The position numbers were made by a program, and so were the translations under genes. This document shows positions 1 through 64,000 of a DNA stretch of 64,000 bases, one piece after another (positions within the stretch are counted from its first letter, which is position 1; every line of letters starts with the position of its first letter). Source of the stretch: Candidatus Babeliales bacterium (GTDB taxonomy: Bacteria; Babelota; Babeliae; Babelales; JBFXEV01); the NCBI GenBank assembly GCA_050179755.1, contig JBFXEV010000001.1:1161994-1225993 (forward strand), given 5' to 3'. The notes below the pieces were generated by a model. The model was not told the origin of the DNA and did no database searches. It saw nothing but the letters and a program-made list of their open reading frames with translations.

Positions 1-397
1 ATGTAAACAGATTCCTCTTTCATTAATTCTGCAATTCTGGCAATTGGTGCTGAATAGACGCTCTGCCAGAGTTCATGTTCGCAATAAAAACCTTCAGCTT
101 GAACGTTATCGCGCGCTTTGTAGCCATTATAGCCAGGAAGTTGTAAAGTTGCATAATACTCGTCTTTGTAAAAAGTGTTACCAAAGCGAGCAGCAGCAGG
201 AATAAGTTCAAGCATTTGCTCCGGGATTTCTAAATAAAAAACCCTTGGCGTGCAGCTTGTAGCAATTTAATATCAAGTTCGTCACCGCCTGTGTGAAGTT
301 CATTATGTGAAAGCGTAATAATTGGCAGATCTTGTTTTGATAACGCGGTTGTAGCGTAGAGAGCTACGAAAAAATAAATTGACAAAATTGCCTTCAT
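1..397 (-). CDS. 2-oxoglutarate/Fe(II) dioxygenase-like protein (isopenicillin N synthase-type N-terminal domain) with signal-like leader; runs off the window start
   Basis: Not in ORF track. Manual translation from ATG at 397: MKAILSIYFFVALYATTALSKQDLPIITLSHNELHTGGDELDIKLLQAARQGFFYLEIPEQ..., open to position 1. LPII...GFFYL is typical of DIOX_N; RBS-like AAGGAA upstream. Confidence 0.65.
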
Positions 398-691
398 AAT
401 GATTCCTTTTTAGCATGTCTCTTGGAGTGTTGATTATAGTATGCCATGCTAGTAGCTTTTGGTAAAATGGTCCAGTCTTTTAACTTGAAAAATGCATCAC
501 GTGTTGATACCACATTTTTGTACGGCAGGAAATAGGAGGGTGCAATTTATTACGCACTATCATTGCTTGCAATCGAACTTTGAAAATGTATCCATTGTAG
601 TAACTAAATTTGTACCTGTTTTTCTCTGTGGTCAAAAAAAGTAAACCGTGAGTATATTGTAGAAGGTTGAACCTGAATAGTGGCTTTCAAG

Positions 692-2050
692 TTATTGCAT
701 GTCAATTAATGAAAACCATTTTTCAATTAAGAATGTAACCGTCTCAACGCGGCCATAATGCCAGGCTTCCATCAAAGGGGTTGCATTGCTATGGTTTTTA
801 GCTCCAATATCTGCGCCATGTAGCAGGAGTAGTTTAACTTTTGTGGTGTATCCATTTTTTGCAGCATTATGTAGCGGTGTATCATTAAGGGCATTTCTGG
901 TGGCACAATTAGCTCCACATTCTAAAAGTAATTGTAATGTTTCAATTTTTCCTCGTACAGATGCTGCACACTGCAATGGAGTTTCACCTTCTTTGTTTAT
1001 AGCTTCAATATCAGCCCCGTTTGCTAAAAGTAGTTTTATTGCTTCATTACGATGCATTATTGCTGCCCAATGCAACGGTGTATATTCGTCGTTATCTTTT
1101 GCTTCAATGTCAGCTTTGTGTGCTACGAGCAAGGCTGATATTTTAGGGTTTTTTATCTTTGAAGCCTCGTGCAGAGGGGTTAGTCCACAGCAATTTTTGG
1201 CTTCAATGTTAGCTCCTCTCCTGAGAAGTAATTGAGCAATTACTATCGCAGAAAGTTCAATTCCTTTATTGGCAAATAAGTGAGCAACTGATAGATCGAT
1301 AATAACTGCATGCAAAGGAGTTCGGCCATACTTATCTTGAGCTTCAATGTCAGCGTTATGTTCAAGAAGAAGGGCTGTCGTTTTAGAATTTGGTCCTGTT
1401 ACAGCCATATGGAGTGGCCTTTCGCCATCCTTATCTTGAGCTTCAATGTTAGCTTTATGTTCAAGAAGAAGGGCTGTCGTTCTAGGATTTGGTAATTTTG
1501 CAGCTTCATGGAGCGGGGTTCTTCCCTTGTTATCTCGAGCTTCAATGTCAGCTTTATATTCAAGTAGAAGGGCAGCCGTTCTAGGATTTGGTAACCTTAC
1601 AGCTTGGTGGAGTGGGGTTCTCTCATGCAAATCTTTAGATCCAATTTCAGCGCCACTTTGTAAAAGCCGCTGAACCACTTCTACTTTGCCGCAGGCGGCA
1701 GCTTTATGTAATGGTGTACTGCCGATATTATTTTTAGCTTCAATACATGCTCCATTTTCTATCAGAAGTCCAACAATCACTGCTGAGCTTTTAGGGGGAA
1801 TCAGAAATGCCAGATGTAAGGGTGTTGCGCCCAAACTATTTTGTGCATTAACATTAACACCTTCTTGTACAAGTTGTTGTACAGTCCTAACTTGTCCTGT
1901 GAGCACAGCAGCATGCAATTGCGTTGATGTTTCATCACGCCAATGGAGTGCTCTTTGTTGTTGTTCATAATAACTTATTTCCATACCGCTTGCTGTTAAC
2001 GCAATACAAAATATAGTGAGGGTGAGGATTTTATGATTAGTTAAGTTCAT
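692..2050 (-). CDS. Ankyrin-repeat protein (about 12 repeats) with N-terminal signal peptide
   Basis: Repeated G.TPLH.A...LL..GA.IEA.D motifs at 33-aa spacing; hydrophobic leader ending TASG|ME. Confidence 0.95.
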   Translation of the reverse strand: MNLTNHKILTLTIFCIALTASGMEISYYEQQQRALHWRDETSTQLHAAVLTGQVRTVQQLVQEGVNVNAQNSLGATPLHLAFLIPPKSSAVIVGLLIENGACIEAKNNIGSTPLHKAAACGKVEVVQRLLQSGAEIGSKDLHERTPLHQAVRLPNPRTAALLLEYKADIEARDNKGRTPLHEAAKLPNPRTTALLLEHKANIEAQDKDGERPLHMAVTGPNSKTTALLLEHNADIEAQDKYGRTPLHAVIIDLSVAHLFANKGIELSAIVIAQLLLRRGANIEAKNCCGLTPLHEASKIKNPKISALLVAHKADIEAKDNDEYTPLHWAAIMHRNEAIKLLLANGADIEAINKEGETPLQCAASVRGKIETLQLLLECGANCATRNALNDTPLHNAAKNGYTTKVKLLLLHGADIGAKNHSNATPLMEAWHYGRVETVTFLIEKWFSLIDMQ

Positions 2051-2051
2051 C

Positions 2052-2282
2052 TTATTCCTGGATAATTACACTCATTTTGTGTGAGATGCCGTTTCGTTTT
2101 TTAGATCTCTTTAACATTCTTAAAGTTTCTGGGCATGTCATATTGGTAGCAACCTTCAAAGCAGTACTGCTTTGTGTATGCAGCTCTCGCTGTGAAGGGG
2201 TAATAATAGCGAGCTGTGTCGATTGCAGTAAGCGAGCATAGAACAAAGAAGCAGTAAATAAAATGGACGCTATAGTTTTCAT
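2052..2282 (-). pseudogene. Short ORF, probably a degenerate duplicate of the 5' end of the oxygenase gene at 1..397
   Basis: IITPSQRELHT resembles IITLSHNELHT; the upstream promoter-like sequence is shared. Confidence 0.5.
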
Positions 2283-2409
2283 TTATATCCTTTTTGAAAA
2301 ACATTTTGTTGCATTAACTATAGTATGCCAATCACGTTGCTTTTGGTAAACTTATTCCGCTCTACTGCCAACACGTAATGAATACAGATGTGTGACCTCG
2401 AGGGACTTT

Positions 2410-2962
2410 ATGCAAGAGATGCCCAACAAAGTATTATTTTTGGTACTAGCTTTAATAACCAATGCAAACATGTATTGCATGTACACATGGCATGCACCAG
2501 AGTTTGGTGGGTTCAAAATTGCGTCCTGTGCAAGACCAGGTTGTACCAGTGCAGCTTTTAAGTTCTTTGTCCCTTGATGATGAGCTGGTAAAGCCTTATG
2601 ATGCCATAATCAACTTAGCAGAACCTGAACCAAGAAATGTTGGTATTATAGATGTATATCAAATGAATCGAGTCATGCTTGCAAAACATGGTATCTTGAG
2701 AGAGGGCGTAGAACAGCAACTCTATGAAGACGGGGTAAGTTTGTTTTGTCACCGAAGTATTAATAATATTGATTCTGCTGCTGCCGCGTATCCGGGAAAT
2801 CGGCATTTTATGGGTAGGCGCATGATTGTATTAGCGCTGGCTTTAGGAGCACAACCTGATCAGGCTCTTAAAGATTCCATGTTAGCGTTAAGTTTTGCTT
2901 GGGCTTTTAAGGATAGAGCGTTGGTTCGATTTTTGCTTGATAAAGATATACCAATACCCTAA
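2410..2962 (+). pseudogene. Frameshifted paralog of the downstream secreted protein 3048..3638
   Basis: Signal peptide region LFLVLALITNANMYCMYTWHAPE lies in one frame (ORF 2392..2577); C-terminal MGRRMIVLALALGA...LVRFLLDKDIPIP lies in another (ORF 2462..2962); both match the neighbour. Confidence 0.7.
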
Positions 2963-3047
2963 ATTTTATGGTGAGGTTTGATAAGATTAATGTGCTTTAT
3001 GGTAAGTGGATAAGGGTTGTTTTAACAACGTGACACGAGGACATTAT

Positions 3048-3638
3048 ATGATGAAAAATAGATCACTGTTTTTAGCCATAGCTCTTTTGATAAGCACGAA
3101 CGTATATTGTATGCAGCCAGCGTATGGAGTTGATTTTTGCACATGGTATAGGCCTGAGGTTTCTGATGCTAGATTACATTTTTATATTCCTGAAAACCCT
3201 GGATTAGTATGGACTGGTCAAGAGAAGAAATCGATCGATGTTCATGATGTCACTTTTTACCCAAAAGATAGCGGAAACTTAGTGGGGTTTAACGTTGATG
3301 GAACTGATCCTGATAAGATTGCCAAGCGCTATCCCATGCCACATGAGCTTGCAGAACAATTATTACGAGATGGTATGGGCATATACTGTAATGGGTATAG
3401 GCTTTTTGCACATGCTGCTTTTGGTCCGGGCGAAATTAAAATGACTGATGCTGCATATGTTTATATGGGACACAGAATGATTGCTCTAGCTTTGGCTTGG
3501 GGAGCAGATCCGCTTCATAATGTAGAAGCTGCAAAGAGTGCAATGAGCACTGCGTGGATAACTAGAAATGCACCATTAGTTCAGCTTTTGCTCAGTAAAA
3601 AGATACCAATACCTATTTGGGTAAGGAATAAAAGTTGA
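3048..3638 (+). CDS. Secreted hypothetical protein with ankyrin-like C-terminal helices
   Basis: Signal peptide ...STNVYC|MQ; RBS GAGGA before ATG 3048. Confidence 0.75.
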   Translation: MMKNRSLFLAIALLISTNVYCMQPAYGVDFCTWYRPEVSDARLHFYIPENPGLVWTGQEKKSIDVHDVTFYPKDSGNLVGFNVDGTDPDKIAKRYPMPHELAEQLLRDGMGIYCNGYRLFAHAAFGPGEIKMTDAAYVYMGHRMIALALAWGADPLHNVEAAKSAMSTAWITRNAPLVQLLLSKKIPIPIWVRNKS

Positions 3639-3788
3639 TCACTGGTTATAATGCGCATGAGATGCTTGTTCTGAGTATGTACTATCTTTGGCGTGGGAGC
3701 CAAAAATTTACATTCCTGGTGAATTCATTCAATTTTTGTTACACTAAAGTTCTAAATTATAGATACCTTTAAATGAAAGAACTCTATT

Positions 3789-5519
3789 ATGCCAGTTATG
3801 CAAACTATAAGTAATGTAATGTATGGCGTTATTGCACTAGCACTTGCCGCTGGTGTGGTAACAGTTCAGTTGCAACAAAAATCTATACAGGAATCTCTCA
3901 AAGAATTACATCAGCGCTTTGACGCTATTCGCACAGAATCTCCAGAGGTACCTCATATTGTAGAGCGTGTAGTTGCCCATAATCATCAACCATGGAGTGA
4001 TTTGCAGGCAACGCTCAAAGATTCAGTAGTACAAATATTCTCACAAATCGCAGAAGTAAATTTATTACAGCCTCAAAAACCGCGCAGCCAGCACCAAGCA
4101 TATGGTTCAGGTTTTTTTATTAATGACGAGGGTGAAATTATAACCAATGCCCATGTGGTTGATCAAGCTGCTGCCGTGTGGATTCAAATTCCTTCGTTAG
4201 GTAAACGGCAATTGGATGTTGATATTATAGGCGTGAGTCCGGATCGCGATATGGCTTTGCTTAAATTACGCCCAGAAGGTATAGCATTAATTAAACAGGT
4301 ACGTGGCGAAATTCCTTATTTGCAATTAGGCGATTCAGATCGTATTCATCGTGCAGATGAAATATTAACTCTTGGTTATCCATTAGGTCAACAAGGTCTT
4401 AAAAGCACAAAAGGCGTGGTGAGTGGTAGAGAGCAGCATTTGATTCAAATTGATGCAGCAATTAACCCTGGCAATTCTGGAGGTCCATCAATTAATGTGA
4501 ACGGCGAAGTAGTAGGTATTAACACGGCTATAGCGCGTGAAGCACAGAATGTTGGGTATATTATTCCTGCCAACGAACTTAAAGTAATTCTTGCAGATTT
4601 GCGCACGGTACCGTTATTGCGGCGTCCATTTTTAGGCATTTTATTTAATAATGCAAGTGAAAGTTTAACTGACTTTTTGGGTAATCCAAAGCCAGGTGGT
4701 TTGTATGTGGTTGATGTCATTAAAGGTAGTCCGCTTCATAAGGCTGGCGTATTAAAGGGTGATATGATTTATGAAATCAATGGTCATCAGGTAGATATGT
4801 ATGGAGAACTTTCATGGACCGAAGATAAAATTTCTATCATTGATTATGTATCGCAATTGCGCCTTGGTGAAGAAGTTGGCTTGGTAGTTTATCGCAATGG
4901 TTCGCGCAAAAACCTTACGTTCTCATTTGAACAGTCAGATGCTTTGCCCATTCATAAAATATATCCAGGATATGAAGATATTGATTATGAAATAGTGGGT
5001 GGGATGCTCGTGCAGCAATTGACGGTGAATCATTTAGGATTGCTAGTGAATATGGCGCCCAGTCTTGCAAAATATGCAGAAATGAAATATCAAAAAGAGC
5101 CTGCGCTTTTGGTAACACACGTGTTTCCCGATTCTCCTGCACATCGTTGTCGCTCTATTGGTATTGGTGCAATTATTAATAAGATCAACGATGAGCCTGT
5201 GCAAACACTTGATGAATTGCGTTGCCAGCTTGCAAAGAGTTTTGAGACCAATAATGTAACAATTGAATCTGCTGATGGCGTGTATTTACACTTTCCATTT
5301 AATGATATTCTTAAAGAAGAACGTAGATTGTCTCGCATATGGTCATATGGTATGACTACCGCTATGACTGAACTGGTTTCTGGTTATGAAGTGCGTCTGG
5401 CGCAAGCAGAGCAGAAGTATATGCACGAGCAAATGCAGCAGCAAGCAGTGCCGGGACAAGTAGCAATGCAAGTTGCGCAAACTGATGCCCCTGTGGGTGT
5501 AGATGCGGCAGCTGCTTAA
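3789..5519 (+). CDS. HtrA/DegP-family trypsin-like serine protease with PDZ domains and N-terminal membrane anchor
   Basis: GSGF, TNAHVV (His), DMALLK (Asp), GNSGGP (Ser); PDZ-type motifs GSPLHKAGVLKGD and PDSPAHRC. Confidence 0.93.
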   Translation: MPVMQTISNVMYGVIALALAAGVVTVQLQQKSIQESLKELHQRFDAIRTESPEVPHIVERVVAHNHQPWSDLQATLKDSVVQIFSQIAEVNLLQPQKPRSQHQAYGSGFFINDEGEIITNAHVVDQAAAVWIQIPSLGKRQLDVDIIGVSPDRDMALLKLRPEGIALIKQVRGEIPYLQLGDSDRIHRADEILTLGYPLGQQGLKSTKGVVSGREQHLIQIDAAINPGNSGGPSINVNGEVVGINTAIAREAQNVGYIIPANELKVILADLRTVPLLRRPFLGILFNNASESLTDFLGNPKPGGLYVVDVIKGSPLHKAGVLKGDMIYEINGHQVDMYGELSWTEDKISIIDYVSQLRLGEEVGLVVYRNGSRKNLTFSFEQSDALPIHKIYPGYEDIDYEIVGGMLVQQLTVNHLGLLVNMAPSLAKYAEMKYQKEPALLVTHVFPDSPAHRCRSIGIGAIINKINDEPVQTLDELRCQLAKSFETNNVTIESADGVYLHFPFNDILKEERRLSRIWSYGMTTAMTELVSGYEVRLAQAEQKYMHEQMQQQAVPGQVAMQVAQTDAPVGVDAAAA

Positions 5520-5538
5520 TTTATTAGAAATTTAATAT

Positions 5539-5570
5539 CCCGCTCAGTTTTTATGTAAAATTGAGCGGGA
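5539..5570 (+). terminator. Hairpin after the HtrA gene
   Basis: CCCGCTCAGTTTT...AAAATTGAGCGGG inverted repeat. Confidence 0.5.
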
Positions 5571-5584
5571 ATCTTAGAAGTATT

Positions 5585-6316
5585 ATGCCAAAAAAACGCC
5601 TTGATCTTTTAGTACAGGAAAAATACCCTCAGTTAACAAGAACGCATATTCAAAGCCTTATTATGCAAGGCAAAGTACGTGTTTATGATCAGGTGATCAC
5701 TAAAGCAGGGCAAGCAACGCATGAAGATGCGGAAATTGCTGTTGATCTTGCAGTTCCCAAGTTTGTCTCTCGCGCCGGGTTTAAGCTTGAAAAAGCATTA
5801 GATCATTTTGGGATTGATGTAACTGACTTTCTGGTACTTGATGCAGGACTTTCCACTGGAGGTTTTACTGATTGTTTACTTCAGCGTGGTGCCAAGAAAA
5901 TTTTTGGTGTGGATGTAGGCCATGCCCAAGTGCATGAAAAAATCCGGCGTGATCCTCGCGTGGTGGTCATGGAGCAAACTAATTTACGGTATCTGGAATC
6001 ATTGCCAGAAAAAGTAGATTTGGTAACGCTTGATCTCTCTTTTATTTCTGTTCTTAAAGTTATGGATGCTGTCACGAAACAATTAAAACCACAGGGCAAG
6101 CTGATAGTGCTTATTAAACCGCAATTTGAAGCTGAAAAGCATCAAGTGGGTAAGGGTGGCATTATCAAAGATCCTGCGGTTCATCAAGAAGTTATTGATA
6201 AAATAACTAACGGCATAGAATCGTTTGGGTACACGTGCCAAGGGGTTATTGAATCGCCCATTGAAGGTGGTGATGGTAATAAAGAGTTTCTAGCGTACTT
6301 TAATAGAAATTTTTAA
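5585..6316 (+). CDS. tlyA: TlyA family rRNA (cytidine-2'-O)-methyltransferase
   Basis: S4 domain KKRLDLLV; FVSRAGFKL, STGGFTDCLLQ, DLSFIS, LIKPQFE, GNKEF motifs; ATG 5585 preferred. Confidence 0.95.
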   Translation: MPKKRLDLLVQEKYPQLTRTHIQSLIMQGKVRVYDQVITKAGQATHEDAEIAVDLAVPKFVSRAGFKLEKALDHFGIDVTDFLVLDAGLSTGGFTDCLLQRGAKKIFGVDVGHAQVHEKIRRDPRVVVMEQTNLRYLESLPEKVDLVTLDLSFISVLKVMDAVTKQLKPQGKLIVLIKPQFEAEKHQVGKGGIIKDPAVHQEVIDKITNGIESFGYTCQGVIESPIEGGDGNKEFLAYFNRNF

Positions 6317-6460
6317 ACAAATCCTTTTTTGATATCTCTTAGTTTAAAGATTCATGCTTATTATTTAACGAGTAATGTAAAAGACTTGCATTATTAATTT
6401 CTGCATTGTTACTCTTAAAGGGAATGGTATGAGTTTGGGGTTATCAAATAAGGAACGAAT

Positions 6461-7141
6461 ATGGAAATAAAGAGAATGGTGGTAATGTTGGGTTTAATGC
6501 TCAACATAATAGGTCTTTTGGCACAGCCAACATATTATGAAATTTTAGGCGTGTCTAAAACTGCTTCTGAAAGTGATTTGAAAAAAGGGTATCGCAAAAA
6601 AGCTTTAGTGTTGCATCCTGATAAAATACAAGAGCGAACAGGAATGCCTGCTACATCTGAACAAACCAAGAAATTTCAGGAGTTAGTGGAAGCATATGAT
6701 GTACTTAAGGATCCTCTAAAGAAAAGAGAGTATGATATAAAGTTAGCCCAAGCAGCAAAGGCTTCATCAACACCAAAACCGCAATCAGCGCAACAGCAAT
6801 ATAAGCCTGCATCAAAACCGCAGCAGGCAACTGGGCCCAAGCCAGCACAATCACAGTATAAACCAACGCCAAAACCGCAAACAACTCAGCCTCAATATAA
6901 GCCTGCGCCAAAGCCACAGCCCACTCAACAACAATTTAAACCGATTCCAACGCAAGCACAAAAACCTCAAGTGCCTGCTGCAAAGCCAGCACCAGCAGCT
7001 GCAAAGTCGGCATTTAAACCAGCAGCCGCAAAAAAAGAGTATGATTTTTCGTGGTTAGAATCTGAAGATGAATCAGATGATTCTTTGAGCGCAGGCAATT
7101 CATCTGACGAATCAGATTATTCAGATGATGAAGATTACTAG
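6461..7141 (+). CDS. Signal-peptide J-domain (DnaJ-like) protein with P/Q/K-rich linker and acidic tail
   Basis: YYEILGV...LKKGYRKKALVLHPDK...FQELVEAYDVLKDP; repeats of QYKP(A/T)PKPQ. Confidence 0.9.
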   Translation: MEIKRMVVMLGLMLNIIGLLAQPTYYEILGVSKTASESDLKKGYRKKALVLHPDKIQERTGMPATSEQTKKFQELVEAYDVLKDPLKKREYDIKLAQAAKASSTPKPQSAQQQYKPASKPQQATGPKPAQSQYKPTPKPQTTQPQYKPAPKPQPTQQQFKPIPTQAQKPQVPAAKPAPAAAKSAFKPAAAKKEYDFSWLESEDESDDSLSAGNSSDESDYSDDEDY

Positions 7142-7204
7142 TGAATTATTGAATTAATAGAACAACGGTATGGGTAGTTGGTGCTTAAGCGCTTACTGCC
7201 CATT

Positions 7205-7597
7205 TTAATTGTGATAAATCTGCTTTTTAATGGATGTAATTCTTTTTTGCAGTTCACGCTGTTTGAGTACTAAGGCAACAGAGCTTATCGGGCCCAAAAA
7301 TGCAGTTCCTGGTGATAGCTCTGTATAATCATACTTTATTTCTTCTAATTCATTATACCATTGTTCAAGTTGTTGCACCCTTACTCTAGATTTAGAGCAG
7401 TTTTGTTGCGAGCGAATTTCTCTTTGTAAATCATTAATATGGGCTAAGATCTTGAGATCTTGCTCATCAGCTTCATGAATGGAACTTGGCGGTTTTATAG
7501 GTGGCTGACAGCTTAAATGCGCCATAAAAAAGGTAAGTGCAACGAGTAGGTAGATGCTTATAGTGCTTGTTTTGAATTTGACATTAAAAAATGGCAT
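7205..7597 (-). CDS. Hypothetical protein, possible lipoprotein with coiled coil
   Basis: Hydrophobic leader ending HLSC; RBS AGGAGG. Confidence 0.6.
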   Translation of the reverse strand: MPFFNVKFKTSTISIYLLVALTFFMAHLSCQPPIKPPSSIHEADEQDLKILAHINDLQREIRSQQNCSKSRVRVQQLEQWYNELEEIKYDYTELSPGTAFLGPISSVALVLKQRELQKRITSIKKQIYHN

Positions 7598-7715
7598 ATG
7601 GACCTCCTGAATCCTGGCTTCTATTCATATATTCAGTATATGAAATCAGGTGGTTTTGGTCAATGGCAAAAAATTAGCTTTTTTACAGGAGTTACGGTAA
7701 AATATGTAACGTAAT

Positions 7716-7792
7716 GCGCCTGTAGCTCAATTGGATAGAGTACCGGACTTCGAATCCGTTGGTTGTAGGTTCGACTCCTACCAGGCGCACCA
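7716..7792 (+). tRNA. tRNA-Arg (anticodon TCG)
   Basis: GCGCCTG acceptor stem, D-arm TAGCTCAATTGGATAGAG, loop CTTCGAA, GGTTCGACTCC T-arm, encoded CCA. Confidence 0.95.
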
Positions 7793-7895
7793 GGCTCCAC
7801 TCCTGACGGAGTTACGCCTGGCTGTTGCCAATCTTCGGATAAATTAATTTTATCAATAGAATGATTTTCTGGAGAGTGGTGACTGGCAAAGCCTG

Positions 7896-8016
7896 TTCTT
7901 CGAAGCTCGAAGAGCGAAGTAGAAGCCAGCATCTTTAATGGAGTTATTCAATAAGCTATTTGAAAATTGATTTTTTCGGCCAAGTATGCCCTTCGTAGCT
8001 TCAGCGTAGTAGGGCA
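7896..8016. repeat. Two REP-like imperfect palindromes (7896..7924 and 7987..8016)
   Basis: TTCTTCGAAGCTCGAAGAGCGAAGTAGAA and TGCCCTTCGTAGCTTCAGCGTAGTAGGGCA share CTTCGWAGCT...AGCGWAGTAG. Confidence 0.6.
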
Positions 8017-8037
8017 CTCTCTATTAGAGGAGAAACG

Positions 8038-8874
8038 ATGAAGAAATATACAATAATTCTCGCGATAAATTTTCTTTTAGTGTCATGTATGGCAACTGCC
8101 CATCAGCTTGATAATGAATATGCAAAGGCCTTTACTGATTTAATAGAATTGGTATATGGCCCAGAATTGCTTTCGCAAGGGGGCACGCAGTCAATAGACT
8201 TACTATTTGAAGGCCAAGAACTTAATGGCAAGAAGGTGCTCGATATAGGATCTGGGCTTGGCGGTGTAGATTTTTATATAGCCAAAAAATTTGCTGTTGA
8301 TGTTACTGGGATTGATTGTGTGCAACGCATGGTAAATGACGCACATAACCGAATAGCAAAGCAGGTATTGCAAGGAGCGGTGCACTTTATGCATCAAGAG
8401 CCAGAAGTAGTAACATATCCCTTTGCAGATAACACATTTGATATAGTATTTTCCAAAGAAGCATTTTTGCACATACCCAATAAAGCTCCTCTCATAAAAG
8501 AAATATATCGCGTATTAAAGCCTGGCGGGCAACTTATTATTCTTGATTGGTTAGTAGATTCACCTAATCTGGGCGCGCTTGTTACTGAAATGATGGTAGT
8601 TGATGGCTTAGATTTTCATATGGCTACTATTGGCGAATATCAAAGTTTTTGCAAACAAGCAGGATTTGCCTTTGAATCTGTCAGTGTTTTAAACGATCTC
8701 TATGCGAAATTTTGCTCAGATAATATTGCTACTATTCAAATTAAACACAAAGAACTTATTGAGTTATTTGGACAAGAGACTTACGAATATTGCTTAAAAA
8801 TCTGGGCGCTTCAAAAAGAAATTTTTGAAAAGGGTGAAGTGCTTGTTACGTTGTTGAAGGCGACTAAGGTTTAA
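8038..8874 (+). CDS. Class I SAM-dependent methyltransferase (phosphoethanolamine/sarcosine N-methyltransferase-like) with signal-like leader
   Basis: VLDIGSGLGG, FDIVFSKEAFLHI, VLKPGGQL; N-terminal ELVYGPELLSQGG resembles PEAMT domains. Confidence 0.85.
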   Translation: MKKYTIILAINFLLVSCMATAHQLDNEYAKAFTDLIELVYGPELLSQGGTQSIDLLFEGQELNGKKVLDIGSGLGGVDFYIAKKFAVDVTGIDCVQRMVNDAHNRIAKQVLQGAVHFMHQEPEVVTYPFADNTFDIVFSKEAFLHIPNKAPLIKEIYRVLKPGGQLIILDWLVDSPNLGALVTEMMVVDGLDFHMATIGEYQSFCKQAGFAFESVSVLNDLYAKFCSDNIATIQIKHKELIELFGQETYEYCLKIWALQKEIFEKGEVLVTLLKATKV

Positions 8875-9022
8875 AGTGATTTATTAGTAAATGGTCCAGA
8901 GGGTTTGGTACGTCGCCGCCTTATTCATTTTTGCATGCGGTAAATTCGTCATTTGCGGCGAATTCGGGCAGTCTTTGCTCTTTCCATAGAATGATAAATC
9001 AAGGATTAATTACATTCCCTAG

Positions 9023-9064
9023 CCCTTCGATACAAATCACTTCGTGATTCACTCAGGATGGACG
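9023..9064. repeat. REP-like palindromic element, copy 1
   Basis: CCCTTCGATAC-AAATCACTTCGTGATT-CACTCAGGATGGACG; related copy at 48520. Confidence 0.65.
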
Positions 9065-9165
9065 AAGACTGGCTTGCCAGTCATTTGCTCGGCTTGATTA
9101 ATATTTTCTATGATCATATACTTCAACCGCTACCTAGCTTTTAATGATTGGCTTTGGCAAATGAC

Positions 9166-9242
9166 TGGTGCGCCCGACAGGATTTGAACCTGTGGCCTAA
9201 AGATTAGGAATCTTTCGCTCTATCCACCTGAGCTACGGGCGC
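9166..9242 (-). tRNA. tRNA-Arg (anticodon CCT)
   Basis: Reverse complement GCGCCCGTAGCTCAGGTGGATAGAGCGAAAGATTCCTAATCTTTAGGCCACAGGTTCAAATCCTGTCGGGCGCACCA. Confidence 0.95.
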
Positions 9243-9326
9243 GTATACTAAGTAATGATATTAAGAATACTGTATTCTTAAGCAATTTTCTAATTTAGTA
9301 GCATTTTACATTATTATAGCCAAGCC

Positions 9327-10523
9327 ATGCAAAAAAGAACACATATTATTATCGGCGCATCTGCAGCAGGCATGGGCGTACTCAATCAACTGCGTACGCT
9401 TGATCCAGAAAGTAACATAGTATGTATTGCAAGAGATACGGCATGGCCTTATAATACGTGCTTTTTGGCTGATTATCTTTCAGGCACTAAGCAGCATGAG
9501 CAACTTGCCTTAAAGCCTCAAGAATTTTTTGAGAAAAATAGTATAAAGTTAATGCTTGGCAAAGAAGTAATTTCAATTGATAGAGTAAAGCGCACCATAA
9601 CACTTAGTGATTCAACAACGTATACCTATGATACGTTATTTTTAGGAACGGGTGTTAGCCCACGTACATTGACTCTTGAAGGTGCTGATACTAGTGATGC
9701 TCTCTTTTATTTTCATACGCATGATGATGCCATTAAAATTAAAGAATTCATTTTAAACAAGCCCGTGAAGCGGGCTGTGGTTATTGGTGCAGGATTATCG
9801 GGCCTGGAAGTGGCTGATTCTTTGAACAAGAATGGAATTGCGGTTACCATAGTTGAACAATCACTTCAAGTTTTGCAGCATCACGCCGATCGGGCAAGCA
9901 TGAAATTATTGAAAGAGTTGGCCTTGTCGCATAATACAACGATTATGGTAAATAATGCTGCGCGTGCATTAGTAACTCAAAATGATAAGCTTGTGGGCCT
10001 TGATTTAGTATCGGGTGAGCGTATTGACACATCAATAATTGTGATAGCAATTGGTGCGCTTGCTAATAGCGCACTAGCGCGTGATGCGGGCCTTGCAATA
10101 GAATATGATGCAATTGTGGTAAATGATGTTATGCAAACAAGTGATCCTGCTATTTTTGCTGGTGGTGACGTATGCCTTGTGCGTGAGCGCGTAAGCAACC
10201 GGCTTATGCGTAATGGCGCCTGGCCTGATGCTATGCATCAAGGGCTCATTGCAGCACATTCAATGGCGGGAGTGCCAAAATCATATCCTGGCGCAGTTAA
10301 CATAATAAGCTCCGCATTCTTTGGGGTGCATTTTTTTTCATGTGGGCCAGTGATGGCAGATGATCATGGCTATAAAATAAAAATTATGCAGGGTGATGGA
10401 TTTTATCACAAATTTTTGTTTGAAGGTGACATATTAAAAGGCTTTTTGCTTGTTGGCAATACTCAAAAAGCAGCTGAGTATCGTAAGTTTTATCTTGCAC
10501 AAGTGCCTTTCCCGTTCTTTTAG
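9327..10523 (+). CDS. FAD-dependent pyridine nucleotide oxidoreductase (NADH:rubredoxin reductase/NirB-N-like)
   Basis: IIIGASAAG, VVIGAGLSGLE, TSDPAIFAGGD motifs. Confidence 0.9.
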   Translation: MQKRTHIIIGASAAGMGVLNQLRTLDPESNIVCIARDTAWPYNTCFLADYLSGTKQHEQLALKPQEFFEKNSIKLMLGKEVISIDRVKRTITLSDSTTYTYDTLFLGTGVSPRTLTLEGADTSDALFYFHTHDDAIKIKEFILNKPVKRAVVIGAGLSGLEVADSLNKNGIAVTIVEQSLQVLQHHADRASMKLLKELALSHNTTIMVNNAARALVTQNDKLVGLDLVSGERIDTSIIVIAIGALANSALARDAGLAIEYDAIVVNDVMQTSDPAIFAGGDVCLVRERVSNRLMRNGAWPDAMHQGLIAAHSMAGVPKSYPGAVNIISSAFFGVHFFSCGPVMADDHGYKIKIMQGDGFYHKFLFEGDILKGFLLVGNTQKAAEYRKFYLAQVPFPFF

Positions 10524-10533
10524 CGTGAATAGA

Positions 10534-10995
10534 TTATCGTCTGATGTATTCGCCAGTCCAATATAAATTTTCTTCGGGCAAAGTTGTAGTTATTTCTATT
10601 TTGGCATCGCGAATAGTAATTTTTGCATTTTGGGCAATTTCGCTAAATAGTTTATTTGAGGGTGAGTGAAAGTCAGTCAAGAGATAGGTTATTCCTTTTG
10701 GTTGTTCCTCGTCTGCATGTTCATGCACCGAAAGCTGTTGAGAAGCTTGAGCGCCTAGAATTGAAAATCCAAAAATGGCATCACCTGGATTTTTACTGGT
10801 GATAGAAGCCTTATCTGGTGTATAGACCCAATCACTCCAATATAGTTCATTGGTTTTTTGATCACGAAAGCGCATGCGTACGTTGATATGTTCACGGCTA
10901 TCGTTTGCTAGATTCACTGTAATTGCCAGAATATTGCAGGAAGCAAGCAGGCTTACTGCACAAAATAGAGAGGCGCATATGGTTTTCATATTCAT
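10534..10995 (-). CDS. Secreted hypothetical protein
   Basis: Signal peptide; 153-aa ORF with RBS. Confidence 0.6.
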   Translation of the reverse strand: MNMKTICASLFCAVSLLASCNILAITVNLANDSREHINVRMRFRDQKTNELYWSDWVYTPDKASITSKNPGDAIFGFSILGAQASQQLSVHEHADEEQPKGITYLLTDFHSPSNKLFSEIAQNAKITIRDAKIEITTTLPEENLYWTGEYIRR

Positions 10996-11126
10996 GTCCT
11001 TTATAATAATTTTCCATTCATTCTAAGTGTAATAAATTCTAGGTGTTTTCTACAAGAGTACAGGTTTGGATCTCTGGAGGTTAAGAACTGCTTATAGTAA
11101 AAAATATGTCTATTTGGCATGGAAAA

Positions 11127-11156
11127 TTGCCTGAACCCTTAAAATAGGCTATACTA
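11127..11156 (+). promoter_or_regulatory. Sigma70-like promoter
   Basis: TTGCCT-N17-TATACT upstream of ATG 11198. Confidence 0.5.
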
Positions 11157-11197
11157 GAGATATTACAGTAGAATATCCCTAATGGAGGTTAAATTAC

Positions 11198-12019
11198 ATG
11201 AATAGATCATTATTTGGGCAAATTGCCATAATCTTAAGTCTTTTGATAGTCTTTATTCCTGTTTCAGTTAAAAGCATGGATCAGCAAGGCGACTTGCAGG
11301 CCAGCTCTTCGTTAGTAAGTAAGCTTGCCGTGGTAACGCTTGTTCCTACAGCAGGATTTATGTATGTGATGCGTAGGCACTATAATGAATTACACGTACT
11401 TGAACGAAGTCTTGATCTTTCAACTATTGCAGCAAATGCCCGTGAAGGTAATTTCCGCTTTGCAACATGGCGGTCAACGCAAGATAATTGTATCGATGGA
11501 AAATGCTGGGCAACAGCGAGTGATGTTTGGCAAGACGGTAGAAATATAGCAGCTGTGCTTATGCGTGATGTAAAATATTTTGCTGATCGAGTATTTGTAT
11601 ATGACGCATTGAATTTGCGCCTTGATAATGCCAAAATTGAAAAACACGATTTACAAGCGGCAATAGCTCGAGAAAAGCAGTTGTTTGAAACTCAATTGAA
11701 CTTGGTCAGTCACTATACGAATGCTCCTTATCGTATTGTTGCTGCGCTTGCTCCAAATGATACACGATGTCTTACTCCTTCTGAACTTGCAATTAATTGC
11801 GCGTTAAAGTTAAAAGAAAGTGACGATGTTATCAATCAAGTTGAAAATGACTTAAAGCAGGAAGCAAGCTTTGTAAAAGAACTTATATATTTTGGCGGTT
11901 GGTTGCCAACTTCTTGGTCCATTGCGCCTTGTTCTCAAAAGGCATCGCGTTTATACATAAAATTATTTAGAGCGTACGCTCGTCTATGCGCACTCGAAGC
12001 AGCATTAAATCAAGAATAA
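11198..12019 (+). CDS. Secreted or membrane hypothetical protein
   Basis: Signal peptide ending VKS|MD followed by a second hydrophobic segment; RBS GGAGG. Confidence 0.7.
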   Translation: MNRSLFGQIAIILSLLIVFIPVSVKSMDQQGDLQASSSLVSKLAVVTLVPTAGFMYVMRRHYNELHVLERSLDLSTIAANAREGNFRFATWRSTQDNCIDGKCWATASDVWQDGRNIAAVLMRDVKYFADRVFVYDALNLRLDNAKIEKHDLQAAIAREKQLFETQLNLVSHYTNAPYRIVAALAPNDTRCLTPSELAINCALKLKESDDVINQVENDLKQEASFVKELIYFGGWLPTSWSIAPCSQKASRLYIKLFRAYARLCALEAALNQE

Positions 12020-12040
12020 TATTGCATTATTAAAACTGTT

Positions 12041-12078
12041 AAAAATACCGCAACCTAACCAGTTGCGGTATTTTTTTT
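12041..12078. terminator. Bidirectional rho-independent terminator
   Basis: AAAAATACCGCAAC...GTTGCGGTATTTTTTTT between convergent genes. Confidence 0.8.
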
Positions 12079-12080
12079 GT

Positions 12081-13322
12081 TTAATCGCTCCATAAAGAAG
12101 ACATTTTTAAGATTTTAAAATTTGGTATTGTTTGTACCATTTTCTCTTGCGCATTGAGCCGTTTAAGTGGCATATTCTTAAAAAGCGCTGTGGCAAGTTG
12201 ATCATATGTAGAAATACCTTCAAATAATTTTGAGAGTGAAATTTCTTGAATTTTGCCAAAACCATGATCGTAACCGCGAGCTTCTATGGCAGTTTGGTAT
12301 GTGGTATCAGAAACAATAAGAACATGTCCGGAAAACCATATAAGATCACCAGGTTCAATGATTTCGCCTTGTTTGAGTGGCTGTAAATTGCGTGCTAGCG
12401 TGGTTGTATTTTTAAAGTAATAGGGCATTCCTGCAAGTTGAGCGGCGCGTGCAATAAGTCCTGCGCAATCAAAGCCTGCAAATGGTTGACCCAAATAATT
12501 AGGCCATTCATAATATTCACTTATGCCCGAAGGAATTTTGCGCGTAGCGAGATTAAATGTAGTGTCAGAGCACTCGCCGGCAAAGCTGCAGCCACCCCAA
12601 GCATATGGTATAAATCCATTATGCAATTGCGCCCATTCACGCAGTATTGAAATAAAGAGCTCCTGCTGTTCACGCGGTGTTTTTGGTGGATTTGCAATTA
12701 TATCTTTTTGAGGTATGCCAATAATCACAACGTTCATTGTTTTAGGTTGTAAAGCATAGACGGCTATTTGATTTTTATGCACTCGTGTTGTTGGTGCTTG
12801 GACAAAGCGGGTTCCTGCCGAATAGGTGCGTTGCGTTATAGGATCAAAATAGGGATGTTTTAAGGAAATAATATCTTGGTTTTGTTTTGATTGTCCAATA
12901 AACGAAAGCGGCTTTGGAATGGTTGAGATATCTATACCTTTATTTTTGAGCGCAGCTAGCGGCATAATATTGCGCTTATGCGTCCAGTAACCAATGTGTT
13001 GTGTGTTGTCTCGTGGTGTTTGAAAAAAAAGATGTGAAATTTCAATCCGTACTTCATCTTCATATGCTTCTACAATGGTTACTTGTTCATTATAAAGAAG
13101 TTGCAATAAGCGGGCGCAGCCATAGTGGCCAGATTTTGCACAAAGAGGTATGCTTTGATAATGGTTTATGCTATTTTTTATGTTATATTCTTTGCAAAAT
13201 GAGAAGCCGATTAAGTCGACAACTGGTTGTACAATAACTGCTTGTTGATACGAGAAGAGCGAGTGATCGCTGCAGCATATGAGCATAAGCCAGAGTAGCA
13301 AGCTCAATTGATTTCTGCGCAT
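12081..13322 (-). CDS. NlpC/P60 (C40) peptidoglycan peptidase
   Basis: PYAWGG, GFDCAGL (catalytic Cys), PGDLIWFSGHV (His); signal peptide. Confidence 0.88.
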   Translation of the reverse strand: MRRNQLSLLLWLMLICCSDHSLFSYQQAVIVQPVVDLIGFSFCKEYNIKNSINHYQSIPLCAKSGHYGCARLLQLLYNEQVTIVEAYEDEVRIEISHLFFQTPRDNTQHIGYWTHKRNIMPLAALKNKGIDISTIPKPLSFIGQSKQNQDIISLKHPYFDPITQRTYSAGTRFVQAPTTRVHKNQIAVYALQPKTMNVVIIGIPQKDIIANPPKTPREQQELFISILREWAQLHNGFIPYAWGGCSFAGECSDTTFNLATRKIPSGISEYYEWPNYLGQPFAGFDCAGLIARAAQLAGMPYYFKNTTTLARNLQPLKQGEIIEPGDLIWFSGHVLIVSDTTYQTAIEARGYDHGFGKIQEISLSKLFEGISTYDQLATALFKNMPLKRLNAQEKMVQTIPNFKILKMSSLWSD

Positions 13323-13497
13323 GTTCCTCTCCTTGTTACGTATTTAAACTTCATGTTATTCTTCAACTTTAGCATGCCATAACTTTAACACAAATAGCAA
13401 TAAACCACCTCGCAGTGGTGCGTGAGCTAGTTGTTTTTGGAGAACGGTTGAGATAAAATTGATTTTTGCGGTATGCTAAGAGAAGGAAGGAAAGAGT

Positions 13498-14514
13498 ATG
13501 AAGATTGTCATAATGAGTAGTGTAGTGCTTTATTTTATGTGCGCACCCATGAATGCGTGGGTATGGACGTATAAAAAGTATTTTAATGAGGAAGATGCGT
13601 TGCGCAATAGCTCGCGTACGTCGCTCTTTTTTTCCAAATGTGACATACCTGAATTTACCCAATTTATTTTTTCGTGGAATGCAAAACGGCCATTAAAAGG
13701 AGATTTTTCTTTTTACGGACAAGTGCGTGATGCAAAAACAAAAAAGTGGCACGATTGGCACAAAATGATTGAATGGGGTTCAAGCAAACAATGTTCATAT
13801 GCAAGTAAGCATGTAAGTGGCAGTTCACATCATCATGTACGTCTTGAGCTACCGTTGCATGCTCCTGCCGATGCTGTACGGGTAGGCGTGCATGCACATA
13901 ATGGCGCAGATCTTTCTTGTATTCGAGCACTTTTTGCAACCACTGCCCATTTGGGCAATTTTGAGCCTGAGCGTGTAGCCGCTCTAAAGCAATTGCCTTC
14001 GGTAAAAGTTGAGAAGGTTCCTACGTTTTCGCAAAAATCACTAGAGCATGAGGATAAAGATTCACTGTGTTCACCTACATCCACTACCATGCTTGCAGGT
14101 TTTTTATCTGGTAGCCACATTGATCCGACCATCTTTGCCAAAAAAGCATATGATCATGGTCTTCAAGCATACGGTAGTTGGCCTTTTAATACAGCACATG
14201 CGTATGAACTTGCCGATGGAAAAACCTGGTTTCACGTAGCCCGATTGCCTTCATTTAAAGCATTACATGCAAAGTTAACGCAAGATATTCCGGTGGTGGT
14301 GAGTGTGCGCGGACCGTTAAAAGGTGCACCTAAAGACTATCCTAAGGGGCATTTGCTTATTGTGGTAGGTTGGGATCAAAAGCGTAATAAAGTATTATGT
14401 CATGATCCTGCAATTGAAGGCCATCGTAATACGCCTATTGCTTATGATGCAAAATCATTTATTGCAGCATGGGAATCTTCGCGCAGATTGGCATATGTTG
14501 CAGAACCTGCATAA
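13498..14514 (+). CDS. Peptidase C39-like family protein
   Basis: FSQ...LCSPTSTTM (Cys), YGSWPFN, GHLLIVVG (His), HDPA (Asp). Confidence 0.85.
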   Translation: MKIVIMSSVVLYFMCAPMNAWVWTYKKYFNEEDALRNSSRTSLFFSKCDIPEFTQFIFSWNAKRPLKGDFSFYGQVRDAKTKKWHDWHKMIEWGSSKQCSYASKHVSGSSHHHVRLELPLHAPADAVRVGVHAHNGADLSCIRALFATTAHLGNFEPERVAALKQLPSVKVEKVPTFSQKSLEHEDKDSLCSPTSTTMLAGFLSGSHIDPTIFAKKAYDHGLQAYGSWPFNTAHAYELADGKTWFHVARLPSFKALHAKLTQDIPVVVSVRGPLKGAPKDYPKGHLLIVVGWDQKRNKVLCHDPAIEGHRNTPIAYDAKSFIAAWESSRRLAYVAEPA

Positions 14515-14678
14515 ATTAGCTCCTTATTAATTCCTATCTCAATTAATAAACGTACTGGCCTTCACTTTAGATAGACTGCTTAAATAAATATTGACTATTT
14601 GAAAATGATTATTGTAATCTGTTAGTAACGAAGAAGAGAGAAGCAGCACGTCACGGACATACTAATGGGGGAGGTATC

Positions 14679-15830
14679 ATGTCTCAAGCTACAATCAAAT
14701 TCATAGTAGGGTTAGTACCATTTTTGATGGTAGCTTCAAGTATCACGGCAGCTTCAACTACGGCACGTAACGCTATGACTAAATGTTTTCACCATCGCGG
14801 CACGTTAAGTGATAAAGTGGTTTGTTATTTTAATGAAGATCCAATTTGTACAGCGCATCCGCGTTTAAACGATAAAAATCAAGCCCAAGAAAAATTAGTT
14901 CGTTTTTTTATACCACTTACCGATTTTGCAACTACTGAGGTTAAAGATCATGCAAGTCATGTAGCAGAACGCAACGACAAAGGGTATCAGATGCGATTTG
15001 AGCAAGTTGATAAGCCCATGCGCGGGATTCAGTTAGAAATTGCTTATGATCCAAGTAAAATTGAATTTTGTTACGCGCGTAGTGATGCTATTCATACACA
15101 TAAAGCATTAGTCTTTACGTTTCATAATAAATCAATGGTGCATGAAATTCAGCGTAAAAGTGAGGGCATTTCAAAGCTTGCTATGCATAAAGTAAAACAG
15201 CCAACCGTGGTCATTGATTGTGGCCATGGAGGGTCTGATGTTGGCAAAGTGGGTTTATATAATACCTGTGAAAAAGATATTAACTTGAGCGTAGGCTTTC
15301 AAGTTGCAGATGGTTTAAAAAAAAAAGGGTATCGAGTTCTGTGTACACGCACTGCTGATACGTTTGTAGCGCTTGATGAACGAACAACCTATGCAAATGC
15401 AGAACAAGCTGATTTATTTGTATCAATTCATTCAAATGGTTCATCTAATCGATCTGTAGAAGGGATTGAAACATATTGGTCGCCTTATTCTCTTTTAAAG
15501 CAAGAACCGAAAGGTAGTGACATTCTAGATCCACGGTTTAAAGAGCTTGCGCTTCAAAAAGATGCGGTGAGCAAAATACTTGCTCAGGAATTACATCGTC
15601 AAGTGCTTGAAGTTGCACAAAAAAAATACAAAGTTAAAGACCGTACTGTCAAAGAAGCGGTATCTCAGGTGCTTATTGGCACTGATATGCCAGCGGCTTT
15701 GATTGAATTGGGTTTTTTATCCAATGACACTGAGGCCAAGCAACTTGCAAATAAACAGTATCATAAGCAAATAGCTCAAGGAATTTGCACGGGAATTGAG
15801 CATTGTCTCAATCATCTGCAGGGTGCCTAA
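14679..15830 (+). CDS. N-acetylmuramoyl-L-alanine amidase (Amidase_3)
   Basis: VVIDCGHGG, EKDINL, SIHSN, LIELGFLSN zinc-binding motifs; signal peptide. Confidence 0.92.
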   Translation: MSQATIKFIVGLVPFLMVASSITAASTTARNAMTKCFHHRGTLSDKVVCYFNEDPICTAHPRLNDKNQAQEKLVRFFIPLTDFATTEVKDHASHVAERNDKGYQMRFEQVDKPMRGIQLEIAYDPSKIEFCYARSDAIHTHKALVFTFHNKSMVHEIQRKSEGISKLAMHKVKQPTVVIDCGHGGSDVGKVGLYNTCEKDINLSVGFQVADGLKKKGYRVLCTRTADTFVALDERTTYANAEQADLFVSIHSNGSSNRSVEGIETYWSPYSLLKQEPKGSDILDPRFKELALQKDAVSKILAQELHRQVLEVAQKKYKVKDRTVKEAVSQVLIGTDMPAALIELGFLSNDTEAKQLANKQYHKQIAQGICTGIEHCLNHLQGA

Positions 15831-15933
15831 ATATATTTACATAAAACTCTTTTGAAAACTGTTCTGTTCTGTTACAGTAATAATGCATATGTAATTATTT
15901 TATCTTACAAATTGTTATAGGTTTTAATTAATC

Positions 15934-17325
15934 GTGATAAAGGCTATCTGGGAGCAATTTCTTACTATTGCTCGTGAAGAAGCTGGTAGCCGTGTTGTTG
16001 ATACATGGTTAAAAGCTATTTCGCTTGAGCATTGGGATCCTATTGAGCATGTGGTATATGTGCAGGCTCCTAATAAATTTGTAAAAGATTGGGTATCCAG
16101 TCATTATCATGCTTTGCTTTCATATCATCTACCACGGTTATTTAATGTACCATCGGTTAAAATTACGTATACCGATGCAAGCCAGCAGCCTGTCATTACT
16201 GATGATGTAAAAGTTACTTCAATTATTCCAGCGCAACGTGTGCAGATTAATAATCAAGAAACTCAACCTACACCACTTGTCACGCGCATTGCAAGCAAAC
16301 GTGGCTCGCGCATAAATAGTAATTATCGTTTTGAAACGTATGTGGTCGGCCCTAGTAATTCGCTAGCATATTCTGCAGCTCATGCAATCACTGAAAAATT
16401 AGGAACTCTTTATAATCCCTTATTTATTTATGGTGGATCAGGACTTGGCAAAACGCATTTAATGCATGCTATTGGCAATGAAATTAAAGAAAAGCACGGT
16501 CATTTGCACATGGTGTATCAATCGGCCGATAGGTTTGTAAGCGAATTTATTAATGCAATTCGATTTGATAAGATGCATCAGTTTCAAATTAAATATAAAA
16601 CTGCAGATGTGTTGTTTATTGATGATATACAGTTTATGTCTAATAAAGAGCAAACACAAGAAGCTTTTTTTCATATATTTAATGCTCTTCATGATGCTCA
16701 AAAACAAATAGTATTTTCCTCTGATACGTATCCTGCTGATATTCATGGCCTTGCGCAACGTTTAAGCTCACGGCTTGAATGGGGATTGGTGACTGACGTG
16801 CAACATCCTAGTTTAGAAACAAAAGTTGCTATCGTTCAACGGAAGGCTGAACTGCATAGTCATCAAATTTCAGATGAAGTTGCACATTTTATTGCATCAC
16901 GAGTGCATTCAAATATTCGTGAACTTGAAGGAGCGCTTATTCGTGTTACTGCATTTGCATCACTTACTAAACAACCGGTTACTCTAGAACTTGCTCGTAA
17001 AGTTCTTGCACGCATTTCAAGCTCAGAAGCTCCGGCTCCCGTAGATTTTGATCGTGTAATGCACCGCATTAAAGAGCGCTATCGCTATTCACTCCAGGAC
17101 TTACGCTCGCAAGATCGCACTAAACAATTATCTTTAGTGCGTCAAATTGCTATGTATTTAATGAAGCGTATGACCGATAAATCACTTCAAGAAATTGGTT
17201 CATTTCTTGGCAGAAAAGATCATACAACGGTTAAGTATGCCATTCAAAAGATTGATGAAATGTGTACAAGTGATCCTGCCTTTGGGCGCCAAGTAAAGGC
17301 TTTAGAACAAGAAATTTCACGCTAA
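15934..17325 (+). CDS. dnaA: Chromosomal replication initiator DnaA
   Basis: YNPLFIYGGSGLGKTHL, IDDIQF, QEAFFHIFN, NIRELEGAL, GRKDHTTV. Confidence 0.98.
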   Translation: MIKAIWEQFLTIAREEAGSRVVDTWLKAISLEHWDPIEHVVYVQAPNKFVKDWVSSHYHALLSYHLPRLFNVPSVKITYTDASQQPVITDDVKVTSIIPAQRVQINNQETQPTPLVTRIASKRGSRINSNYRFETYVVGPSNSLAYSAAHAITEKLGTLYNPLFIYGGSGLGKTHLMHAIGNEIKEKHGHLHMVYQSADRFVSEFINAIRFDKMHQFQIKYKTADVLFIDDIQFMSNKEQTQEAFFHIFNALHDAQKQIVFSSDTYPADIHGLAQRLSSRLEWGLVTDVQHPSLETKVAIVQRKAELHSHQISDEVAHFIASRVHSNIRELEGALIRVTAFASLTKQPVTLELARKVLARISSSEAPAPVDFDRVMHRIKERYRYSLQDLRSQDRTKQLSLVRQIAMYLMKRMTDKSLQEIGSFLGRKDHTTVKYAIQKIDEMCTSDPAFGRQVKALEQEISR

Positions 17326-17339
17326 CAAAAGGAGAAGCT

Positions 17340-17885
17340 ATGAAACGGATTATGGTGTGTTGGATGTTGTTTGCGGGTACATTGTGCGCTCAAGAAATGC
17401 AATCAATAAAAAAAGTACTTGATGCCACTGAGGATATTGAGTTTAGCACATTTTGTGAATTTATTGGTGTGCCTGTTGAGCAAAGAGCTGAATTTGCAGC
17501 ACATTATGAAACGCAATCAAAAAAAATTAAACGCGTGCGCTCAAGTGCAACCCGCCAAGCGCGCACGCAAGAATTACGTGATAAAGGGCGCAGTGCGTTA
17601 CAAGTGGAAGAGCCGCAATTATATGCAGAATTTAAAGCATGTGAAGAGGGCGTTTCAATATGTATGAGTCCACGTGCCTGCGTTGCGCAAAATGCCCGTT
17701 TATTTTTAACACGCTATGGGGCTTGGCATGAATTTAAAAAGATGCATGCGCAATCACAAATAAGTATGTGGGCAAAGGTTAAAGATTTTGCAAGAAACGG
17801 CAAACAGCGTATAGCTCATTTGTTTGGAGCTCAAGAAGAAGTAAAAGTTGCTCTCAATGAAAGCGCTGAGGGGAAAAAGTCTTAA
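17340..17885 (+). CDS. Secreted hypothetical protein
   Basis: RBS AGGAG; signal peptide ending TLCA. Confidence 0.65.
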   Translation: MKRIMVCWMLFAGTLCAQEMQSIKKVLDATEDIEFSTFCEFIGVPVEQRAEFAAHYETQSKKIKRVRSSATRQARTQELRDKGRSALQVEEPQLYAEFKACEEGVSICMSPRACVAQNARLFLTRYGAWHEFKKMHAQSQISMWAKVKDFARNGKQRIAHLFGAQEEVKVALNESAEGKKS

Positions 17886-17905
17886 GCACATAAGGGAGAA
17901 AAAGT

Positions 17906-19699
17906 ATGTATAAGCAAAGAATTAAATTAGGGTTATTGCTAAGTGCTTTATTCTTAGGATCTCTCTATGGCATGCAGCCAGCGTTAGAGAACTTGAAGGA
18001 TAGCTTAGATGATTTACGCAGAGAGTTAGGTGGAATACAACAGCCACATATTCAATTGCCCCCTCCAGTACTTCAAGGTGGACCAATAACACCAATTATT
18101 ACTGGTCCATTGCCGCCACCGCCTGTTGTGCAAGCTGGTGCTATTTCAACTCCATCAACTAAGACAGGTGCACCAGTATCTAAGTCTGGTCGTAAACCCG
18201 GATTAGGTGATGTAACTAATATTGGGTTTACGCCAATAGCAGGGTCAGATAAGCCGAAACAACCCGTTGCTTCGGGCATCGGTTTGAGCGCTGAACAACT
18301 TGAACAGCAACGTAAAGAACGGGAAGCGCGTTTGGCTGTAGCAAAGCAAAAGAAAGCTGCAGCGGGCGATATTACAAAAGGTTTTATAACAGCAGCATTT
18401 GCAACATATCCAGTATCAGCGACGGTTCCTGCACCAATTGCTACAAAAGATTTTGGGGTTGAGCGTGAAGCGGTAAATGCAATAAATATTAAATCAGATA
18501 CCATTCTAAATCAACTTAAAAGCAATTTGTTTACGCAAGATGATAAAAGGGAACGGCAACCACTAGCTAAAAAGTTATTGAATGGCTTATTATTCTTTAC
18601 AAGAAATAATGTAGTACAGCCTGATCAAATTAAGCAAATTGCCGATCTAGTGGTACTCATCTTAAATATTGATCCATTATTGATTACTACAGCGGATGCA
18701 GTGTTGCGGCAACTTGGTTTTGATGACGTGGCAATACACCGGCTAATGACGCTGTTTTTTGAAGAACGTATTAGATTTATACAAGAGACATTAGAAGAGC
18801 TAAAAAAACAAGCAACAGAAGGTGCAATTCAAGATATTGATCAAGCATTTGCTTACTCAATTGCGTTATCAAGTGAGTTAATACGCCAAGAAAGTATAGT
18901 GCTTGATGAGCATACTACTGCAGCACAAAAGCAAGAAGCACAATGGTTTATTGATAAAGTGCGAGAATTGCGCAAAAGGTTGTGTGAGATTATCACTGCG
19001 CCTGATAACATTGTACTTTTTAATACAAAGCCGGCGCTCAAAGAGCTCTATCTTACGATATGTGGTGCACAGCAGAAGGCAAAATTACGTGTATATTGTG
19101 TTACTGCCGCATACACATATGGAAAGACGCTTGAAGGTAAGCGAAAAGGTAGAGATTATACCTATTGTGGTTTTGATCAAGAAATACAAAAGATCATGGA
19201 TGAAATTAAGAAATTCAATGCATTAGAAGAAAGTGAAATGTCAGTAAGTCAGCGTGTATACACCGTGCAAACAATTATTAGTTCACTTGCTGACATTAAT
19301 ACGTTCTTTACCAATCCTGATGTTTGTCCAAACTGCTTGAGAGAGGCAATTCGTTTTGGGCATCCAAAAGTATTAACTGTTAGTCAAGTGGAAGAACCAT
19401 TTAAAATGCAACTTGCCCAAATTGCAGATTTTTTATTGGCTATGAACAAGCGTGATAATAGTTTTTATTTAGAAAACTTTGTAAGAACTGGTATTCCTAA
19501 TATAAAAACGACTCTTGATCGCGTGAGAAAGTTGAGTGATAAAGAATCAGCAATGATTTACGGCTTGATTGGCATAAATCGTGTGGCAAAAGAAAAGAAT
19601 CTAGGGCCATACAATCTTGATGATTTTCTTCATGGCCGTATTCCACAGTGGTTAATACAAGAGAAAGAAAGAAGAAGAATGCAAGCATTATCTGTATAG
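17906..19699 (+). CDS. Secreted hypothetical protein with Pro-rich region and helical C-terminus
   Basis: Signal peptide ending LYG|MQ; LPPPV/LPPPPV segments; 597-aa ORF. Confidence 0.75.
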   Translation: MYKQRIKLGLLLSALFLGSLYGMQPALENLKDSLDDLRRELGGIQQPHIQLPPPVLQGGPITPIITGPLPPPPVVQAGAISTPSTKTGAPVSKSGRKPGLGDVTNIGFTPIAGSDKPKQPVASGIGLSAEQLEQQRKEREARLAVAKQKKAAAGDITKGFITAAFATYPVSATVPAPIATKDFGVEREAVNAINIKSDTILNQLKSNLFTQDDKRERQPLAKKLLNGLLFFTRNNVVQPDQIKQIADLVVLILNIDPLLITTADAVLRQLGFDDVAIHRLMTLFFEERIRFIQETLEELKKQATEGAIQDIDQAFAYSIALSSELIRQESIVLDEHTTAAQKQEAQWFIDKVRELRKRLCEIITAPDNIVLFNTKPALKELYLTICGAQQKAKLRVYCVTAAYTYGKTLEGKRKGRDYTYCGFDQEIQKIMDEIKKFNALEESEMSVSQRVYTVQTIISSLADINTFFTNPDVCPNCLREAIRFGHPKVLTVSQVEEPFKMQLAQIADFLLAMNKRDNSFYLENFVRTGIPNIKTTLDRVRKLSDKESAMIYGLIGINRVAKEKNLGPYNLDDFLHGRIPQWLIQEKERRRMQALSV

Positions 19700-19711
19700 T
19701 TATATATGTAG

Positions 19712-19738
19712 CGCGCCGGGGATTATCCTCGGCGCTTT
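19712..19738. terminator. Hairpin terminator between convergent genes
   Basis: GCGCCGGGGATTATCCTCGGCGC followed by TTT. Confidence 0.65.
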
Positions 19739-19739
19739 C

Positions 19740-20867
19740 TTAATATTGCAATAATGCCAGTGGTGAGGGGCCTCTTTTTTGTAAACTGCGTCTTGTATAT
19801 TTTGTTTGACAGTAGGTATCACGCACACGTTTGGCAGCAAGCCTACCATACCAACCTACATATCCTTGCCCAGGAAGTTCTTTTCTGAGTCCTACTACCG
19901 TAGGAAAGTGCTCTGTATCAATAATAACTATTTTGCCGGTTTCTCGCTCAATTACAAAATTATTAATGTGTGCATCAATAAAGCTTTTTAAATATTTGCT
20001 AGTGGAAAGTGCAAGCTTGCGGTCTTCTGATGATGTTAAACTAAAAGTGCGTTCAATATCAATTGCATCAACAACTACCGCATAAATTCCAGGATATTCA
20101 GTGACTAAAGGAGCATTGCTTTGACCAATATTGTAGCCGGTTAAAGTAAAGAAGGTTCTTTTTTTTGGTGCCCAGAACCATTTGCGTGGGAATTCTATTA
20201 CGTCTTTCCATGTGGGATGTTCTTGAATTTGTTTTTGGACTAATTCTAAATTAGGAATACGAGTAAGGCCAGAAATGTGCCTGTTTGCACCACCGCCCAT
20301 TAAAAAAAAGCATGTGGGTTCAAAGCCTTTATCAAATGGGCGTACAAAGCTTTTTGGTGTTTCAAGAAATAGTTTTACAATGAATGGATAGTCATTAAAT
20401 TTGACTATTAAACAACCTGTTGCTGTTTTCCAAACAAAATCTCTTTTTTTTAGTATGGTAAAATGGGGAAGTTCTTTAAGTGCTTTTGCTGGTTGCTTGC
20501 GATCTGCAATTAATTGAGCAACCAGTTGTTCGATCAACTCACTCAGCACTGTGCCATCAATTGATTGTGTTGGGTCTTGGCGATACGGGATTGCGCCGTC
20601 TGGCAAAAGGTGTGTATCAAAGTATGATTGATCATACGTATGGAAAAGTGGATACTCTTCCAAATGATAATCCCGCAACTTATGTACTTTTTTTGATCCA
20701 TTCCAGCATACTTCTATCATTGGCATATGTGGATCGTCCGGGCGAAATACCGATCGACCTGCATAGCTTGTCAGCACATGCAGAATACAAATTACATATA
20801 AGAAAAAGTAAAAAAACAAGCCATCTGCCTTCACAGCTTCTAATGCCTTTTTGATTCGAGTACACAT
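19740..20867 (-). CDS. Hypothetical protein with atypical protein-kinase-like motifs and N-terminal TM segment
   Basis: FIVKLF, DAHINNF, IVIIDTE motifs. Confidence 0.6.
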   Translation of the reverse strand: MCTRIKKALEAVKADGLFFYFFLYVICILHVLTSYAGRSVFRPDDPHMPMIEVCWNGSKKVHKLRDYHLEEYPLFHTYDQSYFDTHLLPDGAIPYRQDPTQSIDGTVLSELIEQLVAQLIADRKQPAKALKELPHFTILKKRDFVWKTATGCLIVKFNDYPFIVKLFLETPKSFVRPFDKGFEPTCFFLMGGGANRHISGLTRIPNLELVQKQIQEHPTWKDVIEFPRKWFWAPKKRTFFTLTGYNIGQSNAPLVTEYPGIYAVVVDAIDIERTFSLTSSEDRKLALSTSKYLKSFIDAHINNFVIERETGKIVIIDTEHFPTVVGLRKELPGQGYVGWYGRLAAKRVRDTYCQTKYTRRSLQKRGPSPLALLQY

Positions 20868-21068
20868 TAATTAATTTTCATGAAAGTGCTTAATACAACT
20901 TTACTAGATTTTTAGAGAGAACGTAAGAGTTTGCACGAGAACTTTGAATATTGATTTTAAAGAGTTGAGTGTGCTAACGTGGTAGTTGGTACCAGTTGCA
21001 CAATGATTCTACTTGGGGTAAGGTAAAATTGAAGCAAAGTATGATTAACTTTAAAAAAAGGATAGACT

Positions 21069-21611
21069 ATGAGCAAGCCACAGAACCAAGAGCGGTTGCA
21101 TGAAATATTGCAGCATATGTGCCATCTGCCTCGTAAAATTATTTCACTTCATGAACATCACTTAAATAATGTCCCTGAATTTGTGTTGTATGAATTGTCC
21201 CACAAAAAAGGGTTTAATTTACAAAAAGCAGCTTATTTTGTTGATAACCCTGACTTTAATTGCATGAAGGGCGTTGCAGGATTTTGTAGCACGGAATGCA
21301 GTGGTTTAGAAGAAAAGGATGTATGGCAAAATCCTGAAGGATTTAGTAAATACATGCAGCAATCGCCATTTAATAATCGGGTACGATCAGTTTCTCATGA
21401 GAGTGCGCGTTGCAAAGGGCATTCTGAGCAAGAGCTTGTAGAAGATATTGCATCTCGTCTCAATCTCAAACATCCACACGCATTTTCATGGAATTTAAAA
21501 CATGGCAATCATGGGTTGCTGGTGGTAGAAAAAGTGGATGAGCAAGATCCATGGGACACGCAATATTTACATGATTGTGCGCATATTCTGAGCTTTTGCC
21601 CAATTAACTAA
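21069..21611 (+). CDS. Hypothetical cytoplasmic protein, possibly GAF-like
   Basis: 180-aa ORF with RBS; no recognised motif. Confidence 0.7.
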   Translation: MSKPQNQERLHEILQHMCHLPRKIISLHEHHLNNVPEFVLYELSHKKGFNLQKAAYFVDNPDFNCMKGVAGFCSTECSGLEEKDVWQNPEGFSKYMQQSPFNNRVRSVSHESARCKGHSEQELVEDIASRLNLKHPHAFSWNLKHGNHGLLVVEKVDEQDPWDTQYLHDCAHILSFCPIN

Positions 21612-21715
21612 TCGAATTTTTATTTAGTAGTTGAAATATTGCAATAGCCTTTCTCTTTTGGGTATTCTTAATAGCGTATATGTGTGTGCTCATAAGAATT
21701 AAAAGGAGAGGCAAC

Positions 21716-21928
21716 ATGCGATTACGAATATTTGTCTTAATTGGTATATGTATAATTTTAGATGTGCTTGTAGTGCGCCAAGTGCGTCAATATGATGATC
21801 AAAAGATATTGACAACTTTTGATACTTCAAAGCAAGAGAAAACAGCCATAGCTTCAACGCAAGATGAAATCGAGTCCGGGCAAGAGCCCATCACTCAAGA
21901 AGGCAAGGCAAGCGCCACCGCCTGTTGA
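21716..21928 (+). CDS. Small single-TM protein overlapping the 3' end of pgk
   Basis: Strong RBS AGGAGAGG before ATG 21716; hydrophobic N-terminus. Confidence 0.5.
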   Translation: MRLRIFVLIGICIILDVLVVRQVRQYDDQKILTTFDTSKQEKTAIASTQDEIESGQEPITQEGKASATAC

Positions 21929-23029
21929 AAGTTGATTGATAGTATTTGCAATATCACATGTCATTGCAGTTTCCACAGAATCACCGCCAGCTATCATGGT
22001 ATAGGCAGGTGATTTTGCCATTGCAGCAAGCAATGCGCATGACGCTTCTCGTGTTTCCTTTCTTTCTTTAAAACCCATTGGTCCATTAAAAAAAACAGTT
22101 CCTGCAGTCTGTATAATTTCCGTAAACTGTGTAGTTGTCCGTGGCCCAATTGCGATACCAACCAGGTTTTTTTGAAAATCAGTGGCATTAATGATACTCA
22201 ATGGACCATTGAAACTATCTTGTGCAACCAAATAATCGGAAGGGAATATAAGTTTACGAGCATCGTCAGATTGGAGTATGTTTTTTGCAGTACTTAGCAC
22301 GTCATCTGCAACACAAGAGGCTCCAATCTTTTTTCCTTGTGCTTTCATAAAGGTAAAAACAAGTGCTGGGCATAAAAGAATGTTATCAGCAAGACGTAAA
22401 AGATATTCTATATAGGGCAATTTATCTTTCACTTTGCCGCCACCAAGAATAAGTATAAACGGCCTTTCAGGATTGTCTTTTAAGCGCATAAGCGCAGTTA
22501 GTTCTTGAGCGCAATGTAAACCAATAGTGCGCGAGTTCGGTGGAAATTCTTTTGGTAAAAGCACCATGGACGTGTCATTGCGATGAGACGTTCCAAATGC
22601 TTCATTAATATAGAAATCGCCTAGATTGGCAAGCTGTTTGGCAAATGTTTGGCTTTGTTTTTGTTCCTCAGGATAAAAACGAAGGTTTTCAAGCAAAATT
22701 ATATCTGATGCTGCGTTAGTAATTATGCCGTTTGCGGTATTAATATTTGGCGCAAAGGTTACGCTAAATCCATGTTTTTGGAACCACGAAATTAAAATGC
22801 GTGTTGAAAGTTCTGGTTCTTGATGTGTTGGTCTATCAATATGGGTAAGAAGAATAATTTTGCCATTCTTTTGTTTGATGAGATTAAGAGTGGGCAATGC
22901 GCCACGCAAACGAGTGTCATCAAGTATAGAGCCATTTTTGAGTGGTACGTCGCCGTCGATACGAACGAGGACTTTTTTGTTTTCTAGACTCCAGCTTGGT
23001 AAGTGGGAGGTGATATTTGTTAGCTTCAT
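21854..23029 (-). CDS. pgk: Phosphoglycerate kinase
   Basis: LLENLRF, NEAFGTSHR, ILGGGKVKDK, NGPMG, GGDS, STGGGA. Confidence 0.95.
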   Translation of the reverse strand: MKLTNITSHLPSWSLENKKVLVRIDGDVPLKNGSILDDTRLRGALPTLNLIKQKNGKIILLTHIDRPTHQEPELSTRILISWFQKHGFSVTFAPNINTANGIITNAASDIILLENLRFYPEEQKQSQTFAKQLANLGDFYINEAFGTSHRNDTSMVLLPKEFPPNSRTIGLHCAQELTALMRLKDNPERPFILILGGGKVKDKLPYIEYLLRLADNILLCPALVFTFMKAQGKKIGASCVADDVLSTAKNILQSDDARKLIFPSDYLVAQDSFNGPLSIINATDFQKNLVGIAIGPRTTTQFTEIIQTAGTVFFNGPMGFKERKETREASCALLAAMAKSPAYTMIAGGDSVETAMTCDIANTINQLSTGGGACLAFLSDGLLPGLDFILR

Positions 23030-23052
23030 ACAATTCCTTTGGATTTGTTAAT

Positions 23053-24288
23053 TTATGCTTGGCTTTTAAGCAATCTTGCAATAGAAATCTTGTGTAGTGC
23101 CCTACAGGGAATCCATGTAGAAACTAATGCAACGCATATCACAAAGAAAAAAATACCAATAAAGATAGGCCATTCAAGTGCAACCGGTAGATGAGAAATC
23201 ATATAGGTATCTGGTAACGGAATTAATTGATATTTTTCAAGTACCCATGCAGCAATGGCAGCAAGTGAAAGTCCTGCCAAGGAACTAAAGGCTGCAATAA
23301 TAAGTCCCATCCACATGAATATGCATGTAATTGTATTTGAGGGTACACCTAATGCGTGCAATAAGGCAATGTCGCTGCGTTTATGTTGAATTTGCATATA
23401 AAGCAAAGAAAGAATAGTCATGCTTGCAATGAGAATAATCAAGCTTACTATTAAAAACATGGCATATTTTTCAAGTTCTAAAGCACTAATGAGTGCCGGA
23501 TAGAGTGATTGCCATGAATATACATCAAGGCCAAAGCGTTGCTGTAATTGTGTAATAAGCTTATCTTGATTTGCTAGTGTAGTGGGCTTGATTGCAAGTT
23601 GCGTAACTTCTGCATTACTAAATAATTTTTGTAATAACGACAGCGGGCAATAAATTGTGCCAGCGTCCATTTCTTCAAGACCTGTTTTAAATATACCACT
23701 TATGATAATTGGCGTAGTTGATAAATAAAGTTTAGATCGTGATGTAGTTGTATCAGATGAATAGACTAATTCAACTGTATCGCCAACATGTAATGCAAAT
23801 TGCTTTGCAAGCCGCTCACCAATAAGTACTTGATTTTTTACAAGCAAGTCAGTGAGAGTGGCATGTGGAAAGAGCGTGCGTTTAATATAAGACGCTAGCT
23901 TAGTGGTTTGGATTTCATGATCAGGCAAAATGCCTTGTAATAAAACAGGTGCTGAAAGTTCACCTGTAAGTGGATCCTTAATAATACCGTGCTCGGTAAT
24001 GCGTGGACTAAAGCCTATAATTTCAGGAAATTCTGTTTTTAAGATTGGGGCAATTGCTTGAAAATCGAGAGGATCTTGGCCTGACGACATAATAATTGGA
24101 GCATGAACACCTTGGAGTAATTGATGGCCAGATTTTTCAAATCCGCGCATAATACACATGGTGAGTGCGAGAGCTCCAGAGGCAATGGCAAGCGCAATGC
24201 AGGAAACATATACCATGGTGCCTATTGCTTGTGCGTGACGTGCGCCACGCATATAGCGCCATGCAAGAAAAAGTGAAAATGATTTCAT
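23053..24288 (-). CDS. LolC/LolE-family lipoprotein-releasing ABC transporter permease
   Basis: LAWRYM, IMRGFE, SW.SLYPALISALELEK, KRSDIALLHALG; four TM segments; ATG 24288 preferred. Confidence 0.88.
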   Translation of the reverse strand: MKSFSLFLAWRYMRGARHAQAIGTMVYVSCIALAIASGALALTMCIMRGFEKSGHQLLQGVHAPIIMSSGQDPLDFQAIAPILKTEFPEIIGFSPRITEHGIIKDPLTGELSAPVLLQGILPDHEIQTTKLASYIKRTLFPHATLTDLLVKNQVLIGERLAKQFALHVGDTVELVYSSDTTTSRSKLYLSTTPIIISGIFKTGLEEMDAGTIYCPLSLLQKLFSNAEVTQLAIKPTTLANQDKLITQLQQRFGLDVYSWQSLYPALISALELEKYAMFLIVSLIILIASMTILSLLYMQIQHKRSDIALLHALGVPSNTITCIFMWMGLIIAAFSSLAGLSLAAIAAWVLEKYQLIPLPDTYMISHLPVALEWPIFIGIFFFVICVALVSTWIPCRALHKISIARLLKSQA

Positions 24289-24508
24289 GTATATACCTAA
24301 TAAATGGGCTTGCCCATCATTTTTGATTCTTAACTCCAAGTTTTATATTAATTATAACATGCAATTAACTAATGTTTACGAATTGGTTTTGAAAAATGAT
24401 GAGTCTGATAATTTAATTATTATGTAATTTATTACGCCGCTTGTAAAATGTATAACTTTTAATTACTCTAAACACAGAACTTTAATGTAATTAACAAAAG
24501 GTTTTGCT

Positions 24509-25213
24509 ATGGAGCAATCAAACTTAGTATATCGTGTTTGGGCCGTGTTGTCCTTATGCGTTCTACTTTCAGGATGCCGCTATAAAACATGGGGCGAATC
24601 GGTATTTAATCAAGGTTGCAAACTTGATTGCTTTCAACAGGCAACCTGTGAATATTTGCGAACCGTGCATATTTATGATCAATTTACTACGCTCGGCAAT
24701 TTTGAAGTATTATGGCTTTCTAATGAAGTGCGTACTGTCTACAGCAAGTTATATGCGCAACAGCATTGCCTTAATGGAGAGCGTTATAAAGTATTTTTGC
24801 GCAGGCAATTAGAAGAAAATAATCACTATATTACTTTTTATGTGCTTGCTTCTATCCCACATTCACGAGGGACTATGCTTAGTGATGAAAACTCTGAATG
24901 GGCAATTTGTTTGGAGGTTGATGGTGTTTCTTATTCGCCAACATGCATTAAGACAATTGAATTAAAGCCTGAGTATAAACATTTATTTAGTAGAGCTTAT
25001 ACACATTTTAAAACGCCATATATTGTTACCTTTGAGGCGCGAAATATTGAAGGCAAGCCGTTACTATACGCTGTAGGGCAAACTTTGCGCCTGCATTTTA
25101 ATACGATTTGTAGAACTGATTTTGCTGAATGGCAAATACTTTCAGATGGTTCAGTATGTATCTCAATGGATGATGTTCCAGACTTCTTGATGTATGATTT
25201 ATGGAAATATTAG
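24509..25213 (+). CDS. Hypothetical lipoprotein
   Basis: Lipobox LSGC. Confidence 0.7.
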   Translation: MEQSNLVYRVWAVLSLCVLLSGCRYKTWGESVFNQGCKLDCFQQATCEYLRTVHIYDQFTTLGNFEVLWLSNEVRTVYSKLYAQQHCLNGERYKVFLRRQLEENNHYITFYVLASIPHSRGTMLSDENSEWAICLEVDGVSYSPTCIKTIELKPEYKHLFSRAYTHFKTPYIVTFEARNIEGKPLLYAVGQTLRLHFNTICRTDFAEWQILSDGSVCISMDDVPDFLMYDLWKY

Positions 25214-25215
25214 AT

Positions 25216-25665
25216 ATGCAAACAATTACTATAGCAATAGCTACCGATCATCGTGGATTTTCTCTTAAGGAATCATTAAAGGAAGTTGGTGGCTTGGGTG
25301 GTTATTCAGTAAGTTGGATCGATGTTGGAGCGTTTTCTGAAGAACGCTCTGATTATCCCGAGTTTGCAATTAAAGCTGTAGAAGCAATGAAATTTGGTGA
25401 TGCCGATTGTGCTGTGCTTATTTGTGGCACGGGCGTCGGTATGGCAATTGCTGCCAATCGATATCATGGTATTTATGCAGCGCTCGCGTGGGATCTCACA
25501 ACGGCACGTCTTGCCAAAGAAGATGATCATGCAAACGTATTAGTACTGCCTTCCGATTATATTAGCCATGAGCTGGCCCAAGATATGGTGACTGCATGGT
25601 TGCTTGCTGAATTTAAGAAAGGCAGATATGCTGAACGCATTAAAATGATTGATGCGATTAGATAA
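25216..25665 (+). CDS. rpiB: Ribose-5-phosphate isomerase B
   Basis: IATDHRG, DYP, ICGTGVGMAIAANR, ANVLVL, GRYAERI. Confidence 0.93.
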   Translation: MQTITIAIATDHRGFSLKESLKEVGGLGGYSVSWIDVGAFSEERSDYPEFAIKAVEAMKFGDADCAVLICGTGVGMAIAANRYHGIYAALAWDLTTARLAKEDDHANVLVLPSDYISHELAQDMVTAWLLAEFKKGRYAERIKMIDAIR

Positions 25666-25682
25666 ACCTACTTCAAAAAATT

Positions 25683-25721
25683 AACCCGCTTGTAGATTAT
25701 TAAAATTACAAGCGGGTTTTT
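25683..25721. terminator. Hairpin terminator
   Basis: AACCCGCTTGTA...TACAAGCGGGTTTTT. Confidence 0.75.
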
Positions 25722-25739
25722 AAGTTCTTAATAATTATT

Positions 25740-28340
25740 TTAAGCTGCTAGAGGTTCTACTGGAATTACTGTGTTTGTAGCTGACGCTTTACCCGCCACC
25801 AGCTCTTTAATCTCGCTTCCAGTAACAATTTGTTTCTTAATTAGCATTTCAGTAAGTTCTGTAAGTTTGTCTTTATGTTCTGTGAGTAATGCGCGTACTT
25901 CTGCTTCACATCGTTTAACTAAGTTGTGTTCTTCTAGTTTAAGCTCATTAATAACCGTTTTAGGCAATGCCATTTCAGTAACGCCAGCAAATACTACTTT
26001 ATTCGCCAATATGTATGCTTTATTTTTTGCGTTTGTGCGATAGTTTGCGCTTTGCGTGCCGCAAACAATTTCTTCTGCTATGTGGCCCGCCAGCTTTAAT
26101 TTTATAGCATCGAGCAACTCTTTGTGTGTTTCAAGTGCTAATGCGTCTTGCGAATGATATGTAAAGACTTTGCCATATTTAGTCCAGTCTTTTGGTTTTT
26201 GTTTACGCTCGCTAAGTGTTGCATTGCTAAATATTGAACCTTCATGAAATTTCTTGCGTATGCCCAAAATTGTAGCTTGCGCAATATTCAATTTATTGTT
26301 GCCATAAGATATAGTTAATGCTTGCCCTGCCTGATATGCGGCAAAGTGCGTTACTTCTTCTTTGCTGCATGGCAATTGCGTGGGTAAATGCGTGTATATC
26401 ATCCTATGAATCTGTTGGTTAAACGCTTGTTGTAACGTTTCCTCAGTTACCGGCTGATGTGCTTTAAACGATTCTTGTTTTGCAAGTGTTATAGTTCGTT
26501 TAAGTTCTTCAATAGTTTTACCTTCACTTTCTTGGGCAATTTTATCAATAAATTCTTCAGAAGCTAAAATGAACTGTTTATTTAGTTCTTTTATCAAGAA
26601 GTTTTTGCGATCAGCAAGTGTGGGTAAGCTTACTTCTATAATATGGTCCATTCTATTAATTAATGCAAAGTCATTATGTTCAATGTGGTTACAAATAAAG
26701 ATAAAGAATACTTGGTTGCCTACTTCATCATTTAATTGTGCATTACCCATAGCATTGAGGATTTCTGCTAGAAGTTTGCTGTTACGTTCACGCTGTGCCC
26801 CTGAGAGGTCAAACTCATCAATGCAAATGATGCATGGTTTTATAGTATTTGCATAATTGATAATAGTTTCAATGCCATAAAGCATGAGCATTTCCGCAGT
26901 AATAGGCATATAAGTAAACTTTTGAGTGCTTCCTTTAGCTTTTAAAGTAGCTTTAATTTCCCCAGCAACAGCCTCACCAAGCATGCTTTTGCCAGTTCGT
27001 GAATTGCCGTGAAGCATCCAGAATCTGCCAGGCGATTTGCCAGTGCGGTCCATTTTTTCAGGATCTGCAAAATAGGCGGGCAAAATGCTCATTTCTTGTT
27101 TAATATGTTCATGCCCCTCTACATCCGCAAGAACAAATCGCGGTTCCCGAGCATATTCGTCGACTGCTTTAAATTCATCTTTACCTTGCAAATATGCAAC
27201 AGTTCTTTGCCACGTATTGTAGGCATTTTTTTGAATTTCAGTTACCTTTTCTTGGAATAGAAAGCACATGCCACCAAGTGTAAAAAGTGGTTGCGTTACT
27301 GAGTTAAAGATATGTAACTCTTCTAGTTTTTCCACAGTTTTACCAAATAGGGTTATATTGTCGGCATTTGCAACTGGATAAATAAACTTATTGTTAGCTT
27401 TTAATTCTGACGTATTACCGTTAGGTAACAGAAAAGTTTGTTCTCCTGGAATGTTTCGCTTAAACCAAGATACTCCAGTGTAGCGACAGAACTTTTGAAA
27501 TAGATTTTCATCTTTAGGTATAATTAAATTACCTTTATCATCTAACGGATAAGCTCCAAAGCTGTCATTTGAAAAGCGATACATATAATAGGTAGCAATG
27601 GCTGCTGCAACGAGTGATAATTTTGCGGTTTTTAGGCTAACAAGATTGGAGCATTTTTTGAATGCTTTGTTAAACCAACTTGCACCCATGTCATTGGTTT
27701 GTTTATGAATAGCTTCCAGTCGTTTTGCGTTACGAGTAACATGCTCTTGAAGTAATTTTGGTTCAAGATCGCTAGAAGAAATGCTACGGGTAGTGATAGA
27801 ATCTGTAGAGATGGCAGGAATCGAAGTAAGTTTACTTGCTACCGCCCCATCAACACAGCGCAATAATTCGTCAATAATTAGTATGGCTCTAAAAAGTATT
27901 TCTGGGTTATCAAGTAAACCCGTAGAAAGAGCCATGCCCTTGAGTTGTTCAACCTCTGTTTGTAAGTTAACAATTTGAGCTTCTATTTCTTGTTTATTTA
28001 GGATATTTAATTTTTTATTTACTTCTACTTGTTGGCCTAAATCTTGGAGTAAAAAGCTTATCTGCCCTATTTGATCAATAACTGTTAGTTTGGTATTTTC
28101 ATACAGCGGCATGGTTTCATTAACGTATGCTTCGTATGCTTCTAGTTTTTTGCGAACTTCCGCTTGCGTTTCAGGCGAGGATTTATCATAGAGTTCTTGA
28201 AACTTTATAGGATCAATTTCACCATTTTCAAAGAGTGCAGCAAATTCGGGGGGCAAATCAAAATCGTGCAAGTCTTGAGCTTTAAGCGAGACACTAAAGA
28301 GCGAGAGAGTGATTAAGCAGTAAAGTATAAATTGTTTCAT
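25740..28340 (-). CDS. FtsH-like AAA+ ATPase with a degenerate M41 protease domain
   Basis: Signal peptide, TM segments, Walker A GNSRTGKS, Walker B ICIDEFD, LAGHIAEE; HExxH replaced by YQAGQ; ATG 28340 preferred. Confidence 0.85.
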   Translation of the reverse strand: MKQFILYCLITLSLFSVSLKAQDLHDFDLPPEFAALFENGEIDPIKFQELYDKSSPETQAEVRKKLEAYEAYVNETMPLYENTKLTVIDQIGQISFLLQDLGQQVEVNKKLNILNKQEIEAQIVNLQTEVEQLKGMALSTGLLDNPEILFRAILIIDELLRCVDGAVASKLTSIPAISTDSITTRSISSSDLEPKLLQEHVTRNAKRLEAIHKQTNDMGASWFNKAFKKCSNLVSLKTAKLSLVAAAIATYYMYRFSNDSFGAYPLDDKGNLIIPKDENLFQKFCRYTGVSWFKRNIPGEQTFLLPNGNTSELKANNKFIYPVANADNITLFGKTVEKLEELHIFNSVTQPLFTLGGMCFLFQEKVTEIQKNAYNTWQRTVAYLQGKDEFKAVDEYAREPRFVLADVEGHEHIKQEMSILPAYFADPEKMDRTGKSPGRFWMLHGNSRTGKSMLGEAVAGEIKATLKAKGSTQKFTYMPITAEMLMLYGIETIINYANTIKPCIICIDEFDLSGAQRERNSKLLAEILNAMGNAQLNDEVGNQVFFIFICNHIEHNDFALINRMDHIIEVSLPTLADRKNFLIKELNKQFILASEEFIDKIAQESEGKTIEELKRTITLAKQESFKAHQPVTEETLQQAFNQQIHRMIYTHLPTQLPCSKEEVTHFAAYQAGQALTISYGNNKLNIAQATILGIRKKFHEGSIFSNATLSERKQKPKDWTKYGKVFTYHSQDALALETHKELLDAIKLKLAGHIAEEIVCGTQSANYRTNAKNKAYILANKVVFAGVTEMALPKTVINELKLEEHNLVKRCEAEVRALLTEHKDKLTELTEMLIKKQIVTGSEIKELVAGKASATNTVIPVEPLAA

Positions 28341-28479
28341 AGGATGCAGCCCTGCAAAGGTGTAATTACAAAAAGAAATTAATTTTACCAAGTTAAACCT
28401 CCATGGTAGTTTTTGAAAATGAGTTATAAAATATATTCTGAGAGTACCGTTGATACGCTATTTTGTCAATTAAAGCCGC

Positions 28480-28508
28480 AAAAAACCCGGGGTACTAAGG
28501 CCCCGGGT
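28480..28508 (-). terminator. Rho-independent terminator
   Basis: CCCGGGG...CCCCGGG stem with T-run on the minus strand. Confidence 0.7.
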
Positions 28509-28535
28509 GCTTATGTCGTGTAGAAAGTTCTATTA

Positions 28536-28916
28536 TTAGTTATTAAGAATGCTGCGAAGTGGTTCTGGAAGTTGATTTGCAATAGGTGCGCCTACTGAAA
28601 CCCAGACGTATTCACCAACATTTTCAAAGTATTCTTTTACTGATTTTAGAAAGATGCTAGCGACCAATGCATCTGCAACAAGACGAGTTGCTTGACCATT
28701 GCTCGAGTCAAGTGCGTTTAAGCGAGTTTCGAAAGTTGGAGAAACTTTAGCGAAATACTGTTGGAGAGCAAAGAATTTTACCGCAGTCCATGCAGTACCA
28801 GATAGCATCTGGCTCTCTGTAAGTGGTTCTTCTGGGTTGCGCTTTGCAAAGCCAGTTGTTGATGATAAGCCTAGTGCCAACAATGCGGCTAATGCTACTG
28901 AACGTTTAAAAGTCAT
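28536..28916 (-). CDS. Small secreted hypothetical protein
   Basis: Signal peptide ending TGFA; RBS AAGGGG. Confidence 0.7.
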   Translation of the reverse strand: MTFKRSVALAALLALGLSSTTGFAKRNPEEPLTESQMLSGTAWTAVKFFALQQYFAKVSPTFETRLNALDSSNGQATRLVADALVASIFLKSVKEYFENVGEYVWVSVGAPIANQLPEPLRSILNN

Positions 28917-29074
28917 AAGTGACCCCTTTTTGATGGTTTATTTATACCAGCTACACAACATGCCCCAATCATACCTCGGGGAGTTTGGGTTTGTCAATAG
29001 CAAATTGCCGTGGTACGTTAAGTACTGGAAAGTTTGTAATGTCAAAATAGCCTCAAACTAAAGGAAAATTGATT

Positions 29075-30523
29075 ATGCTACAAAAACAAAATATTTTTTT
29101 AATTTCTGGCCTTGTGCTTGCACTTGGCGCTTTTAGCCTTATCTATGTTTGGAATGTGCGTTGTAAATCATCGCGACGCTATACTATCTCAAAAGAAATG
29201 GCTCTAGAAGCTAAAGGCGTGGTGCCTGTATTGGTGCTTGGCTCTGGCCCTGCAGGATTAACTGCTGCTTTATATAGTGCACGTGCAAATATTAAAACGC
29301 TTGTGCTTGAAGGTAATAAGCCAGGTGGTGCTTTGATGGAAACCAGTTATATTGAAAATTGGCCAGGGGTTAAGCGTATATTGGGCTCGCAAGTTATTGG
29401 TCAGCTTAAGCAGCAAGCAGTATCTTTTGGAGCAGAGTTTTTGGTCGACTCTGCGACATCGATTGATATGAGCGTATGGCCTTTTATTGTGGCTACTGAA
29501 AATGGTATAACTATTCGCGCATTAACGATCATTGTGGCTACAGGTTCTACGCCAAAAAAATTAGGTATTCCCGGAGAAGCACAATATTGGGGCAAAGGCG
29601 TGACCACTTGTGCAGTATGTGATGCGCCGCTCCATAAAGGTAATGACGTAGTAGTAATTGGTGGTGGCGATTCAGCTATAGAAGAGTCATTGCAATTGGC
29701 GCCTTACGCAAAAACGGTAACCATATTAGTGCGTAAAGACGCAATGCGCGCGGCAGCTTCTATGCAGGATCGCATGAAAGAAGTAAAGAATATAAAAGTT
29801 GAATATAATGTAGAACTACAAGAAATTAAGGGTACTGATTCTGAAGTGACTGAGGTGGTAATTAAGAATAGTAAAACGGGAGAGGTTTCAATTAAAAAAG
29901 TCACCGGCGTATTCTTGGCTATTGGGCATGATCCTAATTCTCAGCTCTTTAAGGAAGAGGGCATGGTTGACAAAAATGGTTACTTGCAACTTGTTAAAAG
30001 GTCGCAAAAAACGCCAGTTGAGGGTATTTATGCTGCCGGCGACGTAGCGGACCCTGTCTATAAGCAGGCAGGATATTCTGCTGGTGCAGGTACGGCAGCT
30101 GCACTTGATGCCGCATCGTTCTTACAAGATTATGGTTTTAATGCAGCGGTATTTAAGCAAATGGAACCAAACTTTTTTGAGCCTTTCCTAGAAGAAAAAA
30201 TTGAAGTTCCTTTAATGACATCGCTTGCGCAATTAAAAAACGTATTAACTTTTTCTAAAACGCCTGTGTTTGTAGATTTTTTTGCTGAGTATTGCCCGAG
30301 CTGCATGCGCATGTTGCCCTCGGTAGCCTCTGTTGGCGCGCAATTTGAAGATAAAGCATTATTTGTAAAAGTTGATGTAGAGCAAGCAAAAGAAATTGCT
30401 GATGCCTATCATGTAGGCGCGATTCCTGTATTGCTCGTATTTAAAAATGGCCAGTTAGTGGCTCGTTATAACGAAGCAATGACGCGCAAGGAGCTTGTTG
30501 ATTTTGTAGAGCAATTTATTTAA
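29075..30523 (+). CDS. trxB: Thioredoxin reductase fused to a C-terminal thioredoxin, with N-terminal membrane anchor
   Basis: GSGPAG, CAVCD, GGGDSA, AAGDV; C-terminal VDFFAEYCPSC and GAIP. Confidence 0.92.
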   Translation: MLQKQNIFLISGLVLALGAFSLIYVWNVRCKSSRRYTISKEMALEAKGVVPVLVLGSGPAGLTAALYSARANIKTLVLEGNKPGGALMETSYIENWPGVKRILGSQVIGQLKQQAVSFGAEFLVDSATSIDMSVWPFIVATENGITIRALTIIVATGSTPKKLGIPGEAQYWGKGVTTCAVCDAPLHKGNDVVVIGGGDSAIEESLQLAPYAKTVTILVRKDAMRAAASMQDRMKEVKNIKVEYNVELQEIKGTDSEVTEVVIKNSKTGEVSIKKVTGVFLAIGHDPNSQLFKEEGMVDKNGYLQLVKRSQKTPVEGIYAAGDVADPVYKQAGYSAGAGTAAALDAASFLQDYGFNAAVFKQMEPNFFEPFLEEKIEVPLMTSLAQLKNVLTFSKTPVFVDFFAEYCPSCMRMLPSVASVGAQFEDKALFVKVDVEQAKEIADAYHVGAIPVLLVFKNGQLVARYNEAMTRKELVDFVEQFI

Positions 30524-30878
30524 CAATTTGTGCGTATTGCATGCGTGTGCTTTTAAATTTGTAGGCACCTTGCCCATAAAGCTTTAGCGTTGCGTGCTCA
30601 TCTTTTTGCAGGTCCACAGTAATATAATAATGTGGACCTATGATTTCTCTCCAATAGAATTCTTGTATTTTTTCGCCTGGCAATTTAAATGTTACCGCAT
30701 GGGAGTGAAATAGAGATTCATAGGGGAATAAAGCACAAGTATCTTTTCCTGGTCGGCAGAAAGCCTGCGGGTTGGTGAACCCACTCATTGCTCTGTCAGA
30801 CCTATTATATACCTTAAGTGAGGCAGGGAGCAAAGATCCCGCGCTCAGTAGGATGAGTGTTATTAATCGATAATGCAT
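30516..30878 (-). CDS. Small secreted hypothetical protein
   Basis: Signal peptide; RBS AAGGGA. Confidence 0.55.
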   Translation of the reverse strand: MHYRLITLILLSAGSLLPASLKVYNRSDRAMSGFTNPQAFCRPGKDTCALFPYESLFHSHAVTFKLPGEKIQEFYWREIIGPHYYITVDLQKDEHATLKLYGQGAYKFKSTRMQYAQIVK

Positions 30879-31064
30879 CGATTTTCCCTTCTTTTTATTA
30901 TATTACCCTTTTACTTTTCGATCTTATCAAAATACTGTTTTGAAGCAACAGGGTTGCAGAAAAATACAGAAGAAAATATTGCAAATAGAAATGATAATAT
31001 GTTATCCTAAAGGTAGAGAAAGTTATTATACACGCAGAAATACCTGCATTTTCAAGGGGGGAGC

Positions 31065-32174
31065 ATGGAACATTTCATGGATAAAAAATTTTTAGTTGGT
31101 CTTTTTGTAATATGTATGGTTAGTTTTTTAGTGTTTCGTACGGCACAGGAGCCAATGCAACATAAAAAAATAAGTGCAACAAAAGAAGAAGTTACTCCGG
31201 CAATTATTGCAAAAAGCCTTGAAAGTCAAACTTTGAAAGATATTTCAAAAGAGCAGAAGTACCTGAAAGGTGCGACAATAGAAGAAATTTCGTTTTATGC
31301 GCCAGATAGTCCTTGTTCTAATAAAATGTCTGAGCGTAAAGGGAAAATTATACGGCGTAAAGACGCGATGGCGACCGTGTTAGTGTGCCATGGCTATATG
31401 TGTGATAAGCATGATGTAGGAATTTTTAGAACTGTGTTTCCTAATTGCAATGTAATGACGTTTGACTTTCGAGCACATGGTGATAGTTCCGATAACTATC
31501 AATGCTGTACATTTGGACGTGATGAATCCTACGACGTAATTGCAGCAGTTGATTATATTAAAGCGGATAAACAATTATCGCAATTACCGAGGATAGTATA
31601 CGGGTTTTCGATGGGGGCAGTAGCATCGATCATAGCGCAGTCAAAGGACATGACATTGTTTGATGCAATGATTCTTGATTGCCCATACGATCGTAGCGAA
31701 AATATTTTGCGTAAAGCATTAGAAGATGTGCGTTTGCATTTGTTTGGTTATAGCTTTTCGCTGCCAGGCAAGGGGATTTTAGGCGATTACGCCTTTAATC
31801 CATATGTGCAATCGCTTTTGAAATCGCTGTTAAAGACTGTTGCAAAGTTAGATCCTACGGCAACTAATACGCGCATATATCCGGTTAATCCGGCAGACGC
31901 GATTAAGGATGTTTCTGTTCCTTGCTTTTTTATACACTGCAAGAACGATGAAAAGGTGCCAGTAGAATCCATTTGTAACGTGTATGATAACGCAAAGGGA
32001 TTCAAAAGACTTTGGGTGACTGATGGACGGCATCATTTTGATTCGTTCTTCTATAATCCAGAAGCGTATTGCTATAAAGTGAATAAATTTATAACAAAGG
32101 TAGTTGAAGGTAAAATTGTTGATAAACAACCCGTGAAGGTTACAGGTCTTACCGAAAGGAATAAGAAATGTTAA
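31065..32174 (+). CDS. Alpha/beta hydrolase with N-terminal anchor
   Basis: CHGY, FDFRAHG, GFSMG (Ser), DEKVP (Asp), GRHH (His). Confidence 0.9.
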   Translation: MEHFMDKKFLVGLFVICMVSFLVFRTAQEPMQHKKISATKEEVTPAIIAKSLESQTLKDISKEQKYLKGATIEEISFYAPDSPCSNKMSERKGKIIRRKDAMATVLVCHGYMCDKHDVGIFRTVFPNCNVMTFDFRAHGDSSDNYQCCTFGRDESYDVIAAVDYIKADKQLSQLPRIVYGFSMGAVASIIAQSKDMTLFDAMILDCPYDRSENILRKALEDVRLHLFGYSFSLPGKGILGDYAFNPYVQSLLKSLLKTVAKLDPTATNTRIYPVNPADAIKDVSVPCFFIHCKNDEKVPVESICNVYDNAKGFKRLWVTDGRHHFDSFFYNPEAYCYKVNKFITKVVEGKIVDKQPVKVTGLTERNKKC

Positions 32175-32210
32175 TAATCATGGTTGTAAAAGTAAAAAAG
32201 GAGAGTAGTC

Positions 32211-32921
32211 ATGAAACGTTTATTGATATTGATAGGAGCACTTATAATTAGTGCTCAAACAGGGGCCATAGTATATACCCCACAGAGTCAAAATGCTTTT
32301 AATAATTTGCTTGAGCAAAATCCATATGCAGTAGTGCATTTTATTAATTATGACAAAGTAGCTGATGATAAGCTTACAGAGCTTGCATTGAGTGAGATGA
32401 AAGATGCATTTGGAAAAGCGGCAATGGACCCGCAGTATTTGCGCGCCAATATTGCGTTTATTGGCATTAACTCACGAATTGTTCCTAATCTAATTTCTGA
32501 TATTGAAGCAAAGAATAGTCTTAAGAAAGGTGATAGCGCATCACATTTTTCAGATGTGTTTTTATATAACAATGGTTCTCCTGTAAAGGATAGCACTGGT
32601 TACTTGGCAACACTTACCGATGCTTTTGATCAATCAGATCTTGGTGTCTTCATACAACAATATTTAGGTGATTATATTTCATATAAAGTGCAACAAGCAC
32701 AAGCTTATCAAGTTTCACAGCCCACGACGGTAACAACTCGGTATGTTGAGCGACCTGTTTATACATATACTAGCAGACCATATTATGACTATGACGATGA
32801 TTATTACTATTATCGGCGTAGACCCCGATTGGGCATTGGCTTTGGCTGGGGTGGCGGCTGGGGCTGGGGAAGACGCGGTTGGGGTTGGGGCCCTGGTGTC
32901 GGCTTTGGCATAGGATTTTAA
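32211..32921 (+). CDS. Secreted protein with a possible thioredoxin-like N-domain and a Tyr/Gly/Trp-rich tail
   Basis: Signal peptide; tail YYDYDDDYYYYRRRPRLGIGFGWGGGWGWGRRGWGWGPGVGFGIGF. Confidence 0.75.
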   Translation: MKRLLILIGALIISAQTGAIVYTPQSQNAFNNLLEQNPYAVVHFINYDKVADDKLTELALSEMKDAFGKAAMDPQYLRANIAFIGINSRIVPNLISDIEAKNSLKKGDSASHFSDVFLYNNGSPVKDSTGYLATLTDAFDQSDLGVFIQQYLGDYISYKVQQAQAYQVSQPTTVTTRYVERPVYTYTSRPYYDYDDDYYYYRRRPRLGIGFGWGGGWGWGRRGWGWGPGVGFGIGF

Positions 32922-32940
32922 TTAATTTTAAGGAAATATC

Positions 32941-34353
32941 ATGAAGTTTCACGTTATAGCAAGAAGCTTATTAGCATTTACGATCGCGTTTGCGGCGATG
33001 AATGCACAGGCAATTCCGTATTTGGAAAGTGAGTCACAAGTTACAAATTTTGTACGTACGCATGGCAAATCGGCACTTTTGGTCATTGATAGAACAAAAG
33101 TAAGCGATCCAGAGCAATTTAGAAAGTTACGGCAAGATTTTGCAGTGGCTACTAATACTCCAGAGTATCAAAAAACAGGTGCTGCTTTTGCGGTAACTGA
33201 AACTTCAGCGCTTTCGCCTGATATGCTTTATGATCTTGATATGCAAGATGACCCTGCAACTATGGCTTTTTTTGAAAAAGGCCAATTGCTTACTGGTCAA
33301 GATCAAGAAGGTGACGAACCGCGCGAACCTTATCAATTTTCTCAAGAAGAAGTAGGGCAAGCAGTTGCTGCAGTGCCACAAACAACTTATACCGAACCAA
33401 TTTATACAGAATATACACAGCCTGTTGAAACTCAATATGTTGAAACACCTGTATATACCACAAATTATTATGATACAGATTATTATGATTCCGGCTATTA
33501 TCCCGGTTATTGGGGTTGGGGCACCGGATCGTGGTTCTGGCCATTGCTCGCAGGTTGGGGCTTTGGTTGGGGCGCTGGCTGGTGGTCAAATTGGGGTCGC
33601 CCATGGAATAGGCGCGATTGGGATCGCCCACGGCATCATGGAAGACCAGGTGGTCGACCAGGCCAAGGAAGGCCCGGAAGACCAGACGGTAGACCAGGTA
33701 GACCAGGAAGGCCAGACGGTAGACCAGGAAGGCCAGGTCAAGGCGGAAGGCCAGGAAGGCCAGATGGCAGACCAGGACAAGGCGGCAGACCGGGCCAAAG
33801 ACCAGGACAAGGTGGACGACCAGGGCAAGGTGGTGCTGGAACGCGGCCAGGGCAAGGTGTAAGACCAGGCCAGGGTGGCGCAGGAACTCGACCGGGAATA
33901 GGACAAATTGGAACTGCGGGCGCAGGAGCGGCGGCAGGTATTGCTGCTGCACGTCCAGGAGCAGGCACAAGACCAGCAGGATCTCGTCCTGCCGGCTCAC
34001 GACCAGCGGGAGCAGGTACTCGTCCAACAACACGACCAGCAACAGGCGCTCGCCCAGTAGGTGCTGCACCACGAGCTGGTGGCACATATGTAAATCGCTA
34101 TGGCGGCGGTGCGCGACCTGCAGCGGTAAGTAGGCCTTCAGGCGGCGGCTATCGTGGCTCTAGCATATCTCGTGGCGGCGGCGCTATGCGCTCAGGTGGC
34201 GCACGAATGGGCGGAATGCGCTCAGGCGGAATGCGTGGCGGCGGAATGCGAGGAGGCGGAATGCGAGGCGGCGGAATGCGAGGCGGCGGAATGCGAGGAG
34301 GCGGAATGCGAGGCGGCGGAATGCGAGGCGGCGGAGGCCGTGGACGCCGATAA
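32941..34353 (+). CDS. Secreted low-complexity protein with Tyr-rich, GW-rich, RPG-repeat and GGMRG-repeat regions
   Basis: Signal peptide ending AQA; RBS AAGGA. Confidence 0.8.
   Translation: MKFHVIARSLLAFTIAFAAMNAQAIPYLESESQVTNFVRTHGKSALLVIDRTKVSDPEQFRKLRQDFAVATNTPEYQKTGAAFAVTETSALSPDMLYDLDMQDDPATMAFFEKGQLLTGQDQEGDEPREPYQFSQEEVGQAVAAVPQTTYTEPIYTEYTQPVETQYVETPVYTTNYYDTDYYDSGYYPGYWGWGTGSWFWPLLAGWGFGWGAGWWSNWGRPWNRRDWDRPRHHGRPGGRPGQGRPGRPDGRPGRPGRPDGRPGRPGQGGRPGRPDGRPGQGGRPGQRPGQGGRPGQGGAGTRPGQGVRPGQGGAGTRPGIGQIGTAGAGAAAGIAAARPGAGTRPAGSRPAGSRPAGAGTRPTTRPATGARPVGAAPRAGGTYVNRYGGGARPAAVSRPSGGGYRGSSISRGGGAMRSGGARMGGMRSGGMRGGGMRGGGMRGGGMRGGGMRGGGMRGGGMRGGGGRGRR
34205..34335 (+). repeat. 15-bp coding tandem repeat (GGCGGAATGCGAGG[C/A])n encoding GGMRG
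   Basis: About 8 units visible, the first ones degenerate. Confidence 0.9.
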
Positions 34354-34383
34354 TTTAAGAATGTAAAAATGGGGGAGACATTC

Positions 34384-34695
34384 ATGAAGGTAATCAAAAC
34401 GGTGCTTATAGCCGTGCTGCTTTTCGGGGCATGCACGGGCCAAGCACGTAAAAAACACATGTGTGCGCAAGCAAAATCAGCTTGCGCACAAATTTCTGAT
34501 GATACACCAAAACGTTGTGCATTAAAGCCACGTACGCGGCGCAATAATTGTCCGCCACCGGAATATGGCTTAGACTGCGATTCGTGTTGCTATCAATCAT
34601 ATAGAACACCTGGGTATTTCCCCAATGCATTTAGGCCTTATTACGGTGATGGCTATTTTGGTAGACGACCGGGTAACTTTAACTTTGCTTGGTAA
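34384..34695 (+). CDS. Small secreted Cys/Tyr-rich protein
   Basis: RBS GGGGGAG; signal peptide; CDSCCY. Confidence 0.65.
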   Translation: MKVIKTVLIAVLLFGACTGQARKKHMCAQAKSACAQISDDTPKRCALKPRTRRNNCPPPEYGLDCDSCCYQSYRTPGYFPNAFRPYYGDGYFGRRPGNFNFAW

Positions 34696-34701
34696 GACGC
34701 T

Positions 34702-35013
34702 ATGAAGTTGCTAAAAATACTTATAGTTGTTGGCGTATGCATGTTGTATGGTTATTCAATGCAATGTATGTTTGCGCACAATGAAGACTTATGCATATCA
34801 GAATGTAGTTACGTATATGAGCCGCTAGCAGAGTATCAAGAAATAGGTGACTACTGTGATTTTGGGTATGAGTATCAGCCAGCTTATAGAACGCGCACCG
34901 GGCAGGTTTATTATCAGTTCCCGCATTATAATGGCGGCGGTGCTGATTTTGGCTGTGAATATGATACCTATAATTATGGTCGCGGCAGTGAATATTACCA
35001 AGATTGTTGGTAG
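34702..35013 (+). CDS. Small secreted Tyr/Cys/acidic protein
   Basis: Signal peptide; very high Tyr content; 6 bp after the previous gene. Confidence 0.65.
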   Translation: MKLLKILIVVGVCMLYGYSMQCMFAHNEDLCISECSYVYEPLAEYQEIGDYCDFGYEYQPAYRTRTGQVYYQFPHYNGGGADFGCEYDTYNYGRGSEYYQDCW

Positions 35014-35054
35014 AAAATAAGCCGTTCAACATTTTTTATGGTACGGTTTACTTT

Positions 35055-35588
35055 TTATTCATGAATTAATTGATGCAATTTTATTGCTGCGTTGAATTGT
35101 TTTTTGGTGAATTCACCAAAAAAAGCAACATCTGCTTTGCCAATAATGGTTACGCTTTGTTCTAGAATTTTTTTCCCTAATGGCGTAATGCTTGGGTGAA
35201 TGCACTTCCCCTCCCCGGTATGTTTACGTTTGATGAACTTCTTTTCCTCACGCGTGATAAACACTTGTGAACTGCCTTTCGCGTCTAGATCTGCAAGTCG
35301 ACTTACTTCCATTTGAGTAACTTTTTTTCCGTCTTTGGTTAAATAATCCAGTGTTGCAAGAAGAACAAATTGGGGATAAGTGATGTTTAATGGCTTTAAA
35401 GCCCTTTCCATGGCATAGCGCCATTGTTTGCCAAGATGCCAAATCGTTGCTCCAATAAAACTTTTTAGCTCTCCACAATTGGTAGGTACACTATGGCAAT
35501 CACTATAAGCCTGTTCATGAGCGTTCGTGCCATAACAGAACAATAAGCAGCAGAATAATAGCCATGTACACACAATTTGTTTTTTCAT
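35055..35588 (-). CDS. MarR-family winged-helix protein with signal-like N-terminal extension
   Basis: WRYAMERALKPLNITYPQFVLLATL, VTQMEVS, SITPLGK. Confidence 0.8.
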   Translation of the reverse strand: MKKQIVCTWLLFCCLLFCYGTNAHEQAYSDCHSVPTNCGELKSFIGATIWHLGKQWRYAMERALKPLNITYPQFVLLATLDYLTKDGKKVTQMEVSRLADLDAKGSSQVFITREEKKFIKRKHTGEGKCIHPSITPLGKKILEQSVTIIGKADVAFFGEFTKKQFNAAIKLHQLIHE

Positions 35589-35947
35589 AAATATCCTTAT
35601 TGGTTATTTTTATCAACTAAAACGAGCTTAATAAATACCCTCAGTAGTTGTAAAGAATTGGGGCAGGACTCATGACTGATTGCGGTCGTGAATAGACTAC
35701 CCACATTTACGCTTGCCAGTGAGCGGGAATTTGAATGCCTGAAAATATTTTTCAATTTGAAATATCGACTTGGCGAACACACTTTTCTGGTGTTGGTCAA
35801 AATAAGAGAGCAGTCCTTGGTTTGAATTTCAGATAGGATTATTATGGGATATTTATATAATATTAATAGACAACTTAGTATTATTGTAGTAGTATTTAAG
35901 TAATTGTTTTCATCCGATTTTAGTATTAACTTGGAAGGTTTATCATA

Positions 35948-36463
35948 ATGAAACAAATTGTTTACCTAGCAGCCTTCGTTACTTTTATTTTAGGTTCAGT
36001 AACGCAAACGGCTCCCATACTTACCACTCCAGAGAAAAATATAATAATCTCTTGGTGTAATGATGAATATTCTTACGCACCAGACGATGTTAAATTTCTT
36101 TTGAAAGCGTTGTATGAATTTGTAGATGAATCATTTGTGCTCATGGAGCGTGCAGTTGATAGCATGGTAGTAAATCCTAATCTTATTTATCAATATAATC
36201 TTGAATGTAACATGCAAATTCAAGAATTGGCCAATTCTATACACGCTCGCGTAGGCCATTTGGTTGGCAAAAAAGAGATTTACCGTTTTCTTAACAATAA
36301 CACGCAAAAGTTAATGTCAGTTCCTTTGGTGGAGAAAATGTACGAGTTAGCTGGGCAAATGACTGCCTGTGCAATATCTCAAGACGTTAATCAGTTGAAC
36401 GTTATACGTAACGATATTCGTCAATTGCATCAAGATCTTCAAGAAATTGGCGCGTTATTATAA
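35948..36463 (+). CDS. Secreted helical hypothetical protein
   Basis: Signal peptide; RBS GGAAGG. Confidence 0.65.
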   Translation: MKQIVYLAAFVTFILGSVTQTAPILTTPEKNIIISWCNDEYSYAPDDVKFLLKALYEFVDESFVLMERAVDSMVVNPNLIYQYNLECNMQIQELANSIHARVGHLVGKKEIYRFLNNNTQKLMSVPLVEKMYELAGQMTACAISQDVNQLNVIRNDIRQLHQDLQEIGALL

Positions 36464-36485
36464 TACTTTAATTTCACAATGTTTT

Positions 36486-36514
36486 ACGGGCAGAGAGCAA
36501 TCTCTGCCCGTTTT
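36486..36514 (+). terminator. Rho-independent terminator
   Basis: ACGGGCAGAGA...TCTCTGCCCGTTTT. Confidence 0.75.
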
Positions 36515-36619
36515 ATTTAAGCATTCTTTTGATCTTTAATTAATCCTCTTTCTGTTGTAGTACACTCTCGAAAAGCATATACTAATAGAGTTGTTTAAGA
36601 AAACAAGAAAAGGATTATT

Positions 36620-38146
36620 GTGCCAACTATTATCTGTAAAATTACCGATACACCAATTTTAGAAACCAAAGCGCTTGGTAAAGCATTTTTTGTTTCTAGC
36701 CCAGAAGCATTTCCTGAATCTACGCAAAAGTTATTCGGCGCGCATGCAAAGTCACTTATGCACTATGCAGCGCAACAAAACTTTACGGGGGAAATGGGCA
36801 CTTCACTCATACTGCCGGTGGTCAAAGATGATTCTATATCAACTATCATCATACTTGGTCTTGGTGCACGCCAAGGTAAAGACGGTAAAGATGGCATTTC
36901 GGTTGAAAATTATCGCCGAGCAATAGGCTCACTTATTCGTTTGAGTGAAAGCCTTAAGCTAGATACGCTTGCTATCACATTGCCAACAGAGCTTATCGAT
37001 AGTGTTTCAGCCCAATATTTGGCAGAACAAACTGCGCTTATTGCGCATATGGCCGTGTTTAAGCATGATGAATTTATAACAACCAAAAAACCACATGGTG
37101 GTTATACGTTAGAGATTTCTGTGCCAAAAGCTGAGCTTGAAAAAACAAAAGCTGCGGTAGAAAAAGGCACGTTGCTCGCTACCATGGTTAATCGTACACG
37201 TGATTGGATCGATACGCCTCCTTCTCGTTTAACGCCGCCTCATTTGGCAGATTATGCGTTAGAAATTGCTGAGCGTCACAAAATGCCAATAACAATTTTT
37301 GATGAACCAACCATTAATAAAATGGGCATGGGCGGCCTTGCAGGCGTTTCAGTGGGTTCTGAGCTTGATTGCCGTTTTGTAGCTATGGAATATTGGTATG
37401 ACAAAAAGGCGCCAACTATTGCATTTGTGGGCAAAGGCATAACGTTTGATTCTGGTGGGTTAAGCATAAAGCCTGCTGAAAGCATGGAAAACATGAAAGA
37501 TGATATGTCTGGTGCTGCGTGTGTTATCAACGCTATGGACGCTATCGCCACTCTTAAACCAAAAGTAAACGTTATTGGCATTGCACCACTTGCAGAAAAT
37601 TTACCAAGTGGCAACGCCGTAAAGCCGGGTGACGTGCTTAAGTTTTATAATGGTATGACAGCCGAAGTTAAAAATACTGATGCCGAAGGTCGTCTGATAT
37701 TGGCTGATGCACTTTCTTATGCAGTTAAGCATTACTCGCCTGATGCGATTATTGATATTGCAACATTGACTGGTGCATGCGCTTTTGCTCTTGGGCCATT
37801 TTATGCGGGAATAATGGGCAAGGACGAAGAATTGCTTGCGCGCGTAGAGAAAGCTTCAAAAACCACTGGTGAACGTGTTTGGCGTCTACCGTTTGATGAC
37901 GACTATAAGCCAGCGATTCGCTCTAATATTGCTGATTTAAGTAATATTGGTAGCAGGCGGTATAATGCGGGCGCAATTACTGCAGGATTCTTTTTGTATC
38001 CTTTTGTAAATAATACACCATGGGTACACATTGATATTGCAGGTCCTGCTTATGACGTGCCTGATATAAGTTATTTTAGGCCGCAAAGTGCAACGGGTGC
38101 AGGAGTGCGTTTACTTGTAGAGCTTGCGTGTACTTGGGTAAAATAA
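36620..38146 (+). CDS. pepA: Leucyl aminopeptidase (M17)
   Basis: VGKGITFDSGG, MKDDMSGAA, NTDAEGRL, DIATLTGA, HIDIAG. Confidence 0.96.
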   Translation: MPTIICKITDTPILETKALGKAFFVSSPEAFPESTQKLFGAHAKSLMHYAAQQNFTGEMGTSLILPVVKDDSISTIIILGLGARQGKDGKDGISVENYRRAIGSLIRLSESLKLDTLAITLPTELIDSVSAQYLAEQTALIAHMAVFKHDEFITTKKPHGGYTLEISVPKAELEKTKAAVEKGTLLATMVNRTRDWIDTPPSRLTPPHLADYALEIAERHKMPITIFDEPTINKMGMGGLAGVSVGSELDCRFVAMEYWYDKKAPTIAFVGKGITFDSGGLSIKPAESMENMKDDMSGAACVINAMDAIATLKPKVNVIGIAPLAENLPSGNAVKPGDVLKFYNGMTAEVKNTDAEGRLILADALSYAVKHYSPDAIIDIATLTGACAFALGPFYAGIMGKDEELLARVEKASKTTGERVWRLPFDDDYKPAIRSNIADLSNIGSRRYNAGAITAGFFLYPFVNNTPWVHIDIAGPAYDVPDISYFRPQSATGAGVRLLVELACTWVK

Positions 38147-38180
38147 ATCATTTGATATAGACAACTCTAGGAGTTTTATT

Positions 38181-38930
38181 ATGAATAACGTATCATTGTT
38201 TCGTTTGTCTTTGTTAGTTTTTAGTTTTGCAAGCATAGTAATTTTCAGCAATGCTGATGATGCTGCTAATAGCAGTAATTTTGGTGAAAAAGTAAAAGAA
38301 CAAGCAAAGCGTGGTGTTGAATGGACCAAGGAGCAATGCAGGGTTGCTTCAGAAGAAATTAAAAAAACTGCGGCTAATGGCACAGCAAAATGGCGAGCCT
38401 TCACGGATGAGGCTCGAGCGGTAGCAAATGATCGTTTGGGCACTAACTTTACGCGTAAGCGCGAAGAGAATAATCCAAAGCCAGGACGCGTGCAAATTGC
38501 GCAGCAATCACCGGCTGATATTGAACTTGCAGTTCCGTTTGAAATTAAAGAGGGTCAAAAGCCTACCGGCTCACAGCCTATTGTGCGTGGTGGTCGAGTT
38601 TTGTCTGAAGAAGTTGAAATTAGCGGCGAAAAAGTTAACATACTATCCACTGATTTGCCAAATGATGCTTCATGGTTTGCATGGTTAGAAACAGAAGAAG
38701 GCAAAAAGTTTGCCCTTGGTGCAATTGCGGTGGTTACCATTTGTGGTGTAACGTATCTTCTCTATAAGAATCGCGTGCCGCAACGTATATATGGTTATGT
38801 TGTTAAAAATCCAATTAGATCATTAGTCTCAACAGCATGTGTGCTTGGGGTTGTCGCTTATATTGCGCAGCAACGTGGCATAACAGTTAATTCAGTGAAA
38901 GATTGCTTCTGTTTGCCGTTCACAGCATAA
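38181..38930 (+). CDS. Hypothetical protein with signal peptide and two C-terminal TM segments
   Basis: RBS AGGAG; hydrophobic segments. Confidence 0.7.
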   Translation: MNNVSLFRLSLLVFSFASIVIFSNADDAANSSNFGEKVKEQAKRGVEWTKEQCRVASEEIKKTAANGTAKWRAFTDEARAVANDRLGTNFTRKREENNPKPGRVQIAQQSPADIELAVPFEIKEGQKPTGSQPIVRGGRVLSEEVEISGEKVNILSTDLPNDASWFAWLETEEGKKFALGAIAVVTICGVTYLLYKNRVPQRIYGYVVKNPIRSLVSTACVLGVVAYIAQQRGITVNSVKDCFCLPFTA

Positions 38931-38959
38931 TACTATAGATCAATTAAATAAATTGTTTT

Positions 38960-38994
38960 AAGCGCGGATGTCAAAAAGATGTCCGCGCTTTTTT
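38960..38994 (+). terminator. Rho-independent terminator
   Basis: AAGCGCGGATGTC...GATGTCCGCGCTTTTTT. Confidence 0.7.
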
Positions 38995-39114
38995 GTTGTC
39001 TTGCAATTAATGCACGCGTTAGGGTAGGGTGATAAATGATGGAAAAAAAAACAAGGAATGTGTATGTGGTGTATAGTAGTAGCATTGATGTGCTTTGCAG
39101 GAGAGGGTGCAGTA

Positions 39115-39708
39115 ATGGCAAAAAAAAGATCTTTACGAGAGTATCACAAAAAGAGAGATTTTGCCGTTTCGCCAGAACCTAAGGGTAAAGTAACCTCTAA
39201 AAGAAAATCTCCAATTTTTGTTATTCAAAAACATGATGCCACGAGTTTGCATTATGATGTACGCTTAGAAATCGATGGCGTGTTAGTTTCATGGGCTGTG
39301 CCAAAAGGGCCTTCATTAAATCCAGCAATTAAGCATTTGGCGGTGATGACAGAAGATCATCCTATGGACTATGCTGATTTTGAAGGTGTTATACCCAAAG
39401 GTGAATATGGTGCAGGTCCTGTGATGGTGTGGGATACAGGAACATATACAAATATTAAAACTAAGAATGGCAAATTAGTGCCTATGCATGAGTGCTTAAA
39501 GCAAGGGCATATTGAAGTGTTTTTGGAGGGCAGTAAAATTAACGGCGCATTTTCTTTAGTGAGAACACATTATCAAGATAATCCTAAAAATTGGTTGCTT
39601 ATAAAAATGAAAGATGAATTTTCAAGCGCCAAAAAGAATCCGGTTAATACGCAAAATAAATCAGTATTGACTGGTAGAAGCATGGCACAAATTAAAAAGG
39701 CAGGTTAA
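39115..39708 (+). CDS. Stand-alone LigD 3'-phosphoesterase (PE) domain protein
   Basis: FVIQKHDATSLHYDVRLE, SWAVPKGPS, EDHPMDY, YGAGPVMVWD; ATG 39115 with RBS. Confidence 0.93.
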   Translation: MAKKRSLREYHKKRDFAVSPEPKGKVTSKRKSPIFVIQKHDATSLHYDVRLEIDGVLVSWAVPKGPSLNPAIKHLAVMTEDHPMDYADFEGVIPKGEYGAGPVMVWDTGTYTNIKTKNGKLVPMHECLKQGHIEVFLEGSKINGAFSLVRTHYQDNPKNWLLIKMKDEFSSAKKNPVNTQNKSVLTGRSMAQIKKAG

Positions 39709-40436
39709 TGCGTATAACGTTTAGGGGAACTCGTGGCAATATTAAAGTGCGCTCAAAAGCGCATTATCGCCATACTGTGACCGAATTTGCATTTAGGAAT
39801 ACTAAGATTCTTATTGATTGCGGCCTTGATTGGTTATCACATGCCAAGAAATTGAGAGCAGACGCTTTGTTTGTTTCACACGCGCATCCTGATCATGTAG
39901 GCGGGCTTAAACGTGGTGTGCCATTTCCGGTGTATGCTACACAAGAAAGTTGGGATATTTTGGCAAATTATAAAATTGATGAACGTATTCTAATAAAGCC
40001 ACAACAGCCAATTTCTATTGGATCACTAATTGTTGAAGCTTTTTACGTAGAGCATTCATTTAATGCGCCAGCAATAGGTTATCGCATTAGTGCGGGCAAA
40101 ACTATTGTATTTTATGTTCCTGATGTTGCAAAAATTGTACATCCCCAAAAAGCATTATCTGGTGTGGATCTTTATATTGGTGACGGCGCAATAATTACAC
40201 GCACGTTATTGCTAAGAGAAAGCGACGGCATCATGCATGGTCATGCGCCTATTCTGGAGCAACTTGCGTGGTGCAAAAAGTATAAAGTGCCGCGCGCTAT
40301 TTTTACCCATTGCGGTACCGAGATAACTTTACAAGATTTTGGTAACATGCAAGAAATAATTCAAAAGCTTGGTGATGAATATGGCGTAGAAACGCAACTT
40401 GCATATGATGGATTAATTATCCCCAGATTATCTTGA
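39708..40436 (+). CDS. Metallo-beta-lactamase-fold hydrolase (PhnP/RNase Z/PqqB-like)
   Basis: LIDCG, SHAHPDHVGG, VEHS, GH, FTHCG; TAATG overlap with the upstream gene. Confidence 0.88.
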   Translation: MRITFRGTRGNIKVRSKAHYRHTVTEFAFRNTKILIDCGLDWLSHAKKLRADALFVSHAHPDHVGGLKRGVPFPVYATQESWDILANYKIDERILIKPQQPISIGSLIVEAFYVEHSFNAPAIGYRISAGKTIVFYVPDVAKIVHPQKALSGVDLYIGDGAIITRTLLLRESDGIMHGHAPILEQLAWCKKYKVPRAIFTHCGTEITLQDFGNMQEIIQKLGDEYGVETQLAYDGLIIPRLS

Positions 40437-41232
40437 TACAGTCGGCATTAGTTAGGTTTTCAAAATTATTTCTTATGCCTTTGCCGCGCAATATTTCAGC
40501 TACTTCAGGCGCTCGAGCGCGTAAAATGCCTGCTGAAAAATTTATTAAATCATTACCAAATTGTGTACCATTTCGAATTTCGTCAGGTGTTATTTTGAAA
40601 TAACAATATGATTTTAAAAGGGCAAGTAGATCGAGATGAGCTAAATGTTCTTGGAGAGCGTTGCGATTAAAAGTTGTCTTGGTGAATGTTGGCGGCAAAT
40701 CAGTCCAGATTACTGCGGTGTAATTATGAGCTTGCGCCCAAGCCATTATGCGCTGAAGCATTGGATTTTGTTGATAGTAGTTATCACCAATTTGTCCTTT
40801 CTTGACCTCAATTGCTCCCGTATTGCCATTAAAATCTTTTCTACGATACGTTCTATTTAGTAGATTGATATAGCCAATGTTATCTGCGATTGTGCCTTCA
40901 CGTTCGCGCAAAGCAGCTATGGCATCATTTACATTATTACCATTAAATGTAGCAAAATAAGATTTTAATTCGCGCGCATTGATGCCGGGAGCAACCACTA
41001 GTGTTAAACGTCCATCATTGCTTTTCCGTGCATACTCAATACGCATGCCGGGGCCTTGTTGGCCATTGGATTTAAATCCATCTCGTTCTTTCAGTGGCAA
41101 ATTTCCAGGATTTTCTACTAAGGACCCAAATGCTAATATTGCAATGCGTTGGCCTGGTGCGTCCATGGCATTGGTTATATGTGTTTGCAGAAAGATAAAA
41201 CTAATCAAGGTGATTAATAGTTTATTTTTCAT
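40417..41232 (-). CDS. Secreted protein with a gamma-glutamylcyclotransferase-like N-terminal motif
   Basis: Signal ending TNA|MD; ILAFGSL, R.S.DGRLTLV, LREREG. Confidence 0.6.
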   Translation of the reverse strand: MKNKLLITLISFIFLQTHITNAMDAPGQRIAILAFGSLVENPGNLPLKERDGFKSNGQQGPGMRIEYARKSNDGRLTLVVAPGINARELKSYFATFNGNNVNDAIAALREREGTIADNIGYINLLNRTYRRKDFNGNTGAIEVKKGQIGDNYYQQNPMLQRIMAWAQAHNYTAVIWTDLPPTFTKTTFNRNALQEHLAHLDLLALLKSYCYFKITPDEIRNGTQFGNDLINFSAGILRARAPEVAEILRGKGIRNNFENLTNADCIKIIWG

Positions 41233-41364
41233 GAATAATCCCTTCAAGATACTTTAAATATATGTATGGGTGAAAACCCCATGTTTTGAGGATATCATTT
41301 TTGAAAGGATGATCGCAATGGTTTTGTTTTGAGGGCGAATCTTGTGTTTGAAGTCTACATGACT

Positions 41365-42474
41365 TCAAACATATTTTCTGTTTTTTACGGCGTTACAAAT
41401 TAATCCTACCATAATCAAACTACCAACAAGCGCGGAGTTACCGTAACTGACAAACGGTAAACCAATTCCTTTGGTTGGTACCAATCCGCACGCAACGGCA
41501 ATATTAATTACCGCTTGCAAACTAATTAGCATTACAAAGCCAAGTGTAAGCAATGTAGCAAACATATCATTAAGCTGCCATGCAATGCGCATGCCAAAGT
41601 AGAGTAGCATTGCATAAAGCAAAATTAATATGGTTGCACCTACAAATCCCGTTTCTTCTGCAATAATGGAAAATATAAAATCAGTATGTTGCATAGGTAA
41701 ATAAAAGAATTTCTGTTTAGATTGTGCCACACCAATGCCAAGCCAGCTGCCAGAGCCAATTGCAATAAGCGATTGGATAATTTGGAATCCTGCTCCTTGA
41801 GGATCTTCCCATGGATTTAAAAAGGTGAGTATTCGCTGCCAACGATACGGCTTAAAATAAATAAGTGCTGCTACAACAGGAAGTGCAGCAAGTAAGGTAA
41901 TAAATAAATGCCATAAGTTTGCATGCACAATAAAGAGCATCAGAAAAGCTGTGGCGCTTAAAGTAACTGTCATACCAAAATCAGGTTGTTTAAGTAATAC
42001 GGCACTTGCCATTCCAACAATTATTAAGAATGTAAGATAGCGTTTGAGTGTTGGTGCTTTATAATGATGCGTATCAAGAAAGCGCGCTAAATAGAGTACA
42101 AAAGCCACTTTTAATAATTCACTCGGTTGAAAGCTAAAGCTGCCAAGTTGTAGCCAGCGGGCAGAGCCGTGTATGCGAGAACCTAAGGCAGGAACGAGCG
42201 TGAGTGCAGTAAGTGCAAGAGCGCTTATAAAAAGCAAGGGGCTTATGGATTTAATAAAAGAAAGCGGTATAGTGCGCGCCAACCAAAATGCAATAAGGCC
42301 AACCACAAGGCCAATAAGTTGTTTCTTTAAAAAATAATGAGGGCTTCCATGAAGTTCTAGAGCGGCAACGGAACTTGCCGAATAGATAAACAAAAGGCCA
42401 ATAATAACCAATGCAGTTACTATGCCCAAAAAGATATTTAAATCGGCTTGAAGCCGTTTCCGCTCTACAAACAT
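41365..42474 (-). CDS. ftsW: SEDS peptidoglycan glycosyltransferase FtsW
   Basis: GSARWL, FQPSELLK, QPDFG, HTDFIF, PTKGIGLPFVSYG. Confidence 0.93.
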   Translation of the reverse strand: MFVERKRLQADLNIFLGIVTALVIIGLLFIYSASSVAALELHGSPHYFLKKQLIGLVVGLIAFWLARTIPLSFIKSISPLLFISALALTALTLVPALGSRIHGSARWLQLGSFSFQPSELLKVAFVLYLARFLDTHHYKAPTLKRYLTFLIIVGMASAVLLKQPDFGMTVTLSATAFLMLFIVHANLWHLFITLLAALPVVAALIYFKPYRWQRILTFLNPWEDPQGAGFQIIQSLIAIGSGSWLGIGVAQSKQKFFYLPMQHTDFIFSIIAEETGFVGATILILLYAMLLYFGMRIAWQLNDMFATLLTLGFVMLISLQAVINIAVACGLVPTKGIGLPFVSYGNSALVGSLIMVGLICNAVKNRKYV

Positions 42475-42476
42475 GA

Positions 42477-42881
42477 TTACGAGATTACGACGTTTGCAAA
42501 ATATGTTTTTGCAGGAGTTCCATCTTCACGCCAATGTTGTTTATATACTAATTCAATGGCAGTAGTTCCTTTTTCAAGTGCGGTGAATGCCCATGTTTCA
42601 TACCCTGTAAGATCAGGCGTTACTCTATCAGCAGGTATTTCTTGGAATGACCGTTTTACTTCTTTTAGATGAGCGGTTTCAAGTGGCGTGCGATATGACC
42701 AGCCATAACCGCCAGTAGGGTTTGCAGGGAGACGAATTTGGAACGTTTGACCTACTTTTACTGGTATGGTGCCTTCAAGCGCCATTTCGGGTTTAGAATC
42801 TTCTTTTTTTGATTCTCCACAACCAGGGGCAACAAGCAAAAAGGCTGAAAATAACAATAAGGAAAGGGTTTTTTGATTCAT
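42477..42881 (-). CDS. Chagasin-family (I42) cysteine protease inhibitor, lipoprotein
   Basis: Lipobox-like APGC; LPANPTGGYGW and VYKQHW chagasin loops. Confidence 0.85.
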   Translation of the reverse strand: MNQKTLSLLLFSAFLLVAPGCGESKKEDSKPEMALEGTIPVKVGQTFQIRLPANPTGGYGWSYRTPLETAHLKEVKRSFQEIPADRVTPDLTGYETWAFTALEKGTTAIELVYKQHWREDGTPAKTYFANVVIS

Positions 42882-43063
42882 TTTGTTCTCTCGGTAGGTT
42901 TAGTAAGGTTAATAAGATTCTCCCCTGTAAGCGTAGTACAAGTTCCCTATTTTTGCAAATTGAACCTCTGGGATAGGTGAGGAATAAATGCAAGAGTTGA
43001 CAAATAGTCAATTTTATATATATTTATAGTAGAATTATTAAGTCTCATAAGGGGGTTTTTACT

Positions 43064-44590
43064 ATGAAATTCCATTCATACTTACCTGTTTTAGTAGTAT
43101 TCATAAGCGCTCATTTTATACTCAATGCAATGGAGCCAGAAACTCTTACTGTGCATACCAAGCGCTTTGGTAAGGCAATTAGCTTTACACGCCCTGCGCT
43201 TAGTGGTTTGGATCAAAAATTATGGCCGGTTGTCTTTTCAGGTTGTAGAGCAAAAAATGAAAGGCAACGAGCTGCAGTGGTAAGCATGTTAGAAAAATTA
43301 ATAACTCAAGGCGCTAATCTCAACGGTCAATATGTTATAACTAACGATGATGAAACTGCTGCACAAGTTGGTTTAGAGCAAGCTGGCTTTACACCGCTTG
43401 AATGTTCAATTGTGGCAGGTAATGTTCAATTTTCACGTGATTTGTTGAAGTTGGGTGCTCGTGTTGATGCTCCTTCTGATATGAATTCGGCGCTACATGC
43501 TGCAGCACTTAATAGTAATGCACGAGTTGTTCCAGAACTTCTTGCTCGTGGCGCAGATGTTAATTTCCGCGACATGTGGGGGCAATCAGCAATATTTAAT
43601 GCAGTTTACAATAAAGACCATGCAATCTTTGATGCGTTAGCTAAAGATCCCTCACTTGAATGTGATGTTCCTGATAATCATGGCCAAACAGCATTGCATT
43701 ATGCCGTATTAGTGCAGGATCCCTCTCTTGTTATGATTAGTAAATTGCTTGCGCGCGGCGCAAGTCCGCACAAAGAAGATCGCTTAGGGTGTTCTCCCCT
43801 TGGATACGCTCGCTTGGCAGGCAATAAGCCAGTTGTAGATATGCTTGAAGGTAAAGTAGCTCAAGATGGATGGCTTGCAGGAACGGTTACTGCAGATTCT
43901 TATAAAGCTAAGCAAAAAAAACGTGAAACTTCTGGTGCCAAGAGACAAACAAATAAATCAAAGAAAAAGGCTAATGAGTTAAAGAGATCAACTTCGGGTG
44001 TGCAAATTGAGCCGATTTCTCCTACTAAGAAAATTAGAGAAGCGTTGCAAGGGGTCACGCTTGGTTCACCGCGTGTTTTATTTAATCAAACTAGTGACGC
44101 AGTAGAAGAGGTAGAAACCTTACAACCAGAACAACATAACTTTATTGAGCTTACATTTGATGCGCGCGTAACAGATTGGTTTGATGAAACATTTTTAAAT
44201 GAAGAAAAAGAAAAGTCTACATCGCATTTGCAGCTTGCTCGTTCGATTTATTATCACCAAATTCCTCAAGACGTAATTCGTTGTGTAATGCAACATGGCA
44301 AGCGCGAACCTTATGAGAGTCAGACGCGCAAAGATAGTGGAACTACATGGTATTTAAGAGGCAACATGATATTCGAAAATGCTTATGAAAATCCATGGCA
44401 ACAAGGTAAAGGTAATCAGCCAGGTTGGTATCACTGCACCATGGATTCACGCGGCGTGATATATCATGTTGGTTTTGATGTTATAAAAGAAAGTGCGCCC
44501 TTGCTTTCTGCATTCTTGCCAAAAGGTATTACTAAAGAAGTTACTTATCCTGGTGCACTAGCAGGTATTAGCCATCAGTTTGTATTATAA
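43064..44590 (+). CDS. Ankyrin-repeat protein with Lys-rich linker and uncharacterised C-terminal domain
   Basis: Signal ending LNA|ME; GFTPLE, SALHAA, GQTALHYA, GCSPLGYA. Confidence 0.88.
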   Translation: MKFHSYLPVLVVFISAHFILNAMEPETLTVHTKRFGKAISFTRPALSGLDQKLWPVVFSGCRAKNERQRAAVVSMLEKLITQGANLNGQYVITNDDETAAQVGLEQAGFTPLECSIVAGNVQFSRDLLKLGARVDAPSDMNSALHAAALNSNARVVPELLARGADVNFRDMWGQSAIFNAVYNKDHAIFDALAKDPSLECDVPDNHGQTALHYAVLVQDPSLVMISKLLARGASPHKEDRLGCSPLGYARLAGNKPVVDMLEGKVAQDGWLAGTVTADSYKAKQKKRETSGAKRQTNKSKKKANELKRSTSGVQIEPISPTKKIREALQGVTLGSPRVLFNQTSDAVEEVETLQPEQHNFIELTFDARVTDWFDETFLNEEKEKSTSHLQLARSIYYHQIPQDVIRCVMQHGKREPYESQTRKDSGTTWYLRGNMIFENAYENPWQQGKGNQPGWYHCTMDSRGVIYHVGFDVIKESAPLLSAFLPKGITKEVTYPGALAGISHQFVL

Positions 44591-44612
44591 AATTTAATTA
44601 GTATAAAAGTGC

Positions 44613-44641
44613 AAATAGGCCTCAAACTCTGAGGCCTATTT
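44613..44641. terminator. Hairpin terminator
   Basis: AAATAGGCCTCA...TGAGGCCTATTT. Confidence 0.75.
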
Positions 44642-44742
44642 GTTTAGTACGGGATATGTAGGTCTGTACTCATATGTTAAGATTGAAAAATAAATGACTT
44701 ACGGTCATGCATCATTAGTTATGCCATAAATTAAATTATTGT

Positions 44743-46125
44743 CTACAAACGGTTCTGTACTAATTTTTTAAAACAGTTACCACGTTCTTCATAATGTTTA
44801 AATAAATCGTAGCTGGAGCCCCCAGGTGAAAGCAATACCGTATCACCTGCTGTTGCAATAGTGCACGCTTTTTCAAATGCTTCTTCAAGAGTTGCAGCGC
44901 TCGTGTAAGCGCGATCTGCAGTTTTGCACATATCGCCCAATGATTCGGCTTCTTTGCCAAAGCATATAACATGTGTAACGTTGTGAGGTAATTGTTGTAT
45001 ATAGGGTGTGCGATCTACGCCTTTACTTAAGCCTCCAAGTAATAATATAATTGGGCCTTTAACTTGCTCTACTGCAGCAAGCGTTGACTGGGCAATAGTG
45101 GCTTTTGAATCATTAATAAAGTGCACGCCATGCACGGTACCAATTAGTTCCATGCGATGTTCAAGCTCTTTAAAGCAGGGTGACGTGTGATAAATATCGC
45201 CTTTATCAAGAAGATTAAATCCTGCAAAACAAATTAACCAATTAATTGCTTGCGTGCCAATAAGTGCTTCGGGTAAATCAACAATTACTTTTATGGTGGT
45301 GCCATGTTTTTTAATAACTTGCGTGTCATGGTAATAAAAGAGTGTGCAGTGTTGTGGTAATAAACTTATTTGTGCAGTAGTAGGTTCGTGTAGGCTGAAA
45401 AAATTAAGATGCGCTTTGAGCGCAGGTAAGTAACCTTGTGCATGTAGCACAGGCAATAACTCAAGCGGCATGAGTGCGTGCTGGGTTTCTTTTTGATAGA
45501 GAAACAATTTCATCTTTGCAGCAAGATATTCTTCCATAGTCCCATGCCTATCCAGATGATTAGGATAGAGGTTAGTAAGAATGGCAACATCAGGAGCATA
45601 ACGTTTGTTATGTTCTAATTGAAAGCTAGAAAGTTCTACCACGCCAATTTCAGGATCTACTTGTTCATTAATCACCGGATCAATCCAATGAATTAATGCC
45701 AGCAATGGGGTGCCGATATTGCCTACCGCAATGCTATAGGTACTGTGCGCATTAAGCAAAGCATCAAGTTGCGTGGTTACCGTTGTTTTGCCAACAGTAC
45801 CGGTAATAGCAACTGTTGGCGTTGTCGCATAATGCGCGAATATGTCAACTTCTGCAAGCCATTTGTGAGCAAACTGCGCATGAGGGCGTAAATCAATGCC
45901 GGGGCTTGGTACAATATAATCATGTGATTCCAAAAAATGCAGTAAATCATTTTCATTTTTTTGGTGAATAAATTTGGCATTACTTTCTGACAAGAGTCCA
46001 AACTGTTCAGCCGTCATCGAATGTGCATCAAGCACGGTAATGTGCTTGCAATAGCGCGAAAGAAATTGCACTGCCGAGGTGCCAACGGCGCCAAATCCCC
46101 AAATGCCTAATTTTTTATTTTTCAT
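44743..46125 (-). CDS. murD: UDP-N-acetylmuramoyl-L-alanine--D-glutamate ligase
   Basis: SPGI, ITGTVGKTT, GNIG.P, ELSSFQLE, NHLDRH, EHRME, NDSKAT, LLSPG..SYD. Confidence 0.95.
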   Translation of the reverse strand: MKNKKLGIWGFGAVGTSAVQFLSRYCKHITVLDAHSMTAEQFGLLSESNAKFIHQKNENDLLHFLESHDYIVPSPGIDLRPHAQFAHKWLAEVDIFAHYATTPTVAITGTVGKTTVTTQLDALLNAHSTYSIAVGNIGTPLLALIHWIDPVINEQVDPEIGVVELSSFQLEHNKRYAPDVAILTNLYPNHLDRHGTMEEYLAAKMKLFLYQKETQHALMPLELLPVLHAQGYLPALKAHLNFFSLHEPTTAQISLLPQHCTLFYYHDTQVIKKHGTTIKVIVDLPEALIGTQAINWLICFAGFNLLDKGDIYHTSPCFKELEHRMELIGTVHGVHFINDSKATIAQSTLAAVEQVKGPIILLLGGLSKGVDRTPYIQQLPHNVTHVICFGKEAESLGDMCKTADRAYTSAATLEEAFEKACTIATAGDTVLLSPGGSSYDLFKHYEERGNCFKKLVQNRL

Positions 46126-46369
46126 AAAATATTCCAAGCTCTTTACATTTTAATGTTTTGTAAGTTCTTTTTTGAAAATGAGCTTTATCTGTTATTTAGT
46201 GTTATTAGTGTAGTTTTTTTAGAGGTAGTTGAAAAGGCTTAATTATGGCAAATCATATTGAGATGCTGTTTTTGGATTGTTTAGTTTTAAAAAATGAGTA
46301 CAATTGAGCTGATTCAAATTCCATAGTTTTTCTATACACCAGTTAGTTAGCTTTAACAAGGGATGTACT

Positions 46370-47644
46370 ATGTCTGTTCACAAATATATTCTTTTTTTTA
46401 TTTGTTTATTTGGTTCTCAATTAAATGCAGGATTTATTGCAGGGACTATTATCAAAACAACGCAAGGTTATATTCCCATTGAGATGATAGTAGAAGGTGA
46501 CCAAGTATGCTCTTACAATACTGAAAAGAATGTATTTGAATTCTATGCGGTTACGCATATAAATCAAAAGAAGGTGACTCATTTAAAAAGCATTGCGGTT
46601 GATCAAGCTATTATTATTACTGATACAGAACAGCAGTTTTATCTATGCAATGAAGAAAAATGGATCAATGCTTTAGATTTACAGCCTGGAATGCAACTGC
46701 AAAGTTATTTGAATAAAAAGTTATGCATTAGTGAGGTAAAAGATTTTTTTATTAATGCAATTATTTACGAATTGACAGTTGAATGTAATCATAATTTTTG
46801 TGTAACAACACATGAGCTTGTTGCGCATAATTTTGTAATCGCTATACCAATTTTGGTTTTTGGAAGTGGGAAAATAGCTTTGGCTACAGGAGCTTTTAAA
46901 GCATTTGTTCTTGGAGCTGGAACCGCGCTTGGTTATATTGCAATTTCTAAGATGATAGGAGCATCGTTAGATGAAAATATGGATCTTTCTCATGTAAATT
47001 TTGAATCTTCTGATCCATTTGCGCAGAAAGGCGGCATTTACGAAGTTGAGAAACAAACTCATGGACCGCGTGCTGGTCAAGGTTGCATCACAGGCGTGCA
47101 TGATACGTCTACTTCATTTCCTAAAAAGCCATGCGTACAACCGCTGAGTGGCACTACTGAGTTAACTTGCGGGACTGGCAATGAGAAATCACTCATTTAT
47201 GGAGATTATGTAGGAAAGCAATCAAGTGAAATATTGCCCCAAGATGCTGTATTTGAAAAGAGATGCATCATTTCTGATCCAAAGTTACTAAGTGAGCTTG
47301 AGCAAAAAGAAAATGGTTTTGCTGAATTGGACTTGAATGCAGTAAAAGAACAAGCCGCTTTGTACAAAAAGAATTCTCAACCAAAAGCACCAGACCCTAA
47401 TGGAGCGCAGGCGCCGGGCTTACCTGAAGAAAAACATGGTTTTGAGCCGCCAAAAAATTGGGACGGTAAAAAAGTAAGACACCCAGATAATGGAAGAATT
47501 GGTTGGCCAGATAAGTATGGTTATATATGGGTTCCGTCAGGACCGTTTGGGCATGGTGGTGCGCATTGGGATGTGCAAGATCCTGATGGTAGAAGTTATG
47601 ATAATGTTTATCCAAGCGGACATATTAGGCCAGGAAGAAAATAA
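46370..47644 (+). CDS. Polymorphic toxin: signal peptide, Hint (pretoxin) domain, hydrophobic segment and C-terminal toxin domain (Ntox37-like)
   Basis: LNA|GFIAGT...PIE...GD.V...IYELTVECNHNFCV...LVAHN|F; C-terminal GWPD..G.IWVP.G..GHGGAHWDVQ. Confidence 0.85.
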   Translation: MSVHKYILFFICLFGSQLNAGFIAGTIIKTTQGYIPIEMIVEGDQVCSYNTEKNVFEFYAVTHINQKKVTHLKSIAVDQAIIITDTEQQFYLCNEEKWINALDLQPGMQLQSYLNKKLCISEVKDFFINAIIYELTVECNHNFCVTTHELVAHNFVIAIPILVFGSGKIALATGAFKAFVLGAGTALGYIAISKMIGASLDENMDLSHVNFESSDPFAQKGGIYEVEKQTHGPRAGQGCITGVHDTSTSFPKKPCVQPLSGTTELTCGTGNEKSLIYGDYVGKQSSEILPQDAVFEKRCIISDPKLLSELEQKENGFAELDLNAVKEQAALYKKNSQPKAPDPNGAQAPGLPEEKHGFEPPKNWDGKKVRHPDNGRIGWPDKYGYIWVPSGPFGHGGAHWDVQDPDGRSYDNVYPSGHIRPGRK

Positions 47645-47653
47645 AGGAAAAAT

Positions 47654-47920
47654 ATGCAAGAAATTGTTTTGATATGTACACCGTTGAGATTTTATAGTCA
47701 AAATGATGAAGATTTAATGTTTGGATGGCTCGATAAAATTAAAAGTGTAACAAGTTATAAAGGCATTGGTCGTGAATTACATGTATATATAAAATCTAAA
47801 AATATACCTAAATTAGACTTATTAGAGCTGATGGGAATATTTGATAGATATAAATTTGATGCAAAGCAATTAGAAATTTTTAAGAATGAATCAAATCAGA
47901 AATGGTTTGAAGAGAATTAA
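47654..47920 (+). CDS. Probable cognate immunity protein
   Basis: 88-aa ORF 9 bp after the toxin stop, RBS AAGGA, no signal peptide. Confidence 0.7.
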   Translation: MQEIVLICTPLRFYSQNDEDLMFGWLDKIKSVTSYKGIGRELHVYIKSKNIPKLDLLELMGIFDRYKFDAKQLEIFKNESNQKWFEEN

Positions 47921-48046
47921 TTGTAAGTTTTCTAAATCTTGCATTGTTTAGCGCTTTTTTGTAGCACTCTTGCCTTTATTACCCATTTTTGGTTATGCTA
48001 AAAGTAAAGGGGGATGGCTTTAATACGCCATAAAAAGGTAATTATA

Positions 48047-48484
48047 ATGAACATCAAACAATTCTATACTATTATTGCATCTGTTTTAGCGCTTATTTCA
48101 TTGGGCATTATTAGCTCGTTAAGAGCGGTAAAGCTGGAAGATCCCACCAAATCTTTAGATTTTCGAGTGCGAGAATGTTTAAAAACCGACTATCCGGGCC
48201 AATGTGTGCGTAAGCGCGGGCTTATTGTGCCTGGTTTAACTCGTATTCACCGTTTTGTTATCTATGGCGGAGAATTAAACGTAAATAGGCGGCGCGAGAG
48301 TGGTTTGCCCAATGACGAGTATAGGCAGCTTGATGAAGACTTTTTGCAAGTAGTCATCTCTTCAGGTGCCCGCATTAATACCAAAGATAGTCTTGGCCTT
48401 ACTGCTCTAGATTATGCCCAAAAGAATAGCAATATGTTTGCTATTCTCAGGCGTGCCGGCGCAAAGCATAGCTCAGAACTCTGA
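48047..48484 (+). CDS. Small secreted protein with a C-terminal ankyrin repeat
   Basis: GARINTKDSLGLTALDYA...LRRAGA; start could also be 48014. Confidence 0.7.
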   Translation: MNIKQFYTIIASVLALISLGIISSLRAVKLEDPTKSLDFRVRECLKTDYPGQCVRKRGLIVPGLTRIHRFVIYGGELNVNRRRESGLPNDEYRQLDEDFLQVVISSGARINTKDSLGLTALDYAQKNSNMFAILRRAGAKHSSEL

Positions 48485-48519
48485 AATATAAGCAATAAGA
48501 GGCTATTCTTCCGCTTTAA

Positions 48520-48563
48520 CCCTTCGATACTATTCTGCCACGCAGAATCATTCAGGGTGAGCG
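48520..48563. repeat. REP-like palindromic element, copy 2
   Basis: CCCTTCGATAC-TATTCTGCCACGCAGAAT-CATTCAGGGTGAGCG. Confidence 0.65.
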
Positions 48564-48690
48564 TCGCGCATCAAAATATTTCAATTTGTAACAATTTCCT
48601 CTAGGCGCAGTTTAGCCTAAATTTTCTTGAGTATTGTATTGTTTCTGGCAGACTTATACTATGTTTACGTGAAGCCTTATAAGGATCAGA

Positions 48691-51678
48691 ATGTCAGAGA
48701 ACAGCAGTACTAAAAAGTCAGAAAATAGCTTTAAAAACAGTCTTAATCTACCGCAGACTGATTTCCCTATTTGGCCTTCTCATGCAGAAATTGACGCTAA
48801 AATGCTCAAAAGATGGCAGGATGAAGGGCTTTATGCTAAAGCTATGGCTTATAATGCTGGTAAGTCCAAGTTTATCCTTAATGATGGCCCGCCTTATTCA
48901 AATGGGCATATTCATTTGGGCCACGCGTATAATAAAATTTTAAAAGATATTTCGTGTAAATCACGCCGCATGGCAGGTCTTCATGTGCCGACCGTCCCCG
49001 TGTGGGATTGCCATGGCTTGCCCATAGAGCTTAAGGTAACTCAAGAGCATCCTGGCTTGACTGGTATTTCTTTTATAGAAGCCTGCAGAATTTATGCTCA
49101 AAAATGGGTGAATATTCAGCGTGATGAATTTAAGAAATTAGGTGTCTTATTCGATTGGGATAATCCTCGCATGACGATGGACTATCCGTATGAGGCGAGC
49201 ATTCTCCGAGCGTTTGGTTCATTTGTAGCGCAAGGTTATATTGAACGTAAATTACGCACGGTGCCATGGTGTTATTCGTGCCAGACTGTGCTTGCAGCGG
49301 CAGAAATTGAATACCAAGAGCGCAAAGACCCTTCAGTGTATGTGCGTTTTCCATTGCCAGATGCTACGATAGCAAAAGCTTTGCCTGAACTTAAAGGTAA
49401 AGCGGTAAGTTTGCTCGTATGGACTACTACGCCGTGGACATTGCCATTAAACCGTGCCGTGCTCATGAAGCCTACTATTGAGTATGCTGTATTAGAGCAT
49501 GAAGGTAACTACTTTGTGGTAGGAGCGTCTCTTGCCGATGCTGTATGCGCCAAGGCTGGATTTGCAAAAAATGTAGTGACCACTGTTACTTCTGCAAATC
49601 TTGCAGGGCAATTGGTGAATCATCCGTTTATTGCGGGGCAACAAGTGCCTATAATTGTTGATACTATGGTAGCAACCGATGAAGGTACTGCATTTGTGCA
49701 TTGCGCGCCAGGATGTGGGCCAGTAGACTATGATGTTGCAGTAAAAAATAAATTAGAAGTATTTTCACCGTTAAGCCCTGACGGCAAATATACCAAGGGC
49801 ATACAGCCAGTTGAGCTTGAGGGCATGTCTATTGATGACGGCCAATGGTGGGTACTCAAAAAACTTGCAGAACTTGGCACTTTATTTGTAAAAGAGTCAG
49901 TGCGCCATTCATACCCTCATTGCTGGCGTTGCCATAAAGGGCTTATGTTTAGGGCAACAAAACAATGGTTTTGTAAGCTAGAGCATAAAAATTTAAAAGG
50001 ACGGGCATTAGAGGTAGTTGAAAATGAGCTTGTATTTATGCCGCCTACGGGCAAGCAATCCTTGCGTGCAACGATAGATACGCGCCTTGAATGGTGCCTT
50101 TCTCGCCAGCGCACTTGGGGCGTGCCTATACCGGGGCTTATCTGTAAAACATGTGATTGCGCTTTTATAAGCAAAGAGCTTATTGAGAAAGTAGCAGAGC
50201 ATGTGGAACACGAGGGCATCAGTTATTGGCAAAAAGTTTCGATTGAGCAATTGACAAATTCGCTTGAATGTAGAGAATGTAAGGGTACCATATTTGAAAA
50301 AGAGGCCGATATTATCGATGTTTGGTTTGAATCAGGTGTAAGCCATTATGCAGTACTTGAAAAAGATCCAATATTGCGGTATCCTGCTGATCTTTACTTA
50401 GAGGGTATAGATCAGTATAGAGCATGGTTCCAAAGCAGTTTGCTCACCAGCTTGGTAGTTGAAGGAACGCCATGCACCAAGGCCTTTTTGGCACATGGTT
50501 TTACCGTTGACGAGAAAGGGCATAAAATGTCTAAGTCTCTTGGCAACGTGGTGGCGCCTGATGATATCACCAAACAGTTGGGCACTGATGGGTTGCGATT
50601 ATGGGTGGCTAGTCTGGATTACGGTGATGATGCGGTAGTGTCTGAAAAGTTAATGAAAAACGTGGCCCAAGTATATCGCAAGGTGAGAAATACTTGTAGA
50701 TTCTTGCTTTCAAACCTTTATGACTTTGACATTACGCGTGATGCAGTTGAGCTTAATAAGTTACAGCTCATTGATCAACATGCGCTTTTGATGCTTTCTC
50801 AGTTTAATGATAGAGTACGCAAAGCATATGAAGATTATAATTTTACGGCAATATTCCATGAATTGGCAGATTATTCGTCAGTGGAATTGAGTGCGTTTTA
50901 TTTAGACGTTATCAAAGATCGTTTATACGTGGAAGATCCTACGGGTCACAAACGGCGATCGGCGCAAACGGCATGCTGGTACATTCTAGATACGTTAACC
51001 AAGCTTATGGCGCCAATTTTGTCATTTGCTGCAGAAGAAGTGTCTGATGAATATCAGAAAAATAAAACTGAATCAATTCACTTGCAGGGATTTGTTAATT
51101 TGGAGCCAGTGGTAAAAGCACTTGTAACGCAAGGGCAAAAAAGGCGTACAGAAAATAAAGGGGAAGTGTTTGATGGTGCTGCATTTATGGCACATCATGA
51201 ACGGCAATGGGAATTATTATTTAAAATAAGATCTCAAGTAATGAAGGCAATTGAAAAACAAAGAGAGTTAGGGATAATAAAACATCCTTTAGAAGTTGCG
51301 TTGACAATACGGTTTAATTTAGCAGAAGAAGAAATGGCTATGCTACAAGAATTTTTGAATGATTTAGAACAAACAGGTCAAAATCCTCAAGACTTTTACA
51401 AAGAGTTTTTCGTGGTATCAGAAGTAGATGATTACTATGATGACGAAGATGAATTTGATGATGAAGAAGATGAGTTTGAGGATGAAGACGAATTTGATGA
51501 CGAAGATGAAGACGAGGACGAAGATTTGTTCTACGATCTTTCTGGTCTAGAAGTACGTGTTGACAGAGCGAGCGGCGATAAATGCCCTCGCTGCTGGCAA
51601 TATGAGGTGACTGATCACGCGCTCAAATTGTGCTCGCGTTGCCAGTGTGTTATGGCCAAGCTTGAGGGTCATGCATAA
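48691..51678 (+). CDS. ileS: Isoleucine--tRNA ligase (type 1, C-terminal Zn finger) with acidic insertion
   Basis: DGPPYSNGHIHLGH, WDCHGLP, WTTTPWTLP, WCLSRQR, KMSKS, KCPRCW...CSRC. Confidence 0.97.
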   Translation: MSENSSTKKSENSFKNSLNLPQTDFPIWPSHAEIDAKMLKRWQDEGLYAKAMAYNAGKSKFILNDGPPYSNGHIHLGHAYNKILKDISCKSRRMAGLHVPTVPVWDCHGLPIELKVTQEHPGLTGISFIEACRIYAQKWVNIQRDEFKKLGVLFDWDNPRMTMDYPYEASILRAFGSFVAQGYIERKLRTVPWCYSCQTVLAAAEIEYQERKDPSVYVRFPLPDATIAKALPELKGKAVSLLVWTTTPWTLPLNRAVLMKPTIEYAVLEHEGNYFVVGASLADAVCAKAGFAKNVVTTVTSANLAGQLVNHPFIAGQQVPIIVDTMVATDEGTAFVHCAPGCGPVDYDVAVKNKLEVFSPLSPDGKYTKGIQPVELEGMSIDDGQWWVLKKLAELGTLFVKESVRHSYPHCWRCHKGLMFRATKQWFCKLEHKNLKGRALEVVENELVFMPPTGKQSLRATIDTRLEWCLSRQRTWGVPIPGLICKTCDCAFISKELIEKVAEHVEHEGISYWQKVSIEQLTNSLECRECKGTIFEKEADIIDVWFESGVSHYAVLEKDPILRYPADLYLEGIDQYRAWFQSSLLTSLVVEGTPCTKAFLAHGFTVDEKGHKMSKSLGNVVAPDDITKQLGTDGLRLWVASLDYGDDAVVSEKLMKNVAQVYRKVRNTCRFLLSNLYDFDITRDAVELNKLQLIDQHALLMLSQFNDRVRKAYEDYNFTAIFHELADYSSVELSAFYLDVIKDRLYVEDPTGHKRRSAQTACWYILDTLTKLMAPILSFAAEEVSDEYQKNKTESIHLQGFVNLEPVVKALVTQGQKRRTENKGEVFDGAAFMAHHERQWELLFKIRSQVMKAIEKQRELGIIKHPLEVALTIRFNLAEEEMAMLQEFLNDLEQTGQNPQDFYKEFFVVSEVDDYYDDEDEFDDEEDEFEDEDEFDDEDEDEDEDLFYDLSGLEVRVDRASGDKCPRCWQYEVTDHALKLCSRCQCVMAKLEGHA

Positions 51679-51768
51679 TGAACGCAAAATTTCTTAGCTG
51701 CTAATACAATACTAGTTTATTTGTTAGCAGCTGAGTAGATTTTTGTGATTAGAAATTAATTATCATGT

Positions 51769-52494
51769 CTATTCTGAATCCTCTTGTGAGTCTTCATTTC
51801 CTGCCAATTCCTTTTGTGCACGGCGTAATTCCATTAACATATTTGTTCTGCTTAGTGCTGCCGTAGCGGGTGAGTCTTTTTCTTGTGCATCATGTACTTC
51901 TTTTCTGAACATTAATGGCGTTGCTTCAATAGCAGCAGTTAAACATGCTATCATGTCCTCATTTTTTTTTGCCTTTGCGTAATCGAGTGGCGTATTATTG
52001 GCATTATCGTTTGCCTCTTTATCGGCTCCAAAACTCACGAGTGCTTTGGCAATTGTATTTTGTCCGCGAATAACAGCTTCATGCAGGGCAGTCATGCCCA
52101 TACTGTTAGTAGCATCAAGAGCATCAACTTGTGCTGCTTGCACCATAAGAAAATGAGCAATTTTCCCGCGTGCGCGCGAGCTGCCATCATGTGCTGCAAA
52201 ATGCAAGGCTGTTTGCCCTAGTGGTCCTGCCATAGTAAGGCTTGCGTTATGTTGTGTCACTAGCGCTTTTACTGTCTTAAGTTTGCCGGCAATTACCGCT
52301 ATCATAAGTGGCGTGTGCCCTGTAGCATTAAGAGCATCTATTGCTTTTGCATCTTTACTCTGTGCTAAATACTGGCTGATACCATTTAAATCTCCCATTC
52401 TTGCAGCTTCGTGTAATGCAAAATCACTTTGCATGCTATAAAGGGAAAAGACATTCATAAAAAATACAAAGGAAAGCATTATATTTATTTTCAT
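51769..52494 (-). CDS. Secreted ankyrin-repeat protein
   Basis: Signal ending LYS|MQ; GHTPLMIA, GQTALHFA, GMTALHEA, NTPLDYA. Confidence 0.92.
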   Translation of the reverse strand: MKINIMLSFVFFMNVFSLYSMQSDFALHEAARMGDLNGISQYLAQSKDAKAIDALNATGHTPLMIAVIAGKLKTVKALVTQHNASLTMAGPLGQTALHFAAHDGSSRARGKIAHFLMVQAAQVDALDATNSMGMTALHEAVIRGQNTIAKALVSFGADKEANDNANNTPLDYAKAKKNEDMIACLTAAIEATPLMFRKEVHDAQEKDSPATAALSRTNMLMELRRAQKELAGNEDSQEDSE

Positions 52495-52581
52495 GAGAGT
52501 GCTTCTTTCTTTTTACTTCATGTTCTAGGCTTGTTAATGTAAATGTATGAAGTTTGCAAGGATACTTTCAAGAGTTGCAAT

Positions 52582-52612
52582 AAAAAAGGGCATCTTACTA
52601 TAAGATGCCCTT
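52582..52612 (-). terminator. Rho-independent terminator
   Basis: AAGGGCATCTTA...TAAGATGCCCTT with T-run on the minus strand. Confidence 0.75.
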
Positions 52613-52632
52613 ATAATGGTAATTTAAAATAC

Positions 52633-54960
52633 TTACATTGATTGTGCTATTTCGCCCAACTTTGTATACGCTTTAGTAAGCTTTTTAATCTTCTCTTTAT
52701 CAGCGTTACTTATTGGTAGAGGGATTCCTGGTTGGCCACCTTGGCTGCGTCGTAATGGGTTTGGCGTATCAAGTTCAACAAGGTCTGCAAATACTACATT
52801 TGCATCGCCAGTTACCAGTTGATCTACTATCACTTTCTTAACGTCTTTATTATAACGAGGAAGCACCAACTTTACTGCAGGCTTTTTGGTGTTATCTTCA
52901 ATGCGTTTGACCGTTTCTTCAAGACCTTTGGCCATATCGTCTATAACAGCGCCTGTTTTTGGAGTAATAATACCGCCTGGAGCGCGTATAGTACCTAAAA
53001 GCGATTTATTTGTGAGAGCGATATCTGTTGCTTTGGTGAGTGTCTTTTTCACCGCAGACGGTTCTGAATCAGTGACTGCATAAGCAAGCCTTGTGAGCTC
53101 GCTTTGCAGATTTTCAATGATGTTATTTTTGTTTGCGCCAGCACCAACGCCAAAATAAGCATTTTTTTGTGCATCAGTAAATCCAGCAGGAGCTATTTTG
53201 GTATCCGTGTGTGCAAAGAGCTTTTCAAGATGTCTCTTTAATTGTGCATCATTTAGTATGATTTCATTAAATGATTTTTCAATGCTATCATAATACTTCT
53301 TAAGCTCTTTATCTTTATCATCTTTTAATTTGCCAAGTGCTTCTATGTCTTTGGCAATTTTTGTTGTTATATCTGCAGCTTTTTTTGTGGTGGCTGTCAT
53401 GTGCCCAATATTTACGCCATCGGCTTGCACAACACCTATTGCAGGGCTTGGGAATAATCCGTTCACAGCTACACCAGTAGCAACAGCAGTTGCTTTGAGC
53501 GCTTCAAATTCTGGTTTTAGCTTTGGCGCAAGCATATCAGCAGAAAGCTTTGCTTCTTTAGCTTCATCTTTTTTCTTATCTTTGTCGCCATCTTTTTTAT
53601 CTTTACCATCTTTACTTTTATCGTCTTTTTTACCCGCGCCATCTTTTTTATCCTTGCCGTCTTTCCCTTTATCTTTGCCTTTTGCTTGGTCGGCGGTTAA
53701 TGGCTGCATTCTGCCAGCTTCGCGGTCAAAGTCTGGGTATTCGCGTTTCTCCCAACCAAGCCCTGGCGTTTTTGCGCTAGTCTCTCTGTCTGTTCTTCTA
53801 TCGCCAAATGAAGGCCAATCAAAAATTGGCGGAAGAAATTGAATTGGTTGGCTTGCAACTTTCGCGCGATAATCACGCGCTTCTTTTTCTTTGGCTTCTT
53901 GCGCCTCTTTTAATTTTAAAGCTTCCGGGTCAAATTGGCGGAGTAATTTTTTGGCGTCTTCTATGATCATATGTTTATACACTGCAGTGTGTAGTGCTTG
54001 CAGCAATGCAAGAAACGCTTGGGCGGATGTTTCTTTTTGCTCAATACGTTTATAGGCATCAAAGATTTCATTATAATCTTGCTGTGCAATTTTAAATTGA
54101 GCCTCAAGCTCTGCTGGTGCAAGGCCTTGGCGTTTGAGTTTGTCTTTAATCGCAAATGGATTTTTTTGCGTTGCAAGTTCGGTATAGCGTTTATCTACTT
54201 CTGCTTTTGAAATGTTAGATGTTGCAAAACCAAGAATTTGGTAGGGATCTACAAAATCTATGTCCAGCATTTCCTCTACTTGCACGCGCGGTTCATCTAC
54301 GGATAAGCTTGCATTGAGTGAAACTAAATGATCATAAAAGCTGGCAAATTCAGGTTGTTGTATATATTTTGCAAGATTTTCATCTTGAATCGTGGTTAAA
54401 TAATACGCAATATCATTGAGAATATACTCCCATGGATTTAGTTCTCGCTGCACGGCAGTACGCGTTGCGGCTTTTTGTCTGAGTGATGCAATCTTTGAGA
54501 CAATGGAGCCTAAGAGCGCTTGCACTTGTTTCAGTTTGCTTTTATCAACTTGCATAATCGGCGTCATGGGAGTTGAAGGTTTAGTTGCAACAAGCGGAGC
54601 AGGAGCTTCTTCTTCTGGTGCGGGCGCAGGCATTGCAGCGCGTTCTTTTTCTATTTCTTGTTCTAAATTTTGCATAAATTCTTGCGGCGTACTCTTAATC
54701 ATGGCATCAATGATGTTATCAAGTTCGCCACTTTGCTCCAATTCCTTCATAAGTACATCTAGCTCACCACTTTGTTCCATTTCTTTCATTAATTTTTCTA
54801 TTTCTCCACCAGAAGCTTGGTTCATGTCTTCATACATTTTTGCCCACGCATCAAGATTTTCAGCTTCGGTAGCGGCAAAAGTAATTGAAGAAAAGAGAAG
54901 CATGATACCCAATGGTACAGCGAGTAAAATGCTTGCAATGTGTGAAAATATTTTTTTCAT
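52633..54960 (-). CDS. Large secreted coiled-coil protein with a degenerate J-domain and a K/D-rich linker
   Basis: Signal ending TFA; DPYQILG...EVDKRYTELA...YNEIFDAYKRI; KDGKDKKD repeats. Confidence 0.75.
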   Translation of the reverse strand: MKKIFSHIASILLAVPLGIMLLFSSITFAATEAENLDAWAKMYEDMNQASGGEIEKLMKEMEQSGELDVLMKELEQSGELDNIIDAMIKSTPQEFMQNLEQEIEKERAAMPAPAPEEEAPAPLVATKPSTPMTPIMQVDKSKLKQVQALLGSIVSKIASLRQKAATRTAVQRELNPWEYILNDIAYYLTTIQDENLAKYIQQPEFASFYDHLVSLNASLSVDEPRVQVEEMLDIDFVDPYQILGFATSNISKAEVDKRYTELATQKNPFAIKDKLKRQGLAPAELEAQFKIAQQDYNEIFDAYKRIEQKETSAQAFLALLQALHTAVYKHMIIEDAKKLLRQFDPEALKLKEAQEAKEKEARDYRAKVASQPIQFLPPIFDWPSFGDRRTDRETSAKTPGLGWEKREYPDFDREAGRMQPLTADQAKGKDKGKDGKDKKDGAGKKDDKSKDGKDKKDGDKDKKKDEAKEAKLSADMLAPKLKPEFEALKATAVATGVAVNGLFPSPAIGVVQADGVNIGHMTATTKKAADITTKIAKDIEALGKLKDDKDKELKKYYDSIEKSFNEIILNDAQLKRHLEKLFAHTDTKIAPAGFTDAQKNAYFGVGAGANKNNIIENLQSELTRLAYAVTDSEPSAVKKTLTKATDIALTNKSLLGTIRAPGGIITPKTGAVIDDMAKGLEETVKRIEDNTKKPAVKLVLPRYNKDVKKVIVDQLVTGDANVVFADLVELDTPNPLRRSQGGQPGIPLPISNADKEKIKKLTKAYTKLGEIAQSM

Positions 54961-55020
54961 TGATGCCTCGTGCTAAGGTAAGTAGGTAAGTTATACCATC
55001 CGTAAAGGATTGATCTGAGT

Positions 55021-55410
55021 ATGTTTAGTAGTAATTTTACCATAAACCGCTTGTGTAAGCAAAGACAAGCATTTGCTTGCCCAGGATTTCTTTGTATTGA
55101 ATTGCTTCAAGGGTTATTGCTTCTGAGCGTGCTACTGTTGCTTATGAGCGCTTTTCATGTGCTCAGTGTGTATACACAAGAGCAAACGGTGCAACGCTTG
55201 CAAGCATTAGATTATATTGCAAGTGAATTGGTAGGCGCGCATAACATGCCGCAAGATAATGCAATGCGCGTGACGTATAAAGAACACGAGTGTCACGTTA
55301 TAGAGTTTGCTCACATAATGCAAAAGCCGGTATACGTTGTGCAAAAAGAGGTTAAAGCCATGTGGCATGATTCGCGCGGCAAATTGCATAGCATTCGAGT
55401 GGTATCATGA
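55021..55410 (+). CDS. Prepilin-like protein (PilV/GspI-like)
   Basis: PG|FLCIELLQGLLLLSVLLL: Gly-Phe cleavage site, Glu at +5, hydrophobic helix. Confidence 0.6.
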   Translation: MFSSNFTINRLCKQRQAFACPGFLCIELLQGLLLLSVLLLLMSAFHVLSVYTQEQTVQRLQALDYIASELVGAHNMPQDNAMRVTYKEHECHVIEFAHIMQKPVYVVQKEVKAMWHDSRGKLHSIRVVS

Positions 55411-55919
55411 ATAAGCATGTACGTGTTGGTTTTTTTATGACAGAGTTTTTGTTGTATCTTGCTTTGAGCGCATGCTCGGCAATTTTTATTATGCGGTATA
55501 TTTATGGTACGTCAATGCGATTACGCGCAACCACGTTGCAAACTGATCGCATAGCTTCACTTGCTAGTGCACTTGATGCGATTTGCAATGATGTGGTGCA
55601 TGCTCCATGCGCCGTGCATGAATGGCGCACGCTCAATGATCATGAACTTGCTTGGCAACATGGCAACGTGCGTATTGGATGGAAGCTGGAAGACGGTAGC
55701 TTTAAAAGAACGCAACAAACTTATAATTTGCGTAAACAAAAGTGGAAGCGGCAGGTCACGCACATTGCAGTAGAAGACGTTGATGCGGTACAGTATATTC
55801 CGCAGTATCAAGGCAACGCCTTGCGTTTAATGACGATAAAACTTTGTGGCAAGGTGGCGGTTGGTAAAACACATTGTATTGAACGTTCGGTTTTATTACA
55901 ACAAAATGTGGTGATATGA
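55407..55919 (+). CDS. Prepilin-like protein (PilW/GspJ-like)
   Basis: VG|FFMTEFLLYLAL; ATGA overlap with the upstream gene. Confidence 0.65.
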   Translation: MNKHVRVGFFMTEFLLYLALSACSAIFIMRYIYGTSMRLRATTLQTDRIASLASALDAICNDVVHAPCAVHEWRTLNDHELAWQHGNVRIGWKLEDGSFKRTQQTYNLRKQKWKRQVTHIAVEDVDAVQYIPQYQGNALRLMTIKLCGKVAVGKTHCIERSVLLQQNVVI

Positions 55920-56338
55920 AGCAAAATCACCCGCAGCAGGGCTCAATGATGTTGCTTGTTGTGGTACTTATGAGTATACTTTTAGTTTTATGTACGCGTA
56001 TGTGGCGATCAACTGCATATAGTGTTGATATTGCAGTGCAAAAACAAATTCATATGCAAAAAAAATGGGCAGTGCAAGGTATATTGAACTGTGGTATAGA
56101 GGCATGTAAAATTGATTTTGAAGCTTTGTATGCAAGAGTAGAAGAACAGGGCGGTGAGCTTACGGTGCCCATTACTTCATATGCCTTTGATGTGCCGCAC
56201 GTTGCACATCTAACTTTTTTATTAACATTTAAAGCGAGCAAACTTAATACATTAGATCTAACGGCACAAATTCTGGAAGATAAAAAACTGATTATACAAA
56301 CATCAACAATTGTTTCTAGAACAAGTATTGTCGCATAA
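55916..56338 (+). CDS. Prepilin-like protein (PilX/GspK-like)
   Basis: QQG|SMMLLVVVLMSILLVL without Glu+5, as in PilX/GspK; ATGA overlap. Confidence 0.65.
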   Translation: MKQNHPQQGSMMLLVVVLMSILLVLCTRMWRSTAYSVDIAVQKQIHMQKKWAVQGILNCGIEACKIDFEALYARVEEQGGELTVPITSYAFDVPHVAHLTFLLTFKASKLNTLDLTAQILEDKKLIIQTSTIVSRTSIVA

Positions 56339-56441
56339 TGCATCATTATGGTAAGTATAAACCCATTTTACGATCGCACACAATTAAAGCTATACTAAGG
56401 CTATGGCAAAAGAAAATTACCTAATAGAAGGAACTATTTTT

Positions 56442-57002
56442 ATGAATAAGAACTACAAAAAAGTTAAAATGTTAGCTGTTTTATTATTGGGGGGATTTTG
56501 TTTTTCTGCTTATGCAATGAATTCAGAAGAAATTGTTCAAGAATCTCCCTATCAGAAATTAATGAATTCTGCTTGTCAAAATGACAATGATGCTGTTACA
56601 GCATTGTTAGCTCAACATCCAGAGTTAGCAAAAGAAGCTACCTCTACTAACCAAGGAATTGATCCACTTAGATGGGCAGCACATCACGGCAATGTAGATA
56701 TGGCGAAACTATTATTGGCTAAAGGATTTACCTTAAGAAAATCAAATGATGGTGCAACAGCATTTCACTCTGCAGCTTATGAAAAACATCATGAAGTTTT
56801 GGCATTGCTCTTAGATCAAGCAGATGCGTCAGCATTAACAACATTGCTTGCTTCTAAAGCTAAAATTAATCATTTATATTTGACACCTTATGAAGCTGCT
56901 TGTGATCGTATTAATAATCCTTGCGCAGAGTTGCTTGAGCCTAGTGCTGTGCAACAGAGAATCGATGTGCGTGGTGCGCTTGCAGCGGAAAATGCAGAAT
57001 AA
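56442..57002 (+). CDS. Secreted ankyrin-repeat protein
   Basis: Signal ending AYA|MN; PLRWAAHHG, ATAFHSAA, LTPYEAA; ATG 56442 preferred over 56403. Confidence 0.85.
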   Translation: MNKNYKKVKMLAVLLLGGFCFSAYAMNSEEIVQESPYQKLMNSACQNDNDAVTALLAQHPELAKEATSTNQGIDPLRWAAHHGNVDMAKLLLAKGFTLRKSNDGATAFHSAAYEKHHEVLALLLDQADASALTTLLASKAKINHLYLTPYEAACDRINNPCAELLEPSAVQQRIDVRGALAAENAE

Positions 57003-57072
57003 TACTAATAATGGCATGATGTGTTAGATGTTGGGCTGAAATTGTGGATAATAATATTAAGGAGAAGCTAGT

Positions 57073-58611
57073 ATGAAGAAAAGAATAAGTTTACGCCATC
57101 TTATTTCTATATATTGCCTTGTATATATGCCACTTACTCTTGCTATGGATAGAACAAAAAAGGCACTGATGTTAAAAAAAGTTGGCGAACATGCTCAGCA
57201 TACAACCAATACGTTGCAAATGACGTTGCCAACTTCAGCGCAACCAGAGATAAGCGATTTGCGAGAAGTAAAAGTTTTTAGATTGGTGCGTTATGTTGGA
57301 ACACTTGCTGATGCAATCAATCAATCTCAAGATGGTCAAGGAGTTACTTGCCTTGCAGATAAAATGAGATTGGTGGAAAAGTTGCGCGGCCTTGGGGTAA
57401 CGCAAAATGATGCAGTCGCATTAGACCAAATTGAGCAAGACGTATTGCATGAAGTAGAATCAACACTTATTACTTCAGTTGAAGAAGCGCTTAATTTCAT
57501 ATCTCAAGAATTTGGGGTAGAATTTTCTGATGCAAGTGAAAGCCAAACAGAATTGAACTCTCACAGTACTGAATCTCCAGCACCAAGAGTGATGCGGCAC
57601 AAACCTTTAATTATACAAAAAAAGGATACTCAAATATATAAAGCGCTTGCATCAGGTAATCCTGCTACGCTACAAGAGCTTCTTGCAGGCGGTAATACTC
57701 CTGAATTAGACCCTAAAAGATGTACTATTGAGGGTGGCAATGGCGATACGCCGTTATTTTGGGTGCTTGATCCTGAGCTTAAAATTTCTACACAAGCAAG
57801 AAAAGAGATGATTGACTTGCTTTTGGCAGAACGTGTGAGTATTGCCAAAGTTAATGATAATGGTCACACCGTAGTGCATGAGGCGATCTTGAGTGAGCAT
57901 CCCGAAGTTGCTGCATTGTTTCCTTATTTATTTGAAAAAGAAATGACTGAAGGTCTTATTAACCTTCAAGGTCAAACGCCGCTCCATGTGGCAGTTGCAC
58001 AAGGCCTAGTTGATAAAGTGCAGTATATTCTTTCATTGCGCACATCTGCGTTGGAGGAACCTGATTTTGAAAATCAAACGCCGTTACAAGTAGCTTTCAA
58101 TAAACATTTGCCTTCAAAAGATAAATTGGTGATAGCGCATGCATTAATTGAAGCAGGAGCTAATATGGAAGTTACTAATGCAGAAGGCGTGCCACTCATT
58201 TTTGATGTAGTCAATCGGGTAGATCTTGCGGGTGTAGAATTACTTCTCGGGCATGGGGCAAATTGCAGGAGTGTTAATTTACAAAATCATACGTTGTTGG
58301 AATTTGCTCAAGCAAAAATTGGCAAAACAGAAAAACCAGAAGTTGCCCAAAGAATATATGATGTTATAAAGGAATATGTTGAGGGTAAAAGGTTGCCAAG
58401 CTTTTTAAAAGTTGAGGCATCAAAATCGGCTGCTGCAAGCCCTTATGTGAGCATTACTGTTCCTGCAAGCTTACAAGGTCAAGTTGATATGCAAAAATTT
58501 AGAGAAAATATTATACGTGCTTTTGTAACACCGGGCCAAGATGGTGCTTCGTTACTGCAAAAAATGTTAGTTGCATCATTGAATGAAAATAAGGAAGAAT
58601 CACATGAATAA
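57073..58611 (+). CDS. Secreted ankyrin-repeat protein
   Basis: Signal ending TLA|MD; GDTPLF, GHTVVHEA, GQTPLHVA. Confidence 0.9.
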   Translation: MKKRISLRHLISIYCLVYMPLTLAMDRTKKALMLKKVGEHAQHTTNTLQMTLPTSAQPEISDLREVKVFRLVRYVGTLADAINQSQDGQGVTCLADKMRLVEKLRGLGVTQNDAVALDQIEQDVLHEVESTLITSVEEALNFISQEFGVEFSDASESQTELNSHSTESPAPRVMRHKPLIIQKKDTQIYKALASGNPATLQELLAGGNTPELDPKRCTIEGGNGDTPLFWVLDPELKISTQARKEMIDLLLAERVSIAKVNDNGHTVVHEAILSEHPEVAALFPYLFEKEMTEGLINLQGQTPLHVAVAQGLVDKVQYILSLRTSALEEPDFENQTPLQVAFNKHLPSKDKLVIAHALIEAGANMEVTNAEGVPLIFDVVNRVDLAGVELLLGHGANCRSVNLQNHTLLEFAQAKIGKTEKPEVAQRIYDVIKEYVEGKRLPSFLKVEASKSAAASPYVSITVPASLQGQVDMQKFRENIIRAFVTPGQDGASLLQKMLVASLNENKEESHE

Positions 58612-59353
58612 ATTTTATCTGCGTTTTTTTGTTCTTTCTGCTGCACTCTGTCCTTTACTGCTTTGTGCAATGGACGCAAGCATAGTATCACCTGAGAAAG
58701 CTGTGCCACCATCAGACATAGAAAGGCCTATAGCTTTTCCTCTTCATAGAGCTATTGCACAAGGCTTTATTACTGAATCCAGATTATTAGTGGATCATAA
58801 TTCACCTCTTGAACTCCGTGATGCTGATGGGCATACGCCACTGCAAGTTGTTTTTAATTCTCATTTGAATTCGCACACGCGTATTGTTCTTGCCAGTATA
58901 TTGATTGAAGCAGGAGCGAGCATGGAAGTCTTGGATGCCGAAAAATCACCACTTCTTTTTTCTTTAATTAAAAAAGTAAATTTAGATGGTGTTAGGTTAT
59001 TGCTTGGGTATGGTGTGAATCTTAGAAGTACTAATTTCCAAGGCAGAATGCCGTTAATATACGCAGATGAAAAAGTTAATACGTCTGAAAATCCTAAAAC
59101 AGAAGAAATATCAGATTTAATTGCACAGTATTTGGACGGAAAACGTAAACCTGAATTTGCGCATCTTATACAAACGCAAGCAGAGCGAGCGCGTTTATGT
59201 GCAGCAGCGCATCAAAGCGTGCTTGCTGCGTTACGGCAACAACGTGAAGTATTGGAAGAGCAAATGCGGTTGCGCCAAGCAGAAGCAGAACATCTTGCCA
59301 TGTTAGAAAAGAGTTTGCATTCCTCTGTTGATGAATCTGAATCAAAAAACTAG
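58604..59353 (+). CDS. Secreted ankyrin-repeat protein with C-terminal coiled coil
   Basis: Signal ending LCA|MD; PLHRA, GHTPLQV; paralog of the upstream gene. Confidence 0.88.
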   Translation: MNKFYLRFFVLSAALCPLLLCAMDASIVSPEKAVPPSDIERPIAFPLHRAIAQGFITESRLLVDHNSPLELRDADGHTPLQVVFNSHLNSHTRIVLASILIEAGASMEVLDAEKSPLLFSLIKKVNLDGVRLLLGYGVNLRSTNFQGRMPLIYADEKVNTSENPKTEEISDLIAQYLDGKRKPEFAHLIQTQAERARLCAAAHQSVLAALRQQREVLEEQMRLRQAEAEHLAMLEKSLHSSVDESESKN

Positions 59354-59427
59354 CTTGAAAGATGCAGTAACAAAAGCTACAATTGATCCAAACTAATAAC
59401 TCATCACACACTAGCAAAGGATCAATT

Positions 59428-61482
59428 ATGCTTAAGCATGTTTCAGTTTTTATCATTTCTTTGGCTGCGTTTTTGCCCAATACGTTCTATGCAATGGATC
59501 CTATAGAAATAGCAACGCCTGTCCCACAACCAACTTTGCAGCGCACTCAATCGTTACCAAATCGTAAACTACAGCACATGCCAAGTGTGTTAGATTTACA
59601 TCAATATGAACTTGATGAAGGTAACGAGCAGCAAAGGCAAGCACACGCTGTAACGGTAGCAAGGCAAACACAAGAGCGTCTTAATCGTATGTTCCATGAT
59701 GCCGTTGGTTTGGCTACCGGAGAAAAACCATTGGGAGTTCATGATGAAAGGCATGTGAGCAAACAATTTGCACGAGCGCGTGAACTGCTTGCCCGCGGTG
59801 CAGATAGTAAGTGGGGGTATCCGCTTGCTCATTTTCTTGTAGCATGTAAGTTGCAAGAAGAAGGCCATTGTTGCGAAGTATCTCTAGATCGTGATTTTGG
59901 TGTTCCAGTGCGGGTAACCAATTATTCTACGCGCAAAGTGCAAAATCCTATGCTTTACGGGCAAGCTCATGAATTTCTTGCGTGGCTTGTTGATAATGGC
60001 GCAGACGTTAATCAAGCATGGCCGCAAGACCGTGTTGATGGTTTTACGCATGTTGATGCTCGCGGTGATGAATGTAAATCTAACGTTGTAGCAAAAGCAA
60101 CGGGCATTGTGCCGTTAGCCTATGCATTGCAATTGTGCCGTGAAGGCTGCTGTGTGCAAAAATTGCTTGATGCAGGAGCACAACCCTATAAAGGTGCATT
60201 ATATTATGCATTTCATTCGGCAAATCCATCTGCTGCTTTATTGTTACTTGAAGCAGGTGCAGCGATTGATGAGTTAGATAATCAAGGCAATGGCGCCGCT
60301 CATTGGGCGCTTGCTTTGCATAGCCCAAAATTGCGGCTTGCGGCGCTTAAAGCTTTGCAAGAACGAGGAGCTTCCTTTTCTGTGCCAAATAAAGCGCGTC
60401 ACACTCCCTTGCATATGGCAGTATTTGGTGAATTGGTTAATGAAAATGGTCATACTTATTGGCGAGATATATTAAAAGATGATGCAAGCTGTTTAGCATT
60501 TTTGCTTGAACATGAGCCAGCTCTTAATGCAAAAGGTGCGCAAGGCGTTACTGCTTTGTATGCTGCAGTAGATATGCCAAGCGTGTTTTATGCTGAAAAT
60601 CTTGCGAGCATTTCTCATTCTTTAGCCCGATTTCAAAATGATGTTCCTGCTGGGCAAGCGCTTGCACAATTATGGAAAGATAAAAAGTCTTACGACTTTT
60701 TTGCACAAAATAATGCCATGGTTGCTTTGTTATTAGCAGCAAAGGCTGATACATCAATTGCTCAAAAGGATGGGTTTACGCCAATTCATCGAGCGGCACA
60801 ACGCGGCATGGCAGAATGCGTGCGCTTACTTATAGCGGCTGAGGCTTTGGTAGACGCACAGGATAAAGAGTTTTTAACGGCTTTGCATCACGTGGCAGTA
60901 GCTAAGATTCCTTATGCAGAAAAAGCACAAATTATTAAGTATCTTACCGAGGCAGGAGCAAGCACGGAAGCTATTGATAAAGAAGGTAATACTGCGCTTA
61001 TAAGGGCAGCCATTGCTGGTGATGTTGATGGAGTTTCGTTGTTACTAGGATTTGGTGCTCGCGTTGATGCACGTAATTATAGTATGTTTACAGCAGCTGA
61101 AATGGTTAGATCAAAAGAGTGTGGTTACAAGCGTTATGAAGATATTTTGAAGCTGCTTGCAGACTATGCTCAAGGCAAAAGAAAACCACATTCAAGAGAT
61201 GGTAAACCTTTTGTGGATATTGCAGAAGGTGCAACGAGTCCTGAACAGGTAGGTGATACGTTGGGTAATAATGAATGGCCTGTAGAAGAACAAAGAGCTG
61301 CTGAACTACAACTATTAACTCGTGCACTTGCGCGTATGGAGCGTGAAAAAGTTGCTGCGCACATGCCAACGCCAGAAGAAAAAGCGCTTAGAGATGCAGA
61401 AATACATGCTTTGCGTCAAGCCAAAAAGATTATTGAGGGGGAAAAGGCAACATCAACAGCGTTCCCAAGTGTGAGGGTTTAG
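59428..61482 (+). CDS. Secreted ankyrin-repeat protein
   Basis: Signal ending FYA|MD; HTPLHMA, GFTPIHRA, GNTALIRA. Confidence 0.9.
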   Translation: MLKHVSVFIISLAAFLPNTFYAMDPIEIATPVPQPTLQRTQSLPNRKLQHMPSVLDLHQYELDEGNEQQRQAHAVTVARQTQERLNRMFHDAVGLATGEKPLGVHDERHVSKQFARARELLARGADSKWGYPLAHFLVACKLQEEGHCCEVSLDRDFGVPVRVTNYSTRKVQNPMLYGQAHEFLAWLVDNGADVNQAWPQDRVDGFTHVDARGDECKSNVVAKATGIVPLAYALQLCREGCCVQKLLDAGAQPYKGALYYAFHSANPSAALLLLEAGAAIDELDNQGNGAAHWALALHSPKLRLAALKALQERGASFSVPNKARHTPLHMAVFGELVNENGHTYWRDILKDDASCLAFLLEHEPALNAKGAQGVTALYAAVDMPSVFYAENLASISHSLARFQNDVPAGQALAQLWKDKKSYDFFAQNNAMVALLLAAKADTSIAQKDGFTPIHRAAQRGMAECVRLLIAAEALVDAQDKEFLTALHHVAVAKIPYAEKAQIIKYLTEAGASTEAIDKEGNTALIRAAIAGDVDGVSLLLGFGARVDARNYSMFTAAEMVRSKECGYKRYEDILKLLADYAQGKRKPHSRDGKPFVDIAEGATSPEQVGDTLGNNEWPVEEQRAAELQLLTRALARMEREKVAAHMPTPEEKALRDAEIHALRQAKKIIEGEKATSTAFPSVRV

Positions 61483-61525
61483 GGTATAATGAGGTATAAT
61501 TTGAATATCATTTGAAAGGGACTCT

Positions 61526-61969
61526 ATGAAAGTCTATTTAACTCAGAATGTACCAAAAGTGGGCATGGCAGGCGAAATTATTAATGTTTCCGATGGCTAT
61601 GCAGCAAACTTTTTATTACCGCGCAAATTGGGGGTTAAATTAACTCCTGAAAATGAAGCATTCTATAAAGGCAAAGTGGTGCAAGTGGCTCACCGTAAAG
61701 AAGTAATTGAAACTGAAACTTCTATGGTTGCAGAAAAAATTAAGGCTACAGAAGTAAAATTAAAGTGCAAAGTGCATGATGATGGTAAATTGTATGGTGC
61801 CATTTCGCAGCATGAAATAGTTGATGCTTTGCAAGAAAAAGGTATTACCATTGCCAAAAGCCAAGTAGTCTTTGATAAGTCTATCAAGAAAACTGGCACA
61901 CATACTGTTACCATTAAGATATCGTCTCGTTTACAACCGCAATTGACCGTTAAAGTGGTTGGTGAGTAA
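61526..61969 (+). CDS. rplI: 50S ribosomal protein L9
   Basis: V..VG.AGEIINVSDGYAANFLLP, GKLYGAIS. Confidence 0.96.
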   Translation: MKVYLTQNVPKVGMAGEIINVSDGYAANFLLPRKLGVKLTPENEAFYKGKVVQVAHRKEVIETETSMVAEKIKATEVKLKCKVHDDGKLYGAISQHEIVDALQEKGITIAKSQVVFDKSIKKTGTHTVTIKISSRLQPQLTVKVVGE

Positions 61970-62003
61970 TTTATTGATTTAAGCGTAGGAAAAAGTTCAT
62001 CAT

Positions 62004-63389
62004 ATGTCATCAACAGCCCTACGCCCCAAACATAAATCTCACGATGCGGCTCAGATATTGGGCAAACGTTTGCCTTATTCTGATGAAGCAGAAAAAGCAG
62101 TGCTTGGTGCATTGCTTCTTAATGATGAGTATATGCACCAAGTTTCCGAATTCTTATTACCAAGTGATTATTATCATACTGCACATCGCATTATTTTTCA
62201 GGTAATGCTGGAACTTGTGGCTCAAGAAAAGCGGATTGATATTATTACGCTTCAAGACCATCTTACCAAAACAGAACAGCTTGAAGCTGTTGGTGGTATC
62301 GTATATTTGATGGCATTACAAGAAGATATTCCTTCTGTAGGTTTGATTAGCCAGCACGCCAAAATTATTAAAGAAAAAGCTGTGCTGCGCGAACTTATTA
62401 ACTCTGCCACACAAATTATTGGTACGTGTTATGCGCAAGATGATAAAGAGATAGATGCTGTGCTTGATCAAGCAGAGCAAACTATCATGCAAATAGCAAA
62501 TAAGCGTGCGCAGCAAAGTTTTGTGCAGCTTAATATTTGGCTTAAAAAGACCTTTGTTCATTTAACTGATATCAGGAAAAGCCGCAAAGGCATTACTGGT
62601 GTGCCTACTGGGTATCACAAGCTTGATGCAATGACCTCTGGTTGGCAGCCAGGAGATTTTGTGGTGCTTGCCGCGCGGCCTTCTATGGGTAAAACAGCGC
62701 TTGCGCTTTCTCTTGCTATGCATGCAGCACAATCGGGTGGCAGTGTGGGTTTTTTCTCGCTTGAAATGTCTGCAGAGCAGTTGACTATGCGTTTGCTTTC
62801 ATCGCAATCGGGCGTGGCGCATCATGGCATTCGTAATGCAACCATTAACACTAATGAATGGACAAGTTTAACCAACGTGGCAGCTCAAATGGGCACCATG
62901 AAGTTGTTTATTGATGATACGGCAATGGTGAGTATTATGGATTTACGGGCAAAAGCTCGTAAACTTAAAATTGATCAAGGCCTTTCTCTGCTGGTGATTG
63001 ACTATTTGCAGCTCTTGCATTCAACGCAAAAGCATGAAAATAGACATCAAGAAGTTTCTACTATTTCTCGTTCGCTTAAAGCACTTGCTAAAGAACTTGG
63101 AATTCCTATAATCGCTTTATCTCAGTTATCGCGTGCTGTTGATAGCAGGCTTGATAAACGCCCAATGCTTTCTGACCTACGGGAATCTGGTGCAATCGAG
63201 CAAGATGCAGATGTTATCATGTTCTTGTACCGCGACATTGTCTATAATCCTGATACAGAAAATCCAGCACTTGCGGAACTTATTATTGGCAAACAGCGCA
63301 ACGGCCCTACGGGCACGGTATATTTAAATTTTATGCGCGAGCTTACGCGTTTTGACGAAGCAGATTATGAAGGCTCTGGGCCTGAGTAA
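62004..63389 (+). CDS. dnaB: Replicative DNA helicase
   Basis: AEKAVLG, AARPSMGKT, FFSLEM, IDYLQL, LSQLSR, DLRESGAIEQDAD, KQRNGPTG. Confidence 0.98.
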   Translation: MSSTALRPKHKSHDAAQILGKRLPYSDEAEKAVLGALLLNDEYMHQVSEFLLPSDYYHTAHRIIFQVMLELVAQEKRIDIITLQDHLTKTEQLEAVGGIVYLMALQEDIPSVGLISQHAKIIKEKAVLRELINSATQIIGTCYAQDDKEIDAVLDQAEQTIMQIANKRAQQSFVQLNIWLKKTFVHLTDIRKSRKGITGVPTGYHKLDAMTSGWQPGDFVVLAARPSMGKTALALSLAMHAAQSGGSVGFFSLEMSAEQLTMRLLSSQSGVAHHGIRNATINTNEWTSLTNVAAQMGTMKLFIDDTAMVSIMDLRAKARKLKIDQGLSLLVIDYLQLLHSTQKHENRHQEVSTISRSLKALAKELGIPIIALSQLSRAVDSRLDKRPMLSDLRESGAIEQDADVIMFLYRDIVYNPDTENPALAELIIGKQRNGPTGTVYLNFMRELTRFDEADYEGSGPE

Positions 63390-63420
63390 TTGACGAGCTA
63401 GCTAAGAACATTAAGATATT

Positions 63421-64000
63421 TCAGCATATCACACAGCACATCGCAGCAGGTGTTCCTAAGGATCTTGCAACTTGTGTTGTTGGTGCATTTTCAGCAGCAA
63501 GAGGCTCTTCAGGCGCATCCTGCGTAATTAAAACTTCAGGAGCCTCAGGAGACATCACAAGTGACCACGCAGCTTTAAACGGATTAGTTCCTGGTAGCTG
63601 TGCAACTGCATCTTCCCGCTCTGCATGTATAAATGCTGCACAATCATTTTCAAGCGTTTCGGGTTTCAAAAGTACTGTGCCTTCAATTTCAACGTCAACT
63701 GGTATTGAGGTTAGTTCAATATCATGTGCAGTTTTATAGTTTGCATTACGTATCAAAAGTATTTGCTGTAATTTCTTTGTACGTATGACGAGTGCTTGAA
63801 CGCCAGCTGTTATGGTATTATTATCGTTTGCATGCAATATCTGGCGCAGTAGCTTAGGTTGCATATGGCAGTGGGGAATTACTAGCTTATTGCGATCGCC
63901 ATACAATTCAGGGGACAATCTTCTTATACAACATAAAAAAGTGAAGATGCTTTTACAATCCGTTGTGCCATGAAAAAGTGCATGATACAACAATAATTTT
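63421..64000 (-). CDS. 3' part of a hypothetical protein ending in a CaaX-like motif; start probably lies beyond the window
   Basis: Frame open to the window edge; ends ...PAAMCCVIC-stop. Confidence 0.65.
   Translation of the reverse strand, partial: KLLLYHALFHGTTDCKSIFTFLCCIRRLSPELYGDRNKLVIPHCHMQPKLLRQILHANDNNTITAGVQALVIRTKKLQQILLIRNANYKTAHDIELTSIPVDVEIEGTVLLKPETLENDCAAFIHAEREDAVAQLPGTNPFKAAWSLVMSPEAPEVLITQDAPEEPLAAENAPTTQVARSLGTPAAMCCVIC

Follow-up and report, generated by a model that had tools for sequence, protein, structure and literature searches.

A methionine-acidic/amide dipeptide at predicted signal peptidase sites of ankyrin and orphan proteins in a Dependentiae genome

The question raised by this locus is why so many of its exported proteins should begin, once the signal peptide has been removed, with methionine and then an acidic or amide residue. 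The window, the whole stretch of 64,000 nucleotides that was analysed, comes from a genome of the Dependentiae (TM6), a parasite of protists. A preliminary description had listed 11 genes with Met-[D/E/Q/N] directly after a signal peptide, all of which were recovered at the starts given, and a twelfth, absent from that list, has been added (34702..35013). In all twelve the n-region is positively charged, the hydrophobic core is uncharged and the -1 residue is small, so that a Sec-type signal peptide is followed at the predicted site by a small residue, Met and Asp, Glu, Gln or Asn, with a noncanonical -3 residue (Leu or Phe) at five of the 12 sites. The cleavage sites are rule-of-thumb predictions from a heuristic blind to the identity of the +1 residue, which picked an earlier site in two of the 12 genes (51769..52494, three residues earlier, and 59428..61482). 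The motif-bearing genes are as follows, with the coordinates of signal peptide plus dipeptide and of the +1 Met codon.

692..2050, minus strand: ankyrin gene (Pfam Ank, E = 1.8e-70); 22-residue signal peptide and Met-Glu, 1979..2050; Met 1984..1982, Gly at -1; AGGA lies 5' of the true start and no such sequence precedes the internal ATG
3048..3638, plus strand: ORFan, matching no protein but itself in a word-indexed search; 21-residue signal peptide and Met-Gln, 3048..3116; Met 3111, Cys at -1 and Tyr at -2
11198..12019, plus strand: gene with no Pfam family match and another hydrophobic segment downstream of the signal peptide; 26-residue signal peptide and Met-Asp, 11198..11281; Met 11276
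17906..19699, plus strand: gene with a conserved amphipathic helix and a Pro-rich linker after Met-Gln; 22-residue signal peptide and Met-Gln, 17906..17977; Met 17972
34702..35013, plus strand: small Cys-rich gene; 19-residue signal peptide and Met-Gln, 34702..34764; Met 34759, Ser at -1
40417..41232, minus strand: gene for a protein with a probable, distant ChaC/gamma-glutamylcyclotransferase-like fold (model pLDDT 92.5; best five fold matches all ChaC-type, E = 0.008-0.04); 22-residue signal peptide and Met-Asp, 41161..41232; Met 41166..41164
43064..44590, plus strand: ankyrin gene; 22-residue signal peptide and Met-Glu, 43064..43135; Met 43130
51769..52494, minus strand: ankyrin gene, repeat 1 starting four residues past the +1 Met; 20-residue signal peptide and Met-Gln, 52429..52494; Met 52434..52432
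56442..57002, plus strand: ankyrin gene; 25-residue signal peptide and Met-Asn, 56442..56522; Met 56517
57073..58611, plus strand: ankyrin gene; 24-residue signal peptide and Met-Asp, 57073..57150; Met 57145
58604..59353, plus strand: ankyrin gene; 22-residue signal peptide and Met-Asp, 58604..58675; Met 58670
59428..61482, plus strand: ankyrin gene; 22-residue signal peptide and Met-Asp, 59428..59499; Met 59494

Enrichment and distribution of the dipeptide

The dipeptide is enriched at exactly +1 and +2. Among signal-like ORFs, with sites placed by the heuristic blind to +1, Met occupied +1 in 10/44 cases in the window and 8/47 in relatives (eight Dependentiae loci, L001-L008) against 2/157 in controls (72 unrelated loci, L009-L080; Fisher p = 4.9e-6 and 1.5e-4). 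When Met was counted at each position from -10 to +20, +1 gave 18 of 91 and every other position between 0 and 6. A pattern-based count, taking the first small-X-[DEQN] following an N-terminal hydrophobic stretch, found X to be Met in 12/30 instances in the window, 6/35 in relatives and 4/96 in controls. Asp, Glu, Gln or Asn stood at +2 in 16 of the 18 cases with Met at +1 (binomial p = 2e-8 vs 25%), the background being 19-25% as judged from the second residues of non-signal proteins (7/34), residues after internal Met (174/910) and the +2 position of non-Met signal peptides (18/73).

About one third of the signal-like proteins in the window genome carry the motif, including all of the ankyrin proteins. 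Pfam gives seven of these among the 59 ORFs scanned, each with the motif, where the preliminary description had reckoned on seven of eight. With classes assigned by eye, 7/7 ankyrin proteins carry it compared with 5/28 other signal-like proteins (Fisher p = 1.2e-4), and it is missing, as had been described, from the cell-wall enzymes, namely the amidase (14679), a weak NlpC/P60 match (12081) and the C39 peptidase (13498). Among relatives the trait is patchy: in L001, L002 and L004, 6/20 signal-like ORFs have Met-[DEQN] at +1, and in L003 and L005-L008 the count is 0/27, both small samples; a DnaB tree did not resolve a clade. L002 has the motif on one of its two HtrA paralogues and the ankyrin protein of L006 has Ser at +1.

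History of the dipeptide within protein families

Comparison of homologues shows the +1/+2 dipeptide to be kept, at the predicted sites, between orthologues despite the divergence of their signal peptides. In the family of 40417 a small residue followed by Met-Asp/Glu/Gln is present in five of seven signal-bearing members at 48-70% identity, with differing signal peptides; two orthologues have lost Met with no obvious harm and have Leu-Gln and Ala-Glu, and signal-less homologues begin four to five residues downstream of the +1 Met. The family of 17906 is more variable, with a small residue and Met in 7/15 N-termini and other residues in 8/15. The Met column there is a heptad position of the conserved helix, and in distant members that already have a signal peptide it is occupied by Leu, Ile or Val. 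By eye, Met has likewise replaced such a residue in already signal-bearing proteins of an ankyrin trio (P0034, P0035 and P0041). In P0003 the Met-Gln adjoins the signal peptide and some 35 residues of linker lie between it and the domain. Two cargo families unrelated to each other share a whole leader of signal peptide, Met-Gln and helix (60% identity over 43 residues, E = 3e-13). These histories, read from aligned sequences, show the motif to have arisen in situ, in proteins with a secretion signal already present.

Possible explanations of the dipeptide

The reading that we prefer, and offer tentatively as somewhat short of an even chance, is a lineage-restricted +1/+2 rule at signal peptidase I sites that is concentrated on host-directed proteins. 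The rule would apply in this genome and some relatives to a subset of Sec-exported proteins comprising every ankyrin protein, several ORFans and one ChaC-like enzyme. Their signal peptides would take them over the inner membrane, signal peptidase would cut past the small -1 residue and the released proteins would start with Met-[D/E/Q/N], selection acting on the mature N-terminus. If these proteins reach the host cytoplasm, their first two residues may set their fate there. A small +2 residue would permit removal of Met, a bulky hydrophobic one would create a Met-hydrophobic degron, and export by Sec would suffer from Lys or Arg, so that Asp, Glu, Gln and Asn remain; the outcome would be a stable N-terminus resembling that of a host-translated protein. 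The weakest part of this host-like reading is mimicry of NatB substrates, which is mechanistically doubtful because the chains on which NatB acts are those still emerging from the host ribosome, and the proteins in question are synthesised by the bacterium. A better fit is that a protein starting with Met and then an acidic or amide residue retains that Met and escapes N-recognins, in agreement with peptide pull-downs in which, according to the available text, unacetylated Met-hydrophobic peptides bound UBR4-KCMF1 and UBR2 and binding of a Met-Glu peptide was impaired (10.1101/2022.09.01.505523). Also in favour is BiP, described in the available part of PMC8037982 as having an N-terminal Glu that signal peptide cleavage leaves behind and that is arginylated upon escape to the cytosol. 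However, Ala, Ser, Gly and Thr at +1 also count as stabilising in the classical sense and are better suited to signal peptidase, so that degron avoidance leaves Met itself unexplained. It also counts against the preferred reading that the HtrA of L002 and the 11198 protein do not look like cytosolic effectors, that the trait is patchy among relatives, that it extends to no more than about a third of signal-like proteins and that two orthologues of 40417 are without the Met.

An unlikely rival is a sorting tag: periplasmic recognition of the exposed dipeptide would single out cargo for type II secretion or vesicles, in which case host-directed proteins would be told apart from resident envelope proteins. 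There are precedents in the N-terminal signals of E. coli lipoproteins (the +2 rule), of Bacteroidetes surface lipoproteins (an acidic export signal) and of pre-sequences for the complex plastids of diatoms (an aromatic residue at +1). A simple linear tag would suit hundreds of unrelated, fast-evolving cargoes, and its presence on all the ankyrin proteins, its absence from the three cell-wall enzymes and the sharing of a whole leader by unrelated cargoes are as expected of one. Two residues, however, give a receptor very little information; no candidate receptor was identified, and we know of no receptor or second-step dependence for the motif. The lack of the motif from five of the relative loci sits badly with secretion machinery that should be phylum-wide, as does Ser at +1 of the L006 ankyrin protein with a tag. 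Some 44% of Dependentiae proteins have signal peptides and type II is the sole system reported, on the available text of PMC6561590 and PMC4378268, which suits a tag; the authors of the work on the Bacteroidetes Q-rule saw no sorting role for the +1 residue, on that of PMC5837995.

That signal peptidase I is altered in this lineage, or present in a second form, and prefers Met at P1' with a polar P2' residue, the consequences being for processing efficiency only, is improbable. The Met excess does fall exactly at the predicted scissile bond, only some relative lineages show the motif, and Ala was found at -1 in 6/12 Met-class sites compared with 22/23 other window sites, by eye and with a choice of non-Met sites biased towards Ala. 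On the other hand, signal peptidase I tolerates nearly any +1 residue but Pro, it is left unexplained why the motif should favour ankyrin proteins and ORFans, and no peptidase S26 gene was found by Pfam within the window.

More doubtful still is that the Met is a relic initiator, left when signal peptides were added 5' of complete genes such as eukaryote-derived ankyrin genes. The mature start of 51769 lies within about three residues of where signal-less fungal gankyrin-like homologues have their initiator Met, and these too start Met-Asp or Met-Gln; it is, moreover, chiefly eukaryote-like and orphan genes that have the motif. In diatom plastids the first residue after transit-peptide cleavage is mostly Met, Ala or Ser in the available text of PMC3774753, and the idea of a relic start codon in those data is ours and not a statement of that paper. 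The relic is contradicted by the replacement of Leu, Ile or Val by Met in the signal-bearing 17906 family, by the similar change in the ankyrin trio (by eye), by the downstream starts of the signal-less 40417 homologues and by P0003, with its Met-Gln beside the signal peptide despite the long linker. Real second residues in these genomes are Asp, Glu, Gln or Asn far less often (7/34 vs 16/18), and an inherited start would not sit so sharply at +1. A copied signal-peptide cassette is also poorly supported, the signal-peptide DNA being no more similar than shuffled controls.

A second translation start at the post-signal ATG, yielding a cytoplasmic form in addition to the exported one, is very improbable: the Met codon is always ATG and the Leu-to-Met change (17906 family, P0004 vs P0003) would make a start codon, but the internal ATGs at +1 lack translation-start signals, since anti-Shine-Dalgarno pairing averages -4.75 kcal/mol at true starts, +0.57 at the 12 internal ATGs (p = 5e-6 vs true starts) and -1.71 at 380 other in-frame ATGs, local RNA folding of the 12 (-7.5) resembles that of ordinary internal ATGs (-8.0) rather than true starts (-4.6), AGGA, GGAG or AAGG is correctly spaced at 11/12 upstream starts (by eye), and the absence of small residues at +2 is left unaccounted for. 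What the preliminary description held of the motif, that it is real, non-random and linked to effector-like proteins, has stood, and both of the mundane alternatives that it raised, the internal start and the signal-cassette relic, tested poorly.

Comparison with known systems

No description of a +1 Met rule was found in the literature searched. The closest effectors, from the same phylum and likewise with a signal peptide directly before the ankyrin repeats, are those of Babela, in which signal peptides are present on 79 of 126 ankyrin proteins, described as secreted to the cytoplasm of the amoeba, with type II as the sole secretion system detected (PMC4378268), and of Chromulinavorax, in which 78% of ankyrin proteins have one (PMC6561590). 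Delivery to the host cytoplasm via Sec and type II is an assumption of the field in the available text of both papers, which differ from the present analysis in giving only counts of signal-peptide proteins; the word "Methionine" does not occur in the available text of PMC6561590.

At +2 the residues observed are those of NatB substrates and also those that keep Met and are unbound by UBR-type recognins, as far as the accessible text goes (10.1101/2022.09.01.505523; PMC8037982), but eukaryotic N-terminal processing acts on host-ribosome products, whereas here the N-terminus is predicted to come from a bacterial peptidase. Post-cleavage sorting codes are similar in that one to a few exposed residues set the next transport step, and different in involving a lipidated Cys or eukaryotic plastid import.

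The Q-rule of the Bacteroidetes shares with the present motif a lineage-specific residue right after the signal peptidase I site, beyond A-x-A. There, signal peptidase I substrates have Gln at +1, which glutaminyl cyclase converts to pyroglutamate, and the role shown, in the text available, is in exported-protein stability and not sorting (PMC5837995; PMC10653852); the mBio abstract calls the rule exclusive to Bacteroidetes. The present motif differs in being Met with a polar +2 residue instead of Gln, in marking about a third and not a majority of signal-like proteins, in its bias to ankyrin and orphan proteins and its patchiness in the phylum, and in that we know of no modifying enzyme for it and none was seen in the window by Pfam. 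With these differences, the putative +1/+2 rule of the Dependentiae may be regarded as analogous to the Q-rule.

Methionine at predicted signal peptidase sites

The preliminary description had singled out 11 genes in which Met directly follows a plausible signal-peptidase site, and had proposed Met-[Asp/Glu/Gln/Asn] as an effector tag or as mimicry of host NatB substrates. All 11 are present at the starts reported, with sequences as described, and a twelfth case was found at 34702..35013. The motif comprises a signal peptide, a small residue at -1, Met at +1 and Asp, Glu, Gln or Asn (D/E/Q/N) at +2, and its carriers start at 2050, 41232 and 52494 on the minus strand and at 3048, 11198, 17906, 34702, 43064, 56442, 57073, 58604 and 59428 on the plus strand. 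Sec-type features occur in all 12, each passing hydrophobic-window and charge tests (a positively charged n-region and an uncharged hydrophobic core of about 8 or more residues, within the first 40 or so). At the predicted sites the -1 residue is always small (Ala 6, Ser 3, Gly 2, Cys 1) and -3, judged by eye, is canonical (Ala, Val, Thr or Gly) in 7/12 and Leu or Phe in 5/12. Tyr occupies -2 in 6/12 window cases but in few Met-class examples from relatives, and was therefore dropped from the motif.

Comparison loci came from a DnaB-based locus search. DnaB of the window is 63-73% identical to that of eight TM6/Dependentiae loci (L001-L008, one of them Chromulinivoraceae), as against 42-49% for all others, and in the DnaB tree the window and these eight relatives form one group with support of 100/100, the inner branches being unresolved. 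The other 72 loci, from unrelated phyla, served as controls. A first heuristic demanded small residues at -1 and -3 together with a charged n-region and an uncharged hydrophobic core, took the site of best hydrophobic-to-polar contrast and left +1 unscored. It recovered 10 of the 12 motif sites; in the 51769 and 59428 genes it settled on earlier ones. Met was found at the predicted +1 in 10/44 signal-like ORFs of the window, 8/47 of the relatives and 2/157 of the controls (Fisher p = 4.9e-6 and 1.5e-4 for window and relatives against controls), the heuristic being noisy because the control set contains many membrane anchors. The control figure of 1.3% is in line with the scarcity of Met at +1 stated earlier. 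A stricter score gave 5/30, 6/29 and 1/103 respectively, and a second method, which takes the first small-X-[DEQN] tripeptide following an N-terminal hydrophobic stretch, returned Met as X in 12/30, 6/35 and 4/96. When residues from -10 to +20 were profiled in 91 proteins of the window and its relatives, Met occurred 18 times at +1, as against 0-6 at any other position.

The second residue is also restricted. D/E/Q/N stands at +2 in all 12 window motif genes and in 16 of the 18 heuristic Met-class cases from window and relatives, the exceptions being Met-Pro and Met-Val; the latter belongs to an L008 protein that resembles a pseudopilin, and the site is probably false. In the same genomes D/E/Q/N makes up 7/34 of second residues in signal-less proteins, 174/910 of residues following internal Met and 18/73 of +2 residues in the remaining signal peptides, and at 25% the binomial probability of 16/18 is 2e-8. 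A hand count over the window, relatives and homologues gave D/E/Q/N in 28 of 31 Met-class examples (exceptions Pro, His and Ala). The original observation is thus confirmed and extends to relatives, and as far as sequence can tell it most likely reflects a selected +1/+2 rule at predicted signal peptidase I sites.

Carriers and distribution of the motif

The window has a G+C content of 38-44% and a GC skew that is uniformly positive, and among its housekeeping genes (dnaA, dnaB, rplI, ileS, pgk, murD-like, ftsW) lie those for numerous small exported proteins and seven ankyrin-repeat proteins. The skew does not switch at dnaA (15934-17325, plus strand, GTG start), every 4-kb bin being positive and the cumulative skew rising monotonically over the 64 kb. 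A tRNA-Arg(TCG) at 7716-7792 overlaps a 90-aa ORF at 7660-7932 (-), which is therefore spurious, and a second tRNA-Arg(CCT) lies at 9166-9242 (-).

Carriers of the motif include the seven ankyrin proteins, the 40417 protein and three proteins without a family match (3048, 11198 and 34702). The association with ankyrin proteins noted earlier holds for every one of them (7/7), although their total by Pfam across 59 ORFs is seven and not eight. Among other signal-like proteins the motif is found in 5/28 (p = 1.2e-4 for the difference, with classes assigned by eye). The 3048 protein retrieved itself alone in a word-indexed search, in which it is an ORFan, and a homologue search with the 51769 ankyrin protein gave no close relatives. 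The claim that cell-wall enzymes lack the motif was borne out, other +1 residues being found in the amidase, the C39 peptidase and a weak NlpC/P60 match, as well as in a chagasin-type inhibitor, the J-domain protein and hydrolases.

Several further ORFs were noted in the window, most of them with signal-like or prepilin-like N-termini:

6461-7141 (+), J-domain (DnaJ, E = 8e-21) directly after a predicted signal peptide
25740-28391 (-), AAA protein with a partial M41 protease domain and a hydrophobic, signal-like N-terminus
29069-30523 (+), thioredoxin reductase-thioredoxin fusion with a similar N-terminus
39058-39708 (+), LigD 3'-phosphoesterase with a similar N-terminus
46370-47644 (+), signal-peptide protein with pretoxin-HINT and Ntox37 toxin domains
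47654-47920 (+), 88-aa ORF following the preceding one, no family match
55021-56338 (+), three small ORFs beside the ankyrin cluster, with prepilin-like N-termini by eye (Gly, then a hydrophobic segment with Glu)

The first of these would encode an exported J-domain protein, possibly one that manipulates host Hsp70, and the pair at 46370-47644 and 47654-47920 resembles a polymorphic toxin gene followed by a candidate immunity gene. The LigD, thioredoxin reductase and AAA domains are normally cytoplasmic. The three small ORFs have weak homologues at the same position upstream of rplI-dnaB in L002 and L008; a pseudopilin reading found no Pfam support and was set aside.

No counterpart of any secreted protein of the window was found in L001-L008, where matches were to housekeeping genes only. 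Met-class proteins of the relatives mostly have no family match, the exception being an HtrA-like protein in L002 that is one of a pair of paralogues. These lie in tandem (11635-13173 and 13438-14976) and differ at the predicted cleavage site, which reads Ser|Met-Gln in the first class of N-terminus and Ala|Gln-Glu in its partner, with the residues downstream aligning. In the same locus the ileS homologue (1977-4834) is present as four ORFs corresponding to successive parts of the window IleRS, reflecting either a pseudogene or frameshift errors in assembly. Met occurs at +1 in 7/20 signal-like ORFs of L001, L002 and L004, with D/E/Q/N next in 6/20, and in 1/27 of those in L003 and L005-L008, the single case being the doubtful Met-Val. 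The trait is patchy among Dependentiae loci, and as the samples are small and the DnaB tree is unresolved within the group it is not claimed as clade-defining.

Origin of the methionine

Two families of homologues, named after window genes, bear on how the Met arose. The 40417 protein has no family by Pfam, NCBIfam or PDB profile search; its model (pLDDT 92.5) has as its five best fold matches only ChaC-type glutathione-specific gamma-glutamylcyclotransferases, all of them weak (E = 0.008-0.04, TM 0.33-0.53, none at E <= 0.001). Seven signal-bearing members of its family share 48-70% identity and have very different signal peptides. Five have a small residue followed by Met-Asp/Glu/Gln, one has Leu-Gln and one Ala-Glu at +1/+2, and shorter, signal-less homologues in other organisms start 4-5 residues downstream of the +1 Met. 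For the 17906 family 17 hits were obtained, of which P0059, P0062 and P0064 were left out as lacking the N-terminal region, and 15 N-termini were compared. The leader is conserved at the protein level down to about 30% identity. Small|Met is found in 7 of the 15; the other eight are also signal-bearing and have Leu, Ile or Val in the aligned column, a repeating hydrophobic position of the helix after the signal peptide. It follows that here Met arose by substitution in a protein that was already exported. A Met/Ile correspondence of the same kind was seen by eye in three ankyrin proteins related to one another (P0034, P0035 and P0041). In P0060, a distant member of the 17906 family, a short stretch after the poly-Pro tract resembles by eye a WH2 actin-binding motif; nothing of the kind was seen in the 17906 protein of the window.

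P0003 and P0004, both of the 40417 family, carry in place of their family's short leader that of the 17906 family, comprising signal peptide, Met/Leu-Gln, amphipathic helix and Pro-rich linker. The match (60% identity over 43 aa, E = 3e-13) links residues 17-59 of P0003 and 1-57 of P0004 to the N-termini of the 17906 protein and its homologue P0051. Since this leader is common to two unrelated cargo families, leaders move between genes in this lineage, and the alignments indicate that Met-Gln moves with the signal peptide rather than with the cargo.

An important consideration is whether more ordinary explanations would suffice, and these have largely been excluded. One of them is that the Met is a relic start codon, left where a signal peptide was fused to an intact gene. 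This may hold for single ankyrin genes, and in the 51769 ankyrin protein the mature N-terminus does fall within about 3 residues of the initiator Met in fungal gankyrin-like homologues. As a general cause it was rejected on three alignments and on the composition of +2. Recent copying of a signal cassette was rejected because the 12 signal-coding DNA segments resemble one another no more than shuffled sequence does (best pairwise local score 15, codon-shuffled maxima 11-16 in 30 shuffles). Both the cassette DNA and the alignments thus stand against the earlier alternative of relic cassettes as a general cause. Internal translation starts, also raised previously, were rejected on Shine-Dalgarno pairing and RNA folding: AGGA, GGAG or AAGG precedes 11/12 upstream starts at the usual distance and 0/12 internal ATGs, before which no RBS-like sequence was found; mean anti-Shine-Dalgarno pairing was -4.75 kcal/mol at 60 true starts, +0.57 at the 12 internal ATGs and -1.71 at 380 other in-frame ATGs; and the local RNA fold was -7.5 at the 12 ATGs, compared with -8.0 at internal ATGs and -4.6 at true starts. 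A lipoprotein (signal peptidase II) signal was dismissed since +1, where a lipobox has Cys, is Met in 12/12 (true lipobox candidates in the window are at 24509 and 42477), as was a prepilin-type (class III) signal, the hydrophobic segment preceding the cut and a Glu at +5 pattern being absent.

Possible meaning and known systems

Published work on Dependentiae assumes that their ankyrin proteins with signal peptides enter the host cytoplasm via Sec and type II secretion, the sole secretion system found (PMC4378268, PMC6561590). In a protein so delivered, it is the residue exposed by signal peptidase that host N-terminal surveillance would encounter. BiP has an N-terminal Glu produced by signal peptide cleavage, and upon escape to the cytosol this Glu is arginylated (PMC8037982). 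BiP is therefore a precedent for an N-terminus from signal peptide cleavage being acted on in the cytosol. Given Met at +1, three constraints would limit +2. Small residues there permit removal of the Met, and Lys or Arg close to the cut interfere with Sec export. Met followed by a bulky hydrophobic residue forms a degron bound by UBR4-KCMF1 and UBR2, a binding in which a free Met-Glu peptide is impaired (10.1101/2022.09.01.505523). The residues left over would be D/E/Q/N, necessarily also the NatB substrate set. Such avoidance of degrons would account well for +2 but not for the use of Met in place of Ala or Ser, and the readings of the motif as a sorting tag or as a preference of the peptidase thus stay alive.

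Tentatively, and with more doubt than confidence, it may be suggested that in one Dependentiae lineage signal peptidase exposes a two-residue N-terminal code, Met-[Asp/Glu/Gln/Asn], which evolved there and marks Sec-exported effectors either for an outer-membrane export step or with an N-terminus that host surveillance (Met aminopeptidase, N-recognins, possibly NatB) takes as its own. Nearly half of Dependentiae proteins are exported via Sec, and such a tag would be a testable handle on telling host-directed from envelope-resident proteins; host-directed proteins would be readable straight from sequence, giving a cheap effector predictor for uncultured genomes. Should the motif serve stability in the host, there would be a link between Sec export in bacteria and eukaryotic N-terminal quality control.

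The literature searched on Dependentiae, TM6 and Babela, outside subscription journals and supplements, gave no description of Met at +1, and the word 'methionine' is absent from the Chromulinavorax paper (PMC6561590). The NatB substrate class, a retained N-terminal Met with Asp, Glu, Asn or Gln next to it, matches the motif in 12/12 window cases. NatB acts on nascent chains at the ribosome and is not known to act after translation; as these proteins are made in the bacterium, acetylation by NatB is doubtful. A Met rule has no known partner enzyme, and no match to glutaminyl cyclase was found among the 59 ORFs of the window.

The closest known system is the Q-rule of Bacteroidetes, in which most signal peptidase I substrates have Gln at +1, which is cyclised and stabilises exported proteins rather than acting as a sorting signal (PMC5837995, PMC10653852). 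The most frequent +1 residue in the window is by contrast Met (10/44), with Gln at 3/44. Further differences are that the Met rule covers only about one in three signal-like proteins, favours host-directed ones and is patchily distributed. If the proposed code is real, the +1 residue would be under lineage-specific selection outside Bacteroidetes, and the code would join the Q-rule as the second +1 rule to hold across a lineage, and as the first to be tied to effectors.

Follow-up and report, generated by a model that had tools for sequence, protein, structure and literature searches.

A candidate polymorphic toxin–immunity pair on a minimal leader–Hint scaffold in a Babeliales bacterium

Two adjacent genes of a Candidatus Babeliales (Dependentiae) bacterium probably constitute a genuine polymorphic toxin–immunity pair, in which the toxin is reduced to a signal-peptide-like leader, a Hint domain, a hydrophobic segment, a linker and an Ntox37 tip. 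This interpretation, put forward in a first-pass annotation of the same DNA, is largely supported by the data presented here. Judging from its sequence, the toxin appears to be a stripped-down version of a known weapon type that is common in the phylum.

The gene pair and its genomic context

All positions refer to the 64,000-nt window, i.e., the whole stretch of DNA analysed. The following features were assigned:

46358..46363, plus strand: Shine-Dalgarno-like AAGGGA preceding the toxin start codon, read from the sequence
46370..46429, plus strand: Sec-type signal-peptide-like leader, residues 1-20 (MSVHKYILFFICLFGSQLNA), judged by its features
46430..46831, plus strand: Hint (PT-HINT / A-type BIL-like) domain, residues 21-154, from Pfam PT-HINT and PDB 2lwy_A
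46832..46966, plus strand: Gly/Ala-rich hydrophobic segment, residues 155-199, from Kyte-Doolittle values
46967..47407, plus strand: linker, residues 200-346, from alignment A2
47408..47644, plus strand: Ntox37 toxin tip, residues 347-424 and stop codon, from Pfam Ntox37
47645..47648, plus strand: AGGA, immediately 3' of the toxin stop codon and 6 nt 5' of the partner ATG, read from the sequence
47654..47920, plus strand: leaderless 88-aa immunity candidate of the alignment A1 family, from linkage to Ntox37

The toxin ORF (46370..47644, plus strand; 424 aa) and the partner ORF (47654..47920, plus strand; 88 aa) are separated by 9 bp. What the first-pass annotation had stated at the sequence level, namely the two ORFs, G21 at 46430, N154 ending at 46831, the 9-bp gap and the leaderless partner, was confirmed throughout. 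Since the AGGA abuts the toxin stop codon just ahead of the partner ATG, translation of the two genes is likely coupled. A promoter and terminator scan of the region detected no excess of either element (8 promoter-like against 10.2 expected, 3 terminator-like against 1.8).

The pair is flanked by murD (44743..46137, minus strand) and ileS (48691..51678), and had been described as an AT-rich insertion between the two. The base composition agrees with this description: toxin and partner together have a GC content of 0.353, compared to a window mean of 0.398, which is below every sampled 1551-bp window (minimum 0.354). Within the locus, GC is distributed as a mosaic, with 0.301 in leader and Hint, 0.453 in the tip and 0.258 in the partner. 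As to the insertion, the murD–ileS position of the locus is syntenic in a sister species (same-genus genome), and a recent insertion at this place was therefore rejected. The near neighbours of the locus encode leader-bearing ankyrin-repeat proteins. In addition, the genome encodes two Omp85 proteins and two secretins, which points to a diderm with possible outer-membrane routes. None of the sequencing runs listed as containing this stretch is RNA; the three listed are DNA metagenomes of a single study, which may be where the genome came from.

Tips and downstream genes vary on a constant scaffold

The genome carries three paralogs showing the same leader, Hint and hydrophobic segment, while their tips and downstream genes differ; the tips and partners of two of these paralogs belong to no Pfam family. 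One paralogous locus (L005, 8104..10812) also contains orphan tip fragments and extra partner copies, whereas no orphan tip/immunity cassette is found at 46370..47920. The same pattern extends to other genomes. Specifically, all 22 genes sampled from 19 other genomes scored over the PT-HINT cut-off and carried varied tips, and in two of the 22 an Ntox21 tip was followed by a CdiI_N gene, a known toxin/immunity pairing. The prediction that related loci share the leader and Hint N-terminus and differ in tips and downstream genes was thus borne out, and a constant N-terminal part joined to variable C-terminal tips, as seen here in paralogs and relatives alike, is the layout of polymorphic toxins. 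PT-HINT was found in 89 of the 261 genomes of the phylum.

The Ntox37 tip and its 88-aa partner

The resemblance of the HWDV tip to Ntox37, first noticed from the letters alone, is substantiated by the Pfam profile: Ntox37 (PF15535) covers residues 347-417 of 424 with 44 bits, against a cut-off of 27.8, and the match was reproduced on the genome. In the accessible text of Zhang 2012 (PMC3482391), Ntox37 is described as all-beta with a [KR] ... Hx[DH] motif, and its RNase activity is itself only a prediction. An alignment of 36 sequences revealed invariant columns at K362, D381, H395, H399-W400-D401 and N412; K362 and H399-W-D401 correspond to the motif, whose conserved E was not identified. 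In agreement with the published description, the structural model of the tip (pLDDT 83) is all-beta, with five strands and no helix of at least 4 residues. When this model was compared by VIA with 48,161 chains, the top two were colicin E3 (Z 4.1, rmsd 3.9, 75 aligned) and the E. cloacae CdiA-CT (Z 4.0, rmsd 3.0, 60 aligned), both weak matches lying below the level at which the tool rates a match as meaningful, and no chain reached Z>=5. No significant relative emerged from searching the tip against the PDB by phmmer (no match at E<=10) or as a tip-only profile (best E 1.1, an unrelated protein), or from searching the model by Foldseek (best E 1.4).

The 88-aa gene had been proposed as the partner of the tip, and its linkage supports this: a same-strand member of the A1 family lies downstream of 39/39 Ntox37 matches in the phylum. 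Across bacteria, an A1 partner is present at 56 of 80 Ntox37 loci (at 33 of 56 when only loci of other phyla are counted), and A1 members sit nowhere else within those 80 loci. A second partner family occupies 21 of the remaining 24, so that the two families, both outside Pfam and NCBIfam, cover 77/80 loci. Together with the two Ntox21–CdiI_N cases, the 39/39 linkage shows that the gene right behind the tip changes along with it, as immunity genes of polymorphic toxins do. The partner family also occurs without any Ntox37 match in 16 genomes, as well as in tandem arrays, a pattern that would fit defence against an incoming toxin.

Searches of the 88-aa protein against Pfam (at E<=1) and NCBIfam gave no family. 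Imm32, which the same accessible text of 2012 (Zhang 2012, PMC3482391) pairs with Ntox37 as its immunity family, was considered and rejected, as the protein did not match the Imm32 profile; in 19 relatives from other phyla no Pfam family scored over its cut-off. Its predicted fold (pLDDT 92) yielded generic ferredoxin-like or ACT-like matches only (Foldseek best E 0.11, VIA best Z 5.9), with no tie to a known immunity family in these searches. Prediction of a complex between tip and 88-aa protein gave a median score of 0.58 (runs 0.49, 0.58 and 0.60), graded 'weak support' and not counted as evidence. The best of three controls scored 0.00, the partner pLDDT was at least 87, and contacts agreed by at least 90% between runs. 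Among solved complexes, 116 of 157 came up to the mark used, as did 2 of 215 mismatched pairs; only 18 of the 157 had scores of 0.60 or lower, a range into which both mismatches also fell.

An immunity gene alone would not prove that the targets are bacteria, because secreted nucleases such as barnase also require a cytoplasmic inhibitor. The freed RNase could hit protist RNA or ribosomes, the 88-aa protein doing no more than protecting the producer before export, as barstar does against barnase. The obligate host dependence of the phylum agrees with such a host-directed effector, as do the neighbouring ankyrin-repeat proteins, which are typical of effectors of this kind, and a hydrophobic head that could serve vacuolar-membrane entry. 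Toxins of intracellular bacteria are mostly host-aimed according to the accessible text of Zhang 2012 (PMC3482391), which however links host use to missing immunity genes, whereas here the partner is never missing. Moreover, the partner without toxin, the tandem arrays and the orphan cassettes at the paralogous locus speak against a host target, and free-living bacteria use the same tip–partner pair on RHS carriers. All together, we consider a host-directed role unlikely.

The hydrophobic segment downstream of the Hint

Residues 155-199 would form the N-terminus of the fragment that the Hint is predicted to release. They contain 16% Gly and reach a best 19-residue Kyte-Doolittle mean of 1.96. 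A hydrophobic stretch after the His-Asn pair is present in 95/125 leader-Hint relatives versus 2/13 internal-Hint relatives, and both of the latter have Gly1. In the family, these stretches show best 19-residue means of 1.57-2.25 and up to 32% Gly, and on a Hessa-type scale the totals of their best windows lie between 0 and +5.4 kcal/mol. Over the 15 residues that follow, net charge (computed for 29 sequences) spans -4 to +5 with no consistent topology signal: it is at least +2 in 7 of them and -2 or lower in 6, including this protein, which stands at -4. No PT-TG or glycine-zipper call is made for this protein, since its hydrophobic segment retrieved 0 Pfam families at E<=10. Two RHS-Ntox37 toxins have a Pfam glycine zipper at the same place, just before the tip. 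The linker (residues 200-346) had no Pfam match; its short motifs VHDT.SFP and CGTG recur in the two paralogs and in the protein P0002 (alignment A2).

These values also bear on the possibility that the segment stops Sec transfer. The Hint would then be periplasmic and the tip would stay in the cytoplasm, restrained by the 88-aa protein, so that the pair would work as a toxin-antitoxin or abortive-type module instead of a weapon. Although the Kyte-Doolittle means lie within the usual transmembrane range and a positive charge follows the stretch in the 7 sequences mentioned, the stretches are Gly-rich and marginally hydrophobic on the Hessa-type scale, and the charge is negative in 6 others, this protein among them. 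A membrane-anchored protein would have no use for an invariant cleavage motif facing the periplasm, while variable tips, orphan cassettes and the scaffold's known CDI-type tip/immunity pairs are hallmarks of delivered toxins. In addition, the glycine zipper precedes the same tip within RHS cargo, where there is no Sec stop-transfer context. A membrane anchor is thus very improbable.

A leader-adjacent Hint domain retaining C-terminal residues

In the leader, the n-region has a K, the core is hydrophobic and positions -3 to -1 read L-N-A; by feature counts it has the n-region charge, hydrophobic core and small -3/-1 residues of a Sec signal peptide. Among the 50 leaders of the family, the core is hydrophobic in 45 and a K/R is present in 48. 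The (-3,-1) rule is satisfied directly before Gly1 in 20 of these leaders and one residue earlier in 23, and the remaining 7 match neither simple cleavage rule.

The Hint assignment made in the first pass is upheld by PT-HINT (PF07591), which matches residues 27-147 with 35.8 bits (gathering cut-off 27.7). The best solved relative is 2lwy_A, a bacterial intein-like domain (E 3.8e-7), which aligns with residues 21-154 end to end: G21 matches the residue that opens block A, and H153-N154 match its final pair. Gly21 takes the place of Cys1 and Gln88 that of the block-B His, so that the N-terminal nucleophile (Cys/Ser at position 1) and the block-B His are both absent; the block-F His (His141) and the block-G pair His153-Asn154 remain. 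The same holds for the family: in a census of 51 toxins, Gly1 was found in 50, Gln at the block-B His position in 43, the block-F His in 44 and His-Asn in 51. The +1 residue is Phe155, and C/S/T at +1 occurs in only 3/51 family toxins; the protein therefore has neither the +1 residue nor the Cys/Ser at position 1 of an intein.

When leader-adjacent and internal Hints were compared among the best 150 of 2089 relatives, Gly1 was found in 125/132 of the former and Cys1 in 14/18 of the latter. This clear split supports the idea that loss of Cys1 may go with having nothing to remove at the N-terminus. A word-index search for longer forms, i.e., proteins of 743-2120 aa containing residues 21-200, had no match at E<=0.001, which is weak evidence, and an exhaustive search revealed that internal Hints do occur in long proteins, but with Cys1. 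The earlier proposal that signal peptidase replaces the Cys1 cut accordingly fares well as regards the association of Gly1 with a missing N-extein and less well as regards the site, which falls directly before Gly1 in a minority of the leaders (20/50).

Engineered inteins without Cys1 still cut at the C-terminus, and retention of the His-Asn pair and the block-F His would make little sense unless Asn cyclisation were under selection. It is thus extremely unlikely that the Hint is an inactive structural or adhesion domain like MafB-N in a toxin that works intact, even if two canonical catalytic residues are replaced and lineage-specific constant domains after a signal peptide are on record (see below).

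Proposed mechanism and implications

We propose that the pro-toxin is exported by Sec and that its leader is cut at Gly21 or one residue before, which would leave a Hint without N-extein. This Hint has Gly for Cys1 and Gln for the block-B His, the two residues that drive the N-terminal step, but keeps the C-terminal machinery (block-F His and terminal His-Asn). It would therefore perform Asn154 cyclisation only, breaking the Asn154-Phe155 bond, and would in effect be a self-removing N-terminal pro-domain. The freed fragment 155-424 would begin with a marginally hydrophobic, glycine-zipper-like segment, most likely for membrane association or target entry, and would end in the all-beta Ntox37 domain, for which metal-independent RNase activity is predicted. 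The leaderless 88-aa protein would bind and neutralise this domain in the cytoplasm, both in the producer and in immune kin. The most likely targets would be other bacteria of the same phylum in a shared host cell or habitat. The predicted fragment amounts to ~30 kDa and would have to get through an outer membrane, be it the producer's or the target's.

A broader and distinctly more tentative proposal, which we find possible but doubtful, is that the leader-Hint(Gly1) unit is a distinct self-removing pro-domain defining carrier-free diffusible toxins, whose glycine-zipper head would insert in the target membrane and carry any tip across, or form pores in members without an enzymatic tip. If true, the obligate intracellular Dependentiae would own a bacteriocin-like arsenal for conflict within the shared host cell.

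A polymorphic toxin stripped to a leader, a predicted self-cleaving module, a hydrophobic head and a tip offers a compact setting in which to study how toxin fragments get into target cells in the absence of a large carrier. Its Hint would represent a natural subclass predicted to retain the C-terminal reaction alone, informative on Asn cyclisation uncoupled from N-terminal steps. Moreover, toxin–immunity systems, orphan immunity genes included, appear widespread in this intracellular phylum, in contrast to the view that intracellular bacteria are mostly without immunity genes. In the literature searched on Dependentiae or Babeliales with polymorphic toxins or Hint, this toxin layout was not found described, and the accessible portion of the Chromulinavorax paper (PMC6561590) makes no mention of toxin or intein.

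Comparison with known systems

As in this locus, PT-HINT polymorphic toxins have the Hint immediately 5' of a variable toxin, with the immunity gene downstream, and one homolog (P0021) is already named 'polymorphic toxin-type HINT domain-containing protein' by NCBI. Table 1 of Zhang et al. 2012 (PMC3482391) includes Sec/T2SS export combined with HINT processing, and HINT is absent from the processing domains given for Ntox37 in the accessible text of that paper. In the available descriptions of PT-HINT toxins, a large carrier (RHS, filamentous haemagglutinin, LXG/WXG and others) bears HINT at its C-terminal end, whereas here the Hint adjoins the leader, has Gly1 and a block-B Gln, and gives way to a hydrophobic segment rich in Gly.

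The A-type BIL domain (2lwy) likewise has His-Asn as its last residues and lacks a +1 nucleophile. BIL domains have flanks at either end and rely on an N-terminal Cys, while the Hint described here has no N-flank and a Gly at the Cys position.

Colicin E3 and the E. cloacae CdiA-CT, the top fold matches to the tip, albeit at low Z, are 16S rRNA-cleaving all-beta toxins, and sister toxins on the same leader-Hint scaffold carry the CdiA-CT-type tip Ntox21 with CdiI_N. There is no sequence-profile link between these two toxins and the tip, and the present data do not allow a matching of catalytic residues.

RHS-Ntox37 toxins (P0035 of Xanthomonas; loci L082, L116, L123 and L130) have the same tip and, as here, a hydrophobic or glycine-zipper segment between release site and tip. 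The ~88-aa partner family is likewise shared, being present at 33 of the 56 Ntox37 loci outside the Dependentiae. In contrast, their release is due to the RHS shell's own protease and their delivery to the carrier's secretion system, and a Hint was found in 0/34 examined.

Finally, MafB of Neisseria is likewise a Sec-dependent polymorphic toxin without filamentous carrier, consisting of signal peptide, MafB-N and tip, with an immunity gene; the accessible text of Zhang 2012 (PMC3482391) describes constant domains, each specific to a lineage, that follow the signal peptide directly. In the toxin reported here, the constant domain is the Hint itself, which is predicted to be self-cleaving, so that the constant part could remove itself from its cargo.

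Organization of the toxin–partner locus

The toxin ORF and its small partner lie between murD and ileS, and every coordinate assigned to the locus in the first-pass annotation proved correct.

Features of the toxin–partner locus (window positions)
44743..46137, minus strand: murD, on one flank of the pair
46370..47644, plus strand: toxin ORF, 424 aa
47654..47920, plus strand: partner ORF, 88 aa, 9 bp 3' of the toxin ORF
48691..51678: ileS, on the other flank of the pair
AAGGGA: ahead of the toxin start codon, read from the sequence
AGGA: between the toxin stop codon and the partner ATG, read from the sequence

The genome is a single contig of 1,525,295 bp, encoding two Omp85 proteins and two secretins. 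The pair had been described as an AT-rich insertion between murD and ileS. It is indeed AT-rich, with a GC content of 0.353 against a minimum of 0.354 and a mean of 0.398 in same-length windows sampled across the 64 kb, and its composition is mosaic (leader and Hint 0.301, tip 0.453, partner 0.258). A recent insertion, on the other hand, is ruled out, since in the one same-genus genome examined a Hint-Ntox37 gene with two copies of the partner occupies the interval between murD and ileS. The same-genus ortholog (L036 579..1292, minus strand, genome G121) is shortened to a 237-aa frame by an in-frame internal deletion, so that the first part of the hydrophobic segment runs directly into the latter half of Ntox37. 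Two downstream partner-family genes are intact; judging from these frames, the toxin appears to be decaying with its immunity kept.

The neighbours at 43064..44590 and 48014..48484 encode leader- or anchor-bearing ankyrin-repeat proteins (508 aa, with Ank matches above cut-off, and 156 aa, with a weak Ank_4 match only), which are probable host-directed effectors. Close to the C-terminus of the ileS product, about 40 consecutive residues are almost all Asp/Glu (DDYYDDEDEFDDEEDEFEDEDEFDDEDEDEDEDLF), ahead of a final Cys-rich segment.

A leader-adjacent Hint domain lacking the N-terminal nucleophile

Pfam profile searches bore out both domain assignments of the first-pass annotation, PT-HINT matching residues 27-147 of the toxin at 35.8 bits (cut-off 27.7) and Ntox37 residues 347-417 at 44 bits (cut-off 27.8). 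At its two ends, the Hint domain also gave sub-cut-off matches to Hint_2 and Intein_splicing. Its best solved relative is a bacterial intein-like domain (2lwy_A, E 3.8e-7), residues 4-138 of which align with toxin residues 21-154, so that Gly21 coincides with the first residue of block A and His153-Asn154 with the last two of the chain.

The conservation of the Hint residues was assessed on 51 leader-Hint toxins, namely 29 aligned sequences (the window ORF, two own-genome paralogs and 26 of 35 homologs, nine being omitted as N-terminally truncated, N-terminally extended or devoid of Hint) and 22 PT-HINT genes from other genomes.

Hint residues in the leader-Hint toxins (n=51)
Position 1: Gly 50, Ala 1
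Block-B His position: Gln 43, His 7, Asp 1
Block-F His: present in 44
Penultimate His: 51
Terminal Asn: 51
Cys/Ser/Thr at +1: 3

An exhaustive search with toxin residues 21-200 against 1.84 billion representatives recovered 2089 proteins at E<=0.001, 269 of them at E<=1e-10. Among the best 150 of the 2089, the Hint domain starts within the first 60 residues in 132 and is internal in 18. Position 1 of the 132 leader-adjacent domains is Gly in 125 (Ala 2, Ser 2, Asp 1, Cys 1, truncated 1), whereas in the 18 internal ones it is Cys in 14 (Ser 1, Gly 3). A missing N-terminal nucleophile thus goes together with a missing N-extein, which agrees with the earlier proposal that Cys1 was lost where nothing N-terminal is left to cut. 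C-terminal cleavage persists in inteins mutated at Cys1; from this behaviour and the conservation patterns, we infer that Asn cyclisation would be the sole reaction left in the leader-adjacent Hint.

With regard to the leaders, 45 of 50 in the family have a hydrophobic core and 48 an n-region with Lys or Arg. The suggestion that signal peptidase cuts directly at the Hint start holds in part: the (-3,-1) rule is satisfied immediately before Gly1 in 20/50 leaders, including that of the window toxin (L-N-A|G), one residue earlier in 23, leaving His, Glu or Asp ahead of Gly, and at neither position in seven. Thus, in 43/50 the Hint domain begins 0 or 1 residue from the predicted mature N-terminus.

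The hydrophobic segment and the linker

Residues 155-199 of the toxin form a Gly/Ala-rich hydrophobic segment, with a best 19-residue Kyte-Doolittle mean of 1.96, and no Pfam family matched it. Across the 29 aligned toxins the best windows reach 1.57-2.25, with Gly up to 32%, and the sign of the net charge that follows is inconsistent. On a Hessa-type scale, the best windows of these toxins sum to 0 to +5.4 kcal/mol, which is marginal for stop-transfer. A window of at least 1.6 within 50 residues after the His-Asn pair occurs in 95/125 leader-Hint proteins vs 2/13 internal-Hint relatives; the internal Hints with Gly1 are these two and one more, which reaches 1.59. Two RHS-Ntox37 toxins of other phyla (L116 and L130) carry a Pfam Gly-zipper_Omp between the RHS core and the tip, in the same relative position as the post-Hint stretch of the window toxin, and a Xanthomonas RHS-Ntox37 protein (P0035) has a similar stretch after its RHS core. 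We interpret the segment as belonging to the cargo that would be delivered, with a probable role in membrane association or entry.

In the window toxin (46967..47407), its two paralogs (L001 and L003) and the homolog P0002, the linkers are long and share the short Cys-containing motifs VHDT[RS]SFP and [GT]CGTG, the latter repeated in some of them; linkers of other-genus relatives measure only 20-40 residues.

The Ntox37 tip and its partners

Residues invariant among 36 Ntox37 sequences include K362, D381, H399, W400, D401 and N412, with H395 nearly so. The structure model of the tip (pLDDT 83, pTM 0.72) is all-beta and fits the portion of Zhang et al. 2012 (PMC3482391) describing Ntox37 as all-beta with conserved E, [KR] and Hx[DH]. 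No solved-structure relative was found by sequence or Foldseek. With a different aligner, run over 48,161 chains, the top rank went to the cytotoxic domain of colicin E3 (Z 4.1, rmsd 3.9, 75 aligned) and the second to CdiA-CT of E. cloacae (Z 4.0, rmsd 3.0, 60 aligned), with the third row at Z 3.2 and no chain at Z 5. We take this as a lead, not a result, that may point to a ribosomal-RNA-cleaving fold.

The 88-aa partner has 11 close homologs (80-104 aa), none with a Pfam domain, and its model (pLDDT 92) shows a generic ferredoxin-like fold. A same-strand member of its family lies downstream of 39/39 Ntox37 matches in the phylum (median gap between matches 33 nt, range 16-720), a distribution consistent with the immunity role proposed for the small downstream gene. 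The family occurs in all 32 Ntox37 genomes of the phylum, and in 16 further ones, some incomplete, it is found without an Ntox37 match, sometimes in tandem arrays. We also examined 80 Ntox37 loci across bacteria, sorted by record title and GC; the middle group is our own labelling.

Partner family 6-63 nt after the Ntox37 tip
Titles Dependentiae/Babeliales/Babelota: 11/11
Other or 'uncultured' titles, top-ranked, GC 0.29-0.43: 12/13
Other phyla (Nocardia, Sphingomonas, Burkholderiales and others): 33/56

No partner-family match was found elsewhere in any of the 80 loci, and neither Imm32 nor any curated family in the members tested. Of the 24 loci without it, 21 have as the first ORF after Ntox37 a member of a second family of about 100 aa (L076-L135), unrelated to the first (hhalign probability 0.1) and without Pfam matches. 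Its motif is KNIQVIDGA..GIHGTLFY..KK.YYP, and in L102 and L134 a single ORF contains two copies in tandem.

The carrier scan covered 56 of the 80 toxin frames, leaving out 22 loci of other phyla (for the most part short frames or nearly identical genes of Nocardia) and two short Dependentiae frames. A Hint-family match accompanied Ntox37 in 16/22 Dependentiae-type loci vs 0/34 other-phylum loci, 14 of which carry RHS-type repeats. Thus, the Hint-Ntox37 combination is a speciality of the phylum, the tip–partner pair being widely shared.

One N-terminal module with varied cargoes

A word-index search returned 35 homologs of the toxin, mostly 250-470 aa, with precomputed PT-HINT and Ntox37. The genome itself holds three PT-HINT genes and one Ntox37. 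The two paralogs share with the toxin the leader, the G-F-(I/V)-E-G-T start, the Hint domain, V-(V/A)-H-N followed by the hydrophobic stretch, and linker motifs. Each has a tip and downstream genes of its own, none of which matched a Pfam family. At one paralogous locus (L005, G000:C1:1048000-1059000, 5111..10812) a complete toxin gene is followed by a 287-aa partner, a pair of orphan tip fragments at 8104..8559 and 8720..9010, and another two partner paralogs (8998..9867 and 9937..10812), with no Pfam family in toxin tip, partners or fragments; it is a typical polymorphic-toxin orphan-cassette array. By eye, the C-terminus of its Hint toxin (609-aa frame) is restriction-endonuclease-like.

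Among 261 genomes of the phylum, all of one order, PT-HINT was found in 89 (at most 7 matches per genome) and Ntox37 in 32. From the top of the PT-HINT match list we sampled 22 genes without Ntox37 nearby, in 19 other genomes, all passing the PT-HINT cut-off.

Tips and neighbours of the 22 sampled genes
Ntox21 tip: 2/22, a CdiI_N gene after each
CdiI_ImmP gene: after 1/22
DUF6980 genes: after 2/22
Recurrent unnamed tip: 8/22, in 7/8 the next gene (about 200 aa) has a shared IGYLWN motif
Only a long Gly/Ala-rich hydrophobic tail: 3/22, then a small hydrophobic ORF

The recurrent tip (L038, two genes, L041, L047, L049, L050, L052 and L057) reads HPHG.Y..A.YHH..S.G.KS.AP.DGQ.ALD.S ..., and no Pfam family matched it or its IGYLWN neighbour. 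In the tail-only proteins (L039 525..1313; L040 3087..3935, minus strand; L046 3017..3703, minus strand) the His-Asn pair is followed only by the tail of about 80-110 aa, and the next hydrophobic ORF measures 76, 84 and 62 aa, respectively; by sequence they resemble pore-forming bacteriocins that the Hint would release, accompanied by immunity proteins of the membrane.

As anticipated in the first-pass annotation, the common N-terminus precedes variable tips and neighbours in the two paralogs and in 22/22 sampled genes, rather than an invariant C-terminus. A single N-terminal module is thus combined with many different cargoes, and each cargo comes with a neighbour to match.

Comparison with known polymorphic toxins

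Overall, the original observation was confirmed and its interpretation supported. The polymorphic toxins listed by Zhang et al. 2012 (PMC3482391) include Sec-exported ones with HINT processing, and NCBI already labels one homolog a polymorphic-toxin HINT protein; the kind of toxin is therefore already known. Within the literature searched, we found no description of a leader-adjacent Hint subclass with Gly1 and block-B Gln (the supplementary tables of Zhang et al. 2012 may list similar short architectures), of its constant hydrophobic follower, of the spread of leader-Hint toxins through Dependentiae with immunity genes and orphan arrays, or of the two uncatalogued Ntox37 partner families. We thus regard the locus as a real toxin–immunity pair, predicted from sequence, of a known kind in a minimal new form. 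In Zhang et al. 2012, HINT is located near the C-terminus of large toxins, whereas in the window toxin the Hint domain adjoins the leader; likewise, intracellular bacteria, Odyssella excepted, are there mostly without immunity genes, whereas in the Dependentiae immunity genes and orphan arrays accompany the toxins.
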